From assembly GCA_963840855.1 (NCBI GenBank), contig CAWJBB010000040.1:263707-327706 (forward strand): a stretch of 64,000 nt of DNA, given 5' to 3'. Made by a program: the position numbers and the translations under genes. This DNA is from an uncultured delta proteobacterium (GTDB lineage Bacteria > Desulfobacterota > Binatia > UBA9968). This document shows, one piece after another, positions 1-64,000 of the stretch. Position 1 is the stretch's first letter. Each line of letters starts with the position of its first letter. The notes under the pieces were generated by a model. It was not told the origin of the DNA. It saw only the letters and a list, made by a program, of their open reading frames with translations, and searched no databases.

Positions 1-507
1 CCGCCCTTGCGCGAGCGGCGCGGTGACATCCCGCTTCTGATCGGTTACTTCATCGATAAAATCAACCGCGAGATGGGCATTCAGATCTCCGGCGTCTCCC
101 TCGAAGCGCAAAAGCTCTTGGAAGATCATACCTGGCCGGGCAACGTGCGCGAGCTCGAGAACACGCTGATCCGCGCGGCGGTGCTTGCCTCCGGCCCGGT
201 CCTTTTCCCCAACGATTTTACCCTCCACAACCGCCCCGTCGCGGCCGCCGTTGAAGTGGATCAGCTTTCTCTCGAAGAGATCATCCGGCACAAGCTTGAA
301 GACTACTTCCGCCGCACCGAAGGCGTGGACGTAGACAATCTCTATTCGCTGGTCATCGAAAGAATCGAGCGCCCGCTGATCGAATTGACGCTCAAAAAAA
401 CCCGCGGCAACCAGATTCGCGCCGCGCAGATCCTCGGCATCAACCGCAACACGCTGCGCAAGAAGATCGCCGATCTCCACATCGAGCTCAAAAAAGAACA
501 CAACTGA
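1..507 (+). CDS. sigma-54-dependent transcriptional activator, C-terminal part (5' end outside window)
   Basis: ORF open to the window edge. WPGNVRELEN signature of the sigma-54 AAA+ domain, then a Fis-type HTH (RGNQIRAAQILGINRNTLRKK). Confidence 0.85.
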   Translation, partial: PPLRERRGDIPLLIGYFIDKINREMGIQISGVSLEAQKLLEDHTWPGNVRELENTLIRAAVLASGPVLFPNDFTLHNRPVAAAVEVDQLSLEEIIRHKLEDYFRRTEGVDVDNLYSLVIERIERPLIELTLKKTRGNQIRAAQILGINRNTLRKKIADLHIELKKEHN

Positions 508-514
508 CCGTTCC

Positions 515-1153
515 ATGCCGCCGCTCAACTTGCCGCCGCTCTACGCGATTCTCGACCCCGAGCACACGAAAGGACTCGATGGGATAATCGTATTGCGCCG
601 GCTGCTAGAGGGAGGCGCCGGCATCGTCCAGCTACGGGCGAAAATCATGGCGCCGGGAGATTTCCTCGTCCTCGCGCGGGAAGCGCGCGCGCCGTCCCTG
701 GCCCACGGCTGCAAGTTGATCGTCAATGACCGGATCGATATCGCGCTTGCATGTGACGCCGATGGCGTTCATCTCGGACAGGAAGACCTGCCGCTCGGCG
801 CCGCGCGAAAATTAATGGCCCAAAAGCTCATCGGCATATCGACCCACAGCGTGGAACAAGCCACAGTGGCCGAACGCGACGGCGCCGACTATATCGGCTT
901 CGGCCCGATGTTCGGCACGACGACAAAAGCGACCGGCTACTCAGCCCGCGGCGTAGACATGCTGCGCCAAATACGCCAGGCGGTAAAAATCCCCATCGTC
1001 GCCATCGGCGGCATCAAAGAGGAAAACGTCGCGCAGGTCTGGCAAGCCGGCGCCGACTCAGCGGCGATCATCAGCGATATTCTGGGGGCGGACGATATCA
1101 CCGCCAAGGTGAGGCGAATTTTGCGCCTATCCCAAGCGCGCCAGCGGCAATAG
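515..1153 (+). CDS. thiE: thiamine-phosphate synthase
   Basis: 212 aa with LYAILDP start, GADYIGFGPMFGTTTK and IVAIGGI motifs typical of ThiE. Confidence 0.85.
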   Translation: MPPLNLPPLYAILDPEHTKGLDGIIVLRRLLEGGAGIVQLRAKIMAPGDFLVLAREARAPSLAHGCKLIVNDRIDIALACDADGVHLGQEDLPLGAARKLMAQKLIGISTHSVEQATVAERDGADYIGFGPMFGTTTKATGYSARGVDMLRQIRQAVKIPIVAIGGIKEENVAQVWQAGADSAAIISDILGADDITAKVRRILRLSQARQRQ

Positions 1154-1236
1154 AAAAAATTGCGGATTTCGAAACTCGAATTTAACCGGAAAGAACCCAG
1201 CGCCGCAGAGCAGCCATCAAAGCACTAATCGTTATT

Positions 1237-1307
1237 TCACCACGGAGTTCGCGAAGTTTGGAATATTTCTTAATGAAGAAATCTTTACTCCGCGTCCTCC
1301 ACCGTGA
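1237..1307. repeat. nested palindromic REP-like element
   Basis: Outer imperfect inverted arms at 1237-1256 and 1288-1307 (14 of 20 by hand). Perfect inner hairpin atttctt-aatg-aagaaat at 1265-1282. Confidence 0.3.
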
Positions 1308-1599
1308 GTCCTGTTCCTAATCGATGGAATCAGAATGACGACGGGAAAATTTGCGCGACGTGTGAGCCAATGGAGACCCGTCACCACGTCTTGGGCAAAG
1401 AGATCGGCTATGTGAAGACTGCACGAAGAGAATTTGCAAAAAGGATTGGGGCGTGTCGTGTTGCCCTACGCTCTGGACAGAAAATATCCGAACGCGGATA
1501 ATGGGGACGGGCATTCCGCGCTGGAGTAATTACTTTATTGCGCGTTTTCCTTATAGCTCCAATGCTGGAGTGGGATAAGCAGGCAGTGTGGGAGAAACT

Positions 1600-2973
1600 A
1601 TGGAGTTTGAAAAGAAGATTCTCTGTATCGGCGCAGGCTATGTAGGCGGACCGACGATGGCGATGATCGCTGCCAAGTGCCCGCCCTACAAGATCACAGT
1701 TGTAGACATCAATCCCGCCAGAATCGCGGCGTGGAATAGCGACTCGCTTCCTATTTATGAACCTGGTTTGGATGTGTTGGTACAAAAGACTAGAGGTGTG
1801 AATCTCTTTTTCTCTACCGCAGTAGAAGCAGGGATCAGCGACGCCGACATTATTTTTGTCTCGGTGAACACGCCCACCAAAAACTTTGGCCAGGGCGCAG
1901 GCAAGGCCGCCGATCTGCAATTCTGGGAAAAGACCGCGCGTCAGATTCTCGCCCACTCCACCACCGATAAAATTGTCGTGGAGAAATCCACCCTGCCAGT
2001 CAGAACGGCAGAAGCCATGCAGCGGATTCTTAACAACACGAAAAATGTCCATTTCGAAGTAGTTTCCAACCCGGAGTTCCTGGCGGAAGGGACCGCAATT
2101 GCCGACCTGGAAAATCCCGACCGCGTCCTAATTGGCTCACAAGAAACTCCCACCGGCCTTGCCGCCCGCAAAGCCATTGTCGATATCTATGCTCACTGGG
2201 TCCCGCGGGACCGTATCCTCGAATCCAATGTGTGGAGCGCCGAGTTGTCCAAGTTGACAGCGAACGCCTTTTTGGCGCAGCGCATTTCCTCCATCAATGC
2301 TATCTCTGCCTTGTGCGAGAAAACCCAAGCTGACGTTGCTGAAGTTGCCAAAGCCATCGGCAAGGACTCGCGGATCGGCGCCAAGTTTTTACAGGCCGGT
2401 GTGGGCTTCGGCGGCTCCTGCTTCAAAAAGGACATTCTGAATCTGGTGTACATCTGCCACGGCTACGGCTTGACCGAAGTGGCGGAGTACTGGGAGTCTG
2501 TCGTCAAGATTAATGGATGGCAGGAGAATCGTTTCATTCGCACGATCCTGGAGAACATGTTCAACACGGTCGCCGGGAAGCGGATCGCGCTCTTTGGCTT
2601 TGCCTTCAAGGCCGACACTGGCGATACCCGGGAGTCACCAGCTCTTGTGATTGCTCGAGGGTTGCTGGAAGAACGCGCGCACGTGGTGATCACCGATCCA
2701 AAAGCCCTGGACCATGCCAGGCAGGACTTGCACGATGTCAAAGAAGGTCTCAGCTTTGAGGCCGACTCGTACTGCGCCGCGGAAGGTGCTCATGCGGTGG
2801 CCCTCCTCACAGACTGGAAGCTCTACCAGGATCTGGATTACCAGCGAATTCTGCGGTCCATGGAGCGTCCCGCCTTTGTTTTCGACGGCCGCAACCTTCT
2901 CGATCACAAGAAGTTGTTCGAGCTGGGCTTTAACGTGTTTGCCATCGGCAAAGCTCCGTTTAAGCATTTTTAA
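1600..2973 (+). CDS. ugd: UDP-glucose 6-dehydrogenase
   Basis: GAGYVGGPT NAD fold and catalytic GFGGSCFKKD motif. The ATG at 1600 has a GGGAGAA RBS; the ORF-track GTG at 1588 is an alternative start. Confidence 0.9.
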   Translation: MEFEKKILCIGAGYVGGPTMAMIAAKCPPYKITVVDINPARIAAWNSDSLPIYEPGLDVLVQKTRGVNLFFSTAVEAGISDADIIFVSVNTPTKNFGQGAGKAADLQFWEKTARQILAHSTTDKIVVEKSTLPVRTAEAMQRILNNTKNVHFEVVSNPEFLAEGTAIADLENPDRVLIGSQETPTGLAARKAIVDIYAHWVPRDRILESNVWSAELSKLTANAFLAQRISSINAISALCEKTQADVAEVAKAIGKDSRIGAKFLQAGVGFGGSCFKKDILNLVYICHGYGLTEVAEYWESVVKINGWQENRFIRTILENMFNTVAGKRIALFGFAFKADTGDTRESPALVIARGLLEERAHVVITDPKALDHARQDLHDVKEGLSFEADSYCAAEGAHAVALLTDWKLYQDLDYQRILRSMERPAFVFDGRNLLDHKKLFELGFNVFAIGKAPFKHF

Positions 2974-2997
2974 AGGAATCGGAGTCGGAAGGACAAG

Positions 2998-3269
2998 ATG
3001 AAATTCTACATATCCGCCAAGGTGCGGCGAATTCTGTGCCTGCCGGGAGGGTCCGAGATGCTCTTGAAATGCATCTTCGTCACGAACCGATAAAAACGAG
3101 CAGGAGCCGGATCAAGCGGTTGCGCGGCCTGGCGCGACCGCAATATCGACTTCGTGTCGGCGAGGTTCGAGTATTCTACGACGTATCAGCCGAGTCCGTT
3201 GAGGTCTTGGCTATTGTCCCCAAATCGGAGGCTGCAATATGGCTGGAGCAGTTCGGAAAGCCCGAATAA
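2998..3269 (+). CDS. RelE/ParE-family toxin, apparently frame-broken near 3040-3050
   Basis: The core YRLRVGEVRVFYDV...VEVLAIVPK lies in the 3036-3269 ORF. The expected N-terminus MKFYISAKVRRIL, with a good RBS (GGAAGGA), starts at 2998 in the adjacent frame. Confidence 0.6.
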
Positions 3270-3511
3270 AAGAAGTTTCTTTATCTGAGATCAAAGATGA
3301 TCTTTCACGGTTTCTGCGCGAGGCGGAGAAGCAGGCGATTGTCATAACTCGGCATGGAAAACCAGCGGGTGTCCTGATCGGATTCGAGTCAGAGGACGAC
3401 TGGTTTGATTACAAACTTGAGAACGATCCTCGTTTCCTTGAGCGCGTCGAACAAGCGCGAAAGAGCTTAAGAGCCGGTCGCGGTATCCGGTTAGAAGATG
3501 TGCCTAAGTAA
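3239..3511 (+). CDS. Phd/YefM-family antitoxin
   Basis: KEVSLSEIKDDLSRFLREAEKQAIVITRHGKPAGVLIGFESEDDW is a typical Phd/YefM N-terminal fold. It overlaps the toxin 3' end. Confidence 0.8.
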   Translation: MAGAVRKARIKEVSLSEIKDDLSRFLREAEKQAIVITRHGKPAGVLIGFESEDDWFDYKLENDPRFLERVEQARKSLRAGRGIRLEDVPK

Positions 3512-3792
3512 ACGGTTGCTCTAACAATGCGTTTGAGTCGGATGCTTTTCGCGCGCCGCTCAACGCTGCGTTGAGGCTGTAGGAAAAGTCCCAGATGCCA
3601 CCCGCTAGAAATTGAAGCCGATGTAAGCGACGATCTTCCAAATTGCGAATTCGTTGACCAGTTCCACAACGATCTCCTCGTGAAGCGGTTCTCTGACAGC
3701 GACAACACGGGATTTTCGAACGACTTGGAAAAAGGAACGCGCCGCGATGAGGTGCCGAAAACCGCCTCTACAGGGGTTTTTCTACATTCTCG

Positions 3793-3930
3793 TTAGGCAG
3801 CCTTGAGGCTGCGGCGAGACGGTTTGACGACGAGCCGTACACGGACACCCAGGCGGGCAAGCGTGTCGATGAGCGCGTCAGTGCTGAAGAGATCGATCCG
3901 GCCGCGAAGCAAGTCGCTCACTCGAGGCCT
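3793..3930 (-). pseudogene. 3' remnant of an XRE/HTH_37-type antitoxin-like gene
   Basis: Minus-strand translation gives RPRVSDLLRGRIDLFSTDALIDTLARLGVRVRLVVKP then stop. This matches only the last 45 or so residues of such HTH proteins, and no N-terminal HTH half lies upstream. Confidence 0.35.
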
Positions 3931-3966
3931 CGTTCTTCTGTAAACCAAAAGAGGTTCAATACTAAC

Positions 3967-4338
3967 GTGTCACGAACTCACATCTTCGCCTTTCGAGTCC
4001 TACTAACTGTGACTCTGATAGCCCTTACGCATCTCGCATTCACGCCGCAGCAATATCCCGTGCTAAAAGACATATCCGACAAAGCGAACCACATTTTTGC
4101 ATTCTATGTTTTGGCATTGTTGGTAGATTTTTCGTTTCCTAAGAATAATTTGGGATTTTCCAAGGTATTTGCGTTATTAAGCTACGGGTTATTGATTGAA
4201 GTCGTTCAGAATTTCTTACCCAATCGAACATCTTCATTGGTCGATGTGCTTGCGGATGGGGTTGGGATTGCCAGCTACAGGTTTTCTCTCCCGGTACTAA
4301 GGTATGTCCCGTTGTTTAGACGCCGTTGGGCCGCCTAA
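3967..4338 (+). CDS. VanZ-like family membrane protein
   Basis: Multi-TM 123 aa with DKANHIFAFYVLALL and DVLADGVGIASY motifs. Confidence 0.65.
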   Translation: MSRTHIFAFRVLLTVTLIALTHLAFTPQQYPVLKDISDKANHIFAFYVLALLVDFSFPKNNLGFSKVFALLSYGLLIEVVQNFLPNRTSSLVDVLADGVGIASYRFSLPVLRYVPLFRRRWAA

Positions 4339-4407
4339 CCTTGTTGACAAAAAGTTTCTCCAGAGAGAAGCTGTCCACGATAATTGCGCAGCAAAGGAAA
4401 TAATGAA

Positions 4408-5256
4408 ATGAACGATCACGACAAGCGTCTTTGCTTCCGAGAAATTTTGCATGCACCGGGAGGAGTCATGGCTCCTAGCGCGCCGGACCCCATGTTCGCG
4501 CGCTTGATCCAAGACTGTGGTTACAAGCTTTTCCACCTCGCCGGCAACGGGATGCATCGGAGCCTCGTGCTTCCCGACTGCAGCATGGTAACTATGACCG
4601 AGATGGCGGACCGAGCGGGTACAATTGCGGAAGTCCTGGATATCCCGATGCTGGTTGATGGCGAGACCGGCTATGGCGGGCCCTTGCAAACCGCGCGCGC
4701 CGTGCGCGATTTCGAGCGCGCCGGCGTCGCTGGTATCCGATTTGAAGATAGTATGTTTGGCCAAAATGGCATCGATGATGTTCGTCCTCCAGTGCCAGTC
4801 TTGGAGATGGCCGATAAGATCAAAGCGGCCGCCGACGCGCGTACCGATACGGCTTTGGTTCTGGTAGTCCGCTGCGATGCCCGGGCGGTCGAATCCCGCG
4901 AGCAAGTGCTGCAGCGGATTGGGGCGTATGTCGAGGCCGGGATTGATGCCATCGGCGTTCATCTGACGGATGCCGAGGACCACAAATGGTTCGGCGCGAC
5001 TGCGCCCGCCCCACTCATAAACCCTTGGCCGCGGGCAGGCATAGAGTCGATGGCAGAATTCTTCGCGCTGGGCTATAAAGTGGCGCTCGTAACTTCCAGC
5101 GTCTCGATGGCTGCGCTGGCCGCGGCTCGAACGATGCTGTTAGAGCTGAAGGGCACGGGGCGCCAGGACAATTACTTTGACAACATCGCCGGCTTCGATG
5201 AGGTACGCCGCTGGTACCGCGATCTAGGATTTCGCCCCACCAAGCCCTTTGAATGA
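4408..5256 (+). CDS. isocitrate lyase/PEP mutase superfamily enzyme (methylisocitrate lyase / carboxyvinyl-carboxyphosphonate phosphorylmutase-like)
   Basis: LVDGETGYGGPLQTARAVRDFERAGVAGIRFED motif. The ATG at 4408 is preceded by AAAGGAAA. Confidence 0.8.
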   Translation: MNDHDKRLCFREILHAPGGVMAPSAPDPMFARLIQDCGYKLFHLAGNGMHRSLVLPDCSMVTMTEMADRAGTIAEVLDIPMLVDGETGYGGPLQTARAVRDFERAGVAGIRFEDSMFGQNGIDDVRPPVPVLEMADKIKAAADARTDTALVLVVRCDARAVESREQVLQRIGAYVEAGIDAIGVHLTDAEDHKWFGATAPAPLINPWPRAGIESMAEFFALGYKVALVTSSVSMAALAAARTMLLELKGTGRQDNYFDNIAGFDEVRRWYRDLGFRPTKPFE

Positions 5257-5468
5257 GGAAAGTGGCATTGCGCTTGACACCCGAAGGGAGTGTCCAGCAT
5301 GGCGCACTTGATTGGGGAGAAACTTCGCTTAAGGAGGCTGCCACCATAGTTGCCGTATCGGGAGATCGAGAAACGCAAATCACGGCCTCGCGGCATGATC
5401 ACTTACCCAGAAGATTTTTCATGCATGCTTCAAATCAGTGGCTGATCGCGCCCGCTTGACTCGAGCGC

Positions 5469-6845
5469 CTAAGCTTCATCTGCCTCTCCGTACCCGTACT
5501 CATCCCGTTCGGTATAGTTCTCAAAGCGGGTGTATTCGCCCAGGAAGGTCAGTTTGACCGTGTCGGTGGGACCGTTTCGTTGCTTGGCGACGATGACTTC
5601 GGCGACGCCTTTCTTGCTGTCGTCATTTTTGTTGTAGACCTCGTCGCGGTAAATGAACATGATGACGTCGGCGTCCTGTTCGATGGCCCCGGATTCGCGC
5701 AAATCCGACATTTGCGGGCGGCGGTCGCCGCGGTCTTCGACGCGGCGGTTGAGCTGCGATAGCGCGATGATCGGCACGCTCAATTCTTTGGCCAGCGCTT
5801 TGAGGGAGCGCGAAATTTCGGAAATCTCCTGTTCGCGGTTGGAGGCCGTTCCCATACCGCGCATCAGCTGCAAATAATCGACGACCACGACACCGATTTT
5901 CTTTGACCGGTCGCGGACCAGGCGGCGCGCCTTGGCGCGTAGTTCGAGCACCGAAATTGCCGGCGTATCGTCGATGTAGATCGGCGCGTCGTGCAGCTTC
6001 CCGGCCGCTTTGGCGAGCAGCGGGAAATCCCGCTCTCCTAGATAACCGGAACGCACTTTTGAGCTATTGACGCGCGCCTCGGAACAAAGCATGCGCAGCA
6101 CCAACTGCTCCTTGGCCATTTCCAGAGAAAAAATCGCCGCGCCGGTACCGTTGAACGCTGCGTGGGCCGCAACGTTGAGAGCGAACGCGGTTTTACCCAT
6201 GCCGGGCCGTCCGGCGACGATGATCAAGTCCGACGGCTGAAGCCCGGCGGTGAGCTTGTCCAGGTCCTCGTAGCCGGTGGAAACGCCGGTGATCATCTCT
6301 TTGCGCTCGTAGAGCTTCTCGACGGTCTTCAGCGTGTCCTTGATCATTTCGCCGACGGAAACAAAGGACGCCTTTATCTTCTTTTCCGAGATTTCGAAGA
6401 TCACCTTTTCGGCGCTGTCGAGAAATTCTTCGACGTTGCCCTGCTCTTCGTATCCCCTGGTGGCGATCGCCGTCGCGCAGGTAATCAGGCTGCGCAAGAT
6501 CGCCTTTTCGCGAACGATGCGGGCGTAGAAAGCGATGTTGGCCGCAGTGGGCACGAAATCGGCCAGCGACACCAGATAGGCGGTGCCGCCCACGGCCTCC
6601 AACTCGCTGCGGCCCTTGAGGCACTCGCTCAAGGTTATGACATCCGCCGGCTCGCTGCGGTCGGAGAGCTCGATCATGGCGCGAAAAATCTTTCGATGCG
6701 ACTCGCGGTAAAAATCCTCCGGGCGCAAAAGCTCCAAAACGACGTTGATCGCATCGTTCTCAAGCAGGATGCCGCCCAGCACGGAGGATTCCGCTTCGAG
6801 GTTTTGTGGCGGGATTTTGCGGAGATTGTCTTCAAGAGTTGCCAT
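5469..6845 (-). CDS. dnaB: replicative DNA helicase
   Basis: 458 aa, N-terminal PPQNLEAESSVLGG, Walker A GRPGMGKT, no intein-sized insertion. Confidence 0.95.
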   Translation of the reverse strand: MATLEDNLRKIPPQNLEAESSVLGGILLENDAINVVLELLRPEDFYRESHRKIFRAMIELSDRSEPADVITLSECLKGRSELEAVGGTAYLVSLADFVPTAANIAFYARIVREKAILRSLITCATAIATRGYEEQGNVEEFLDSAEKVIFEISEKKIKASFVSVGEMIKDTLKTVEKLYERKEMITGVSTGYEDLDKLTAGLQPSDLIIVAGRPGMGKTAFALNVAAHAAFNGTGAAIFSLEMAKEQLVLRMLCSEARVNSSKVRSGYLGERDFPLLAKAAGKLHDAPIYIDDTPAISVLELRAKARRLVRDRSKKIGVVVVDYLQLMRGMGTASNREQEISEISRSLKALAKELSVPIIALSQLNRRVEDRGDRRPQMSDLRESGAIEQDADVIMFIYRDEVYNKNDDSKKGVAEVIVAKQRNGPTDTVKLTFLGEYTRFENYTERDEYGYGEADEA

Positions 6846-7206
6846 GGGTCAAGGTGCCGCCATCGATCACATGGTTCGAGCTAGATACGTATAATGCCCG
6901 AGCCGATGTTTTAGTTGCAAATCTTTGCACCCATTGCGAACTAAAATCAATAGAATTGTTCGCCGAATCGGTCGATTTTTCATGAGTTTCGGCGGCGAAG
7001 GTTGCTGTTGATAAACTCTAAAATGCGAAAACTCTTTGGCCCGCGCGGACTTTCCCCGATCCGGCCACTGTTCGTGCACAACTTATTCACAGATTAATAG
7101 ACCTTTGACGCGGCAGGGATTGAAAAATGTTAGCCGCTGCATTCATACCTCATGCGTTTGCCGACCGGCACCGAGAGCAATGCTTCAATTCGCCGCCGCA
7201 CCAGGA

Positions 7207-7557
7207 CTACGGATACATCGCGGTGACCGTCGTATGAATGCCGCCGCGGACGTTAAAGTCGCCGACGACGGTCATCGACTTGGGCCGGATGGCCCGCACC
7301 AGGTCATCGAGAATTTGATTGACCACCGCCTCGTGAAACGCTCCTTCGTTACGATAGGACCAGAGGTAGAGCTTGAGCGACTTGAGCTCGACGCAGAGTT
7401 CCGCGGGCACGTAGCGGACGTGGATGTTGGCGAAGTCCGGTTGTCCCGTCCGCGGGCATACGCAGGTAAACTCGGGACATTCCATGTTGATCTCGTAATC
7501 GCGCTGCGGGCGCGGATTAGAAAAAGTTTCGAGAATCTTGCTCGGCTCAGTCGCCAT
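7207..7557 (-). CDS. queF: NADPH-dependent 7-cyano-7-deazaguanine reductase
   Basis: [16 protein letters not shown] and [12 protein letters not shown] motifs of type I QueF. Confidence 0.9.
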
Positions 7558-7686
7558 GAAGCGATCTTAACGCAGTGCGAACTTAATTCCAACGCGCGCT
7601 CGCTAACTTGACAAGGATAAGGGGCGATGATAGCCGGTCGAAGTAACCAAAGCTCGCGACTGCATTTGCCATTTCGGAGGAACAAC

Positions 7687-8481
7687 ATGAGCAAACCCAA
7701 GGAGCCAAGAGCGGGAGAACGTCTCACCGAACAAGAAGCCCAAGCCTACGTGGACTATCTCTATTCGACGCTTTACAAATACGCCCACGAGAAAATCCAC
7801 AAAGGCACCTTCATGACGCAGCTGCGCGACGGGAAACTGCCGATGCCGGCGATGCGGCAGTTTTTTAAGAACTGGGGCCATTTCTCGCTGGAGGTCAACG
7901 CCCTCAATGCGGTGTCTTACTACACTCATCTGCCGTTTTTCGTCCGCCACTTCGACCTTCTGGGACCGTTCTGCGCCAAGATCGCCGACGAATTGATTTC
8001 CCCAAGGGCTCCCGGGCACGTGTTAGTTCTGCTCCAGACCGCCGAGAAAATGGGCCTCGACAAAAAAGAGATGCTGGAAGATCCCTATCTGCCCGCGGCG
8101 CGCGCTATCAATGACTTCTGCCATAAAATTTTCATCGACGGCTCCATCGTCGAACTCTGGGGGCTCCATGTCTTCGAAGAATCACTGTCGATGTGGTCGG
8201 GCCAGTGGTATACGGCACTGACGACACACTACGGCTTTAGCAAGCAAGATGCGGTTTATTTTTCCATCCACGAAGAAGCGGATATGGATACGCACAAGAT
8301 CGGCGAGAGCGGCGAGGAGGCGATGGGCCACGGCGCCTTTAACCGCACGGTGCTTACCCGGGCATTGCAGGAGAGCGTTGAGTTTCGCGCCGGCTATTCG
8401 ATGGAATATTGCGCGCTGACCATGGTCGATCTCCACGCGCAGATGAAACAAGCCGCCCTCGACAATCCCTACGTTCCGTAA
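7687..8481 (+). CDS. TenA/PqqC-like (haem-oxygenase-fold) iron-containing redox enzyme family protein
   Basis: All-helical 264 aa with HEEADMDTH-type acidic/His motifs. Family call is tentative. The ATG at 7687 is chosen over the upstream ORF-track start. Confidence 0.5.
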   Translation: MSKPKEPRAGERLTEQEAQAYVDYLYSTLYKYAHEKIHKGTFMTQLRDGKLPMPAMRQFFKNWGHFSLEVNALNAVSYYTHLPFFVRHFDLLGPFCAKIADELISPRAPGHVLVLLQTAEKMGLDKKEMLEDPYLPAARAINDFCHKIFIDGSIVELWGLHVFEESLSMWSGQWYTALTTHYGFSKQDAVYFSIHEEADMDTHKIGESGEEAMGHGAFNRTVLTRALQESVEFRAGYSMEYCALTMVDLHAQMKQAALDNPYVP

Positions 8482-8523
8482 TTGTCTCATTTCATCGACA
8501 TCGCCGGCGGTTCAATACGCACC

Positions 8524-8553
8524 TTGACTAGCAAGTTCTTATAAACCTACAAT
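8524..8553 (+). promoter_or_regulatory. putative sigma-70 promoter for mobA-moaD/aor
   Basis: TTGACT, 18 nt spacer, TACAAT, about 87 nt upstream of the 8640 ATG. Confidence 0.3.
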
Positions 8554-8639
8554 CTTAGACCAAGGTCGGCCATTGGGAACGCCGTCGCGGAGGAGACCGA
8601 TCACAACTGGTCCTTTGCGCCTGGCCGGAAAGCCGAGAG

Positions 8640-9572
8640 ATGGATAGTCATCAGCCGATCACCAAAGCTAGCGCTGTGATCTTAACCGGCGGCAAGAGCT
8701 CGCGCATGGGCCGGCCCAAGGCCCTGCTCCCCTTTAACGGCGAGCCGCTCATCGCTTATATCGTGCGGGCGTTGCAACATCTTTTTTCGGATATCGTCGT
8801 CGTCGCAGCGCCCGAACAGGAACTGCCCCAACTGCCGGCGACCTTGGTGCGCGATGAAGTACCGTTTCAGGGACCCGTGGGCGGCATTTATTACGGGCTC
8901 AAGGCCGCCGGCGAGGAGTATTGCTTCGTGACGTCCTGCGATGTCGCCTTCCTCAATTTTTCCTTGATTTCGAATCTGCTATCGCAAATCTCGGATTACG
9001 ACGTGGTGGTACCGTATTGGGAGAACCGTTTTCAGCCGCTGCACGCGGTCTATCGGAGAAGCGTGCTGCCGCTCCTTAAAGAGCAGCTTGAGCGCGGTGA
9101 GTTGCGGCCGATTTTTCTCTATGACAAGGTACGGACATATAAAGTCGGCGAGGAGGAAATCCGTCGTTTCGATCCTGAGGGTTTGAGTTTTCTCAATATG
9201 AACACGCCGGAAGATTACCAGTCGGCACTTAAACGATGGCGGGAAGCGAGACACGGAGAGAGCGAAACCGCTTTTCGCCCGGTCCCTGATCTCGTCTCCG
9301 TCACCGTCGAACTTTTTGGTGTGGCCCGCTTGCTTACGAAGACCAGATCGGTTTCTCTATCACTGCCGCAAGAAGCTAGTCTCGCCGACGTGCTTACTGC
9401 CCTTGCGGCAAGACTGCCGGTCTTGGTCGGGCGGGTTATCAATTCCGACGGCGCGGCTCTCGTTAGTGGCTACGCCTGCAATATCAACGGCTTGAACTTT
9501 ATTCGCAGCGCGAGCGCTAAAATTAATCCGGGTGACAAGATTTTCATACTCTCTGCGGACGCGGGAGGCTGA
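8640..9572 (+). CDS. mobA: molybdenum cofactor guanylyltransferase fused to a MoaD/ThiS-like ubiquitin-fold domain ending in GG
   Basis: N-terminus VILTGGKSSRMGRPKALLPF is the MobA fold. The C-terminal 90 or so aa (VTVELFGVARLL...INPGDKIFILSADAGG then stop) has the MoaD beta-grasp pattern with a terminal Gly-Gly. Confidence 0.75.
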   Translation: MDSHQPITKASAVILTGGKSSRMGRPKALLPFNGEPLIAYIVRALQHLFSDIVVVAAPEQELPQLPATLVRDEVPFQGPVGGIYYGLKAAGEEYCFVTSCDVAFLNFSLISNLLSQISDYDVVVPYWENRFQPLHAVYRRSVLPLLKEQLERGELRPIFLYDKVRTYKVGEEEIRRFDPEGLSFLNMNTPEDYQSALKRWREARHGESETAFRPVPDLVSVTVELFGVARLLTKTRSVSLSLPQEASLADVLTALAARLPVLVGRVINSDGAALVSGYACNINGLNFIRSASAKINPGDKIFILSADAGG

Positions 9573-9575
9573 GCG

Positions 9576-11375
9576 ATGCATGGGTTTTACGGCCGCTTGC
9601 TGCACATCGACTTGAGCACCGGGCGGATCTCCTGGCATGATCTTGCGCCGTCGCGCCTTCGGGAAGTCCTCGGCGGCATTGGCCTTGGCACAAGCCTCCT
9701 CTACGATTATGCCACGCCAGGAGTCGATCCTTTTTCTCCCGCCAACCCGCTAATCTTTACCAGCGCCCCGTTAGTCGGCACTGGTCTCACCACCACCGCC
9801 AAGTTTGCCGTCGTCACCAAATCCCCGCTTACCGGTTTCATCGCCGACTCGCTCTCCTCCAGCTACTTCGCCCTCGAACTCAAGCGCACAGGTCTGGACG
9901 GCCTAATGATTACTGGCCAGGCGGCTTCTTTGGCGTACATCCACATCCATAATGAGAACGTCGAGATCAGGGACGCCGGTTACTTGATGGGAAAAAATGC
10001 AAGCGAGACCGAATCCCTGATCCGCACCGAGTTGAGCTCTCCGGCAACGCGGGTGGCTGCCATCGGCAAAGCGGGAGAGAACCGAGTGCGCTTTGCCACC
10101 ATCAGCAACGAAGGGCGTCACGCCGGCCGGGGTGGGGTCGGCGCGGTCATGGGATCGAAGAATTTGAAGGCAATTGCCCTATGCGGAGATCGAGAGACCG
10201 AGGTAGCCGATCGAAAAGGCGTCGAAGCGATCGCAAAATCTCTCAGCTCGCGCAGTCTTGGTTCACTCACCGACAAGTATCGAAATATCGGCACTGTCGC
10301 CAACCTAGCGGTTTTCAATCGCCTCGGCACTTTGCCCACGCGCAATTTCCAGCAATCGACCTTTGATCACGCCGAAGCCTTGAGCGGAGAAACTCTGACG
10401 GAAAACAACTTCAGCCGGAGACATGGCTGCGCCTGCTGCACGATCCGCTGCGAGCGCCTGTTCAAGTCCCTCGCCGGCGAGGAGCAGCGCCTGGAGTACG
10501 AAACCCTTTTCGCCCTGGGTCCGCTTTGCGGAATTCAAGATCCGGACGTGGTGCTCCAGGCCGCGCGCCTGTGTGATCTCTATGGAGTGGACACCATCAG
10601 CACCGGTGGCACCTTGGCCTGGGCAATGGAGTGCAGCGAACACGGACTCTTGCCCGAAGCTCGAGAGCTTGGCTTGCGCTTTGGCCAAGCGGATGCTCTT
10701 CTCGCTGCGATTCCGGCCATCGCCGAGCGTAGAGGTGTCGGCGCGCTGCTGGCCGAAGGCTCAAAGCGCGCCGCCTGCGAGATTGGCGGAGAGAGTTTGT
10801 ATTGGGCGATGCACGTAAAGGGACTCGAGCTTCCAGGATATGAGCCGCGCAGCTTGAAGACGATGGCTCTCGGCTTGGCCGTGAGCCCGCGCGGCGCCTG
10901 CCATAACCGCTCCGGGGCGTACGAGGCTGACTTCTCGGGCGAAGTCGACAGGCTGCGCGCTGACTCAGGGAGAGGGGCTCTGGTTGCAGCCTCGGAAGAT
11001 TTCGCCGCGGTGCTCGATTCACTGATAGTCTGTAAATTCCTGCGCAAGTGTTTCACGGACTTTTACGGTGAGGCCGCCGAACTGCTCAATCGGGTCACCG
11101 GATGGAACTGCTCGGGCGCCGAATTGCGGCGCGCCGGCGAGCGAATCCATTCGCTCAAGAAACTTTTTAACATGCGTGAAGGTTGGCGGCCTGAAGACGA
11201 CTGGCTGCCGCAACGCTTGTTGAGCGAAACTCTCCCGACTGGCGTGGCCCAGGGTGTCGGCTTAACCGCCAAAGAACTTCGGGAGATGATCCTGGGATAT
11301 TATCGGGCAAGGGGATGGGACGAAAACGGATCTATTCCCGAGAGCAAGTTGGGGGAGCTAGGGATTCAAACATGA
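9576..11375 (+). CDS. aor: aldehyde:ferredoxin oxidoreductase family tungstoenzyme
   Basis: 599 aa. YGRLLHIDLS N-terminus, C-x2-C-x3-C cluster motif (GCACCTIRC), and AOR domains 2 and 3 throughout. Confidence 0.9.
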   Translation: MHGFYGRLLHIDLSTGRISWHDLAPSRLREVLGGIGLGTSLLYDYATPGVDPFSPANPLIFTSAPLVGTGLTTTAKFAVVTKSPLTGFIADSLSSSYFALELKRTGLDGLMITGQAASLAYIHIHNENVEIRDAGYLMGKNASETESLIRTELSSPATRVAAIGKAGENRVRFATISNEGRHAGRGGVGAVMGSKNLKAIALCGDRETEVADRKGVEAIAKSLSSRSLGSLTDKYRNIGTVANLAVFNRLGTLPTRNFQQSTFDHAEALSGETLTENNFSRRHGCACCTIRCERLFKSLAGEEQRLEYETLFALGPLCGIQDPDVVLQAARLCDLYGVDTISTGGTLAWAMECSEHGLLPEARELGLRFGQADALLAAIPAIAERRGVGALLAEGSKRAACEIGGESLYWAMHVKGLELPGYEPRSLKTMALGLAVSPRGACHNRSGAYEADFSGEVDRLRADSGRGALVAASEDFAAVLDSLIVCKFLRKCFTDFYGEAAELLNRVTGWNCSGAELRRAGERIHSLKKLFNMREGWRPEDDWLPQRLLSETLPTGVAQGVGLTAKELREMILGYYRARGWDENGSIPESKLGELGIQT

Positions 11376-11640
11376 AGAGTTCCGAGTTTCTGGTTCCGGT
11401 CGACTCGAAACTCAGGAACTCGGAAACTGGGAACTGCGAAATGACAGGAGGAATGAGCTATGCCAACCGATGAGACGCGTCGCGTGTTGAAAGTGTTCGG
11501 CGTTGCGGTGACCGCTTATGAAGACGCGGTGGACAAAGGGGCGCCACCCGAGGAAGCGCGAAAAGCCGAGGCGGAAGTCCGCGCCCGCCTCGAAGAGGTG
11601 ACCGGCCTGATCGAGCGGCTGCGCGCGAAGAAGACGTCAT
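10560..11640 (+). repeat. direct repeat copy A (aor 3' 815 nt, structured spacer, small ORF)
   Basis: Hand alignment to 35380-36446 gives about 16 substitutions in the 815-nt coding part. The spacer has indels and the small ORF is nearly identical. Confidence 0.85.
11376..11442. repeat. GAAC-periodic inverted/tandem repeat between aor and the small ORF
   Basis: gagttccgagtttctggttcc ... ggaactcggaaactgggaactgcgaaat. The arms are reverse complements with heptamer periodicity. Confidence 0.5.
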
Positions 11641-11642
11641 GA
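11460..11642 (+). CDS. small helical protein of unknown function, linked to aor
   Basis: 60 aa with a GGAGGA RBS. Charged helical sequence (EEARKAEAEVRARLEEVTGLIERLRAKK). Retained in the second repeat copy. Confidence 0.5.
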   Translation: MPTDETRRVLKVFGVAVTAYEDAVDKGAPPEEARKAEAEVRARLEEVTGLIERLRAKKTS

Positions 11643-11792
11643 TTCTGAGCGATCTTCTTTCTTGGCCTGCTCTCACCTGCTCGTTCAATTCCCCCAGTTC
11701 TATAGTCTCTTCCTTGAGGCGGCGTATAGAGATCAGAAGCCGAAGGCACGCTACGGAGCGCTAGAACTCGATCCGCCTGAGATTTCCTTGCC

Positions 11793-12401
11793 TCAACGCG
11801 GATGAGTCTTGTCGGCCGGCATTTGATCGGTTTCCGTCTCGTCCCATGCGGTCGAGCCATCCAGGCTTTCCACATTGAACTGGTAGTCGTAAACCAGAGA
11901 GCCCCCAAATGTCGCGCCGTAGGAAACCAGCGCTCCTGCAAGGATCGATAGGATCATCGTGGAGAATCTGGTGTTCGCCTCTTCGAACTGCAAAAGACGG
12001 ACGATAATGTCCACAATCACGATGCCAGTGACAGTGAGCATCACGGCCATGTGCCAGTTGGCGGTGCGCCAAACCTGCGTGTGTTTGGCTTTGCCCGGAA
12101 ACCCGGTTGATGGTTGTCGGTCCATGCCCTTCCACCAATCCCAAAAGCCCGTAAGGGCGGTCCCCAGAGAGACGATGGCGCCGGCGATGATCACATAGGT
12201 ACCAGAGACAAAGAAATCTCGGGCTACACCACTATGGGCGCCAAAATAAGAGATGACATCGAATACCGCCACCAGCACATAACAGACGATCGGGAAATCG
12301 GTAAGCGGCGGATGAAGTGGCTTGCCTGCCCAACCGCGCAGTCCTCTGAACTCGCGGCCCTTTAACGTCATCGATGGTTTGATCGAGAATAGTCTGGTCA
12401 T
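11793..12401 (-). CDS. DUF2231-like membrane protein
   Basis: HPPLTDFPIV motif and 4-5 TM helices. Its start overlaps the upstream peptide stop as ATGA (12398-12401). Confidence 0.7.
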   Translation of the reverse strand: MTRLFSIKPSMTLKGREFRGLRGWAGKPLHPPLTDFPIVCYVLVAVFDVISYFGAHSGVARDFFVSGTYVIIAGAIVSLGTALTGFWDWWKGMDRQPSTGFPGKAKHTQVWRTANWHMAVMLTVTGIVIVDIIVRLLQFEEANTRFSTMILSILAGALVSYGATFGGSLVYDYQFNVESLDGSTAWDETETDQMPADKTHPR

Positions 12402-12604
12402 GTCTCCTCCCTGGCTACACGATAAGTCGCTTCCACGCTAAGGCTCCTGAATTCCGGAGAAAGCTCCTTGCTCATCTTCCACCTTCCGAACCCAGCCACC
12501 AGTCCGGCAACACCAACAAAGAGGATTACCACCATGATAGGGAGAGCAATGACAGAAAAAAGGCCGACAGCTATAAGGCCGAGAATTGAATATAAAATAC
12601 TCAT
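12398..12604 (-). CDS. small hydrophobic membrane peptide (paralog of 22542-22769)
   Basis: MSILYSILGLIAVGLFSVIALPIMVVILFVGVAGLVAGFGRWKM. AAAGGA RBS 6 nt before the ATG at 12604. Confidence 0.55.
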   Translation of the reverse strand: MSILYSILGLIAVGLFSVIALPIMVVILFVGVAGLVAGFGRWKMSKELSPEFRSLSVEATYRVAREET

Positions 12605-12732
12605 GTAGATCCTTTCCAAGCTTCTCTAAAGGTTTGATTACCTATAAGCGTAAGATAAGTGCCATCGACGACAAAGCAGCCTCTCGAAGAGCACGGGATC
12701 ATTGACGGCTCCTCGGCTTAGCTGCCGCGCAA

Positions 12733-13374
12733 TTAACGCGTAGGTTCATGGTTTTGGTTTTTGGTATCGACCTGGAGACGTTCTTCGACTACGCTCCAAT
12801 CAATGTTGGCGAAAAACGCCTCAATATATTTCGGGCGTTCAGCGGGTTTATAGTCGAGCAGGAATGCGTGTTCCCATACGTCCATCACGAGCACTGGATT
12901 AAATCCCGCCACATTGCCGATTTCGTGCAACGTTACCCAGTGATTGGTGAGCCGCCCGCGTTTTGGATCCTGAAAGCAGATCGCCCAGCCCACGCCGCGC
13001 ATTTTGCCGATGCTTACAAAGTCGGCTTTCCAGATGTCGTAGCTAGCGAAGCCTGCCTCGGCGGCTTTATAGAAAGCAGACTGCTTGCCCGGATCACCCG
13101 ACGCTGCTTTAGTCATGTTTCCAAAGTAATATTCATGCAGCACCATCCCGTTGTATTCAAAGCCGAGACGACGGGTCAGTTCTGAGTAGGCTGGCATTTC
13201 CTCCTGATCGACATGCCCATCCTTCAAGAAATCCCAGATTCTTTCTGTTAACCGGTTGGTTTCTTTAACGTAGCCCTCATACAGCTTGAAGTGCATTTCC
13301 AAAGTCCGATCCGAGATGCCATGAAGTCCGCTAAGGTTGAACTGCTTAGCTTGATACGACCCATTTTTAACCAT
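12733..13374 (-). CDS. Fe/Mn-family superoxide dismutase
   Basis: DVWEHAFLLDY metal-ligand motif and EMHFKLYEGYV N-terminal helix motif. Confidence 0.9.
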   Translation of the reverse strand: MVKNGSYQAKQFNLSGLHGISDRTLEMHFKLYEGYVKETNRLTERIWDFLKDGHVDQEEMPAYSELTRRLGFEYNGMVLHEYYFGNMTKAASGDPGKQSAFYKAAEAGFASYDIWKADFVSIGKMRGVGWAICFQDPKRGRLTNHWVTLHEIGNVAGFNPVLVMDVWEHAFLLDYKPAERPKYIEAFFANIDWSVVEERLQVDTKNQNHEPTR

Positions 13375-13488
13375 AGATTATTCCTCCTTCTCTTACTTTG
13401 ATCTCAACAGCCAGCAGCTAAGCGAGAGCCGCATAAGCTCGCCGCCGGACTTGGGGCTAATCTGGTTCTCGTCGCGCTGTTACGAACT

Positions 13489-14013
13489 TTATATTCCTCC
13501 AAATTGATACCCTGCTCTTTCCAGTGCACGCGTGATGGCCTGGAGGATTAACGGGCCATCAGAATGGGGCGCCACGCGAACGTCGGGAGCAGAGCGTAGA
13601 CGATCGAGAAGCGACTCTGCTTCCGAACCGGCCAACGCTTCGGAAGTTTCATAGGGACCCCCAGCTTCTTCCTCAATGGGATTGTGCCGTTCCAGGATCA
13701 TACGAATAGTTGCGATGATCCCGAAAGTCGGTGTGGGCACAAGGAGTGCGGCGAGCGCGCCATGATCAAGACGGAGTTTAGCGGCAATCGGCAGTGGCTC
13801 GCCCCCACGTTTCTTTTGGGCAAACGGAAGCAGGACCTTTTCCTCCATGGCGATGTGCCTGAGCAAGCCTGCACGAAACTCGGCATAGGCAGCAAAATCG
13901 ATCTGTTCCGGACGGCAGGTAGCCCGATCAAGCAATTCGGACAGACGAAGATGATCATCGACAAGGAACCTGTGAATCGGTCTCGCCGTTAAGTGTCCTC
14001 CGCAATTATTCAT
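13489..14013 (-). CDS. hemerythrin HHE cation-binding domain protein
   Basis: Helical protein with H/E ligand spacing (DDHLRL, RHIAMEEKVL, LDHGAL, ERHNPIEEE). The internal ATG at 14013 is preferred. Confidence 0.65.
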   Translation of the reverse strand: MNNCGGHLTARPIHRFLVDDHLRLSELLDRATCRPEQIDFAAYAEFRAGLLRHIAMEEKVLLPFAQKKRGGEPLPIAAKLRLDHGALAALLVPTPTFGIIATIRMILERHNPIEEEAGGPYETSEALAGSEAESLLDRLRSAPDVRVAPHSDGPLILQAITRALERAGYQFGGI

Positions 14014-14072
14014 TAGTAACGCCCACGATCCTTGCACCCGGGGCACTCAAACCCATTTGTTCGTTGCTTAGC

Positions 14073-15197
14073 TTACGTTGAAGCCAGGGACTCTGCGCCT
14101 GCGACAATTCTCTTGCGTTTTTCCTCGACCGCAGCCAGTAGCTGATCAAAAGACGCAGCAAAGGCGGAAACACCATCCGCTTGCAGCTTCTCAGTGATTG
14201 CGTCCAGATCAATGCCAAGATTCTTCAGGCGGCGTAAATCCAACTCTGCCTCCTTCAATCCTTCTTCCAAGGTAGAACCCTTCACCCGACCATGATCTCT
14301 GAAGGCGTTCAGTGTGGCCGGAGGTAACGTATTGACCGTATCAGGTCCGATGAGATTTTCCACGTAGAGGACATCGGAGTAGTTGGGGTTTTTCGTTCCC
14401 GTACTAGCCCAGAGCGGGCGCTGGACCCTCGCCCCTCGACTGCGCACGATCGCGAAACCTTCCCCATGAAAGACCTCGCGAAAGCGCTGGTACACGACCT
14501 TGCAGTTAGCGATGCCGATTTTACCCAAAAGCGCTCTCGCCTCCTCTATGCGTAATTTTTCCAGCGCGCCGTCAACCACGATGTCAACGCGACTGACAAA
14601 AAATGATGCAACCGAGGAGAGCTGTCCGGGATTCGAGCAGCGCTGCAATCCCCGGATATAGGCCCGTGCCACCGCCTCGTAGTGCTTCATCGAGAACATG
14701 AGAGTGATGTTGACATTCACTCCGTCGGCAATGAGGGCTTCGATAGCCGGAATTCCTTGCGGTGTTGCCGGAACTTTGATCATGACGTTCGGCCGGTCAA
14801 CTTCCGCCCGCAATCGCTTAGCTTCATCAATCGTCCCTGCGGTATCATGAGCGAGATGCGGCGCCACCTCGATGCTGACAAAACCGTCGCCGCCTCCCGT
14901 CTCATGGTAGATGGGGCGCAGGATATCCGCCGCTTCGCGGATATCCTCGATGGCCAGTCTCTCGAACAGTTTGCCTGCCTCGATTTGCGAATCCTTCGCA
15001 AGCAGGGTACGCAGGGCATCGTCATAATCGGTGCTGCCGGCAATCGCTTTTTCGAAAATCGTGGGATTGCTGGTTACGCCCCGTACCCCATCTTCTTCCA
15101 CGAGCCGTTTGAGCTCGCCGCTTTGAATAAGTCGTCTCTGGATGTAATCCAACCAGATGGACTGTCTTTGCTTCAGCAATTCTTTCAACGGGTTCAT
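14073..15197 (-). CDS. tal: transaldolase
   Basis: VTSNPTIFEKA and the Schiff-base lysine context MIKVPAT, 374 aa. Confidence 0.9.
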   Translation of the reverse strand: MNPLKELLKQRQSIWLDYIQRRLIQSGELKRLVEEDGVRGVTSNPTIFEKAIAGSTDYDDALRTLLAKDSQIEAGKLFERLAIEDIREAADILRPIYHETGGGDGFVSIEVAPHLAHDTAGTIDEAKRLRAEVDRPNVMIKVPATPQGIPAIEALIADGVNVNITLMFSMKHYEAVARAYIRGLQRCSNPGQLSSVASFFVSRVDIVVDGALEKLRIEEARALLGKIGIANCKVVYQRFREVFHGEGFAIVRSRGARVQRPLWASTGTKNPNYSDVLYVENLIGPDTVNTLPPATLNAFRDHGRVKGSTLEEGLKEAELDLRRLKNLGIDLDAITEKLQADGVSAFAASFDQLLAAVEEKRKRIVAGAESLAST

Positions 15198-15904
15198 GAT
15201 GCCGCCTTTGTGCTTTATTTCTTGTTTGATTTGCGAATCTGTCTACCAGACCTCTCGTTTACGACCGAACAAGAATCTTGTCATGCAATTTTTAAAAAAC
15301 TTAGATCGCAACTGTTGTGCCAAATCCTGGATGTAACGACCGTCACGAGACAGATCACTTTCGATGGTTTGCAAAAACATCAAGGATAGCTGGACGTTCA
15401 CACGGGCCAGTTTCCTGGCACTACTCTTGAGTAGAGTAATCAAACGCCGACGGACAGGACGCCCTATTCTTGAAAGCGGTTAGAGTGAGTTTGGGACAAG
15501 CGCAAAGTTCAAGACAATGATCGCATCCTTGGAGCACTAAAAACAGTTGTTGAAACCGGCGTCCAGGGAAACTCGCACAACCGAAACGAGAAAAAGAATA
15601 TCCGTCTACAGGAGGACGACGAAGAGCGCAAGAATGCCACACTACCCACACAATTTTGCCGCATTCGATCTTCTACCGTGATCCAATTTCCAGTATTTGA
15701 GCATAAGACACTTGCGCCGGCGCGTTCAGCTTTGGCATAAACCTTGCGCTTGTAAGTTTATAGAACTGTAAAGCCACTCGACGGGTTTTTGCCAAGGCCG
15801 CGGGGGATTTCGGACCGGATGAAACAGCGGTGACGAGTTTACCGAGAGTGACGATCCTAATTCATTAAAGGAATCCGCGGCGAAAAATATCATCAGGAGG
15901 CATA

Positions 15905-17101
15905 ATGTCACACTATACATACTTGATCGTTGGTGGAGGGATGACCGCTGATGCTGCGGTTAGAGGTATTCGGGAAGTAGATGCATTTCGCTCCATTGGC
16001 GTGTTCAGCATGGAGTCTGACCCGCCTTATAACCGACCACCTCTTTCAAAGGATCTTTGGAAGGGAGCGCCTATGACAAGTATCTGGCGGAAAACCGAGG
16101 ATCAAGGTGCGGAGCTTCACCTCGGCTGCAAGGTCGAGAGCATCGATCCGCAACAAAAGCGCATTATCGATAATAAGGGAACGTCCCATTCTTTTGACAA
16201 ACTGCTCCTGGCCACAGGCGGATCTCCTCGGCAACTCCCATTTGGAGCAGGCCAGATCATTTACTTCAGGACAATAACGGATTATCGGCGGTTGCAGGCG
16301 CTTGCTGAAAAAGGGCAGCGCTTTGCGGTTATCGGCGGTGGCTTTATCGGTTCGGAAATTGCCGCAGGCTTGGCGTCAAACGGAAAACAAGTGACGATGA
16401 TCACACCTGAGCAGACCATCGGGAGCCGCGTGTTTCCTCACGATTTGGGGCTTTACTTAAATGCGTACTACGAAGACAAGGGAGTTAAGCTCCTTACCGA
16501 AGAAGCAGTCGTGGACGTGGAAGCGCGCGGGGATTTCGTTGCCGTCAAGAGCCGCGCTTTGAAAACCGCACAGGATCGAGAGGTCGTCGTGGATGGCGTC
16601 GTGGCCGGCATCGGCATCAAGACAAATGTCGAACTGGCGCTGGGAGCGGGACTCCAGGTTGACAACGGGATAGTGGTGGACGAGTTCCTCCGCACAAACC
16701 ACCCAGACATCCATGCGGCCGGAGACGTAGCCGCTTTTTATAATCCTTTGCTCAGCAAGCGCATTCGTGTGGAACATGAAGACAATGCCAACACAATGGG
16801 CCGGCTGGCGGGCCGTAACATGGCTGGCGAACGAGAGCCTTATGACCACCTTCCTTCCTTCTATTCGGATCTTTTCGAATTGAGCTACGAGGCTGTGGGA
16901 GAATTAGACCCTAGGCTTGAGATCGTAACAGGCTGGACAGAGAAGAACGGCTCGGGCGCGATATATTACCTCCGCGAGAGTCGCGTTCGCGGGGTGCTTT
17001 TGTGGAACATCTGGGGAGCGGTAAATGCGGCCCGGGAGCTGATTGCCCAACTAGGCCCGTTTAACCTCGAGGATCTTAAGAAACGGCTCCCTTTAGGTTA
17101 A
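15905..17101 (+). CDS. FAD/NAD(P)-dependent pyridine nucleotide-disulfide oxidoreductase (ferredoxin reductase / AIF-like)
   Basis: IVGGGMTADAA and VIGGGFIGSEIA dinucleotide folds, AAGDVA motif. Confidence 0.8.
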   Translation: MSHYTYLIVGGGMTADAAVRGIREVDAFRSIGVFSMESDPPYNRPPLSKDLWKGAPMTSIWRKTEDQGAELHLGCKVESIDPQQKRIIDNKGTSHSFDKLLLATGGSPRQLPFGAGQIIYFRTITDYRRLQALAEKGQRFAVIGGGFIGSEIAAGLASNGKQVTMITPEQTIGSRVFPHDLGLYLNAYYEDKGVKLLTEEAVVDVEARGDFVAVKSRALKTAQDREVVVDGVVAGIGIKTNVELALGAGLQVDNGIVVDEFLRTNHPDIHAAGDVAAFYNPLLSKRIRVEHEDNANTMGRLAGRNMAGEREPYDHLPSFYSDLFELSYEAVGELDPRLEIVTGWTEKNGSGAIYYLRESRVRGVLLWNIWGAVNAARELIAQLGPFNLEDLKKRLPLG

Positions 17102-17457
17102 TGAGGTTACGAAAGCGCATCTTGAAATTGGCATTCAGGCCACGTTTTTCACGAAACTTTCAGGGCAAGGATGGGGCAAGAATGTGTGGCGATTGGGGCA
17201 TTTTTGCGCCTTACGTAGCTCTTGGAAGCGTAGTTGTTTAATACACCTTTAGTGAACGCTAACACTTGGATTGCGATCGCCGCTCTGGTTCGACCAGCTC
17301 ACCATGAATGGAATTCTTCTCGCTGTTCCGTTCGTACTGAGGCTCGGCTGATAAAAGCATTGTGGCGTTGGTACATTCGGAAAAATACGATCTGATCATC
17401 ATGTCCACAATCGGCAGCGCCAGTTTAACCCGCTCGTCAGAACTTCCCCGCGTCAGC

Positions 17458-17911
17458 TTAGGAAAAAGTATAGAAGGTACCTAAGATAACGCCAAAGATG
17501 ATGTGTGCAATGACCACTGACATCGGAGTCTGAAATCCATAGTTTAGCGCGAGAAAACCGGGAGGCTCTAGCTGGCGCATCAGAGTAGGTCCCTGTTGTT
17601 CACTGGCCATTCGCGGGTGGAGAACGGGCATGAGCCGCATACCAGCGGTAAGAACGAAGCTCGCGTGCACAAGTCCCGTTAGCGCCCCAGAGGTGGAACG
17701 CAGCCACATATATGAGCGAAAACAACCACCCGTTAATCAAATGGAGAAAAAAACCGATAAGCTTTGCACGGTCTCGGCTGGGCGTGAACATGCTGCCGAG
17801 CATGTAAGGAAGATTCATCCGCGTAAAACCAAGCCCTTGGCTCCCGGCCATCAGAGTCGTTAGAACGATTGTAGCCACAAATCCCCAGAGAGCCCAGCTG
17901 CCCCAGTTCAT
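17458..17911 (-). pseudogene. multi-pass membrane protein, frame-broken at about 17685
   Basis: Two overlapping ORFs (17600-17911 and 17458-17709) join as ...YVAAFHLWGA/LTGLVHASF... across a CCCC run at 17685-17688. The start overlaps the GH15 stop by 4 nt. Confidence 0.5.
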
Positions 17912-19764
17912 AACCTCACCGCGGCGCTAAACGACGAATCTTTGTCAGGAATCTCGCGCTCGACTGCTTTTCCACCATGCAGGCGCTTTGCCAATGAAAG
18001 CGCGGCGTTGATCAGGCCCACATGCGTGAACGCCTGGGGGAAATTTCCCAGGGCATCCCCAGTCTCCGGGTCAATCTCCTCTGCGAACAGGCCCAAGTCG
18101 TTTGCGTAACCGATCAGCCCTTCGAAGACTTCCTGCGCCTCCTCGGTACTCCCACCGCCAAGAGCCAAATATTCCGCTCCCCAAAAACTGCAGATGCCGA
18201 ATGCTCCCTCGCCGGGCGATTCACCGGCCCGATAGCGGTATAGGAGTCCACCACCGGCCCCGAGGCGCTCCCGCACCCGAGCATAGGTCTGGCGCATCCG
18301 GTACGAAGATGCGCTGTCAAATCCGTACCAAGGTAAAAGCAGCAGGCTCGCATCAAGCTCGTTTCCATTTAAGTGCGCTACATAACTTTGCAGCTTCGGA
18401 TTCCAAGCGCGCTCTTCGACTTCGCGACGGATCGCCTCCCGGGTTTTCTGAAACTCACTGGCGGGAGCCTCGGGGAGATGCCCCCGCGCGTGAAGCTCAA
18501 CGAGCCGATCGAGAGCCACCCAGCAAAGGACGCGCGAATGGGTGTTATGGTAGCGTCCCGAGCGCAGCTCCCAGATGCCTTCGTCCGGCTCTTGCCAGTT
18601 GCGGCAGACGTAATCGCCGAACGCGCAGAGCATCGGCCGCGTCTCTCTATCCAATATGCCGCCGGCGCAGATGAAATGAGTCACCGCGTCAATGACTTCC
18701 CCATAAACGTCAAGCTGCAGCTGGTCGACAGCCGCGTTGCCGATCCTAACCGGACGCGATGAACCATATCCGATCAAATGAGTAAGCGTCCGTTCGGTCT
18801 GCGGACTCCGCCCGTAGACGTCGTAAAGTATCCGCAATTCGGGACGCGCAAGCCGGGTCGAGTGAAGCAGCCAGTTTACGAACGCGTCGGCTTCATCCAG
18901 ACATCCCAGGCCCAGTAACGCGCGCACCGTTAAAGAAGCGTCGCGCAACCAGCAATAACGGTAATCGCAATTGAGTGTTCCGCCGAGGCGCTCTGGAAGA
19001 GAGGTCGTCGGCGCCGCGACGATCGCACCTGAGGGAGCATAAAATAAAAGTCTTAACACAAGGGCGCTCCGTATAACCGCGGTACGGCTGGGGCCGTCAT
19101 ATCGCAAATGCCCGGCCCAACGACTCCACCACGCAGTTGACCGATCGATCGCTGCGCGCGTTCTCTCGCCGAGCGGCGGAAAGACGGCCGGCCATTCGGC
19201 CGAAAAAGTGAGGGAAAAATCAAGTTCCTCTCCAGCGCGGAGGCGAGCCCGCGCATAGACTGTCCCATCGCCTCGAAGGCTTAGAGGAAGTTTCGACCGG
19301 AGAGTGAGTAAACCGTCGCCCGTCTCGATCCGGAGCCCAAGCGTGCCGCCATCTTGCAGCCGGGAGCTTTTCTGCGCGTACCGAGGTCGCGCGTCGAAGA
19401 GCACCTCCACTTCAACCTCCCCTTTCTCGCACTCGACGAGGCGCAGGATCTCATGCTCGGGAAGTAGGAGTTTTCTTTGCTCTTCCTCTGAAGCGACAGG
19501 CATGAGGTCGATCAATAACAGCGAACCCCCTTCCGTTCGAAACCTGGTCTCGAGAATGTTGGTCTCATCCATATAGCGCCGCTCGGTTTTGAAGGGAGCG
19601 GTGGGAGCGATTCGCCAATGACCGGCGTGCGGGTCAAGCAAAGCGCCGAAAATCGAAGCGCTGTCGAACCGCGGCCAACAGAGCCAGTCAATGGATCCCT
19701 CGCGCGAGATTAAGGCCGCCGAGCGGCAATCGCCTATGATCGCGTAATCATGAATGTGCTGCAT
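17908..19764 (-). CDS. glycoside hydrolase family 15 (glucoamylase/trehalase-like)
   Basis: IHDYAIIGDCRSAALISREGSIDWLCWPRFDS N-terminus and an (alpha/alpha)6 catalytic region, 618 aa. Confidence 0.88.
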   Translation of the reverse strand: MQHIHDYAIIGDCRSAALISREGSIDWLCWPRFDSASIFGALLDPHAGHWRIAPTAPFKTERRYMDETNILETRFRTEGGSLLLIDLMPVASEEEQRKLLLPEHEILRLVECEKGEVEVEVLFDARPRYAQKSSRLQDGGTLGLRIETGDGLLTLRSKLPLSLRGDGTVYARARLRAGEELDFSLTFSAEWPAVFPPLGERTRAAIDRSTAWWSRWAGHLRYDGPSRTAVIRSALVLRLLFYAPSGAIVAAPTTSLPERLGGTLNCDYRYCWLRDASLTVRALLGLGCLDEADAFVNWLLHSTRLARPELRILYDVYGRSPQTERTLTHLIGYGSSRPVRIGNAAVDQLQLDVYGEVIDAVTHFICAGGILDRETRPMLCAFGDYVCRNWQEPDEGIWELRSGRYHNTHSRVLCWVALDRLVELHARGHLPEAPASEFQKTREAIRREVEERAWNPKLQSYVAHLNGNELDASLLLLPWYGFDSASSYRMRQTYARVRERLGAGGGLLYRYRAGESPGEGAFGICSFWGAEYLALGGGSTEEAQEVFEGLIGYANDLGLFAEEIDPETGDALGNFPQAFTHVGLINAALSLAKRLHGGKAVEREIPDKDSSFSAAVRL

Positions 19765-19870
19765 GGTGCTGATGGATCCCGACTCCTACTGCCGGACGCT
19801 AGAGCCGACCTGTCGAGTCATCACCCCACAGTCCGAGTAGGAGCCGTTTATCAGTTGGTTTGGGCCGAGT

Positions 19871-20284
19871 TCATTCCTCGCGCTCGGCTAATCTGGCAAG
19901 GGCAAGAGCGCCGAACGAGAGGCCTAGATCGCGCAACGCGACGTCGTAGTATCCCGGCACCAGCAACAAATTGATAATGATGCCCCAGAGCCAGCCGGCG
20001 ACGACCCAAGCACCGAACTTAGGTTTCACCGCGACCACGATCCCGGCGATTATTTCGATAACTCCTACAACCATCATAAAACCCGACGCATCGATGCCGG
20101 TCCACCTCGGCACCAGGGGTGTGAGATACTGAGTCCAGTCCACCAGCAAATTAAAAAATTTGTCGAGCCCAGCAACGATGGGTGCGACGGTGAACCCGAA
20201 CTTGAGAATCGTATAGGCCTGATGTGCGTAGTCTGTGCTCTGTTCAGCTGCCACGTACTCTGACCTGGTCATTGGACGAGCCAT
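19871..20284 (-). CDS. small integral membrane protein, DoxX-like (tentative)
   Basis: 137 aa, 4 predicted TM helices, GGAGGAAA RBS. Confidence 0.5.
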   Translation of the reverse strand: MARPMTRSEYVAAEQSTDYAHQAYTILKFGFTVAPIVAGLDKFFNLLVDWTQYLTPLVPRWTGIDASGFMMVVGVIEIIAGIVVAVKPKFGAWVVAGWLWGIIINLLLVPGYYDVALRDLGLSFGALALARLAEREE

Positions 20285-20751
20285 TTTCGTTTCCTCCTTT
20301 TAAAGAATTTTTACGGATGCCTCGTCAAGCATCCGCCAAGACGTAAGAGCAACAAAGATGCCAGCTGCAGACGGGAAGATTAACTCGCGAAAGTACCGAT
20401 GTTGCACGCCGAGTTCCGGAAAGAGTGATGTTGCATGAAACAGTTGCAACGTTGTAAATGTTTCACCGTTTCATCCCGGCGAGCTTTGGATTCTCTTGAG
20501 CTTTCGCCATAGCGTTGTGCGGCTGCTTCAAAGAAAGTCTCCAGCGCGTGGAAAAATCTTGCTTTATCTGTGATTGATAGATGTAGCAAAAATGCGCGGC
20601 AAGTGTGGCGTTCATGCGCTTCGGGATTTTCCATGAAATGCTTCCGTCGAAATCCCTAGTTTTCGTCATGACAATTTCAGCTCATGGCAAACGTAATCAG
20701 CATTCCGCAATCATCATGGTCGTTTGCCGTTTCTTTCAAAGTATTCTCTGC

Positions 20752-21636
20752 CTAAGGCCTAACGGTAATGACCGGGCAAGAAGCTTCCCTGATCACGCGC
20801 TCGGCGACACTTCCCAAGAAAAATCTGGGTACGCCTTTTCTCGCATGCGTGCCCATAACAATCATATCAATGCCTTCTTCCCGGACGAAACTAACGATAC
20901 CAGACCACGGCCGGGAAAATGCCTTGACTCTCGTGAACTCGGGTACGCCCTTACGTTTCTGCGCTGGGACCGTCTCCAGCATCGCATCCAGCTTTTCGGT
21001 AGCAACCCTGCGCAGTCTACCCATGAATCCCCCTTTTACCGTATCCCAAGACTTGTGAGCTTGGATTATGTGCAAGAGAAACACAGAAGCACCCAATGTT
21101 CCGGCGAATTCCAACGCCCATTCCAGCGATACATTGTCAGCGAGCGAAAAGCTGCTGGGGACAAGGATTTTCTTCACAGCGGGCTTTTTCGCTGCCTGCC
21201 GCACGGTTAAGATCGGGACATGCGATTCCCGTAAGACCTTGGTCGTCGTGCTCCCAAGCAGCATTCGACCCCAAAGATTGAGACCTCTTTTTCCCATCGC
21301 AATCATATCGACGTCGTGGCTCTGCGCCGCCTTGATTATCTCTTGATACGGAATGCCCCTGACAACTCGTGTCTCCGCTTTGATTCCTTTTTGCTCAAGG
21401 ACAGTTCCCAGGCGCCTAAGCCGCTTGGCTTCTCTTGTCCCCAGTTCACGGTCGATGAGCGATATTTCTGCTTTTAGACCATCGGGGACCTCCAATGTGC
21501 AGAGGTCCGGACTTTCGATTACACTTAGGGCGCTCACGCTTGCGCCGAGCCGCGTGGCGCATAGCTCTGCCCACCTGAGTGCGTCACGCGATTCCTTTGA
21601 TCCGTCGCTTGCCCAAAGAATTTTTTTGATTTGCAT
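20752..21636 (-). CDS. tandem-domain universal stress protein
   Basis: Two UspA repeats, each ending in a G-x2-G-x9-GS-type motif (MGKRGLNLWGRMLLGSTT; MGTHARKGVPRFFLGSVA). Confidence 0.85.
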   Translation of the reverse strand: MQIKKILWASDGSKESRDALRWAELCATRLGASVSALSVIESPDLCTLEVPDGLKAEISLIDRELGTREAKRLRRLGTVLEQKGIKAETRVVRGIPYQEIIKAAQSHDVDMIAMGKRGLNLWGRMLLGSTTTKVLRESHVPILTVRQAAKKPAVKKILVPSSFSLADNVSLEWALEFAGTLGASVFLLHIIQAHKSWDTVKGGFMGRLRRVATEKLDAMLETVPAQKRKGVPEFTRVKAFSRPWSGIVSFVREEGIDMIVMGTHARKGVPRFFLGSVAERVIREASCPVITVRP

Positions 21637-22080
21637 CAGTTTTTCTCCTCCCGTTTACCTTAACGATATCCGCAAGATCCCATCTTTGTTGGGACCAGAT
21701 TTCTTGTGTGTCACTTGTAGCGTTGATGCTCCAAAAAAGAGAGCACAATCTTCGTTAACAATCCCGCATTAAGAGGCCCGCCTCTCCAGGCAAAGGTCAG
21801 ACAAAGACACCCGATATTGCGCTTACCCTCGTGAAGATGGAGTAAAACCGGGCTCATCAGAACCACGATGGCGCGCCGGGAGCTCATATGTGCACGCCCA
21901 ATACCGTGTACCCTTTTTCCTTAAGTACATCAGCGAGGCGATTGGGGTCCGTAGCCGGTAAGTGCAACTAGCACTCCCGGCTTGCGTCCCAGCTCTCCCT
22001 GTACGTCCCACGCCAAGAACGTCTCCCCCTCCTCGGCAATCGTCTCCGAGGCAAGACCGAGATCGTGCAGTCAACCACTG

Positions 22081-22524
22081 CTACTCCGGCAGCGTATAGC
22101 GCCCTTCGATGAAGCTCATCATGAGTCCTCGGGTTTCCACCGGTCGCAAATCCTGCCTTTGCTCAATCCGTTCTGCGTGTCCTTCACCGCTTCGCGAAAC
22201 CAGCGTGAGTAGTCGCCTCTGTACAAGTGAAATAGCCAGGTTTCTTCGTTGATACCCTCGGCAATCTGCGAAAAAATCACAAGGTTCTGGGCCTTGAGGT
22301 TGTGCCGGTCCCGCCGGTCCCCGAAAGTAGAAGCTGTGATCCCGCATGTTGCCCTCAGCATACTTACGAAGATGGCGGATGCGCTCGACGCGACCGGACA
22401 TTATTCGCATAGAGAACGGCGCTTTTTCCGCTGTGGAAAAACCACATGATCGTATGACCGCTTTTGTACGACTTCAGCATGAGTTGCAGCGCTGACACCG
22501 ATCCCGGCATGAACCCACTCGCCA
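22081..22524 (-). pseudogene. frame-broken 3' remnant of a larger gene (RKYAEG...SFYFRGP...GDYSRWFREA tail module)
   Basis: Pieces in three frames join as ...TIMWFFHSGKSAV / MSGRVERIRHLRKYAEGNMRDHSFYFRGPAG / NLKAQNLVIFSQIAEGINEETWLFHLYRGDYSRWFREAVKD / AERIEQRQDLRPVETRGLMMSFIEGRYTLPE. No N-terminal catalytic domain is present. Confidence 0.4.
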
Positions 22525-22541
22525 TAGCGCCTACCTATCCT

Positions 22542-22769
22542 TTAATAAGGACGGTCACTGTACTCGGAAATACCGCCCTGCTCATGATGTCTCGGCATGG
22601 TAGGGCCTTTGAATCTTGGTAAAAACCCCATCCTTATCTTCCATCTTCCGAGACTAACCACCAGCCCGGCGATACCCACACTGATTAGGACGATGCTGAT
22701 GATAGGAAGAATAACGGCAGAAAACACGTCCAAAGCCATGAGGCCAAAAATTGAAGATAAGCTACTCAT
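22542..22769 (-). CDS. small hydrophobic membrane peptide (paralog of 12398-12604)
   Basis: MSSLSSIFGLMALDVFSAVILPIISIVLISVGIAGLVVSLGRWKI. Same AAAGGATC-N-ACATGAGTA start context as the 12.6-kb copy. Confidence 0.55.
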   Translation of the reverse strand: MSSLSSIFGLMALDVFSAVILPIISIVLISVGIAGLVVSLGRWKIRMGFLPRFKGPTMPRHHEQGGISEYSDRPY

Positions 22770-22878
22770 GTCGATCCTTTCTTTTTGCAATATCGTAAAA
22801 TCCGACTTCGTAGGCTCTGTGGCGACAATGCGCGGTTGCCTTGATAATAGAGAACATAGGCGAGCGTAAGAAACCCGA

Positions 22879-23262
22879 TCATTTGCGTACAAAGTCCGCG
22901 ACACTCATTCTTTTTCTTAATTTTGCGATTAGAAAACCCCTCAGGGCCACAGCGTTGTTGTGCTCTGAGTCTCGGGCGCTGTAAAGCAAAGTGACATCGG
23001 ATCTGCGGGATCTCTCCATAATCGGCTGCCAGGTCTCCGGCTTCACGCGAAGCTCGGCAAAGTACTGCTTGCGAAACTCCTTCCACTTCTTGGCATCGTG
23101 TCCGAACCATTTGCGCAAACTATCACTGGGGGCCACCTCCTTGAACCAGCCGTCCAGTGCCAAGGTCTCTTTCTTCGATCCCCTGGGCCAAAGCCGGTCG
23201 ACAAGAAAACGACTACCGTCGCTTGCCGCTGGCTTCTCGTATACACGCTTGACTCTGATCAT
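22879..23262 (-). CDS. DUF488 (YeaO-like) protein
   Basis: MIRVKRVYEKPAASDGSRFLVDRLWPRG...WFKEVAPS...LRKWF...LLYSARD. The upstream 104 codons of the ORF-track entry look non-coding. Confidence 0.75.
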   Translation of the reverse strand: MIRVKRVYEKPAASDGSRFLVDRLWPRGSKKETLALDGWFKEVAPSDSLRKWFGHDAKKWKEFRKQYFAELRVKPETWQPIMERSRRSDVTLLYSARDSEHNNAVALRGFLIAKLRKRMSVADFVRK

Positions 23263-23343
23263 TGAGTGGAATCCTCGAGACTGCTCTTGTTCTTTTGGTC
23301 TTGCGAAACAAATATCTAGCCAAAAGCCACAACTACGTGCATC

Positions 23344-23359
23344 CGCAATGTTCGTGCCG
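23344..23359 (-). promoter_or_regulatory. sigma-54 (-24/-12) promoter-like motif upstream of the DUF488 gene
   Basis: The minus strand reads CGGCACGAACATTGCG, with GG and GC at the consensus spacing (TGGCACG-N4-TTGCW). The GC lies 83 nt upstream of the 23262 ATG. Confidence 0.4.
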
Positions 23360-23625
23360 GAGAAGCAAACCGGCGCGCGGCTCAAAAGAAATGCGCTTAG
23401 CGCGTTTACTTGAGAAAAAACCGACCCTCTAAAAATATTGCCGGAAAGTTTCATTTTCGTAGACCCTAAGATGAGGCAAAATTGTGAGGCGGTGTGGCAT
23501 TGTTGTATTCTCATGGACCGGCAGGAAAGAATGTCTGCCCAAACTCGGACAAAAATCAGGAAGGTAAAGGACAACCGACAGCCTTCAAAAATGGAGGTTT
23601 TTGCGATAGCGATACAATGGATTCG

Positions 23626-24003
23626 TTAAAAGACCGGGTTGGTTATAGAATCATCTATCACCTGCAACAAGTCGTGAGCGGAAAACGGTTTGGACATAAG
23701 CGGAGTCCCCAATTTCGCGGCGATCTCTCGCAATGATTCGTCAGCAAAGGCAGAAATAAGAATTACCTTTACTTGGGGCTTATTCTGTTTCAGCGTCCAA
23801 GCGATCTCGGTACCAAGCAGCATGGGCATGCGAACGTCGAGAATAAAGAGATCGTAACAGGGGTAAGACTGGGATTTTTTCAAACCTTCCAGGGCATCTG
23901 TGGTCCAGACGACCTGCATCCCTTTGCTTTCTAATATCTCAGCCAAAAACTGGCAGAAAGTCTCGTCGTCCTCTACGATCAGAACCCGCACTTGAGCCTC
24001 CAT
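23626..24003 (-). CDS. single-domain response regulator (receiver only)
   Basis: VLIVEDDE...DLFILDVRMP...ISAF receiver motifs, 125 aa from the MEAQV start. Confidence 0.85.
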   Translation of the reverse strand: MEAQVRVLIVEDDETFCQFLAEILESKGMQVVWTTDALEGLKKSQSYPCYDLFILDVRMPMLLGTEIAWTLKQNKPQVKVILISAFADESLREIAAKLGTPLMSKPFSAHDLLQVIDDSITNPVF

Positions 24004-24152
24004 TTGCTTACTACCTTTGGAAACGCAATAAGCATGCCGTTTGTGGGTAAGCACGCGGTAAGAATTTGCGTCGAGAGCTTCTTTTACCGTAGGATAGGAG
24101 AGCCCTAGAGGGATGGCGAGGTTAGCTATAGGTTGAGAAATGAGACTTTGTC

Positions 24153-25541
24153 TTACTGCCCCTTAAAAGGTTCTATCTTCCAGCGCGCCAGCATACGGTA
24201 AAGGGACCGCCGGTCGACTTCCAGCATCTTTGCGACGCGGGAGATATTTCCCTGGGCACGGTTCATGACGTAGAGGACGTAACGCTTTTTGACCTCCTCC
24301 AAGCTCGGTATGTCCGAAAACAGAAATTGCTCATCCCCCTCACCACCATAAGAGGCCGTCGAAGCCAAGCCCTCGCGTATCTCTTGCGGTAGATCCTCCA
24401 ACGTCAGTATGGGCTGGTTGGAAAGCACCACAGCTTGCTCGATGACATTTTCGAGCTGCCGGATATTTCCTGGCCAAGAATACTTTTGTAGCCTTTCCAT
24501 CACCTCCTCTGAGATACCTGTAATGGCCTTGCCAGCCGCTTGGCTGTACCGCCTGAGGAAATTTTGTGCCAGTGCCACGATATCTTCTGGCCTCTTCCTT
24601 ATCGGTGGCAGACAGATGGTAACCACTTTTAACCGGTAGTATAGATCCTCGCGAAACACTCCATTTTTCATCAACTCGTCCAGATCCTTATTGGTCGCTG
24701 CCAGGACTCGCGCGTCTACCTTGATCCATTCTTTTCCCCCTACGGGTCTGACTTCCTCCTCTTGCAAGACTCGCAGGAGCTTCGCTTGCATGTTAGGGCT
24801 AATGTTTCCGATCTCGTCGAGAAAGCACGTGCCACCGTGAGCCTCCTGAAATACACCCTTCTTATCGGCGACAGCGCCAGTAAAAGCACCCCGCACGTGT
24901 CCGAACAGTTCACTCTCGAGCAGCGTCTCTGTGAGGGCCCCGCAGTCCACCGCCACAAATGGGCGCTGCGCCCTGGTGCTATGTTGGTGAATGGAGCGGG
25001 CAATCACCTCTTTCCCCGTGCCACTTTCCCCAAGGATCAGCACCGTGCTTTTTGTTGGCGCCGCCCTTGCTACCATTTTGAATACCTCAACCATGGCCGG
25101 GCTTCTCCCTATGACGGTTTTCTGCGGCTCGGCACCATCAATTTGCTCAACCTTCGTCCCGGCCTGAGCCTGCAACTTCTTCTGACCTAACGCCCGGGAA
25201 ACAATTTTCTTCAGCTCTTCCAGGTTCATGGGCTTCGAGACGTAATCGTAGGCGCCCTCCTGAATCGCCTCGACTGCCGTTTCTATCGAGCCGAACGCGG
25301 TCATAACGATAACTGGCAGCGATGGTTGCTCTTGCCGCATTGTCCGGGTTACCTCGAGCCCGGTGATTCCCGGCATTCGCACATCGACCAGCAGCAAATC
25401 GTAAGATTCCTTTCGCAGGCGATCGAGCGCCTCTTCACCGCTGTGGGCTTGGTGTGTCCTATGGCCATCTCCCTCGAGCACTTCGGCGAAAAGCTGGCAG
25501 CTCACCTCGTCATCATCGACAATCAGAATGCGCGCTTGCAC
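24153..25541 (-). CDS. NtrC-family sigma-54-dependent response regulator
   Basis: Receiver (DLLLVDVRMPG), AAA+ with GESGTGKE and the GAFTGA loop, WPGNIRQLEN, and a C-terminal Fis HTH. Confidence 0.92.
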   Translation of the reverse strand: MQARILIVDDDEVSCQLFAEVLEGDGHRTHQAHSGEEALDRLRKESYDLLLVDVRMPGITGLEVTRTMRQEQPSLPVIVMTAFGSIETAVEAIQEGAYDYVSKPMNLEELKKIVSRALGQKKLQAQAGTKVEQIDGAEPQKTVIGRSPAMVEVFKMVARAAPTKSTVLILGESGTGKEVIARSIHQHSTRAQRPFVAVDCGALTETLLESELFGHVRGAFTGAVADKKGVFQEAHGGTCFLDEIGNISPNMQAKLLRVLQEEEVRPVGGKEWIKVDARVLAATNKDLDELMKNGVFREDLYYRLKVVTICLPPIRKRPEDIVALAQNFLRRYSQAAGKAITGISEEVMERLQKYSWPGNIRQLENVIEQAVVLSNQPILTLEDLPQEIREGLASTASYGGEGDEQFLFSDIPSLEEVKKRYVLYVMNRAQGNISRVAKMLEVDRRSLYRMLARWKIEPFKGQ

Positions 25542-25545
25542 GGCT

Positions 25546-26769
25546 TCACCCGTTCGAGAGAGAGCGGCCAGCGGCCGGATCGGTCGGAAGAAAGATCTCT
25601 ACCGTTGTACCCTTTGCGACTTGACTGCTGATCGCTATCTTTCCTCCATGTTCCTTGACGATCTCCTGACAAACAGCGAGCCCCAGGCCGGTCCCGCTGC
25701 CGGGAGTCTTGGTGGTCATGAAAAAGTCAAAAACTCTAGGCAGCAGGTCTGGCGGAATGCCGGCCCCGGTGTCTGTGATCTCTATGAGAATGCCCGAACG
25801 GTGCTGCTCCGTCGCTTGAGCGATCCGAGTCGCAATCGTGATTCTCCCTTCTTGCTCCACAGCATCTACGGCATTGTTGAGCAGGTTGATCAACACCCGC
25901 TGTAGTGATCCACTATGGGCGTTAAGCGAAGGTAATAACTCCGCCAATTCGGCAATCACATTCACACCCTTCTCTGCGAAAACGGGTCTGAGAAGGAGCA
26001 GCGTCTCCTTTACCAACTCGTTTAGGTTGACAAGACCGCGCTTGCTGGTAGATCCACGAGTGCGATCGAGGTAATATTGCACGATAGCTGCCATGCGTTG
26101 GACTTGACTCTCTATGGTTTTCACATGGCGGCGAGCTTTCTCGGGCAACTCCTCTTGGGCTAGGAGTTGGGTGTATCCAAGCACGGAGTTTAACGGCGTG
26201 CCCAGCTCATGTGCAATGGCGCCGGTCATCCAACTTAAGGCTGCCACCTGTCCCACGCGCGCCATTTCTTGCTGCAGGCTCCACAGTTCCTTGTTGCGCT
26301 CAACTAATTCCCGGGTGACCTCATCTGAACTTTCCTTTGCCCCTTTGCGCTCTAAGTGCAGCTGCAACATTTCTGCGAGAGAATCAAGCAGGCTTTTCTC
26401 CTCTTCGAGAAACGGAGGCTTGGTTTGACTCGGTCTTTCTGGATAAGTGATTTCCACTAAGCCGTGCTTTCCACCGGCCGTTGTGAAACGTGCGCATTGT
26501 GTCCAAGGAGTGGAAACGAAATTTGTGGATCTATATTCCATCCCATCAAACACGATGCGTGCGGTGGCAAGCTCCGAGTGCTCCCAAGCCGTGGGAAGAA
26601 TCGCAACGATTTGCTGGAGCAAGATCGGGATCGTTCTCTCCGGATCCTGGAGCAAGTGCGCTGTGTAATGGAGGGCGGTGAGCTCTTTGACCCGTTCCTT
26701 GAGATCGTGGAGAAGCCTTTGCTTTTCCTCCTCAACTTTCCTGTGCTCACTCATATCCTGAACCGGCAT
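25546..26769 (-). CDS. cytoplasmic sensor histidine kinase
   Basis: H box AIAHELGTPLNSV, N box LINLLNNAVDA, G boxes DTGAGIP and GTGLGLAV. No TM segment. The frame stays open about 30 codons upstream without a start. Confidence 0.9.
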   Translation of the reverse strand: MPVQDMSEHRKVEEEKQRLLHDLKERVKELTALHYTAHLLQDPERTIPILLQQIVAILPTAWEHSELATARIVFDGMEYRSTNFVSTPWTQCARFTTAGGKHGLVEITYPERPSQTKPPFLEEEKSLLDSLAEMLQLHLERKGAKESSDEVTRELVERNKELWSLQQEMARVGQVAALSWMTGAIAHELGTPLNSVLGYTQLLAQEELPEKARRHVKTIESQVQRMAAIVQYYLDRTRGSTSKRGLVNLNELVKETLLLLRPVFAEKGVNVIAELAELLPSLNAHSGSLQRVLINLLNNAVDAVEQEGRITIATRIAQATEQHRSGILIEITDTGAGIPPDLLPRVFDFFMTTKTPGSGTGLGLAVCQEIVKEHGGKIAISSQVAKGTTVEIFLPTDPAAGRSLSNG

Positions 26770-26910
26770 GATGGAAGGTAATGGTCTACCATGCTTATCG
26801 GGCTTAAGACGCGAGCAACTATATCCTTGCCCGTTAGGTGAAGCAATGCCGGGTTGAGGTTCCTACTTTACAAACGTTGAAGCGGCCGCACAAACGATCA
26901 GCCTTTCTGT

Positions 26911-27087
26911 TTATCCAAACTGGTTGCTCGGCTTCTTGAACGACGAGATTTGTACCGCCAGCCATGCGACCAACGCAGCAGTGAGCATAATCAAAAGAAT
27001 CGCCAACACCGCGACCATCGCTCCCCCAACAAAAGTTAGAAGAAGGTAAAAAAGAATCTGCATGAGCTCTGTCAGTTCTGATGCCAT
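26911..27087 (-). CDS. small hydrophobic membrane peptide
   Basis: MASELTELMQILFYLLLTFVGGAMVAVLAILLIMLTAALVAWLAVQISSFKK. Lies between the ferredoxin gene and the kinase on the same strand. Confidence 0.4.
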   Translation of the reverse strand: MASELTELMQILFYLLLTFVGGAMVAVLAILLIMLTAALVAWLAVQISSFKKPSNQFG

Positions 27088-27269
27088 TTGAATAGAATGT
27101 GTGAAAACTTGACCTTTTTTGCTACAGACGATTTCAAGCGCGTGTTGAGAAGGGCTTCGTGGTGAGTCTTTCCACCAAACATCATATGGGCGGTCACGGC
27201 ATGCGAAATGCCCACCCTTCGACCGTGCCAAAAAAGCCCCATGGTCTTTCGCCTTCTTGGGAGGTCGCG

Positions 27270-27845
27270 TTATTTCGCCTCTTTCCAGTAAAACTCTTCT
27301 TGCTGTTTCTCTAATCTCTTCTTTTCCTCCGCATCCGCGACGTAGAGGCCATTTATGACCTTTATGTTTTCCGGTTCATAGAAGTTCTTCGAAAGTTTCG
27401 CTCCCTCGTCGAACTCGTACATCTTGATCGCGTCCCACGGGCAGACCTTCTTGTCCAGCCGGTCTTCGGACTCTGCGCCTATAAGCTCGATCTGAAACTT
27501 CTTCGGCACTTTGTCCGTCTCAAGCGGCCGCTTCGAGCTATCGTAGTATCTACCCGCATACTCCAGAAATATTTCTCCAGTTTCCTTATAGCGGTGAACC
27601 TTGGTTAAATCGTCGCTGTAGCACATCTGGCAGCCGATGCACTTGTCATTGTCCACCCATACGCGATACGGTTTCAGCCCGCCGTTGGGTGTTTCCTCAT
27701 AAAGCAAATTGATGCAGCCCTCCACCGGACAATGCGGTTCACAAAGAGGCGCGCCCGCGCAACTGGTGCAGCTTTCGTCCATAACCGCAAGCAGCGGCGT
27801 CCCTTTGCGCTTGTGCTTCGGTGGGTCTTCAATTCGACGTTCCAT
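27270..27845 (-). CDS. atypical 2x[4Fe-4S]-type ferredoxin-domain protein
   Basis: First cluster is CTSCAGAPLCEPHCP. Second is CIGCQMC, then roughly 70-75 residues, then CPWDAI. Lys/Glu-rich tail. Confidence 0.7.
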   Translation of the reverse strand: MERRIEDPPKHKRKGTPLLAVMDESCTSCAGAPLCEPHCPVEGCINLLYEETPNGGLKPYRVWVDNDKCIGCQMCYSDDLTKVHRYKETGEIFLEYAGRYYDSSKRPLETDKVPKKFQIELIGAESEDRLDKKVCPWDAIKMYEFDEGAKLSKNFYEPENIKVINGLYVADAEEKKRLEKQQEEFYWKEAK

Positions 27846-27884
27846 TTTCCACCATCCGTTTATATCGTTTCGCTTCCGACAGTG

Positions 27885-27900
27885 AGCAAGAACCGTGCCC
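27885..27900 (-). promoter_or_regulatory. sigma-54 (-24/-12) promoter upstream of the ferredoxin-like gene
   Basis: The minus strand reads GGGCACGGTTCTTGCT, which fits GGCACG-N4-TTGCT exactly. The GC lies about 41 nt upstream of the 27845 ATG. Confidence 0.5.
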
Positions 27901-28073
27901 GACGCTATTGCGGATTGAAATTATCAGGCCTCAAACAGCAACAGGTCTTTTTTCACGCGACGGGTGTCGCCGTTTGAATTTTATGACATCGTTTTTGTCG
28001 AGCAGGTCAGGGATTTCTGGAAGGGCCGCTTCGTATAGATCCACGGGCTCCCGTGCGGGCGTCAGGCGTTGAA

Positions 28074-28527
28074 CTACGCGGCTTTGTGCGACGAGCCACT
28101 TTGCGACGACTGCGCGCCGATGACCGACGCGCAGAAATTTAACGATCCGCGGAGCTTTTCCGCCTCGTCACTGGCGATCGCAGCCAGATCCGACATTGAG
28201 ACAATTCCGAGCAGCTTTCCGCCCTGCGCAACCGGCAACCGTTTGATCCTTCTCGCGCGCATGACATCGGCCGCGGTCACGTGGTCCTCCTCAGGCCGCA
28301 AGACCATCACCGGCCGGCTCATGTGCGCCGAGACTTTGCAATAATAAGGATCATGCGCCCGGGCCAAGCAAACGAGTAAATCCCGGTCGGATGCCTTTCA
28401 CCGACCCCGCCCACGGTCACCACCAGACAGCTCACGTATTTCTCACGCATCCGCGCGCCGCAACTGCGATGGTCTCATCAGGCGCCGCCTGGATTACCTC
28501 GCCAACCATGATCTCGTGAAGCTTCAT
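28074..28527 (-). pseudogene. CBS-domain pair protein with at least 3 frame breaks
   Basis: MKLHEIMVGEVIQAAPDETIAVAAR / MREKYVSCLVVTVGG / SVKGI / SDRDLLVCLARAHDPYYCKVSAHMSRPVMVLRPEEDHVTAADVM... read in alternating frames between 28380 and 28470. Confidence 0.6.
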
Positions 28528-28639
28528 GCCGCTACTTCCTTGTTTTGTACTTTGTCGGCGAATATCTGGGAACCGGCGCTAGCAGTGATAATTGCCCGCC
28601 GCTTCCGGCTGATATACGATCTTCTGACTCTCAACCCCT

Positions 28640-28813
28640 TCAACCCTGTCGGCACTTTCCACTCCACAGTATCGCCGACTCGATATCAAAAAACCGGGTT
28701 TTCCCAATCCCCAGGATCTGCTGGATGTAGGATCTTTCGATTTCGTTATTCAGATAACGCTGGAGCATCTCTTTGACCTGACCGTCGGTAAACTTTTTAT
28801 GCAACTGAGCCAT
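28640..28813 (-). mobile_element. N-terminal remnant of an IS transposase (HTH part only)
   Basis: MAQLHKKFTDGQVKEMLQRYLNNEIERSYIQQILGIGKTRFF resembles the N-terminal HTH of IS transposases as I recall them. The catalytic part is absent and no inverted repeats were seen. Confidence 0.4.
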
Positions 28814-28981
28814 AACCAGAACCTCCGTTTTTGGCTCTAATTCTGGCTTGCAAAGGAGTTCACTTTTGATTCTTAAATGACACACCGCTTGTACCGGAAA
28901 AAAAGTTAGCGGAACTGGATATTCCCGCAATTCTGGATCTCACGTCTAGGCTCTCAAGTTAATCGAAACTCGAAAACCGTT

Positions 28982-29519
28982 ATGCGAAACCGCGCCGCTC
29001 ACCCGAAAATTTCCGCCGGCAATAAAAGTACAAGCCGCCATGAGTCGATGCGCTCGCTGAAACTACCTCAGCAAAGAAATACTGGCGGAGCTATTTGCTT
29101 GAACGATTTTTCCTGCACTGCAGCTCGATCTGGCGCAGGTCTCGTAAATGAGCAGCGCCGGACGCACCGGTTGGCGGCGTATTCGCCGCTGCGAGACATC
29201 GAGTTTGAATTTGCGCCCCGCCGCGCAGGACACGAACGCGAACATAGGAGCGGAGCGACTCGATGATATATTGATCAACGTGATGGAAGGAATGGCCGGA
29301 ATGGGCGTGAAGCACATCAGCATTGCCACTCGTGTGGCGTCAGGCCAGGTGGAAATTCGACTTTCAAGCCGGGAACGGATGGATCCGACTGCGTTCGGCA
29401 AGCGCCGGCTCGATCTCTACAATAGAACCCTCGGGTGGCTCGGCGACAGCCTCGAATGCAACCAAGATAATCTCGGCGCTGAATTCGTCATGAGACTGCC
29501 GGCGCTCCAGTCAATTTAA
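28982..29519 (+). pseudogene. possible decayed histidine-kinase C-terminal fragment
   Basis: ERLDDILINVMEGMAGMGVKHISIATRVASGQVEIRLS...GAEFVMRLPA resembles an HATPase_c core, but the G boxes are lost. Confidence 0.3.
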
Positions 29520-29529
29520 TTGGCCGCGC

Positions 29530-30765
29530 ATGAGCGACGATAGAATTCGGCCCATCATTTTTTTGATCCTTCTCTTGATTCTCCCCGAGAGACTCCTTGC
29601 TCAAGACATCGTGATCGGCATGTCCGCCGCGTTTAGCGGACCCTCAAAAGGCCTCGGCGTCGAGCTTTACCGGGGTTCGACGGCCTACCTCGATCATGTC
29701 AATCGAACGGGAGGGATTTACGGGCAGAGGATCGGGATCAAGGCCTACGATGATGGTTATAACCCCATCCCTGCCATTCGAAACACCATAAAACTCATTG
29801 AGCAGGACAACGCATTTTTGCTTTTCAACTATGTCGGGACTCCGACGGTGACGAGGATACTGCCCCTCCTAAAGAGCTACAAAGGGAGGTTCGTCTATCT
29901 CTTTACTCCGTTTACCGGAGCCGAGCCCCTCAGGCAGCCTCCTTACGGCGAATATGTTTTTAATCTGCGGGCTTCGTACAGTGATGAAACCGAGGGGTTG
30001 GTCGATCACTTTGTCTCCGCCGGCAAAAGCAGGCTCGCGGTTTTCTATCAAGCCGATGCCTATGGAAGAAGCGGATGGGACGGAGTCAAAAAAGCTCTGG
30101 CGAAAAATTATGGTCTAAAAATGGTCGGCGAGGCGACCTATCGGAGAGGGGCTGAATACTCTCAGAGTTTCAAGGAGCAAGTCGACATCATCAGGAAAAC
30201 GTCCGCGGATGTTGTTATATCTATCGGGGCTTACGCGGTCTGCGCCGCGTTTATCAGAGACGCTCGGATCGCGGGGCTCAATATTCCGATCGCCAATCTC
30301 TCTTTTGTCGGCAGTGAGAGCATGGCTGAGCTATTGCTTCAAAGTAGTCGGACCGCGGACAAGGACTATAAGAAAGATCTCATCAATTCGCAGGTGGTGC
30401 CTAGCTATCAGGATACCGCTCTGCCGGCGGTGCGGGAATATCGGCAGCTGATGGAAAAATTCCAGCCACTCCCGCCTCGGGATCTTACCGAAGTGGGATA
30501 TGCACCGCTGCCCCACAGCTATGTCGGTTTCGAGGGTTTTCTTAACGCAAAACTTCTCGTTGAAGTCCTAAAACGAATGGGCCCAGGTCCAACAAAAAGC
30601 CGCATTAAAGAAACCGTCGAAAGCATCAAAAGTGCCGATTTGGGAATCGATGCGTCGGTCACTTTCGGACCGCATAAGCATCAGGGGTTGGACAAGGTCT
30701 ATTACACCACAATGCAAGGGGACCGGTTTGTTCCGCTGTCGGATTGGCGGGGGTCGGAGAAATGA
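29530..30765 (+). CDS. periplasmic substrate-binding protein, LivK/type-1 PBP family
   Basis: Signal peptide, then IVIGMSAAFSGPSKGLG and a YGQRIGIKAYDDGYNP pattern. The stop overlaps the next start (ATGA at 30762-30765). Confidence 0.85.
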   Translation: MSDDRIRPIIFLILLLILPERLLAQDIVIGMSAAFSGPSKGLGVELYRGSTAYLDHVNRTGGIYGQRIGIKAYDDGYNPIPAIRNTIKLIEQDNAFLLFNYVGTPTVTRILPLLKSYKGRFVYLFTPFTGAEPLRQPPYGEYVFNLRASYSDETEGLVDHFVSAGKSRLAVFYQADAYGRSGWDGVKKALAKNYGLKMVGEATYRRGAEYSQSFKEQVDIIRKTSADVVISIGAYAVCAAFIRDARIAGLNIPIANLSFVGSESMAELLLQSSRTADKDYKKDLINSQVVPSYQDTALPAVREYRQLMEKFQPLPPRDLTEVGYAPLPHSYVGFEGFLNAKLLVEVLKRMGPGPTKSRIKETVESIKSADLGIDASVTFGPHKHQGLDKVYYTTMQGDRFVPLSDWRGSEK

Positions 30766-32298
30766 CCCGGGCAAGTCTCTTTACCAAAACCCTTGTGCTC
30801 ATCGTTGTTTTGTTCGGCATTATTGCAAGCGCCACCTCGATTCTCTCGGGCTGGAACCTCTACCGTAATCTTACCCAAGAGTATCAAAGCAAAGGTGTGG
30901 CAATCGCAAAGAGCATCGCCGATTCGAGCGTGGAAATGTTGTTGAATGCGGATGTGTCCACGATCCAGTCTGTGGTGGACCAGTTCACCGAGATCGAGGG
31001 AGTTTCCTATGTAATCGTCTTCGACGGCCAAGGCGAGGCCATTTCTCACACCTTTGTTCCCAACGTGCCTGGGGATGTGCTGGAGCTACAGAGGCAAACC
31101 CGAACTCAAGTCTTTAACGGCGGAGCCCGTACGAACAACTTGCGCGTTGAAGGAATGGGAGACTTCCTGGACATCGACCTTCCCGATTCTGGCTGGCGTC
31201 GCGGGATACGTGCATGTGGGCATGGATAGGTCGTTGATCCGATCGCGCATTTGGTCCGCTGTAGCGACGCAGCAAGCGGTTATGTTCATCATTTTTTTAT
31301 TGAGCGTGTTGGTCGCTTATGCTTTGGTGAACCGGATCTCTCGACCGCTCAAACAACTCGCGGCCCACGCCGGGAAGCTGGCGACGCAGGACTTTTCCAA
31401 ACCGGAGACTGGACCGTCGGACATCGGTCACTTGCCCGCCAATTCTCGCGACGAAGTAGGGGAGCTGGCGAAATCTTTCATCAATATGGAGTGCTCGCTG
31501 AGGCAGTCCGTCAAGGAACTCAAGGAGACAACGGCGGTCAGAGAACGGATTGAAAGCGAGCTGAAAATTGCCCGCGACATCCAGATGAGCATGGTGCCGA
31601 AGCTATTTCCTCCGTTTCCGCTCAGGCCCGAGTTTGACCTTCATGCGACGCTGGTTCCGGCACGGGAAGTGGGGGGAGACTTTTATGATTTCTTTTTCAT
31701 CGATGACAGCCACCTCTGTTTCGCCATCGGCGATGTATCTGGTAAAGGGATTCCCGCAGCTTTATTTATGGCCGTGACCAGGACCCTTTTTAGGACTACT
31801 GCCGGCAAAGTGAGCCGGCCGGATGAAATTTTATCTTTGTTGAATCGCGAGCTGTGTCGGGACAATGATTCATGCATGTTCGTGACCGTTTTTTGCGCCG
31901 TTTTGGATACTCGCACAGGAGAGGTGGAATACAGCAATGGCGGCCACAATCTTCCTTACTTTATCAGCCGTGATGAGACCAAGCTTTTGAAGAATACCGG
32001 CGGGATGGCGCTGGGTATTAAGGAAGACGCGACCTTCCGGTCGGAGAAACTGCAGCTTAAGGGCGGGGATCGACTTTTTCTTTACACAGACGGTGTAACC
32101 GAAGCGATGGATGAGGACGGGAATCAATATTCCGAACCTCGTTTGGAGGATTTTTTACATCAAGCCAACGGTTCTTCCGTATCCGAGATCATCCACGGCG
32201 CAGTCGAGAATGTAAGGAGCCATTCTGCCGGCATTCCCCAGTCGGACGACATTACCGTCTTGGCCTTGAAATTCTTGCTGAGAGCGGCGCAGTCATGA
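30762..32298 (+). CDS. membrane sensor PP2C phosphatase (TM, extracytoplasmic domain, HAMP, SpoIIE/RsbU-type PP2C), frame-broken at about 31182
   Basis: ORFs 30744-31229 and 31054-32298 join as ...GDFLDIDLP/ILAGVAGYVHVGMDRS across a CCC run. HAMP is NRISRPLKQLAAHAGKLATQDFS. PP2C is GGDFYDFFFIDDSHLCFAIGDVSGKGIPAALFMA. Confidence 0.8.
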
Positions 32299-32721
32299 GT
32301 GAAGTCATCGCGGTGGAGCTTAAAAACCAGCTCTTCGAGATTGAGCGGCTCGCGCGCATAGTCGACGATTTCGGGCGACGCCATCAAATCGCGGCGCAAA
32401 TCATCTACAACATGAAACTCGCCTTGGACGAGATTCTGACCAACGTTATCTCCTATGGCTACGACGATGCCGGGGAGCATCAGATTACCGCCCGCTTCTC
32501 CCTGGAACAGGGAAAATGGACCGCTGAAGTGGAGGACGGCGGGAGGCCTTTCAATCCTTTAACGTCCCCTGAGGCGAACACGCAACAATCACTCGGGAGC
32601 GCGTCCGATCGGCGGTTTGGGAATTCATCTCGTGCGCAAGTTGATCGATGAATTGGAATATCGCAGGCAGAACGACAAAAACCGCCTGGTTATGAGAATG
32701 AAATCTGAAAGGACCTTAACC
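32295..32721 (+). CDS. RsbW/SpoIIAB-like anti-sigma-type serine kinase (HATPase_c_2), frame-broken at about 32598
   Basis: LALDEILTNVISYGY N box in frame 0, then RPIGGLGIHLVRKLIDELEYRR G box in frame 1. ATGA overlap with the PP2C stop. No stop codon before the STAS start. Confidence 0.7.
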
Positions 32722-33058
32722 ATGAACATTCACGAAGAGAGAAACGACGGTGTGCTTATTATCGGTCTGGAAGGACGGCTTGACGCCACCAGCTCGAAGA
32801 TGTTTGAGGAAAAAACTCTCGCGACGATCGATGCGGGAGAGACACGGCTTGTTATTGATCTCTCCCAGCTCGACTATGTCAGCAGCGCGGGGCTCAGGGT
32901 CTTTCTCCTCGCGTCCAAACGATTGAATCCGGCAGGGGGTCAAGCTTGTGCTTTGCTCCTTGCAGGAACCCGTCAAGGAAGTCTTTGAAATCGTCGGCTT
33001 TTTCTCCGTTCTTTCGATACTTGGTTCCAAAGATGAGGCGTTGAAAAGCTTTCGGTAG
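32722..33058 (+). CDS. STAS-domain anti-sigma-factor antagonist (RsbV/SpoIIAA-like), frame-broken at about 32935-32941
   Basis: LIIGLEGRLDATSS...IDLSQLDYVSSAGLRVFLLASKRL, then after a GGGGG run KLVLCSLQEPVKEVFEIVGFFSVLSILGSKDEALKSFR and stop at 33056. Confidence 0.75.
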
Positions 33059-33107
33059 CTCGGCTCTTTCTTTAACTACCGTGTTCGCAGTGAAAGACAT
33101 ACGACGG

Positions 33108-34422
33108 CTATCGGAACTCGAACTCTTCGGTGATAATCCGATCGGACGGTATACCGAGCGCCCGGAACTGCCGGGCAAGATCCGAAACGAAGTTTAGTTG
33201 GCCGCACAGCATGACCGCGTAGTTATCCAAGGGCGCGATCTCCGCGGCAATTGCAGCGGCGGTGATTCTTCCCTGGCGCGCCGTTGCCCACAATACGTAG
33301 TCAACGTAGGACTCCGCATTCAAATAACTCTGGCTAATTTCCGAATCGTAAACTGCGTCGGCATTGTCGCGGACAACGTAGTAAAGCCAGATCCTCCGGA
33401 AATCCCGATTACTAAGTTCAAAAGCGAGCATGCCGAGAAATGGCGTGATGCCGACGCCTGCGCCGATGCAGACAAGGCGACGGAAACGAGCGAAGCGGTG
33501 CGGGGTGAAGCCACCGAACGGACCATAAACTTCCACTTGCTTGCCGGTTCGAGCGAGACGAGACGGCGTGTAAAATCTCCGATCATTCGGATCGACAAGC
33601 GCAGATCCCGATCAACCGGAGAAGAGGTGAGGGAAAATGGATGAAGTTCTTTCTCCGCCCCTTCCAAATCCGGCACGCGCAGGAAGACAAAAGTCCCGGG
33701 TTCGTACATCATGCGCCGGTCGACCGGACGCATCACAAGTTCAACGATATTGCTCCCCCGTGAAGCGACCGTTTCGATACGGTAATAATAGCGTGGCCCG
33801 AGTCGGTCGAACAGCAGCACGCGATAGAGCCACGCGGCTCCACCGGCCAGTATGAGAATCACTATCCACGTCCTCAACGGCTCGAAATCCGCTATCGTTC
33901 CAGGTTCCATGGCCGCATGCGCAGTGCCGGCGAGAAAGAGCGGGCCGAGAAACCGATGGATAAACAGCCAGCGCTCGTAGCTCATACGGTGATCGTAGGC
34001 AAGGCCTCCTAGCAGTAAGAGCAAATAGAAAGCGAGAATATCGATCGAACGTGCCGACTGCGACCAAAAAGGGATGAACAGATTACCGATGGAAGTACCA
34101 TACTAAGTTGTGCAAGAGCCAAAAAAATTACATGGACGACGAGCAGAACGATCGCTGATGGCCCGACGATTCTGTGGAAACGTACGGCCCGATCGAGACC
34201 GCCAAAAACCGGCTCGAAGGCGTGGGCGCGCACAACTGCGATCATGGCGATCGCCATTAAAGTTACCGACCAGAGAATGGTAAGCTGTGAAAGCGCACGC
34301 CAGGGCAGATAGTCAGGCGGCATCGGACCGGGGAATCGGGCAGCAGCCCAAAGAACAGTCGTGATTGTCATACACCCAACGGTCACAATCCAACTCAGTT
34401 GATGGGTGGGAAAGATTCTCAT
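33108..34422 (-). pseudogene. NOX/ferric-reductase-family flavocytochrome (TM bis-haem domain, FAD and NAD(P)H domains), 2 frame breaks
   Basis: H-x13-H (HRIVGPSAIVLLVVH) and H-x12-H (HRFLGPLFLAGTAH), an HPFS FAD motif and a GAGVGITPF NAD(P)H motif. Three ORF pieces join at about 34070-34095 and about 33545. Confidence 0.7.
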
Positions 34423-34608
34423 AAAGCTAAGCTGCCGGTTCGAGAATTGATGGCATTCAATCAGTTGGATGAGCGCCAGAGTTCACGCACCAATTTCGGA
34501 TTTTGATGAACTGACGCAGCAAAAGCTCGGGGCGGTTGAAACAACGACTGCGGCGGCTCCGAGCGACGAAATCAGGCCAACTGAGTAGACCGTATCTAGG
34601 TGCCGAGA

Positions 34609-35184
34609 CTAACTTGCTATCGAGCCCCGGATCGGCGACACCGGCTCGTGAATTTGGCGCACCAGAAAGTCTGACACAGGCGCCCCGGCGCGCAGTCGGG
34701 CAAGCCAGTCGTCGGGATCGTACTCGACGCCGACGGGATTTACGCTGAAGTTACCGTTGATGAATGCGTTGGCATCTTCATTCGAACTGAAACTATCAAC
34801 CTGAAACTCCATCTGATTGCCATCGGGGTCTCTGTAGTACATCGAAACCGTGATACCGTGATGGATACACCAGTAAGGACTGATTCCTTTCGCTTTGAGT
34901 TGCGCATATTTCTCGAAGAGGTCATTCAAAGACGCATAGGTATACGCAACGTGGTCGACACCGATCATTCCCTGACGATCAGTCTCGGCGCCGTCAGGCT
35001 GGAGAATCGACAGATTGGCAAACGCAAATCGGTGGTGTTCGTCATCATAGGTCAGAAAAGCCAGCGCTGGGTTCTGGTACTGGATCTCGGCGTCGAAAAC
35101 GGTTTTATACCAGCTCAACATCTGCTCGAAACGGCGGCTGCGGTAAAGAACATGCGCAAACTTTGTCGGGCGAATGGACGACAT
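34609..35184 (-). CDS. VOC (glyoxalase/extradiol dioxygenase) family protein
   Basis: FAHVLYRS...VDHVAYTY...MYYRDPDGNQMEF beta-alpha-beta-beta-beta modules. The ATG at 35184 is preferred. Confidence 0.75.
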   Translation of the reverse strand: MSSIRPTKFAHVLYRSRRFEQMLSWYKTVFDAEIQYQNPALAFLTYDDEHHRFAFANLSILQPDGAETDRQGMIGVDHVAYTYASLNDLFEKYAQLKAKGISPYWCIHHGITVSMYYRDPDGNQMEFQVDSFSSNEDANAFINGNFSVNPVGVEYDPDDWLARLRAGAPVSDFLVRQIHEPVSPIRGSIAS

Positions 35185-35313
35185 GATTTCCCCTTTCGAA
35201 TCGCGACCTGGAATTGCCATCTGGCGAATTTAGCAAAAAATCTTTCGGGTCGATAGTGCCCAACTATATCACCCCCTTTCATATTACAAGGGGAGACGAG
35301 GGGATCGGCTACG

Positions 35314-36195
35314 ATGATTGAGCGAAGAAATCACTCACATTGCTCCACGGATTGCGTCAAGCGTTTTCCGCGCCAGAGGGCGGCGCGCCTGTGTGATCTC
35401 TACGGAGTGGACACCATCAGCACCGGCGGCACCTTGGCCTGGGCAATGGAATGCAGCGAACACGGACTGTTGCCCGAAGCTCGAGAGCTTGGCTTGCGCT
35501 TTGGCCAAGCGGATGCTCTTCTCGCTGCGATTCCGGCCATCGCCGAGCGTAGAGGCGTCGGCGCGCTATTGGCCGAAGGCTCAAAGCGCGCTGCCTGCGA
35601 GATTGGCGGAGAGAGTTTGTATTGGGCGATGCACGTAAAGGGACTCGAGCTTCCAGGATATGAGCCGCGCAGCTTGAAGACGATGGCTCTCGGCTTGGCC
35701 GTGAGTCCGCGCGGCGCCTGCCATAACCGCTCCGGCGCGTACGAGGCTGACTTCTCGGGCGAAGTCGATAGGCTGCGCGCTGACTCAGGGAGAGGGGCTC
35801 TGGTTGCAGCCTCGGAAGATTTCGCCGCGGTGCTCGATTCACTGATAGTCTGTAAATTCCTGCGCAAGTGTTTCACGGACTTTTACGGCGAGGCCGCCGA
35901 ACTGCTCAATCGGGTCACCGGATGGAACTGCTCGGGCGCCGAATTGCGGCGCGCCGGCGAGCGAATCCATTCGCTCAAGAAACTTTTCAACATGCGTGAA
36001 GGTTGGCGGCCTGAAGACGACTGGCTGCCGCAACGCTTGTTGAGCGAAACTCTCCCGACTGGCGTGGCCCAGGGTGTCGGCTTAACCGCCAAAGAACTTC
36101 GGGAGATGATCCTGGGATATTATCGGGCAAGGGGATGGGACGAAAACGGATCTATTCCCGATCACAAGTTGGGGGAGCTAGGGATTCAAACATGA
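35314..36195 (+). pseudogene. 5'-truncated aor fragment (last 270 or so codons), direct repeat copy B
   Basis: From about 35380 it is colinear with aor 10560-11375. The protein is identical except ES to DH near the C-terminus. The upstream 22 codons are unrelated. Confidence 0.85.
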
Positions 36196-36256
36196 AGAGT
36201 TTCTGGTTTCTGGTTGATTCGAAATTAGCAACCAGAAACTGGGAACTAGAAACTCT
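36196..36256. repeat. GAAC-periodic hairpin repeat downstream of the aor fragment
   Basis: agagtttc...gaaactct outer stem and gtttctggttg/caaccagaaac inner stem around the palindromic loop attcgaaattag. Confidence 0.5.
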
Positions 36257-36265
36257 GGAGGAATC

Positions 36266-36446
36266 ATGCCAACCGATGAGACACGCCGCGTGTTGAAAGT
36301 GTTCGGCGTTGCGGTGACCGCCTTATGAAGACGCGGTGGACAAAGGGGCGCCACCCGAGGAAGCGCGAAAAGCCGAGGCGGAAGTCCGCGCCCGCCTCGA
36401 AGAGGTGACCGGCCTGATCGAGCGGCTGCGCGCCAAAAAGCAATAA
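36266..36446 (+). pseudogene. second copy of the aor-linked small ORF, interrupted by a 1-nt insertion
   Basis: Identical start MPTDETRRVLKVFGVAVTA. An extra c at about 36317-36322 creates a TGA at 36326. The rest reads in the next frame to a TAA at 36444. Confidence 0.6.
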
Positions 36447-36514
36447 CGCGCCCCTTTTAATCAGTACACACCAGAGGCGTATCTGGAACGTAATTTTCGC
36501 TCCATTTTTTCCCC

Positions 36515-36542
36515 TTGACAAACATTTCCCCAGCGATAGTAT
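36515..36542 (+). promoter_or_regulatory. putative sigma-70 promoter of the fdh operon
   Basis: TTGACA, 16 nt spacer, TAGTAT, about 140 nt upstream of the fdnG start. Confidence 0.35.
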
Positions 36543-36684
36543 CTCGCCGAAGCATTATTGCGCGGTCTTAAGCCGTAAGCCGGCGAAGAAAAATTCAATA
36601 GCTCATCCACTGTGAAATCATGTTGCTTGCCAATGTCTTCTTTTTTTCAGTCCACGACCCCGCCTCTGAAAAAGGAGTCAAAAC

Positions 36685-39600
36685 ATGGAGGTTTCACGAC
36701 GAGATTTTCTGCGGCTTTCAGTCGCAGCAGGCACCGGCACGGCGCTCGGCGGCCTCATTGGTTCAGGCGTTAACTTAGGTCCGGCCGTCGCGCGGGCGCA
36801 GGAACTGAGAATCAAAGACGCCAAGGTCACCCCGAGCGTCTGCCCCTATTGCTCGGTGGGATGCGGCACGCTCATCCACACCGTCAACGGCCAGATCGTC
36901 AATATCGAGGGCGACCCACGCAGCCCGCACAATGAAGGCACGCTTTGTCCCAAGGGCGCGGCCATCTTTCAGCTCCACGTAAACCCCAATCGTCCGATTC
37001 AGGTTCTCCACCGCGCCGCCGGCGCCGCCGATTGGGAGGTATGGGACCTCGAGCGTGCGATGAACCGCATCGCCGAGCTGGTGAAGAAAACGCGCGACGA
37101 GACCTTCATCGAAAAGCTCCCCAACGGCAAGCTCGTCAACATGACCCCCGCCATCTTCGCCCTGGGCGGGGCCACGCTCGAAGTCGAGTTCAACCACGTG
37201 CATCAAAAGCTCATGCGCGGCCTCGGCATCGTGGCGATAGAGAACCAGGCGCGGATATGACACAGCTCTAGCGTCCCCGGTCTGGGGACACGCTTCGGTC
37301 GCGGCGCGGCCACCCTCTACCCCCGGAGCATGTACGACTCCGACTGCATTGTCGTCATGGGCTCCAATATGGCGGAGAACCATCCCGTCGCCTTCCGTTG
37401 GCCAATGAAGGCCAAGGTCGAGCACGGCGCCAAGATCATCCACGTCGATCCCCGCTTCACCCGCACCAGCGCCGTCGCGGATATCTACGCGCCGGTGCGC
37501 GCGGGATCGGACATCGCCTTTCTGGGCGGCGTCATCAATTATGTCATCAACAGCGAGAAGTGGAACACGGACCCGTTCTTCAAAAAATTTGTCGTGAACT
37601 ACACGAACGCCGCGACGATCATCAACGAGGACTTCAAGGACACCGAAGATTTGGACGGAGTCTTCTCGGGCCTCATGCAGTCCAAGGGCGGGATGCCGGA
37701 GTGGCCGTTCAACGGTTTTACCAATCAGTACGATGGCGCGACCTGGCAATATGCCCGCACGAAGGTCGGCGCCCAGGGTGAAGGGGCGGCGCCGACGGCG
37801 AAGTCCGGTGAGACGCCCACATCGTCGGGACCGACCGGGACAAAACACCGGCGACGCCTGCATCTGCGCCTGCGTCAGCGGCCGCCAAAGCCCCACAGGG
37901 GCCGCCCTTCGCGCCGCTCGTAGCGTCGTTGGTGCGACCGCCGGCGCTGAAGGACGAGACGCTGCAGAACCCGCGCTGCGTGTTTCAGATCGTCAAACGG
38001 CATTTCGCGCGCTACACGCCGGAAATGGTCGAGAAGGCCACCGGCTGTCCCAAGGAACAGTTTCTCAAGGTCGCCGAGACTATTCTGGCCAATTCAGGCG
38101 CGGACCGGACGACTTCGTTCGCCTACGCCGTGGCCTGGACTCAGCACACCTACGGCGTCCAGATCATCGGCGCGTGCGCGCTGTTGCAGCTTCTGCTCGG
38201 CAACATCGGCCGGCCGGGCGCCGGCGTCATGGCGCTGCGCGGCCACGCCTCGATCCAGGGCTCGACCGATATCCCTACGCTCTATCATTCGATCCAGGGT
38301 TATCTGGCGGCGCCGACGGCGCTGAAGAAGCACGACACGCTGCAAGATTACATCGCGGCCGAGACGATACCCACGGGCTACTGGGCGAACATGCCGAAAT
38401 TCATGGTTTCATACCTTAAATCGATGTACGGCGACGCCGCGACCAAGGATAACCAGTTCGGCTACGACTGGCATCCGAAGATTCTCGGCGACCACTCGCA
38501 CATGGCGATGTTCGCGGCGATGAACGCCGGCAAGGTGAAGGGGATGATCTGCGTCGGGCAGAACCCCGCCACCTCGATCAACGCCAAGCTCGAGCGGGCG
38601 GGACTCAGGAAGCTCGAATGGCTGGTGGTGAAGGACAACTGGATCACGGAGACGGCAAATTACTGGAAAAATGCGCCGGAAGTCAAAAACGGCGAGGTGA
38701 AGACGGCCGACATCAAAACGGAAGTGTTCTACTTGCCGGCCACCCAGGTCGCCGAGCTCGAAGGCACCTTCACGAACACCCAGCGCCTGCTGCAGTTCCA
38801 TCACAAAGCGGCCGAGGCCCCCGGCGATTGCCGGTCGGACACGTTGTTCAGCTACGATCTCGGCAAGCGGCTGAAGAAGCTTTACGCCAATTCCACACTG
38901 CCGCGCGATGAAGGATGGAAGAACCTCGTGTGGGATTACGAGCACGAGGACGAAGCCGAGCGCAAAAAGGGCGAGCCTTCGGCGCTGAAGATCCTGAAAG
39001 AGATCAATGGCTTTTTCACCGAAGACTCCGCGCGCCATTGCGTCGGTTTCGGAGAGCTTCAGGACGACGGCTCGACGACTTGCGCGTCGTGGATCTATTC
39101 CGGGGTCTATCCGGGCCGGGCAAGCTGCTCGCCGACAGGCGCACGCCCGACGCGCCGGGACAGCCGGGTGCTCAACTTCAGTGGGGTTGGGCTTGGCCGG
39201 CCAACCGACGTGTTATGTATAACCGCGCGTCGGCCGATCCCGAAGGGAAACCGTGGAGCGAAAAGAAAAAGTGGGTGTGGTGGGATGCGGAGGCGAAGAA
39301 ATGGGCCGGCTACGATGTGCCCGACTATATCGCGGCGAAGCCGCCTACGGACAAAGCGAAACCCGGCGCGGCCGGCATGGATGCGCTTCCCGGCACCGCG
39401 CCATTTATCATGCGGCCGGATGGTCTTGGATGGCTCTTTGTCCCGGCGGGGCTCGTGGACGGGCCGCTGCCGACGCACTACGAACCGGTCGAGTCGCCGG
39501 TCGCCAATTCGCTATACAAACAGCAGACCACCCCGGTCTTCAAGCACTGGAAGGATACCCCCGGCAACGAGCTGGCGAAGATGGGCGACCCGAAGTTCCC

Positions 39601-39985
39601 TTATGTCCTGACCACATACCGGCTGACCGAGCACTATCTCGCGGGCGGTATGAGCCGCTGGCTGCCGTGGCTGAACGAGCTGCAGCCCGAGCTGTTCGTC
39701 GAAATCAGCCCGGAGCTGGCGCAGGAGAAGGGCATCAAGAATCTCGACTGGTGCAAGATCTCCAGCCCGCGCACGCAGATCCGCGCCAAGGCTCTTGTCA
39801 CGCGCCGGATGCAGCCCTTCAAGATCGACGGCAAAGTCATCCACCAGGTCGGCATGCCCTGGCACTGGGGTTATGAAGGTCTGTCCACGGGCGACGTCGT
39901 CAACGAGTTGACGTCCCTGATAGCCGATCCGAACGTTTCGATGCACGAAGGAAAAGCGTTTGTGTGCAACGTCGAGAAGGCGTGA
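36685..39985 (+). CDS. fdnG: periplasmic formate dehydrogenase catalytic subunit, selenocysteine-containing; 2 frame breaks in this sequence
   Basis: Tat signal SRRDFLRLS and 4Fe-4S motif CPYCSVGCG. An in-frame TGA at 37258 sits in the ENQARI-U-HS context matching the FdnG Sec position. Pieces in frames 1, 0 and 2 join at about 37812-37820 and about 39111-39121 into a colinear FdnG-like protein ending FVCNVEKA. Confidence 0.85.
37258..37293 (+). promoter_or_regulatory. Sec UGA codon plus candidate bacterial SECIS hairpin
   Basis: TGA at 37258-37260. Stem gtcccc/ggggac (37273-37278 and 37284-37289) with a GGUCU apical loop, extendable by gc/gc. This resembles the E. coli fdhF SECIS loop as I recall it. 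Confidence 0.6.
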
Positions 39986-39994
39986 AAATCGTGA

Positions 39995-40046
39995 TCGTGC
40001 TCGTGACTCGTGCTCGTCAACTCACGAACACGAAACACGAACACGA
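39995..40046. repeat. intercistronic GAAC/GTTC-periodic hairpin between fdnG and fdnH
   Basis: Arms tcgtgctcgtgactcgtgctcgt and acgaacacgaaacacgaacacga (19 of 23 pairs by hand), loop caactc. Confidence 0.5.
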
Positions 40047-40072
40047 CGGCTGGGATAGGAAAGGGGCACTTT

Positions 40073-40873
40073 ATGGCTGAGCCAATGGGTTTTTACACCG
40101 ACACCACCGTATGCATCGGCTGCAAAGCTTGCGAGGTGGCCTGCAAAGAGTGGAACCAGCTTCCTAGCACCAACGGCGGCCTGAACACGTTGAGCGGCGA
40201 CAGCTACGACAACACGCGCCGTCTCGACGGCATCCACTGGCGGCACGTCAAGTTCATCGAGCAGTTCACGGAGGACCGGAAGGACGGCCGCTGGCTCCTG
40301 ATGAGCGACGTGTGCAAGCACTGCGTCAACGCGCCTTGCCTCGAGGTCTGTCCGACGGGCGCGATCGTCCGCACAGAGTTCGACACCGTCGTAATTCAAT
40401 CCGACGCCTGCAATGGCTGCCGAGATTGTATTTCGGCCTGCCCGTTCGGCGTGATCGAAGTCAATCCGGCGTCGGGGACCGCGCAAAAGTGCACGCTCTG
40501 TTACGATCGTCTGCAGGGCGGGATGGAGCCGGCCTGCTCGAAGGCCTGTCCAACCGATTCGATTCAGTTCGGCACAATTCGCGAGCTGAAAGACAGAGCC
40601 CAAAAACGGGTGGAGCAATTGCACCAGACGGGCGAGAAGCGGGCCTACCTATACGGCGCGGACGAAAAGGTGCTCGGCGGGCTCAACTCGTTCTACCTGC
40701 TGGTGGACAAACCGGAAGTGTACGGCTTGCCGCCCGATCCTAAAATGCCCACGCGCAATCTTGCGTCGGCCTCGTGGTTTTCCGTCTTGGGCGCTGTTTT
40801 GGTCGGTCTGATGGGCGTCATCAATTTCCGCAATCGGGGCGCCAGGCTGGAGGACGGTGAGGAGCGGCCATGA
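40073..40873 (+). CDS. fdnH: formate dehydrogenase iron-sulfur subunit with C-terminal TM anchor
   Basis: Four Cys clusters (CIGCKACEVACKEWN, CKHCVNAPCLEVCP, CNGCRDCISACP, CTLCYDR...CSKACP) and a C-terminal helix WFSVLGAVLVGLMGVINF. Confidence 0.9.
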   Translation: MAEPMGFYTDTTVCIGCKACEVACKEWNQLPSTNGGLNTLSGDSYDNTRRLDGIHWRHVKFIEQFTEDRKDGRWLLMSDVCKHCVNAPCLEVCPTGAIVRTEFDTVVIQSDACNGCRDCISACPFGVIEVNPASGTAQKCTLCYDRLQGGMEPACSKACPTDSIQFGTIRELKDRAQKRVEQLHQTGEKRAYLYGADEKVLGGLNSFYLLVDKPEVYGLPPDPKMPTRNLASASWFSVLGAVLVGLMGVINFRNRGARLEDGEERP

Positions 40874-41775
40874 ATACATTTCCCTCCAGCACCTATTTCA
40901 GTGCTCCGCCGGACTGGGGCTGGCTCATCGTTTTTTACTTTTTTTTCGGCGGCCTCGCCGGCGGATGCTATTTTCTCGCCGTGCTGATCGATCTGCTTGG
41001 CCGGCCGGAGGACCGTCCTCTGGCCCGCCTGGGTTACTATGTCGCATTTCCGTGCGTGGTTTTGAGCGGGCTGCTGTTGACCCTTGATCTCAATCGGCCG
41101 CTGCGTTTTTGGCATATGCTGATCGAGTCGAACACTTTTCGGCCGATGATCAAATTCTGGTCTCCTATGTCGGTGGGCTCCTGGGCGCTTTTGATCTTTG
41201 GAATTTTCAGCCTGATCTCTTTTATCGGAGCGCTTGCGGAAGACGGCCGTCTCGACTGGCCGGCTTGGCGCAAAGTGCGTCCACCGGGAGTGCTGAGCGG
41301 CGTGATTGCCGTGCTCGGCGGGCTCGTCGGGTTTTACTTCGCCGGCTACACCGGAGTCCTTCTCGCTGTAACCAATCGCCCAATCTGGTCGGACACGCCT
41401 CTGCTCGGCATGCTTTTCGTCGTGTCCGCCGCGTCCATATCAGCGGCGTTGATGATCCTCCTCGCGCGTAGATCGAAATGGACGATGCCCGGTATCGCCG
41501 CCCTGCACCGGATGGATGCGTGGGTAGTTGGTTTGGAACTTATTGTGCTGATCGCAGTCATGATCTCACTCGGACCCGTATTTCGCGCATGGCTGAACGC
41601 TTGGGGCCTGCTGCTTTTTTTCGGAGTCATCGTCGCCGGCATGCTCGTTCCCCTGGCTCTTTATTGGCGCCGGCAGTGGCTCGGCGAGCGTAATCTCACC
41701 ACGGCTGCGGTGCTGGTATTGGTCGGCGGATTTCTTCTGCGCCTGGTCATCGTCTTTTCGGCCCAAGGAGTGTAA
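40870..41775 (+). CDS. NrfD/PsrC-type integral membrane quinone-interacting subunit
   Basis: 8 or so TM helices and WGWLIVFYFFFGGLAGG motif. ATGA overlap with the fdnH stop. Confidence 0.8.
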   Translation: MNTFPSSTYFSAPPDWGWLIVFYFFFGGLAGGCYFLAVLIDLLGRPEDRPLARLGYYVAFPCVVLSGLLLTLDLNRPLRFWHMLIESNTFRPMIKFWSPMSVGSWALLIFGIFSLISFIGALAEDGRLDWPAWRKVRPPGVLSGVIAVLGGLVGFYFAGYTGVLLAVTNRPIWSDTPLLGMLFVVSAASISAALMILLARRSKWTMPGIAALHRMDAWVVGLELIVLIAVMISLGPVFRAWLNAWGLLLFFGVIVAGMLVPLALYWRRQWLGERNLTTAAVLVLVGGFLLRLVIVFSAQGV

Positions 41776-41776
41776 C

Positions 41777-42007
41777 GTGGGCGCATTGATTCTTTTCGTT
41801 GCCGTTTCGCTTTGCGTCGTCGGCTGCGCCAGCCCGGAGATGACGCGGACGCGCGGCGGCGGCCCGGGAGCCGATATTGGCAACCGCGATAAACTTGTGC
41901 AGATGCACGAAGGCGCAAAGCCGTTCGAGAAAACTCCTAAGATCATTCCCACCAAGCATCCGCCTTTAGAACCTGCCAACCAGGCGGATCAACTCAGCCG
42001 CCGATGA
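41777..42007 (+). CDS. small putative lipoprotein inside the fdh operon
   Basis: GTG start 6 nt after AAGGAG, signal peptide with LCVVGC lipobox, ATGA overlap with the fdhE start. Confidence 0.5.
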   Translation: MGALILFVAVSLCVVGCASPEMTRTRGGGPGADIGNRDKLVQMHEGAKPFEKTPKIIPTKHPPLEPANQADQLSRR

Positions 42008-42870
42008 CGGCAATCGATACCGGCCTGCAAGATCTAAAGCGCCATCATCCGGAGTGGGAGCCGTGGCTCGCCGTCGTTCAGGCAATTCTACGCGAAATCG
42101 AAGATCCCAAATGGGACGGGGTTGTTCCGCTTCGCGCGCAGGCACAGAGCAAGGTTCCGCTCCTCGCCGAAGCCAAACTAGAGTTCGAGAAGAGTTTGGT
42201 TCGCCCGTTCTCGGAGCAGCTGATGGGCATCGCTTGCCGGAGCGGAACGCCACAGATGGCGACCTTGAAAGCGGCGCTACACGCCAAGTTGGATGTTTTC
42301 ACTCTGTTCAGAGCAGCGCTTAACCAGGATAGCGATCGTATAAAAGAAGCCGCGGTTGCTCTCGGCGCCGATTCCGAGGCGTTCCATGCGGTTGCGGTTT
42401 TAATGCCCGTGCCGTTCCTGCACGCTTGCAACCGCCATTGGGCACGCTCCATAGCGGTGAGCTGGATGGAAGGGTATTGCCCTGTGTGCGGCGCCTGGCC
42501 GGCATTTGCCGAGGTGCGCGGTATCGAACGGAGCCGCTACCTCCGCTGCGGCCGCTGCGGCGGGGAGTGGCAAGCGCGCCTATTGTTTTGTCCCTATTGC
42601 GGCAACACCGATCACAAAGAGCAGGTCTCGTTGGTGGCGGAGAGTAGTCCGAAATCGGCGGTGGACGCCTGCAAGCGCTGTCTGGGTTATGTCAAGATTT
42701 TTACCACGCTGCAGGGGAGCCCGCCCGCCAAGGTTATCCTCGACGATCTCGCCAGCGTTGAGCTGGATGTCGCCGCCGCCGGGCAAGGATACAAACGCCC
42801 TCAAGGCGCCGGCTATTCTCTAAACGTAATGGTGACTGGAAACGGCGCATCGCGCGACCGCTTTGCCTGA
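42004..42870 (+). CDS. fdhE: formate dehydrogenase accessory protein FdhE
   Basis: Paired CxxC motifs (CPVCG, CGRCG, CPYCG, CKRCLGY) with FdhE spacing. Confidence 0.85.
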   Translation: MTAIDTGLQDLKRHHPEWEPWLAVVQAILREIEDPKWDGVVPLRAQAQSKVPLLAEAKLEFEKSLVRPFSEQLMGIACRSGTPQMATLKAALHAKLDVFTLFRAALNQDSDRIKEAAVALGADSEAFHAVAVLMPVPFLHACNRHWARSIAVSWMEGYCPVCGAWPAFAEVRGIERSRYLRCGRCGGEWQARLLFCPYCGNTDHKEQVSLVAESSPKSAVDACKRCLGYVKIFTTLQGSPPAKVILDDLASVELDVAAAGQGYKRPQGAGYSLNVMVTGNGASRDRFA

Positions 42871-42874
42871 AGCC

Positions 42875-43258
42875 ATGAGTGAAGGTAAGGAGTCATTGCA
42901 ATCTTTTCGCCCAGCCGACGTTTGCAGAGCCTTGCTCGCCGCGCTCGAGGGCGCCGAAGGGCGCAGAAAAAAACGCAAGCGCGATCAAACACCCGACGCC
43001 ATCGGACTTGCGGTCAAGCGCGAGATCCTTGAACGGGTCGTTCAAGACGACCCTGACTCGGATATGTTCGAGGGGTGGCTGCTCAACTATTCCCAAAAAA
43101 GCGAGAGCAATCATTCCTCAGGCGCCGTATCGGCGATGGCTAGAGCAGTCCTCGACGAATGGCGCCTGGCCCATTCTATGCGTGATTTCAAAGCGTGGCT
43201 CGACCGCGGTGCGCCAAGCGATGATGCCGATGCCGGCCCCGCCACTCCGCGTCAGTGA
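42875..43258 (+). CDS. hypothetical protein
   Basis: Protein-like composition in this frame only. Starts 5 nt after the fdhE stop. No recognisable motif. Confidence 0.4.
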   Translation: MSEGKESLQSFRPADVCRALLAALEGAEGRRKKRKRDQTPDAIGLAVKREILERVVQDDPDSDMFEGWLLNYSQKSESNHSSGAVSAMARAVLDEWRLAHSMRDFKAWLDRGAPSDDADAGPATPRQ

Positions 43259-43306
43259 GAAATCCCCAAGGTAGTTGCTGAAAATATCGATAGACTGCCG
43301 CCCACG

Positions 43307-44383
43307 TTAACGCAACTGCCCGCCGGCGATATGGACGAACCCGCTCATCTCGTGCGGCCAGGTCACGGCTTGGGCCTTGCACACATAGTTGGCGGTTATC
43401 TGGTCGAGTCGCGTTACCCCCAACAAGGCCATGTCGATGACGAGTTCTTCTTCGAGCAATTCGAGCACGCGCACCAATCCGGCCGCTCCGCCCGCGCCTA
43501 GGCCCCAGCCCTGGAGCTTGCCGATGGTCACCGCCTTGGCTCCGAACGCCAAGGCTTTGACGATATCGGTTCCGCGCGTCACCCCGCCGTCGAGCACGAT
43601 GTCCGCTTTGCCCGCCGCGGCCTCGACGATTTCAGGTAGCGTATCGATGGTGCCCCGGCCATGATCCAACTGCCGCCCGCCGTGGTTGGAAACATAAATC
43701 ACGTCGACGCCATGCTCCACGGCCAATTTGGCATCTTCCGCCGTGGCGACGCCCTTTAAAATAAACGGCAAGCCGGCGATTTTTTTAATCGCATCCATAG
43801 TTTCCCAGGTTAACATGCCCTGATAATGCCGATTCGTTTCAGATCTTCTGCTCGGCGGCTGCCAACGGTTGAGCAACGGCCGTTCGCGGCGGCTGTAGTG
43901 CGCGGTGTCGACGGTAAGACACAGGGCCATATAACCGGCCTTCTTGACCCGCCCGATGATTTCCGCGCACCAGTCCAAATCGCCGCGCACATAGAGTTGA
44001 AAAATCTTCGGGTGGTTCGTGCTCGCGGCGATTTCTTCCAGGCTCGGTTGCGTGACCGAGCTGACGAAGTTCATGCTGCCGAACTCCGCGGCGGCCTTCG
44101 CCACGGCGACTCCGCCCTCGGGCGTGATCGTTTGCAGCGAACCGATGGGCGCCATCATTACCGGAATGCGCAGCTTCTGTCCCAAGAAGGTCGTCGAAGT
44201 GTCGACTTTGGAAACATCCACCAGCACCCGCGGCCGCAACGCGAGGGTATCGAAGCCCAAGCGGTTGCGCCGCATGGTGGTTTCCGACTCCGCGCCGCCG
44301 GTTAAATAATCCCAGACATCCTGTGGCAGATTGCGGCGCGCCGCCTGAATGATTTCTTGGTTGCTGACATAATCGAGGCTCAT
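43307..44383 (-). CDS. FMN-dependent alpha-hydroxy-acid oxidase/dehydrogenase (LldD/glycolate oxidase family)
   Basis: SNHGGRQLD and GGVTRGTD motifs. The MSLDYVSNQEI start is preferred. Confidence 0.85.
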   Translation of the reverse strand: MSLDYVSNQEIIQAARRNLPQDVWDYLTGGAESETTMRRNRLGFDTLALRPRVLVDVSKVDTSTTFLGQKLRIPVMMAPIGSLQTITPEGGVAVAKAAAEFGSMNFVSSVTQPSLEEIAASTNHPKIFQLYVRGDLDWCAEIIGRVKKAGYMALCLTVDTAHYSRRERPLLNRWQPPSRRSETNRHYQGMLTWETMDAIKKIAGLPFILKGVATAEDAKLAVEHGVDVIYVSNHGGRQLDHGRGTIDTLPEIVEAAAGKADIVLDGGVTRGTDIVKALAFGAKAVTIGKLQGWGLGAGGAAGLVRVLELLEEELVIDMALLGVTRLDQITANYVCKAQAVTWPHEMSGFVHIAGGQLR

Positions 44384-44611
44384 GATTGAATCTCCTTTTC
44401 CGCGCGAGCAATGAAATAGCATTGCAGGCAAACTTTTATTGCCGGAACACTATCGAACCGGGCAGGCTGCTGTCAAACTGCTTCGCTGCGATTCACTGTA
44501 TGGTTCAGTCTCAGAAATCTTAGGGGCATCCCCGTGCTGCCGTCAGGACCACGTCGCCCCAATCGATACATCTGTGAGCTGACACTTCGTCGCGACCCGC
44601 AGGGTAGTCCC

Positions 44612-44643
44612 GAAAAGAAAGGGAGGCACATGGCCTCCCTTTT
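44612..44643 (-). terminator. rho-independent terminator downstream of ilvD
   Basis: gggaggc-acatg-gcctccc stem-loop flanked by T-runs on both strands. Confidence 0.5.
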
Positions 44644-44646
44644 GAC

Positions 44647-44676
44647 GTTGAACCTTGAACTTTGAACTTTGAACGG
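44647..44676. repeat. tandem TTGAACY heptamers abutting the ilvD stop codon
   Basis: gttgaaccttgaactttgaactttgaacgg. Confidence 0.6.
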
Positions 44677-46350
44677 CTACTGGGTCACGGCACCTTCCGA
44701 CGCCGACGAGACCAGTTTGGCATACTTCGCCATGACGCCGCTCTTGTAACGCGGCGGCGGAGCGCTCCAGTTGCGCAAACGCGCAGACATTTCTTCGGCG
44801 GAGATATCTACGTCGAGGCGGCGCGCCTTGATATCGAAAATCACCGTATCGCCATCGCGCACGGCGGCGATGGGGCCGCCGTGGGCCGCTTCGGGCGCAA
44901 CATGACCGGCCATCAAGCCGTGGGTTGCACCGGAAAAGCGGCCGTCGGTGAGCAACGCGACCGAATCGCCTAATCCCGCGCCGACCAGCGCACCAGTCAC
45001 GCCGAGCATCTCGCGCATTCCGGGTCCGCCTTTGGGTCCCTCATAACGGATGACAACGACATCATTATCTTTAATCTTGCCCGTCTGCACCGCTTGGAAG
45101 GCGTCCTCTTCGCGGTCAAAAACCCGCGCCGGTCCCTTGTGGATCATTCTTTCGTGACCGGCGACTTTGACGACGCAACCTGCCGGCGCCAGGTTGCCCT
45201 TGAGAATCACCAACCCGCCGGTGGATTTCAGCGGATTGGCCATCTGCCGCACAACCTCTTGGCCCGCGGTTTCCTTCGTTATCTCGACTGCCTCGCGGAT
45301 GGTCTTGCCGGTCACGGTCATCGCGTCGCCGTGAATCAACCCGGCATCAACCAAGCGCTTGGCGACCAATTGAATCCCGCCGGCTTTATAAAGATCGTTG
45401 GCGACGAATCGTCCGCCCGGCTTCAGATCGGCGATGAGCGGCGTGCGCTCGCTGATCCGGTCGAAATCATCGATGGTTAGTTCGACGCCCGCTTCGCGCG
45501 CGATGGCGAGCAAGTGCAAAACCGCATTGGTGGAACCACCGGTGGCGGCAACGGAAGCGATGGCATTTTCAATCGACCGCCGTGTGATGATTTGCGACGG
45601 GCGCAAGTCGCGCCGCAGCATGTCAACCACGAGCTTGCCGGCGTTGAACGCCGCTTCGTCTTTCTCTCCTACGGTGGCGGGAATACCGTTGCTGCCCAGC
45701 GGCGAGATGCCAAGAAATTCCATCACTGTGGACATAGTGTTGGCGGTGAACTGCCCACCGCAGGCGCCCGCGCCGGGGCAGGCGGTGTTTTCGACCGCTC
45801 TGAACTGCTGCTCGTTGATGCGCCCGCTGGCGTAGGCGCCCACGGCTTCAAATACGTCTTGAATCGTCAGGTCCTTGTCATCCAGATGGCCCGGCGCGAT
45901 GGAGCCGCCGTAGAGCGCAAGGCCAGGAATATCGAGGCGCGCCAGCGCCATGACGACGCCGGGGTTGGTTTTATCGCAACCGGAAAGACAGATGAGTCCG
46001 TCGAAGTGATTCCCCCGCGCGACCAATTCAATGGAATCGGCGATCACCTCGCGGCTGATAAGCGAGCACTTCATGCCCTCGACCCCCATGCTGATGCCGT
46101 CGGAGATCGACACCGTATTGAACTCCATCGGCGTCGCGCCGGCGGCGCGGATGCCTTCTTTTACCTTGGCCGCCAGACGGCGCAAGTGCAAATTGCATGG
46201 GCCGATTTCGATCCAGGTATTGGCGACACCGATGATGGGACGCGACAAATCTTCGTCCGTAAACCCGGCCGCCTTCAGCATCGCCCGTGTCGGCGCGCGG
46301 TCCGGACCGTCGGTGATCACCCCGCTGCGCGGTTTCAGATTTTCCGCCAT
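44677..46350 (-). CDS. ilvD: dihydroxy-acid dehydratase
   Basis: 557 aa, SGCDKTNPG and FSGATHG motifs. Confidence 0.95.
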
Positions 46351-46560
46351 GAATGACTCCTTTATTTCCTATCCGTGTTTTCAACTTAACTATGCACCCT
46401 GAGCTTTGCAACCATACTTGTGGATGTGCCGGACCCTCACGCATTTATCTCACATCGGAAAAACAGCGGGCAATTACAAAGAAGCCTTGCCTTTTTCCAA
46501 AATACCCCCGGCCATTTTCAATACTCCGAGCGCTCGGCTATAATTACAACCGACCTGCTC

Positions 46561-47307
46561 ATGAAAAAACTCCTCGTTCTCCAGCATGTCGCCCATGAGC
46601 TTCTCGGGACGTTAAATCCCCTGTTGAAGCAGTCGGGATTCCGCATCCGCTACGTAAACTTCGCGCGCCATCCGGATGCGCAACCGAGCTTGGATGGCTA
46701 CGGCGGCATGGTGATTTTGGGTGGACCGATGAGCGCAAATGATACGCATCAGTTGTCCCACCTGACGAGTGAGATGAAATTGATCGAAGAGGCCATGCGG
46801 AGGGATCTGCCGGTGTTGGGGATCTGCCTGGGCGCTCAATTGGTCGCGAAAACGCTTGGCGCCGACGTTTACCCAAACAATGAAAAAGAAATCGGCTGGT
46901 ATGACGTTTCCCCGACGGACGAGGCGAAAAACGATCCGCTGCTGGCTGAATTTCAAAGGATAGAGAAAATTTTTCAATGGCACGGGGATACATTTGACAT
47001 CCCCAAAAGCGCCGTTCACCTCGCCCTGTCTTCCCTGTGTGCCAATCAGGCTTTTCGGTATGGCGCGAATGTCTATGGCCTTCAATTTCACCTAGAAGTC
47101 GACGAGCCGATGATTCATCGATGGCTTCGGGTCGCCGAAAACAAGAAAGAACTAACCGCCCTCGGCGGGAAGATCGATCCGCAGCGCATCCACCAGGAAA
47201 CACCGGGTCACATGAGGAGACTCCATCAGTTGAGTGAGCGTGTTTTCGGTGAATTCATCAACCTGTTCGGCATCGGCAAGAAGTTTCGACAACTACCCTC
47301 GCGCTGA
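46561..47307 (+). CDS. class I glutamine amidotransferase-like protein
   Basis: GICLGAQ nucleophile elbow, LQFHLE His motif, MKKLLVLQH start. Confidence 0.8.
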   Translation: MKKLLVLQHVAHELLGTLNPLLKQSGFRIRYVNFARHPDAQPSLDGYGGMVILGGPMSANDTHQLSHLTSEMKLIEEAMRRDLPVLGICLGAQLVAKTLGADVYPNNEKEIGWYDVSPTDEAKNDPLLAEFQRIEKIFQWHGDTFDIPKSAVHLALSSLCANQAFRYGANVYGLQFHLEVDEPMIHRWLRVAENKKELTALGGKIDPQRIHQETPGHMRRLHQLSERVFGEFINLFGIGKKFRQLPSR

Positions 47308-47344
47308 CTGGCGCGACGGCGCGTGCGGTTCAACGGCTTCGCCA

Positions 47345-47444
47345 GTTCAAGGTTCAAGGTTCAAAGTTTAACGTCCCCACGTCCCAACCTTGAACCCGGA
47401 ACTTTGAACCGCGCCGAAGGCGCCACATTGGACTTTGAACGCCA
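47345..47444. repeat. inverted arrays of GTTCAAG/CTTGAAC heptamers between convergent genes
   Basis: gttcaaggttcaaggttcaaagtt (47345-47368) faces aaccttgaacccggaactttgaacc (47386-47410). Also a gcgcc-gaa-ggcgc hairpin and another ctttgaac unit. Confidence 0.6.
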
Positions 47445-47463
47445 ACCTGGAATGCGCTACCGA

Positions 47464-48675
47464 TTATCGCCCCGCTATTTGATAGTCCCGCACATGCGGG
47501 AATCTGAAAACCAGCAGCGCGACGATGAGCAGAATCGCCCACCCGCCGCTCATGGTAGCCAGCTCCGCGCCGACGAGGGCGGCCAGCGCTCCCGCTTCGA
47601 ATTGCCCCAGCTGCGGCCCGCAGTTGGTAAAAAGACTGTTTATCGATGACATTCGGCCGCGCAATTCATCGGGTGTCGCGAGCTGATTGATCGTCGACCG
47701 CATGATGGCGCTGATCGTGTCGCCGATGCCTGAAATCGCCAGTAGAAACACGGAAAACCAAAATACCTGAGAGGTTGCGAACAGAACGATCGAAAGCCCA
47801 TAGACCGTCACACCGGCCAGTATCCACGCGCCGGCGCGGCGCGTGCGCCCGATAAAGCTCAAGCCGATGGCTCCGGTCAACGAGCCAAATGCGGATGCCG
47901 CGTAAAGAATCCCCAGCCCCCGGGGACCGACGGAGAGAATATCTTTAGCGTAGATCGGCAACAAAGCCCGCACCGTGCCAAAAATATTGGCGCCGAAATC
48001 CATGACCAGCAGCGGAAAAATCACCGCGTGATTCAACACAAAGCTGAAACCGGCACGAAGGGATTCGAAGGAGACCGCGCGCCGTCCTTCGCCCTCCGGC
48101 AATGGCGTTCTAATCGACAATACCGAGACAAACATGATGAGCCATGAAACGGCGTCGATTGCGTAGCAGATAGCGGGTCCCCACGCCGCTATCATCACGC
48201 CCGCTGCCGCCGGTCCGGCGATCGTCGCGACGTGACGTTGCGAGTTATAGATCGCCAGCGCCGCCGCGAGGTCTTCTCGCGGAACCAGGTTCGAGACAAT
48301 CGAATGGCGCGCCGGCGCTTCCAACGAGCTGAACAACGCCAAAGCGACGGTCGCCGCATACAAGGTCGGCGGCGTTGTCTTTTCAGTGAAGGTCGAGAAC
48401 GCAAGAGCCGCGGAAACCACGAGCAGAATCGACTGCGTGCACAAGATCACCTTGCGGCGATTGAGCGCATCGGCTAGAAGCCCGCCGAAAAGCAGCATGG
48501 CAACCTGCGGCACGCCACGGGCCAATCCCATGAACCCCAGCTGCAGCGGCGAGTTAGTCAGCTCATAGATTTGCCACGCTATCGCCATGGTGGTGAACTG
48601 GCTGCCGACGCTGGACAACAGCAAACCGCCCCAGAAAATACGGTAGTCGCGGTGGCGGAGCGGGGAAAGTAGCAT
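47464..48675 (-). CDS. MFS transporter
   Basis: 12 predicted TM helices and an MFS motif A-like GGLLADALNRRK loop. Confidence 0.85.
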   Translation of the reverse strand: MLLSPLRHRDYRIFWGGLLLSSVGSQFTTMAIAWQIYELTNSPLQLGFMGLARGVPQVAMLLFGGLLADALNRRKVILCTQSILLVVSAALAFSTFTEKTTPPTLYAATVALALFSSLEAPARHSIVSNLVPREDLAAALAIYNSQRHVATIAGPAAAGVMIAAWGPAICYAIDAVSWLIMFVSVLSIRTPLPEGEGRRAVSFESLRAGFSFVLNHAVIFPLLVMDFGANIFGTVRALLPIYAKDILSVGPRGLGILYAASAFGSLTGAIGLSFIGRTRRAGAWILAGVTVYGLSIVLFATSQVFWFSVFLLAISGIGDTISAIMRSTINQLATPDELRGRMSSINSLFTNCGPQLGQFEAGALAALVGAELATMSGGWAILLIVALLVFRFPHVRDYQIAGR

Positions 48676-48713
48676 GAGGCAGTGGGTTCAACGCGATCCG
48701 ACGCAAGGCGTCT

Positions 48714-48753
48714 CGTTCAAGACGTTCAAACCGTTCAAGCCGTTCAAGTCGTT
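48714..48753. repeat. tandem 9-mers CGTTCAANN x4
   Basis: cgttcaagacgttcaaaccgttcaagccgttcaagtcgtt, between the MFS start and the mutM end. Confidence 0.6.
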
Positions 48754-48798
48754 ATCGGAGCGCAACCAGCCTCGCAAACAGACATTTCCGGCGCCTAT

Positions 48799-49620
48799 TC
48801 ACTTTTGGCAGGTCGGGCAATAAAAAGCGCTGCGGTTACCGATGGCGACCCGCTTGATGACGCTCGGACAGAGGCGGCACTTTTCTCCGTCTCTGTCATA
48901 CACCCGCAGATGGTTCTGAAATTCCCCGGATTTGTCATCGGCATCGCGATAATCGGAAAACGACGTGCCGCACCAGCGAATCGCGTCGCCAAGCAGGTCT
49001 GGGATCGCGACCGCAATCCCGTGAACTTGTTTACGCGTCAATCGATGAGCACGTGCGGTCGGTTTGATTCCGGTCAGGGATAGGATTTCATTGGCGTAGA
49101 TGTTGCCCAGGCCGCCAACGATTTGCTGGTCGACCAAGAGATCGCGGATGCGCCGCTCCGAGGCGCGCGTGAAACGAAACAGATATTCGCCGTTTAGCGC
49201 CGGATCGAAGGGGTCCAATCCGACATGGCGCAGCTGCGGTAATTCAAGCAGCCGATCTTTTTTCGCCACTAACGACAAGCCAAAACGGCGCGGATCGTGA
49301 TAGCGCAATTCACCGCCGCCGTCCAAGTCGACGATGATGTGATCGTGTTTCTGGCGCGCCGTATTCGGTGCGACACAAATCAGTTTGCCCGACATGCCGA
49401 GGTGAAAAACCCAAACGTTGTCTCCCGATAGGTTGAGCAAAATATATTTGGCGAGGCGCGAAATCGTATCGACCCGTTTACCGGCCAATGACTTGAGCCC
49501 CTTTTCGTCCACCCGCACGCGCAGGCGCGGCTCCAGGACTCGGACTCGGCGAATCGTTCGGCCCAAAAGGTGCGGCCGCAAGCTGCGGCACACCGTTTCA
49601 ACTTCGGGAAGTTCGGGCAT
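48799..49620 (-). CDS. mutM: formamidopyrimidine-DNA glycosylase
   Basis: MPELPEVETV N-terminus and a C-terminal zinc finger CRLC...CPTC. Confidence 0.92.
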   Translation of the reverse strand: MPELPEVETVCRSLRPHLLGRTIRRVRVLEPRLRVRVDEKGLKSLAGKRVDTISRLAKYILLNLSGDNVWVFHLGMSGKLICVAPNTARQKHDHIIVDLDGGGELRYHDPRRFGLSLVAKKDRLLELPQLRHVGLDPFDPALNGEYLFRFTRASERRIRDLLVDQQIVGGLGNIYANEILSLTGIKPTARAHRLTRKQVHGIAVAIPDLLGDAIRWCGTSFSDYRDADDKSGEFQNHLRVYDRDGEKCRLCPSVIKRVAIGNRSAFYCPTCQK

Positions 49621-49626
49621 GGCTTT

Positions 49627-50493
49627 TTAGCAATCGACTTTCGGCGGCAGCAGTCCAGAATCGTTCAGCGCCCGGGAAAGATTGACAAATTCATCGATGC
49701 TCAGCGTTTCACCGCGTCGTTTCGGGTCGATATCGCGGGTGCGAAGATAACCATCGATATCTTCCCGGCTTTGCCTTAGCCAAGTCTTCATCGTGTTGCC
49801 AAGCGTCTTTCGTCGTTGTCCGAAGGCCGCGCGCAACAAGTCGCGCAAAACCAAGCGCTCTCGCTCGGTCAGTCGCGGCTCCGGCAGCAACTCGATTTTC
49901 AACACCGTCGATCTAACTTTCGGCCGTGGCGAAAATGCCTCCGGCGCCACCGACACTTTATCGACAACCCGCCCGTGAACCTGGCACCAGACCGACAGAG
50001 TCCCATAGGACTTGGTTCCGGGCCGGCTGGCGATTCGGTCGGCCACTTCCTTCTGTACCATCAAAACCAACGAGGAAAAATGCTCCCGCGCTTGGAGCAG
50101 GCGAAAAAACACCTGCGTCGAAATGTTATAAGGCAAATTGGCGGCGAGTTTGACCTTCTTCGCCGGCAGTAAATCGTCCAGGGGCACATTCAATATATCC
50201 CCATGAACTAGACGCAAACGGGAATCGGAACCCAAGGGGCTGCGTTTGATTCTCTCTACCAGCAGATCATCCACCTCGACGGCATAAACCCGATTCGCCA
50301 GCTCAACCAGACGACGAGTCAAAAAACCAAGCCCCGGACCGATCTCCAGCACGTCATCATCAGATCTGAGATCGAGGAGTCGCAGGATCGAATCGATAAC
50401 GCGCTCGTGAATGAGAAAGTTCTGACCAAGCCGCTTCCTCGGCCGGAATTGAGACTCCCGCAGCGCCGCCCGCACTTCTTCATAGAGGGTCAT
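49627..50493 (-). CDS. rsmA: 16S rRNA (adenine1518/1519-N6)-dimethyltransferase
   Basis: RPRKRLGQNFL motif and SAM fold LEIGPGLG. The ORF-track N-terminal extension is just the translated heptamer repeat. Confidence 0.9.
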   Translation of the reverse strand: MTLYEEVRAALRESQFRPRKRLGQNFLIHERVIDSILRLLDLRSDDDVLEIGPGLGFLTRRLVELANRVYAVEVDDLLVERIKRSPLGSDSRLRLVHGDILNVPLDDLLPAKKVKLAANLPYNISTQVFFRLLQAREHFSSLVLMVQKEVADRIASRPGTKSYGTLSVWCQVHGRVVDKVSVAPEAFSPRPKVRSTVLKIELLPEPRLTERERLVLRDLLRAAFGQRRKTLGNTMKTWLRQSREDIDGYLRTRDIDPKRRGETLSIDEFVNLSRALNDSGLLPPKVDC

Positions 50494-50508
50494 CGCGATC
50501 CCTGGAAC

Positions 50509-50532
50509 GATTGAACCTTGAACTTTGAACAA
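50509..50532. repeat. tandem TTGAACY heptamers between tsaD and rsmA
   Basis: gattgaaccttgaactttgaacaa. Confidence 0.5.
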
Positions 50533-50534
50533 AA

Positions 50535-51524
50535 TTAGAGCGTCAGATCGGCGTCGGCGTTAAGACGATAGTCGTCGCGGCGCCCGCGCGTGAGCCACTC
50601 ATAACCGGCCAGAGCGATCATCGCGCCGTTGTCGGTGCAGAACTTCGGCGCGGGAAAAAACGTCTCGATATTATCAGCGCCGGCTTTTTCCTTCATTTTC
50701 GCCCGAAGCCGGCTATTGGCCGCAACACCCCCGGACAGTACGATGCGCTCCACGCCCGTGGCACGGGCCGCCTTGATCGTCGGCTGCACCAACATGTCTA
50801 CCACGGCCTCTTGAAAACTTGCGGCGATGTCCTCCCGACGGCCCGCCTCCGCCGCAGATTTCAGATAGTGCCACACGGCAGTCTTGATGCCACTAAAGCT
50901 GAACTCGTAGCTGTCTTTTTGAAATCGCGCCCGTGGAAAACGGATAGCGGCATGATCGCCGTTTTTCGCCAGTTCGTCGATGATTCGGCCGCCCGGATAA
51001 CCAAGTCCCATCGTTTTCGCCACCTTGTCGAAGGCTTCCCCCGCTGCGTCGTCGCGCGTGCCGCCGAGAAAAAGATATTGGCCGACATCCTTCACACAAT
51101 AAAGCAACGTATGCCCGCCCGACGCCAATAAAGCTATATACGGGAATTGTACCGTTTGCTCCAGTTGAATCGCCAGAAGATGGGCTTCCAAATGATTGAC
51201 GCCCACGTACGGGATGCCCCAGCGAAACGCGAGGCCCTTGGCCAACGAAAGCCCCACCAGTAGCGAGCCGACGAGTCCCGGACCGTAGGTGACGGCGATG
51301 CCACCAATTTCGGGAAACTTGACACCGGCGTTTTGCAGCGCGGCGTCGATGATGGGCAAAATATTCTGGCTATGCTGGCGCGACGCCAGCTCCGGCACCA
51401 CGCCGCCGTAAGGACCATGCACATGGTCTTGCGAGGAGACTACATTGGCGAGAATCTCACGGCCGTCGCGCAAGAGCGCCACGGCTGTATCGTCGCAGGA
51501 AGTTTCAACACCGAGGACCAACAT
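50535..51524 (-). CDS. tsaD: tRNA N6-adenosine threonylcarbamoyltransferase
   Basis: GVETSCDDT and VNHLEAH motifs. Confidence 0.93.
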   Translation of the reverse strand: MLVLGVETSCDDTAVALLRDGREILANVVSSQDHVHGPYGGVVPELASRQHSQNILPIIDAALQNAGVKFPEIGGIAVTYGPGLVGSLLVGLSLAKGLAFRWGIPYVGVNHLEAHLLAIQLEQTVQFPYIALLASGGHTLLYCVKDVGQYLFLGGTRDDAAGEAFDKVAKTMGLGYPGGRIIDELAKNGDHAAIRFPRARFQKDSYEFSFSGIKTAVWHYLKSAAEAGRREDIAASFQEAVVDMLVQPTIKAARATGVERIVLSGGVAANSRLRAKMKEKAGADNIETFFPAPKFCTDNGAMIALAGYEWLTRGRRDDYRLNADADLTL

Positions 51525-51536
51525 GGAAATCTTTTT

Positions 51537-52295
51537 TCAGCGCGGCACAGCGACAGGGTTGCCCGTTGAGCGGGATAGCGCTTCGACCGCCGTGCGGTTG
51601 CCGGGGTTGATGCTTAACGCTCTGCTGAAGCTCGCCTCGGCGCGCTCCGTCATGCCTAGGGCGCGGAAATTTTCGCCCCTGAGCGCGTGCACTTCGGCGA
51701 GCCAGTAAGGCTCAGCTGCCAGACGAGATTCGGTGACATCGAGAAAGTTGAGCGACTCTTTATAACGCCCAAGCTTGTGATGCGCTCTGGCGAGATAGAA
51801 GTAGCCGTAGGGGTTCGTGGAGTCGATGGTGATACTCTGCTCTAATCGCTGCAGCCCTTTGGCGGGGGCTCCGGCATCGATGAGCTTCCTGCCTTCTTCC
51901 GTAAGCCGGAGCGATGCGGCGCGTTGTGGCGGGATGCCAGGAGTGATCTTCGCAAGCAACGAACTGTCATCCGGCAACGGCGGTGGCTGCCCGGGCTGCG
52001 CCGGGATGCCGGTCGGCGCCGGCGCCGCCGGTATATCCTTGAGAACGCGCTTGGTGCTCGTTCCCGTGGTCGGCAGGTTTTGCTCTTTAATCTTGGGGTC
52101 CTCTGGGAACGGCTTGCGAATCGATTCCTGAACTGGCGGCAGCTGGGGCAGAGGAGCGGGGTCCGGCGCGCGGCTGATCGGCGGCGGCGCACGGTATATC
52201 GGACGCGGCGCGCAGCTTTGCGCTGCGCCGACCGAGATTAACAACGCGATTCCCGCCGAAATCTTCCCGGCGTATATGTTTTTAAGCGCACCCAC
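51537..52295 (-). CDS. TPR-repeat protein with signal peptide and Pro-rich linker
   Basis: N-terminal hydrophobic leader, PAPxP-rich region, C-terminal TPR units (YFYLARAHHKLGRYKESL, LAEVHALRGENFRALG). Confidence 0.7.
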   Translation of the reverse strand: MGALKNIYAGKISAGIALLISVGAAQSCAPRPIYRAPPPISRAPDPAPLPQLPPVQESIRKPFPEDPKIKEQNLPTTGTSTKRVLKDIPAAPAPTGIPAQPGQPPPLPDDSSLLAKITPGIPPQRAASLRLTEEGRKLIDAGAPAKGLQRLEQSITIDSTNPYGYFYLARAHHKLGRYKESLNFLDVTESRLAAEPYWLAEVHALRGENFRALGMTERAEASFSRALSINPGNRTAVEALSRSTGNPVAVPR

Positions 52296-52304
52296 CTAAT
52301 TGCA

Positions 52305-54617
52305 TCACCAAAACTTCCAGGTTTGTAAAGGCGTCGAGTGCAACGGACAGGTACCGCGCGGCTCATCGCCTTCCTGGAACGCCTCGCGGATTACATTGGG
52401 ACAGTTCGGCGTCGCCAGCTGACCACTCAATGGATCGATATCCACCATCTTGATACCGGGCGGTGCGATGAAATCGGAGATCGGCATCCCCGCCGTGGCC
52501 TGCTTCATGAACTCCGTCCAGATGGGCAGCGCTGCTTGGGCGCCGGTAAGTCCCAACTTACTCTGGTTGTCGAAACCGACCCAGACAACTGCCAAAAGAT
52601 CCGGCGTGTAGCCTACGAACCAGGCGTCTTTATTATCGTTCGTTGTGCCGGTCTTGCCAGCCGCGGGCCGGGTAAAACCCAACCGCCGCGCGCTTTCTGC
52701 TGTGCCGCGATCAAAAACGCCCTTGAGAAGATGATTGATTGTAAAAGCCGCTTGAGGAGACAGGATCTTTTCCACCCGCACATCGCGCTTCTCGAGCACC
52801 TGCCCGCTTGGATCCATCACCTGTTTGACTGATAGCGGACGCGTCCGCACGCCGTTGTTGGCGAGAGTCGAAAACGCCACCGCAACCTCCAACGGCGTCA
52901 CCTCCACCGCACCCAACGCCAGCGACGGCAATGCCGGCAAAGAAGATTCAATGCCAAGGCGTTGGGCCAAATCGCGCACGCGCTTGATTCCCACGTCCCG
53001 CGCCACCCTGGCGGTGGCGGAGTTCAGCGATTTTTCCAGGGCGCGCCGAAAAGTCGCCGTGCCGAGATATTCGTCATTATAGTTGCCCGGCTTCCACTCT
53101 TGGTTTTCATAGTTCCAGATAAATGGCGAGTCTTCCAGCATAGTCACCGGAGTGAATCTACTGCCGCTTTCGGCGCCAAACATGAGCGCCGCTAAATAGA
53201 CAAAAGGTTTGAATACAGACCCCGGCTGGCGCTTGGCCTGAAAGCCACGGTTGAATTGCGAGATTTGGTAGCTGCGTCCTCCCACCATCGCCTTGATTTC
53301 ACCGGTCTGCGGCCGGATGACGATAATTGCTCCTTCCAATTTATCGCCCTCGCCTTTGCGCCGCAGCGAGGCATAAGTTTCTTCCAGCTTCTTAAGTCCG
53401 TCAGTGAGGGCGCGCTCGGCGATTTTCTGAAGGTACAAGTCTAGACCGCTAAAAATCCGCAGCCCGTCTGTAGTCAACACCGCGTTTGAATAGTTCTCGG
53501 CGAGCTCGCGCCGCAGAAAATCCGCGTAGTACGGCGCGTCATTGGTGACCTTCACCAGCTCGCGTCGGACCACCGGCTCTTTGATCGCCGCGTTGTATTG
53601 CTTGAGAGTAATTACCTTATCGTCCTGGAGCTTCGCCAGCACGACGTTTCGGCGCTTAGTGGCCTCTGCCACGCTGCGATAGGGCGATAAGCGGTTGGGC
53701 GCGCGAATCAAACCGGCCAGTATCGCGATTTCGCCCACCGTAAGCTCCGCCAGTGGCTTGGAGAAATAAAACTTCGCCGCCTCAGAAACGCCGAAGATTC
53801 CCTGGGACCCCTTCTGCCCCATGTAGATCTCGTTGAGATAGTTTTCCAGAATCTCGTTTTTGGAATATTTACTTTCCGCGATGAACGCCATCACCGCTTC
53901 CTTGACTTTGCGGGTAAGCGTACGTTCGTCGCTGAGAAAGAAGTTTTTCATCAACTGTTGGGTCAGCGTGCTGCCGCCTTGCACGACCCCGGCGCTGCGC
54001 AGATTGATCCATGTCGCGCGCAATATCGACACGGGATCGACGCCGTGATGCTGGTAGAAGCGCTCGTCCTCGATGGCAAGAATCGCTTTGATCAATAAAG
54101 GCGGAACTTCCTTGAGCGAAACCACCCGGCGCTCCTGCCAAATATTGTCATAGAGTCCGGTAATAAGTTCCGGTTCCAGCTCCAGGGAAAATATCTCTCC
54201 GCCGTCGACGATGTTTTCGATGCGCGTGATAACCGATCCTTGCAACGCAATGCGGACGGGATGCCCCTTGAAAGCTTCGGTGGGATAAACGAAGTCCTGA
54301 AGATAAATCTCCAAAAGCCCCTGCGACGACTGATAACGGTACTCTCCCTTGCTTTTGGGCGCCCCCTGAACCTCATGGTAACCGAGGCGGCGCAGTTTTT
54401 CTTTTAGCTCCTCGGGACGCAAACTGATACCGACGTAAAGAAGGTAACTATCGGAATAGATTTTCGAGGGCAGGCGCCACTTCTTCCCTTCAAATTTTTC
54501 CGCTACGATTTTCTCCCAGTCTTTGAGATACCATCCGCCGAATACAATCCCGGTGGTGGTAATGACGAGCAGAGTAATGAGGGACGCGCTAAAGATTCTG
54601 AGGTTGGACTTGTTCAA
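52305..54617 (-). CDS. mrcA: bifunctional class A penicillin-binding protein (PBP1A family)
   Basis: GT51 motif EDERFYQHHG. Transpeptidase motifs SVFKP (SxxK) and KTGTT. Confidence 0.92.
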   Translation of the reverse strand: MNKSNLRIFSASLITLLVITTTGIVFGGWYLKDWEKIVAEKFEGKKWRLPSKIYSDSYLLYVGISLRPEELKEKLRRLGYHEVQGAPKSKGEYRYQSSQGLLEIYLQDFVYPTEAFKGHPVRIALQGSVITRIENIVDGGEIFSLELEPELITGLYDNIWQERRVVSLKEVPPLLIKAILAIEDERFYQHHGVDPVSILRATWINLRSAGVVQGGSTLTQQLMKNFFLSDERTLTRKVKEAVMAFIAESKYSKNEILENYLNEIYMGQKGSQGIFGVSEAAKFYFSKPLAELTVGEIAILAGLIRAPNRLSPYRSVAEATKRRNVVLAKLQDDKVITLKQYNAAIKEPVVRRELVKVTNDAPYYADFLRRELAENYSNAVLTTDGLRIFSGLDLYLQKIAERALTDGLKKLEETYASLRRKGEGDKLEGAIIVIRPQTGEIKAMVGGRSYQISQFNRGFQAKRQPGSVFKPFVYLAALMFGAESGSRFTPVTMLEDSPFIWNYENQEWKPGNYNDEYLGTATFRRALEKSLNSATARVARDVGIKRVRDLAQRLGIESSLPALPSLALGAVEVTPLEVAVAFSTLANNGVRTRPLSVKQVMDPSGQVLEKRDVRVEKILSPQAAFTINHLLKGVFDRGTAESARRLGFTRPAAGKTGTTNDNKDAWFVGYTPDLLAVVWVGFDNQSKLGLTGAQAALPIWTEFMKQATAGMPISDFIAPPGIKMVDIDPLSGQLATPNCPNVIREAFQEGDEPRGTCPLHSTPLQTWKFW

Positions 54618-54726
54618 ACCAGAGTCTCCGCAACAGCCTTAATAATCACGCAGATTCCGGCTAAAAGCAACGCGCGCGCTCGGCCACAGCGCGGCCCGGC
54701 GCGATGTCGTGAAAGAAATGAAATGA

Positions 54727-56214
54727 TCAGCGCTGTGGTTTGAGCGCTAGAAAAAGCGTGCTTTCGCCGCGCCGCACCAAAAACAATACTCCGCGGCCTT
54801 TGCGGCTGCCGGCAATCGCATTGCGGTACTCCTCGACACCGCGCACCGGTTTACGGTCCACTTCCACGATCACGTCGCCGCGACGTACGCCCGCCTCATC
54901 GGCGGCGCTTCCCGGCTCCACGGCGGTCACCACCACGCCATCGGTTTTGTCCAGACCCAGGTTTTCGGCAAGCTGCGGCGTAAGCTTCTGCACCGTCATG
55001 CCGAGCTCGCCTTTTTCCGGCACGGAAGCCACCACTTCTTCGTCCTTCAACTCGCCCACCGCCACGTTAAGCATGACCTCTTTTTTGTCGCGCAGCACTT
55101 TCATGCGTATTTTCTTATCCACCGCCGTGCGCGCCACGATGATCGGCAAATCGCCCGAGTCTTTCACTTCTTTGCCGTCAAATTCCACGATGACGTCGCC
55201 GACCTTGACGCCGGCTTTATCCGCTGGACCGTCTTTGGAAACGTTGGCGACTAGAGCGCCATAGCTGCGGTCCATGCCCAAGCTTTCGGCGATTTCCGGA
55301 GTGACTTTCTGGATCAGCACGCCGAGATAGCCGCGCGTAACTTTGCCTTTGCCGCGCAGTTGCGGCAACAGTTCTTTCGCCAAATTGATCGGGATCGCGA
55401 AACCGATGCCCATATTGCCGCCGGTGCGGCTAAAAATCGCGGTATTGATGCCGATGACTTCGCCGCGCAAATTGATCAGCGGCCCGCCGGAATTACCGGG
55501 ATTGATCGAGGCGTCGGTCTGAATAAAATTGTCGTATGGCCCCTGGCCGATATGCCGGCCTTTGGCGCTCACGATTCCCGATGTAACGGTGCTGTCTAAA
55601 CCAAAGGGATTGCCGATGGCGACCACCCACTCGCCGACATCCAGGTGATCGGAATCGCCCAAGCTCGCCGTCGTAAGCGCGACTTTCGCGTTGATTTTGA
55701 TGATAGCGATATCGGTTTTGGCGTCTCGACCCACGACCTTAGCTTCATATTCCTGATCGTCGGACAATTTCACGACGATCTTCTGGGCGTTTTCGACGAC
55801 ATGATTGTTAGTCAGGATAGACCCGTCGGCATCGATAATGAATCCTGAACCGAGGCTGCGCTGCCGCTGCGGGCCGCCGCGCGGCATGGGGCCGCCGAAG
55901 AAGCGCCGCCAAAAATCATTGAACGGATCGTCATCGCCGAAAGGGCTGCCAAATTCCTGCTGCCCGCGCGACTCGCTGACCTGAGTCGTTGAAATGTTGA
56001 CTACCACCGGCTTCATTCTCTTGGCAAGCGCGACAAAATCCGGCAACGCATTGCCCGTGCGGCCCTCAGGAGCGCTCTCACCGATCAGCGCGCGGCTGGG
56101 CGACAACCAGTCGAGACTACCGCTGATGCCGAGACCGACGACCAGGGATATCAGGGCCACCAACGCGGCGCCCTTAAGACTCACGTTGCCGCTCCAGGGT
56201 TTTTTCTCGTTCAT
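54727..56214 (-). CDS. degP: DegP/HtrA (Do-family) periplasmic serine endoprotease with two PDZ domains
   Basis: TNNHV, D-x-A and GNSGGPL catalytic triad contexts. Confidence 0.9.
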   Translation of the reverse strand: MNEKKPWSGNVSLKGAALVALISLVVGLGISGSLDWLSPSRALIGESAPEGRTGNALPDFVALAKRMKPVVVNISTTQVSESRGQQEFGSPFGDDDPFNDFWRRFFGGPMPRGGPQRQRSLGSGFIIDADGSILTNNHVVENAQKIVVKLSDDQEYEAKVVGRDAKTDIAIIKINAKVALTTASLGDSDHLDVGEWVVAIGNPFGLDSTVTSGIVSAKGRHIGQGPYDNFIQTDASINPGNSGGPLINLRGEVIGINTAIFSRTGGNMGIGFAIPINLAKELLPQLRGKGKVTRGYLGVLIQKVTPEIAESLGMDRSYGALVANVSKDGPADKAGVKVGDVIVEFDGKEVKDSGDLPIIVARTAVDKKIRMKVLRDKKEVMLNVAVGELKDEEVVASVPEKGELGMTVQKLTPQLAENLGLDKTDGVVVTAVEPGSAADEAGVRRGDVIVEVDRKPVRGVEEYRNAIAGSRKGRGVLFLVRRGESTLFLALKPQR

Positions 56215-56222
56215 CGACTTTC

Positions 56223-56657
56223 CTATTTCTTCTTTACAGCCTCGACGTACTTCATGCGCAGGTCGAAAAGAATATCTTCCGTCAATCTTTCTTCTCCGGC
56301 GTTCAAATTACCTTGGGTCTTGTCTTTTAGCATCCCGATGATGTCGATCATCTGCTTGGCCACCGGAATATCTTTGTTATCTTTACCGCTCAGTGGGTCG
56401 GCGATCTCGCCCAAATGCATTAACGCTTGCGTGCTCAGGCTGATGATGAACGTGGAAAAATTGATCGCGGGCAACGGCTCCTGGGACTGCGGCGCATCGT
56501 GTTCAGCCTCCGGTTGACCCGGGGCGGATTCAACCCGTGTCGTATCACGGTTCTCCTGGGAATCTTCGCGGGCTTCACCCGTCTCTGGCGAGAACCGCCG
56601 CCGGTCTTGGACCGTAAATCCTTTTCCCGTTTCCTCTTCACTGGCCATATGCGACAC
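56223..56657 (-). CDS. DUF1844-like protein
   Basis: Acidic N-terminus, then INFSTFIISLSTQALMHLGEI, the pattern I associate with DUF1844. Confidence 0.6.
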   Translation of the reverse strand: MSHMASEEETGKGFTVQDRRRFSPETGEAREDSQENRDTTRVESAPGQPEAEHDAPQSQEPLPAINFSTFIISLSTQALMHLGEIADPLSGKDNKDIPVAKQMIDIIGMLKDKTQGNLNAGEERLTEDILFDLRMKYVEAVKKK

Positions 56658-56854
56658 CTCGTTTAGAGAAAAAATGCCTGGAAATGGTTCCCGTCACAAT
56701 TTGTGGCGGATTTCCAGGCATCGTTTAGAGAGCTAGTAGAGATAATTCTAGTCAGCCAATGGTCTGCCACGGAACGACGGATTTTCCCTTAGCTCGCATT
56801 CTCTTTCATCGGATCGGCCTGACTGCTAGATTAAACTCTAATCCCTACCCCCCC

Positions 56855-57841
56855 TCATGTCAAGGTGGTTATCTCAGCGTGATGTTCCAACTCGCCGATG
56901 ACCTTTTCCGGCAAAAACTCCGTGAGACATTTTCTATGCGGGCAACTTTTCATAACGTCGAGATCGCATGGCGAGCAAGCAACATCAAGACTCAGCAGCC
57001 GGACTTTGGGGCCTCTGGGCGCCCAGCGCCGCGCGTCCGAAGGACCGAACAATGCCACGGTCGGCGCGCCAACGGCGGCTGCAAGGTGGGTAATACCGCT
57101 GTCGTTGCCGAGATAGAGGTCGCCGCGGCACAGTAATGCCGCGACTTGAGCCAGGTTCAAATTCTGCGCCGAGATGAAGTCAACGGCCAAAGCGTCAAGG
57201 CCGCCCCGCTCCTGTTCCGCCGGGCCGAGAAGAACAATCACTGCGCCGCCGCTACGCCCGCGCCACCACCGGGCAACCGCGGCGAAGTAAGCTGCCGGCC
57301 AGTTTTTCTCCCTGGCGCCGCTTCCAGGCGTCAACACGAGCACCGCTTTTTCCTTGAGCGCATATCGGTCCCAGAACTCTTCGCGCCATTTAACGGCTTC
57401 GGGCCGGAGCGGAATGTTTACAGCGCCGCAATGGTTTTGGGGAAATCCGAGGCACGATAGATAGTAATCTGTTTGATGCGTCGTTGAGTTCGCGCCGCGA
57501 AACGCGAACAGCCGCGCCCGTCCCGCCGCTACCGCGCCGAGTCCTTCGGCGAAAACAGGCAGACTGCTCCCCGTCCACGAGTAAATCCGCTCGTAGGGCG
57601 AAAAAAAATCGCGCACGCGCCGTTCGAAAGCGCCGCCGGCGACAAACAGCCGGTTAATCTCATATCGTTCTAGCGTGCCAACTGGAATATCTCGAGGCAC
57701 GATATCGGCAAATTCAGTTTTGGCAAACACTTCGAGCTGCGCGTTCTTGGCCAGCGCGTGGAGAGCGGGAATCAAACAGACGAAATCCCCCAACGCGCCG
57801 GGGAAGAGAACGGCGATACGCGGCTTGTTTAGGTCGGTCAT
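56855..57841 (-). CDS. glycosyltransferase family 9 (heptosyltransferase-like)
   Basis: GNDSGITHLAAAVGAPTVALFGPS motif. Confidence 0.85.
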   Translation of the reverse strand: MTDLNKPRIAVLFPGALGDFVCLIPALHALAKNAQLEVFAKTEFADIVPRDIPVGTLERYEINRLFVAGGAFERRVRDFFSPYERIYSWTGSSLPVFAEGLGAVAAGRARLFAFRGANSTTHQTDYYLSCLGFPQNHCGAVNIPLRPEAVKWREEFWDRYALKEKAVLVLTPGSGAREKNWPAAYFAAVARWWRGRSGGAVIVLLGPAEQERGGLDALAVDFISAQNLNLAQVAALLCRGDLYLGNDSGITHLAAAVGAPTVALFGPSDARRWAPRGPKVRLLSLDVACSPCDLDVMKSCPHRKCLTEFLPEKVIGELEHHAEITTLT

Positions 57842-57873
57842 GGGTCAGTAGTGTGGTGTGCACATAATTCAAT

Positions 57874-57960
57874 CGTCATTCCGGGCAAGCTGGCGATAGC
57901 TAGCGCGATCCGGAATCCAGGAAAATCAACTAACTCTGGATGCTTTCGCGGGCATGACGG
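57874..57960. repeat. palindromic REP/MITE-like element upstream of cysK
   Basis: Outer arms cgtcattccgggcaagc and gctttcgcgggcatgacg. Inner stem atccag (57915-57920) and ctggat (57936-57941). Confidence 0.35.
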
Positions 57961-58134
57961 TGAGAGACCACCGACTTCTTTTACGAACATTCGTTCCAGG
58001 ACACTAGAGCACTTTCCAAAACTGTTCTGGACAGTTTCACAGCTTACGTTTCATTGACAATACTAGAGCAAGCATATAGCATTATTTCTTAACCGATTCG
58101 AACTTCACTCCCATCAAGAGAAACGAGCATAACT

Positions 58135-59088
58135 GTGGCAAGGATGAACGGCGCCCGATCCATTTTGGATTTGATCGGCTCCACTCCGGTCGTCAAGCTG
58201 AGAAACATTCCGGGTAAAGACGACGCCGAGGTGTGGGCCAAAATGGAATCATTCAACCCCGGCGGCTCCGTCAAAGACCGAATTTGTTTCAATATGATCG
58301 AGTGCGCTGAGCGCGAGGGTAAAATCAAGCCCGGCGCCACCATCGTCGAACCCACCAGCGGCAACACCGGCATCGGCCTGGCGCTGATCGCGGCCGTGAA
58401 GGGTTACCGGCTGATTTTAACCATGCCCGACACCATGAGCGAAGAACGGCGCAGCCTCCTCGCCGCCTACGGCGCCCAATTGATTTTGACTCCGGATACC
58501 AAAGGCATGGGGGGCGCGATCCACAAGGCCGAAGAGTTGATACAACAGCATAGCGATTATTACATGCCACAGCAGTTCAACAACCCGGCAAATCCGGAAA
58601 TGCACCGCAAAACTACGGCGGTGGAGCTGCTGAAACAGTTCAAGCGCATCGACGCATTCGTCGCCGGCGTAGGAACCGGCGGCACCATCACCGGCGTCGG
58701 GGAAGTTTTTAAAGACAAAATGAAAAACGTCCACATCGTGGCGGTGGAGCCGGCGTCCTCGCCCGTGATTTCCGGCGGCGAGCCCGGCTACCATAAAATC
58801 CAGGGCATTGGCGCTGGGTTCATCCCTGCGGTGCTAAACCGCGACATTTTGGACGAGATCATAAGGGTCAGCGACGAAGAAGCGATTACTCACGCCCGCC
58901 GCTTGGCGGCACAGGAAGGCCTGCTCGTCGGTATTTCCTCCGGCGCGGCTTGCGCTGCGGCGCTGAAGGTCGCCAAGACTCTGGGGAAAGGCCATGTCGT
59001 GGTCACCATTTTCGCCGATAAAGGCGAACACTATCTGAGTACCGATTTGTTCGGCGACAAGCGATGGACACAAAGCTCGACCAACTAG
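58135..59088 (+). CDS. cysK: cysteine synthase A (O-acetylserine sulfhydrylase)
   Basis: PLP lysine context [10 protein letters not shown] and [10 protein letters not shown] loop. The ATG at 58144 is an alternative start. Confidence 0.9.
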
Positions 59089-59876
59089 AGAGCATCCTCC
59101 GTCAAACCGGCGGCGTCATGGTGGCGTTTTCGGCGGGCGTCGACTCGACTTTCCTGCTGAAAGTTGCCCACAGCGTCCTTGGTGACCAGGCTGTCGCGTT
59201 GACCGCTTCTTCTCCCACCGTGGCGCCGGGAGAACTCGATGCCGCTAAGGAATTCGCCGGCGGCTTGGGCTGCCGTCACATCATCGTAGAATCGCACGAG
59301 CTCGCCAACCCTTCCTTCTCGCAGAACCCGGCGAATCGCTGTTTTTTCTGCAAAGACGAGCTGTATCGAATCTGCCGGGATCAGGCGCGCCAGATCGGCA
59401 TCAATGTCATCGTCGATGGCACCAATCTGGACGACCTCAAGGATCACCGCCCAGGCCTCAAAGCCGCCAACGCATTTGGCATACGTCACCCGCTAGTGGA
59501 AGCCGCGCTGACCAAAGACGATATCCGCCGCTATAGCCGGGAGCTGAGCCTGCCGACCTGGGATAAGCCGTCGAGCCCCTGCCTCTCGTCGCGTTTTCCC
59601 TATGGCACGGAAATCAATCTCGAACGGCTGAAGAAAATCGCCGCTTGCGAAGTTTTCCTGAAAGAACTTCGTTTTCGCGAATTTCGCGTGCGCTACCACG
59701 GCGATCTCGCGCGCATCGAGGTCGCCCCCGGTGAGCTCGAGCGGTTGATGGAAAAAAATACCCGGGAGGCCGTGGTGCGCAGATTCAAAGAGGTAGGTTT
59801 CAACTATATCAGCCTTGATTTGCAAGGCTACCGCACGGGCAGCATGAACGAGGCGCTCGCCGCGAAACCGGGTTAG
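59064..59876 (+). CDS. larE: PP-loop ATP-dependent sulfur transferase, LarE family
   Basis: FSAGVDS PP-loop and the [12 protein letters not shown] cysteine motif, 270 aa. Overlaps the cysK 3' end by 25 nt. Confidence 0.8.
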
Positions 59877-60572
59877 GGAATCCGCCCTTGGCGGATCAAA
59901 GTTTCAGCAAGCCAGATATCGTCCGGCACGGTAATTTTGAAATTGGTCCTTTCGCCGTCGAGGAGAAAGACTCTCTCGCCTTTTTTTTCCACCAGCATTG
60001 CGTCATCGGTCGCCTCAATTTTCTCCCGCGCGGCCCAGGCATGGGCCGCCGAGATGATCTCGCGCTTGAATACCTGCGGGGTCTGAATCTCCCATAAGGA
60101 ATCGCGCCGCGGCGTGGTTTCAATCCAATGGTCCGCGGCGACGATTTTGATCGTATCCCGCACCGGCAACCCGACCACTACCGCCCCCTTGTCGCGGGCA
60201 ACTTCAACGGAGCGATCGATGAGCTCCGGCGACACAAATGGCCTGGCGCCGTCGTGTATCGCGATGATCTCGGCGTCATCGCCGGCCTTTTCCAGACCTC
60301 GCCTTACCGATTCCTGCCTGGTGGCGCCACCGCTCTGTAAAACCCACGGGCGATTTCTCGACGTCGCGTCCGCCTGAAGCATCGCTTCCGCATGGGACAG
60401 TTGATCGGCGGCAACAACGACAACGATTCTGCCGATGGTACGCGCTGAGTAGAACCGGTCCATGAGTGCGCAGCATCATCGCCCGGCCGCAAAGCGGCAG
60501 AAAAATCTTCGGCGGATTACCCCCGATTCTGCGGCCTTCGCCGGCGGCGACGATTATCGCGATGGCGTCCAT
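59873..60572 (-). CDS. ispD: 2-C-methyl-D-erythritol 4-phosphate cytidylyltransferase, frame-broken at about 60460
   Basis: The N-terminus MDAIAIIVAAGEGRRIGGNPPKIFLPLCGRAMMLRT (ORF 60276-60572) continues in another frame as MDRFYSARTIGRIVVVV...IHDGARPFV...QTPQVF (ORF 59873-60463). Confidence 0.8.
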
Positions 60573-60580
60573 TATTTAGT

Positions 60581-60617
60581 AAAAACAAAAAAAGCCGAGG
60601 GATACTTCCCTTCGGCT
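60581..60617 (-). terminator. rho-independent terminator/attenuator between carD and ispD
   Basis: The minus strand has a 9-bp stem (agccgaagg/cctcggct type, one G-U pair) followed by TTTTTTTGTTTTT. Confidence 0.6.
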
Positions 60618-60652
60618 CTTTCTAGCGGTCAATTTATGAATCGGCCAGTAAC

Positions 60653-61135
60653 TCAGTGCGTAAATATATGGCGCAGTTCCTCCATGATCTTTTCCTCGGA
60701 ATGCGCCCGCGCGATGGATAATTCCTTCACCAGAAGATTGCGCGCGGTGTCGAGCATTTTCCGCTCGCCGAAGGAAAGCTCCTTGTCGCCCTTGAGCACG
60801 AAAAGGTCGCGCAGCACCGTGGCGATTTCGAGCACGGAGCCCGTTTTGATTTTCTCCGTATATTCACGATAGCGTCGATTCCATGTCTGTTGATCCGTTT
60901 CAACCTTTTTTTGCCGCAAAATTTTGTAGACCTTTGTAACCATCGCGCGGTCGATCACTTTGCGCAACCCCACCGAGTCGACATTGTCGATGGGAATCAT
61001 AATCTTCATACCGGTTTCAAGAATTCGCATCATGTAAAACTTCTTCTCGGTACCGGAGATGGCGTTGGTCCGTATCGCCTCGATTTCCCCCACTCCATGA
61101 GCGGGGTATACTACCTTCTCACCTACTTTGAACAT
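60653..61135 (-). CDS. carD: CarD-family transcriptional regulator
   Basis: MFKVGEKVVYPAHGVGEIEAI RNAP-interaction domain. Confidence 0.9.
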   Translation of the reverse strand: MFKVGEKVVYPAHGVGEIEAIRTNAISGTEKKFYMMRILETGMKIMIPIDNVDSVGLRKVIDRAMVTKVYKILRQKKVETDQQTWNRRYREYTEKIKTGSVLEIATVLRDLFVLKGDKELSFGERKMLDTARNLLVKELSIARAHSEEKIMEELRHIFTH

Positions 61136-61505
61136 CGGAAACCTCCTCGCGAAGACGAGACCCGACTCGTAATCGGCCTTTCGTGTAAGATGGCTGTTTG
61201 GATTGTTTGGCAGAAGAGCAGTGATTTTGGTCGGAACAGTGGCGTAAATACTATTCGGCGCGGGTAATGCGTTCCAATTAACATGCCGTTTTTTGCCACA
61301 TAGTCAACAAACAATCGGCCTACTTACGGCCCGCTCATTTGCTGTAACGTACCTTTAACTTATACACCACGATTTGCGGGGCCGTCAAGAGAACCGCTGT
61401 AGAGACAAAAGAAATAGAAATGACTTTTCAATAGATTAGGCGTTAACTATTCATGCCTAAACGTTCTCTTTTGGCAGGCAAGAATAGCGGGCTGAATGCC
61501 GGTCG

Positions 61506-61913
61506 CTAGCTGAGTTCCAGAGACATGAGAAAGGCATCTTCTCCGTCATCCGAATAGTAACCTTTGCGCACGCCGGTGACGGCAAAGCCCATGGATTCAT
61601 AGAGCTTTTGAGCGGGCAGGTTGGATTTTCTAACTTCTAGCGTGATTCGGGAAGACGCGCGGCCACGGGCCTCGAGCACAACCTGCTCCAGGAGGCGACG
61701 ACCCAAACCGCGGCGCCGACAATCGCTATGCACCGCAACATTATGGATATCGATCGCGCCCGGCAGCAACCAGAAAAGGATGTAGCCAGCGATCCGGCCA
61801 TCGATTTCAGCCAGAATCGAGCGCGCGTATTCTGCCTGCATCTCCTGGCGAAAGAACCGTTCGCTCCAAGGGTATGCGTATGCGGTTCGTTCGATGGCCA
61901 TGACATCAGCCAT
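61506..61913 (-). CDS. rimI: ribosomal-protein-alanine N-acetyltransferase
   Basis: GNAT motif A RRRGLGRRLL and a YAYPWS N-terminal motif. The start is uncertain: the ORF stays open to 62114, which would overlap the upstream gene by 89 nt. Confidence 0.75.
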   Translation of the reverse strand: MADVMAIERTAYAYPWSERFFRQEMQAEYARSILAEIDGRIAGYILFWLLPGAIDIHNVAVHSDCRRRGLGRRLLEQVVLEARGRASSRITLEVRKSNLPAQKLYESMGFAVTGVRKGYYSDDGEDAFLMSLELS

Positions 61914-62025
61914 GTCCGCCAGAGTTATAGGCCGGAAGGTTAACTGGCCGCCGGACGCAAAAGAGCCATAGGTAGCATGATCATCTTGTGGCTCCTTTTG
62001 GAATAGGCCGCTCCAGAATTTCGGA

Positions 62026-63483
<1,458 letters not shown>

Positions 63484-63502
63484 TCAATGTTTCGCGCCCT
63501 TC

Positions 63503-63531
63503 TTGAATGTCGCGAAAGGATCATGTTAGCT
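63503..63531 (+). promoter_or_regulatory. possible sigma-70 promoter of tRNA-Cys
   Basis: TTGAAT, 17 nt spacer, TTAGCT, ending 11 nt before the tRNA 5' end. The -10 element is weak. Confidence 0.25.
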
Positions 63532-63542
63532 AATTCCTCTGG

Positions 63543-63618
63543 GGCGGCGTACCCAAGTGGTTAAGGGAGAGGTCTGCAAAACCTCGATGCAGCGGTTCGA
63601 ATCCGCTCGCCGCCTCCA
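63543..63618 (+). tRNA. tRNA-Cys (GCA), CCA encoded
   Basis: Hand-folded cloverleaf. Acceptor GGCGGCG/CGCCGCC, anticodon stem gaggt/acctc with loop cuGCAaa, T arm agcgg-TTCGAAT-ccgct, U73 discriminator typical of tRNA-Cys. Confidence 0.93.
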
Positions 63619-63836
63619 ATTTCTTATCGAATACCAATCGCCTCCTTTTTCCTCGCGTAAACTGAGTGTAAGCTTCCTCGCTGATTTAGAGTCGGCACGC
63701 CAGGGCTTCGCCGCCCGTTATCAGGCGGCCGCCATATTTACGGGCTGTCCTGGAGTGAGCAATCCTGCATTTCCAAGAGTTTTAAGTCGCTTTTCATCAT
63801 ACTCGCGTGCGGCATACCGCTAGCTTTACCCGGTGC

Positions 63837-64000
63837 ATGGACCCACTGCTCACTTTTAAGGCGGTAAGCCTTTCGGTAATCGCACTATGTGCATTGACGG
63901 GGCTTTTCCTCTTATTGATTTCTGCAAGGAAAGAACGCGATTTTGGCCCTCCGCTCAAAGGCGTCGTCATGTTTGCCTTTGTCGTTGTGGGGCTATGCGC
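63837..64000 (+). CDS. partial ORF, hydrophobic N-terminus (runs off the window)
   Basis: ATG at 63837 and 54 open codons (MDPLLTFKAVSLSVIALCALTGLFLLLISARKE...) with two hydrophobic stretches. Confidence 0.3.
   Translation, partial: MDPLLTFKAVSLSVIALCALTGLFLLLISARKERDFGPPLKGVVMFAFVVVGLC

Follow-up and report, generated by a model that had tools for sequence, protein, structure and literature searches.

C-terminal displacement arrays are known from Rhs, CDI and T6SS effector-immunity loci (Jackson et al. 2009, PMC2935791; Kirchberger et al. 2017, PMC5361080). Downstream of an intact gene lie 5′-truncated copies in the same orientation; each retains part of the conserved core, of variable length, and has a divergent tip and downstream genes that belong to it alone. 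In these arrays the cores are near-identical and the tips dissimilar, laterally acquired tips displace the old ones downstream, homologous recombination through circular intermediates has been proposed as the route, as has HFIR, and the composites spread later through ordinary homologous recombination. The locus described here resembles them in each of these respects. However, its gene (aor) encodes a metabolic tungsto/molybdo-enzyme and not a polymorphic toxin, its tips are a tail of 15-25 codons instead of toxin domains, there are no immunity genes, and stress and regulatory genes make up its cargo of 6-17 kb. The aor locus also differs in having yielded both parents of a junction, exposing the microhomology. 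By this analogy, the process appears to be the gene-3′-end displacement of Rhs and T6SS loci, here at a metabolic gene; the type of scar is already known.

As described in PMC5361080 and PMC3240628, HFIR (de Vries and Wackernagel 2002; Prudhomme et al. 2002; Meier and Wackernagel 2003) anchors one end by homology, fuses the other at a short GC-rich microhomology, and gains foreign DNA without a recombinase or mobile element, all of which is matched at aor. In those descriptions it is an experimental process with small substrates in transformation or conjugation, giving deletions, whereas the aor case is deduced from natural variants, and its fusion site lies inside the donor-homologous region, giving a duplication of 0.8-1.07 kb. 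Integrative elements such as e14 and phage 21 (both in icd) and tRNA 3′-end islands bring a replacement end for their target gene. As at aor, the new 3′ end that comes with the insert keeps the target gene whole, and the old 3′ end lies at the far junction in a direct repeat with mostly silent differences. However, these elements have a site-specific integrase and a fixed att core, whereas the aor locus has no integrase, varying truncations and a microhomology joint. Finally, consensus assemblies can place alternative haplotypes falsely in tandem, with alternative alleles of one locus standing consecutively, junctions at the borders of shared sequence and co-occurring haplotypes; the handling of heterozygous SVs by Flye and metaFlye is described in the Strainy preprint (10.1101/2023.01.31.526521). 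The aor contig is similar, although here the case is deduced, as is the exact path by which Flye would arrive at this order.

The direct repeat and its flanks

Self-blastn of the window (the whole 64-kb stretch of DNA analysed) returned a single repeat, copies A and B in direct orientation (Table 1), with 95.5% identity over 1076 columns, 33 mismatches and 7 gap openings. The coding parts (816 nt, 10560-11375 and 35380-36195) differ at 17 nucleotides in 16 codons, 14 of them synonymous; the other two are adjacent and change ES to DH (dN 0.0049, dS 0.074, dN/dS 0.067, NG86). Under neutrality, 11.7 codons would on average change nonsynonymously, and in 20,000 simulations the number was never as low as two. 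For the aor/orphan pair of the V2 variant, dN/dS is 0.12-0.14. The spacer between aor and smORF is about 65% identical between the copies, with indels. The repeat, its near-silent divergence and its indel-bearing spacer had been described correctly in the earlier note, and its reading of them is upheld by the dN/dS and the simulations: copies A and B behave as alleles whose divergence took place under purifying selection, and not as a duplicate made in situ and left to neutral drift.

No family match was found for smORF. Its second copy, smORF′, is frameshifted in the window and intact in V2. The fdnG of the window has two 1-nt C deletions (~37829 and ~39110) relative to an Illumina-based relative, and thus the additional C in smORF′ may be a Nanopore error.

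On the left arm, the mobA-moaD fusion matches NCBIfam MobA over residues 6-198 and the MoaD/SAMP family over 221-310, and a homologue adjoins aor in 71 of 80 relatives. The C-terminal tail of the window's aor is of the s-type, ending in GWDENGSIPESKLGELGIQT and a stop; on sibling contigs aor carries AFOR_N and AFOR_C. On the right arm, the fdh operon has the order fdnG, fdnH, NrfD-like gene, fdhE, with fdnG starting at 36685 and carrying a Tat signal and a Sec-TGA at 37258.

Table 1. Features of the aor-fdh interval, in window positions. A slash marks a breakpoint.
Feature	Position	Strand	Description
mobA-moaD fusion	8640-9572	+	conserved left arm, upstream of aor
aor, intact, aldehyde:ferredoxin oxidoreductase, 599 aa	9576-11375	+	NCBIfam AOR match
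Repeat copy A	10559-11633	+	aor nt 984-1800, spacer, smORF to 2 codons before stop
Hairpin, copy A aor-smORF spacer	11378-11435	+	strong, -30.5 kcal/mol
smORF, 59 aa	11460-11639	+	directly 3′ of aor, conserved in ~40 relatives
Block D	11634-28887		17.3-kb cargo (Pfam); 99.6-100% identical to L082, L083, L168, L169
57-aa ORF (P0001)	28640-28813	-	right end of D; homologues of 43-95 aa
Junction b2	28880-28895		28887/28888, D end against aor tail remnant; without usable microhomology
C-type aor tail remnant (LVPEKKLAELDIPAILDLTSRLSS, stop)	28888-28962	+	last 24 codons and stop
Block C	28963-35378		6.4-kb cargo; directly 3′ of aor in V2, L085, L087
Junction b3	35373-35391		35378/35379, GC-rich patch; also in V2 and L085
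Repeat copy B	35379-36440	+	orphan aor 3′ end (35379-36195), divergent hairpin spacer, smORF′
Hairpin, copy B spacer	~36198-36246		19-bp perfect stem, unlike that of copy A; -26.2 kcal/mol
smORF′ (copy B)	36266-36446	+	frameshifted by +1 C at ~36321
x, 66 nt between smORF′ and fdh promoter	36441-36506		native in E0 form (aor-smORF-fdh)
fdh promoter region and operon	36507-43258	+	TTGACA near 36515; conserved right arm

Composition of the bracketed DNA

The DNA between the copies (11634-35378, 23,745 nt) is, by comparison with related contigs, not one element but block D, a third aor tail remnant and block C. By Pfam, block D encodes DUF2231, Fe/Mn SOD, hemerythrin-like, transaldolase, pyridine-nucleotide disulphide oxidoreductase, GH15, tandem-domain Usp, DUF488, response regulator, sigma54 activator, histidine kinase, ferredoxin and CBS proteins and the 57-aa ORF. 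Block C encodes a 123-aa ORF, a periplasmic binding protein, a HAMP-SpoIIE phosphatase, an RsbW-like kinase, a STAS protein, a ferric-reductase-like protein (split) and a glyoxalase; it also lies directly 3′ of aor in the distant lineages L019, L034 and L073. The two blocks occur separately in sibling strains: V5 contigs have smORF-D-fdh without C, with x absent and D abutting 36507, and V3 contigs have aor-C-aor′ without D. Block D is ~100% identical across strains whose aor is 94-98% identical (breakpoints 11552 and 11630), and is recent. In L053, DUF2231 has 88.8% nucleotide identity versus 73% for aor, and the left edge of D, from the smORF end into DUF2231, is native in that lineage. The tail remnant begins at the equivalent of aor nt 1757, and in V2, L085, L087 and L019 it runs on natively from aor; it had been overlooked in the earlier note.

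A probable hotspot between aor and fdh

Eleven contigs (L002, L170-L178 and L179; L170-L178 come from 9 samples) carry the E0 form, aor-smORF-fdh, which is the common arrangement and probably ancestral. This is the juxtaposition of aor and fdnG anticipated in the earlier note, and recombination between copies A and B would, as also foreseen, restore it. Across the 80 relatives, the DNA directly 3′ of aor is fdh, C, DUF2231 or g43307, depending on lineage. In this Binatia-like group of uncultured soil species, recombination thus appears to have a hotspot in the aor-smORF/fdh interval, in which an orphan aor tail would mark the site just 3′ of aor where foreign DNA was spliced in.

Origin of copy B

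The displacement of the resident 3′ end to the far junction, proposed in the earlier note, is supported: copy B is of the resident type and is natively continuous with smORF and fdh. It is very probably a real orphan, displaced through homology-anchored illegitimate recombination. Its truncation junction is found in three independent assemblies and a fourth protein record. An ATG-started 293-aa ORF (35314-36195) includes 22 junction-encoded codons; ERZ25039469 contig_93707 has the identical junction b3 and this ORF, ERZ25039591 contig_26162 has b3 and is collinear with window positions 28888-36443 at 97.7%, and a further 293-aa variant, P0039, has an unchanged junction-encoded leader peptide. 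In the V3 architecture, which was independently verified, the repeat is aor nt 984-1756 only and brackets ~6.5 kb.

At b3 the window reads CCAGAGGGCGGCGCGCCTG, the native continuation of C (L088, L089) reads CCAGAGCGCGCGCCT/ATAG, and aor reads CCAGGCCGCGCGCCT/GTGTG. L088 and L089 follow block C to window position 35382 and diverge beyond it, and so represent one parent of the junction. The 9-mer CGCGCGCCT is common to aor and the C-lineage DNA and lies at most 4 nt from the breakpoint. As it is present in both parental sequences, b3 is best read as an illegitimate, microhomology-type joint and not an att site, although a simple crossover within the 9-mer would put the breakpoint 3 nt away from where it lies, which counts against this.

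Copy B has six private alleles, all synonymous, none of which was found in the sampled intact aor genes; thus its functional ancestor allele is deduced and not observed. Orphan aor ends decay: that of L085 has substitutions at 11/9/14 by codon position, plus indels.

In the proposed mechanism, the V3 lineage would have taken in DNA from a lineage in which C natively follows aor. The incoming DNA, anchored by homology in aor or the left flank, would have brought an entire aor 3′ end, tail included, and its other end would have been closed by an illegitimate joint beside the shared GC-rich 9-mer, connecting a position 158 nt 5′ of the glyoxalase gene with aor nt 984. The resident 3′ end and smORF would thereby have been pushed downstream as the 5′-truncated orphan, copy B, later to decay or swap patches with live alleles. 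The sequence fits one-sided integration of linear DNA (HFIR) and equally well a circular intermediate that enters by a single crossover. Block D is separate cargo, standing alone between smORF and fdh in V5 strains. Taken whole, as a hotspot, an orphan origin for copy B, a separate block D and an artefactual D/C joint, this explanation has about an even chance of being right.

The D/C joint

Junction b2 was found in the window only, being absent from the JGI scan and all sibling contigs. Both of its sides lie within 3 nt of the borders where the V5 and V3 haplotypes lose homology: the last nucleotide of D is that at which V5 joins fdh, and the tail remnant starts 1-3 nt past the point where s-type and C-type aor lose identity. 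The window has the order left arm, tail-smORF-D, C-type tail-C-aor′-smORF′-x, right arm, which is the order of the two alternative hotspot alleles set end to end, with nothing lost or gained. The assemblies were made with Flye --meta and Medaka; the source is a strain-mixed long-read metagenome, and the window shows indel errors. Flye may merge nodes and unroll loops. Structural variants between strains are treated by metaFlye as bubbles or loops through consensus-oriented heuristics (Strainy preprint, 10.1101/2023.01.31.526521), and strain mixtures are misassembled. V5 and V3 haplotypes occur together in ERZ25039469 (contig_87893, contig_93710 and contig_93707), which may not hold for the source sample of the window. 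Against an artefact, the path of the window is not a valid walk of a simple V5 plus V3 graph, although it becomes possible once neighbouring nodes, separated by 300 nt and 66 nt, collapse into one. On these patterns, a metaFlye mis-resolution of two co-occurring strain haplotypes is likelier than a real second event, at slightly better than even. The caution in the earlier note that the contig might be chimeric is relevant to the D/C joint, with its tandem-haplotype signature, and not to a join inside the shared aor. If b2 is artefactual, the 1.07-kb repeat at 24.8-kb spacing is not the structure of one genome, copy A being the aor end of a V5-type strain and copy B the orphan of a V3-type strain; the 24-kb layout of the contig may thus be partly an assembly artefact.

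A genuine layout, from two successive displacement events in one genome, is possible, at about one chance in three. Block C would have come first, orphaning aor′-smORF′ as in V3, and the s-type tail, smORF and D would then have entered at aor nt 1757 and left the 75-nt C-type tail as an orphan. The outcome would be a nested array of displaced aor ends, in which the copies of a real 1.07-kb repeat are spaced at 24.8 kb. Orphans at Rhs and T6SS loci normally form nested arrays, and this, with the further nested smORF duplication of L085 (smORF′-E-smORF′′), makes a second event plausible; the contig is, moreover, neither joined inside shared sequence nor a simple graph walk. Copy A also has three rare alleles of V2's orphan (10607 T, 10916 G and 11168 T), which shows exchange between A-like and orphan sequences. 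However, random illegitimate endpoints would give the coincidence of both sides of b2 with heterology borders, without loss, gain or microhomology, at only about 1e-5 to 1e-6 by a rough estimate, the circular-intermediate and homologous routes give C before D and never D before C, and the joint recurs in no other assembly.

Other explanations

A single 23.7-kb element, integrated site-specifically into the 3′ part of aor with a replacement end, in the style of tRNA islands or e14 in icd, is very unlikely. This was the reading of the earlier note, and the empty site, the intact upstream aor and the direct repeat of the target gene's 3′ end agree with it. However, the segment consists of two blocks found separately, the truncation points vary (nt 984, nt 1757 and -4 of smORF), one of the identified parents of the microhomology joint b3 is not aor, and the cargo is of ordinary chromosomal genes, native beside aor in other lineages. 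A scan of 40 ORFs gave no integrase, recombinase, transposase or relaxase domain, in line with the earlier failure to see an integrase, and there is no tRNA near the locus. The supposed IS remnant at 28.7 kb is the 57-aa ORF, which belongs to a small-protein family without a Pfam or NCBIfam match and without a transposase domain, so that the IS reading is not borne out.

That the whole repeat is a chimera joined inside shared aor, no genome having a truncated aor′, is scarcely credible even for a strain-mixed long-read metagenome with indel errors: 35378/35379 and 11633/11634 both recur in assemblies made independently from different samples, and a join inside shared sequence cannot make a novel junction at a repeat edge. 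Least probable of all is that the aor 3′ end was duplicated in situ within one genome and then drifted, or that two old aor paralogues were fused by deletion, which would give a direct repeat with one intact and one truncated copy; however, the divergence is almost purely synonymous where a truncated copy should drift neutrally, as that of L085 does, more than 10 contigs show the empty form to be the common state, and the other parent of b3 is foreign DNA.

Allelic divergence of the two aor copies

The window contains a single repeat in self-blastn, a direct repeat whose copies A and B (Table) are 95.5% identical over 1076 columns. Copy B consists of an orphan 3' end of aor (aor') and smORF', the counterpart of the 59-aa ORF (smORF) downstream of aor. 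The 816-nt coding part differs at 17 nucleotides, 14 of them at third positions, giving 14 synonymous codon changes plus two neighbouring codons in which ES becomes DH; the repeat and the substitution count were thus accurately described in the earlier note. The dN/dS ratio is 0.067 (NG86), and simulation of 17 neutral substitutions gave a mean of 11.7 nonsynonymous codons, with two or fewer in 0 of 20,000 runs, which bears out the note's reading of the copies as alleles. The same allelic signature is seen independently of the window in the internal aor/aor' pair of V2 (ERZ25039469 contig_93707), where 33 of 771 nt differ (dN/dS 0.12-0.14). Copy B has six private alleles, all synonymous and absent from every sampled intact aor.

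Purifying selection on a truncated 293-aa ORF was considered, as all differences between the window and V2 orphans are at third positions (6/6). However, substitutions in the orphan of L085 (ERZ25039591 contig_26162) fall evenly over codon positions (11/9/14) and are accompanied by indels, which indicates that this orphan is decaying, and the variant P0039 has 12 amino-acid changes. Purifying selection on the ORF is therefore not supported. Three rare third-position alleles of copy A (10607 T, 10916 G and 11168 T) are shared with the V2 orphan and absent from the window's own copy B and all other alleles. They interleave with orphan-specific sites, and an exchange of patches between live and orphan aor copies by gene conversion is suggested.

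The aor-smORF spacer is hypervariable and only about 65% identical between A and B, in agreement with its description as divergent in the note. Each spacer copy nevertheless folds into a strong hairpin (-30.5 and -26.2 kcal/mol), but the stems differ, that of copy B being a perfect 19-bp stem. The aor-smORF pair is kept in about 40 of 80 relatives. The copy A spacer has about 20 mismatches per 80 nt to relatives L081 or L082, GAAAC/GTTTC-type motifs recur in the spacer, and between L001 and L002 the spacer is 96% identical, yet aor only 83%.

Table. Coordinates of features of the aor-fdh interval in the window.
Feature	Positions	Strand	Description
aor	9576-11375		599-aa ORF; copy B begins at its nt 984
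Repeat copy A	10559-11633		aor 3' part and smORF
Spacer, copy A	11376-11459		between aor and smORF
Block D	11634-28887
DUF2231 gene	11792-12417		in D
Transaldolase stretch	14000-15000		in D
57-aa ORF (MAQLHKKFTDGQVKEMLQRYL...)	28640-28813	minus	family of 43-95 aa, metagenomes only
a*	28888-28962		third aor remnant, last 24 codons of the C-type tail
Block C	28963-35378
Ferric-reductase gene	33320-34422		split in two
Repeat copy B	35379-36440		aor' and smORF'
Spacer, copy B	36196-36265		between aor' and smORF'
x	36441-36506		66 nt
fdnG segment	37674-37907		unalignable with V2

Structural forms of the aor-fdh interval

The closest public relatives are MAGs labelled Binatia or 'Deltaproteobacteria'; relatives at strain level (95-100% nt) are found in long-read assemblies from ENA with contig_N names. 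Such names are consistent with the Microflora Danica set, for which Flye --meta --nano-hq and one Medaka round were used. In L002, an Illumina MAG contig, one continuous stretch is collinear with window positions 5427-11620 and 35379-45831, giving an empty form, aor-smORF-fdh. The genes aor, smORF and fdnG directly adjoin in 10 further contigs at 91-96% nt (nine from JGI or Logan samples and one from an ENA sample), and this is the common form. Across 80 relatives the DNA after aor varies: fdh may follow at once or 3-4 kb further on, and in other cases cluster C, DUF2231 or, at once, g43307 is found there. The interval between the conserved arms is a plasticity hotspot.

Two filled forms were also found. 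In V3 (V2, L085 and the JGI contig L087), a C-type aor tail (LVPEKKLAEL...), one of two C-terminal tail variants, runs straight into window 28888-35378, followed by aor', smORF' and fdh. In V5 (contig_87893, contig_93710 and contig_124444), the order is aor-smORF-D-fdh, with D followed by 'TA' and then the window from 36507, and with neither C nor aor'. The window holds both D and C, plus the remnant a*. The single integrated element that the earlier note had proposed is therefore not upheld, since D and C occur separately, in V5 and V3 strains respectively.

Block D of the window is about 100% identical to that of L082 or L083, whereas the neighbouring aor is 94-98% identical; near-identity starts at 11552 in the comparison with L082 and at 11630 in that with L081. 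Relative to V2, C-aor'-smORF' shows 98-99.8% identity, and just past 36440 divergence rises to 5-8%. From these identities, D and C-aor'-smORF' are young accessory blocks on older, recombining arms. In relative L053 an identical smORF ending precedes DUF2231, so that the left edge of D is native in another lineage. Its DUF2231 gene (2370-2994) is 88.8% identical in nucleotides to that of D, with aor at 73%, which indicates transfer of hotspot cargo across lineages. Within D, elsewhere about 100% identical, the transaldolase stretch has 87-89% identity to L081 and L083 (95% to L082) and is a local allele replacement.

In a Pfam search, the 40 ORFs across 11.4-35.4 kb proved to be ordinary genes of stress response, metabolism and regulation. 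None of them gave an integrase, recombinase or transposase domain, as the note had remarked for integrases. No tRNA or Rfam element lies at the boundaries; the sole tRNA is at 63.5 kb, with no other Rfam match. The supposed IS remnant at 28.7 kb is the 57-aa ORF, for which neither Pfam nor NCBIfam gave a match; all its homologues are small proteins, with no transposase signature. An ISNCY-type transposase stub was rejected on the same grounds. Among the elements examined, no IS copies or ends were found at insert boundaries.

V2 and V5 carry strain-specific IS insertions that the window lacks. That of V2, at 35287/35288, is a 2.4-kb IS4/Tn5-like element whose inverted repeats are GACACGGGGG and whose N-terminal ORF is DruA-like; that of V5, at 24128/24129 and internal to D, is a 2.06-kb DUF772-transposase element. 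The Tn5-type transposase fragment of V2 was rejected as the cause of the aor' truncation, as the IS to which it belongs is bounded by inverted repeats of its own and stops about 115 nt short of the junction.

Displacement of the resident aor 3' end

The junction between C and aor' (35378/35379) recurs in V2, L085 and P0039, a fourth variant with the 293-aa ORF. Two JGI contigs, L088 and L089 (90-92% nt), match the right end of C to 35382 and then continue into unrelated DNA, which provides the second parent of the junction. The C-lineage DNA reads ...CCAGAGCGCGCGCCT followed by ATAG, aor reads ...CCAGGCCGCGCGCCT followed by GTGTG, and the window reads ...CCAGAGGGCGGCGCGCCT GTGTG. A GC-rich 9-mer, CGCGCGCCT, is common to both parents and lies no more than 4 nt from the junction (13/15 positions identical counting CCAG). 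This is the sequence signature expected of a microhomology-mediated illegitimate joint, although the breakpoint is offset by 3 nt from the register of the 9-mer.

On the left side the sequence is seamless through aor, and C is native beside aor in L019, L034 and L073. The C-type tail and the DNA following it are contiguous with aor in L019, suggesting that C came in with its own aor 3' end, and that the resident 3' end and smORF were shifted downstream. The displaced resident 3' end had been correctly recognized in the note, given the recurrence of the junction and the recovery of both parents. Homology-facilitated illegitimate recombination (HFIR) is matched by the GC-rich microhomology at 35378/35379, and by an anchor on one side (either) with foreign added DNA. 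HFIR accompanies the uptake of linear DNA in transformation or conjugation. An integrase-borne island or prophage at a gene 3' end was rejected, as the 40 ORFs have no recombinase domain, D and C are separate, and crossover points vary, the scars at aor nt 984, aor nt 1757 and -4 of smORF sharing no fixed attachment core.

L085 carries an extra 5-kb block (14153-19145; cupin, pyridine-nucleotide disulphide oxidoreductase and FAD_binding_9) at the last smORF' codons. It ends in at least 56 A, followed by a second smORF copy from -4; the poly-A may be an assembly artefact. The L085 smORF' is about 25% diverged.

The joint between D and C

The window reads as a left arm (aor nt 1-1756), the s-type tail (the other aor tail variant), smORF and D, then the C-type tail, C, aor', smORF' and x, and finally fdh from 36507. 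D ends at 28887, the exact nucleotide of the V5 join to fdh, and a* starts 1-3 nt after s-type/C-type aor identity ends. Thus, both sides of 28887/28888 lie within 3 nt of V5/V3 heterology borders, with no useful microhomology at the junction, and the two alternative alleles therefore stand in tandem, with nothing gained or lost. The chance of random illegitimate endpoints giving this junction is near 1e-5 to 1e-6, as a rough estimate. Every other junction is reproduced in other assemblies, whereas 28887/28888 was seen in the window assembly alone, being absent from sibling contigs and giving 0 matches in a scan confined to JGI metagenomes. The V5 and V3 forms were found together in at least one sample, ERZ25039469.

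In Flye, graph nodes lying a few hundred bases from each other may be merged and loops may be unrolled, and such merging and unrolling would yield exactly the window path. In metaFlye, structural variants between strains are represented by bubbles or loops, to which consensus heuristics are applied, and strain mixtures are misassembled. Given the position of the joint at shared-sequence borders, its uniqueness, the co-occurrence of V5 and V3 and this assembler behaviour, the D-C joint is, on balance, somewhat more likely than not a haplotype concatenation.

A real second event at 28887/28888, following the first displacement, is a less probable though serious alternative. Homologous exchange or a circular intermediate would be expected to give C before D, or to leave pieces of the arms behind there. 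Exchange between V5 and V3 by homology alone was rejected because it yields C before D, contrary to the order seen, and Campbell-type circular integration because the partial aor core or partial fdh piece that it would leave is not present. It is unlikely that the layout is real in the sense that recombining hotspot alleles keep both heterologous cargos, joined end to end exactly at homology borders. If it were, the border-specific joining process would be one undescribed for HFIR, and nested displaced 3'-end arrays would exist at an ordinary metabolic gene, extending Rhs-type displacement beyond toxin loci. An a* scar older than the species was dismissed, as L073 and L034 have other genes, with no tail remnant, upstream of C.

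The specific 24-kb bracket in one genome is thus doubtful. In a metaFlye MAG contig from mixed strains, two alternative hotspot alleles may come to stand in tandem and so create an apparent 24-kb repeat-flanked 'island', a possibility that calls for caution in island calling in long-read MAGs.

Comparison with displaced 3' ends of toxin loci

The locus resembles a displacement array in having a full gene followed by a same-strand, 5'-truncated copy, with a core 98% identical (A vs B) and tails about 60% alike (s-type vs C-type). At Rhs loci, likewise, direct repeats hold partial cores that vary in length, and every repeat has a separate tip; a sequential-displacement model, ascribed to HFIR, applies to T6SS effector-immunity arrays. 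However, the aor locus is outside those toxin families: the gene encodes an aldehyde:ferredoxin oxidoreductase, smORF, fdh, stress and regulatory genes lie downstream, and toxin domains and cognate immunity genes are absent. From these comparisons, the locus is best regarded as a further case of a recombination process already known, here at a metabolic gene.

If this core reading holds, the locus is a clean natural case of homology-anchored illegitimate recombination, with both parents recovered, the microhomology visible at the joint, a common empty site and several wild intermediate haplotypes. The displaced 3'-end architecture of Rhs/T6SS toxin loci would then arise at a metabolic gene too, and orphan gene ends could be used as markers of hotspot cargo addition.

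Sequence accuracy and flanking variation

Compared with L002, where fdnG is intact with one Sec codon, the window fdnG has two single-C deletions (~37829 and ~39110), and many genes are split in sibling contigs. The ferric-reductase gene is also split, the CBS gene is frameshifted at ~28400, and smORF' has one additional C (~36321). On the evidence of fdnG and the sibling contigs, these single-base frameshifts, smORF' included, should not be taken as biological; they look like residual Nanopore homopolymer error, not pseudogenisation. In exact protein look-up, the window AOR, glyoxalase, CBS protein and response regulator were without any record.

The fdnG segment of about 230 nt that does not align with V2 (234 vs 171 nt) has alignable flanks, and the window is collinear with L002 across it. 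A second structural breakpoint is found at ~5429, left of dnaB. The flank there is of PEP-mutase type in the window, V2 and L085, but consists of TctCBA transporter genes in L081 and L172, and several sibling contigs terminate at this breakpoint.
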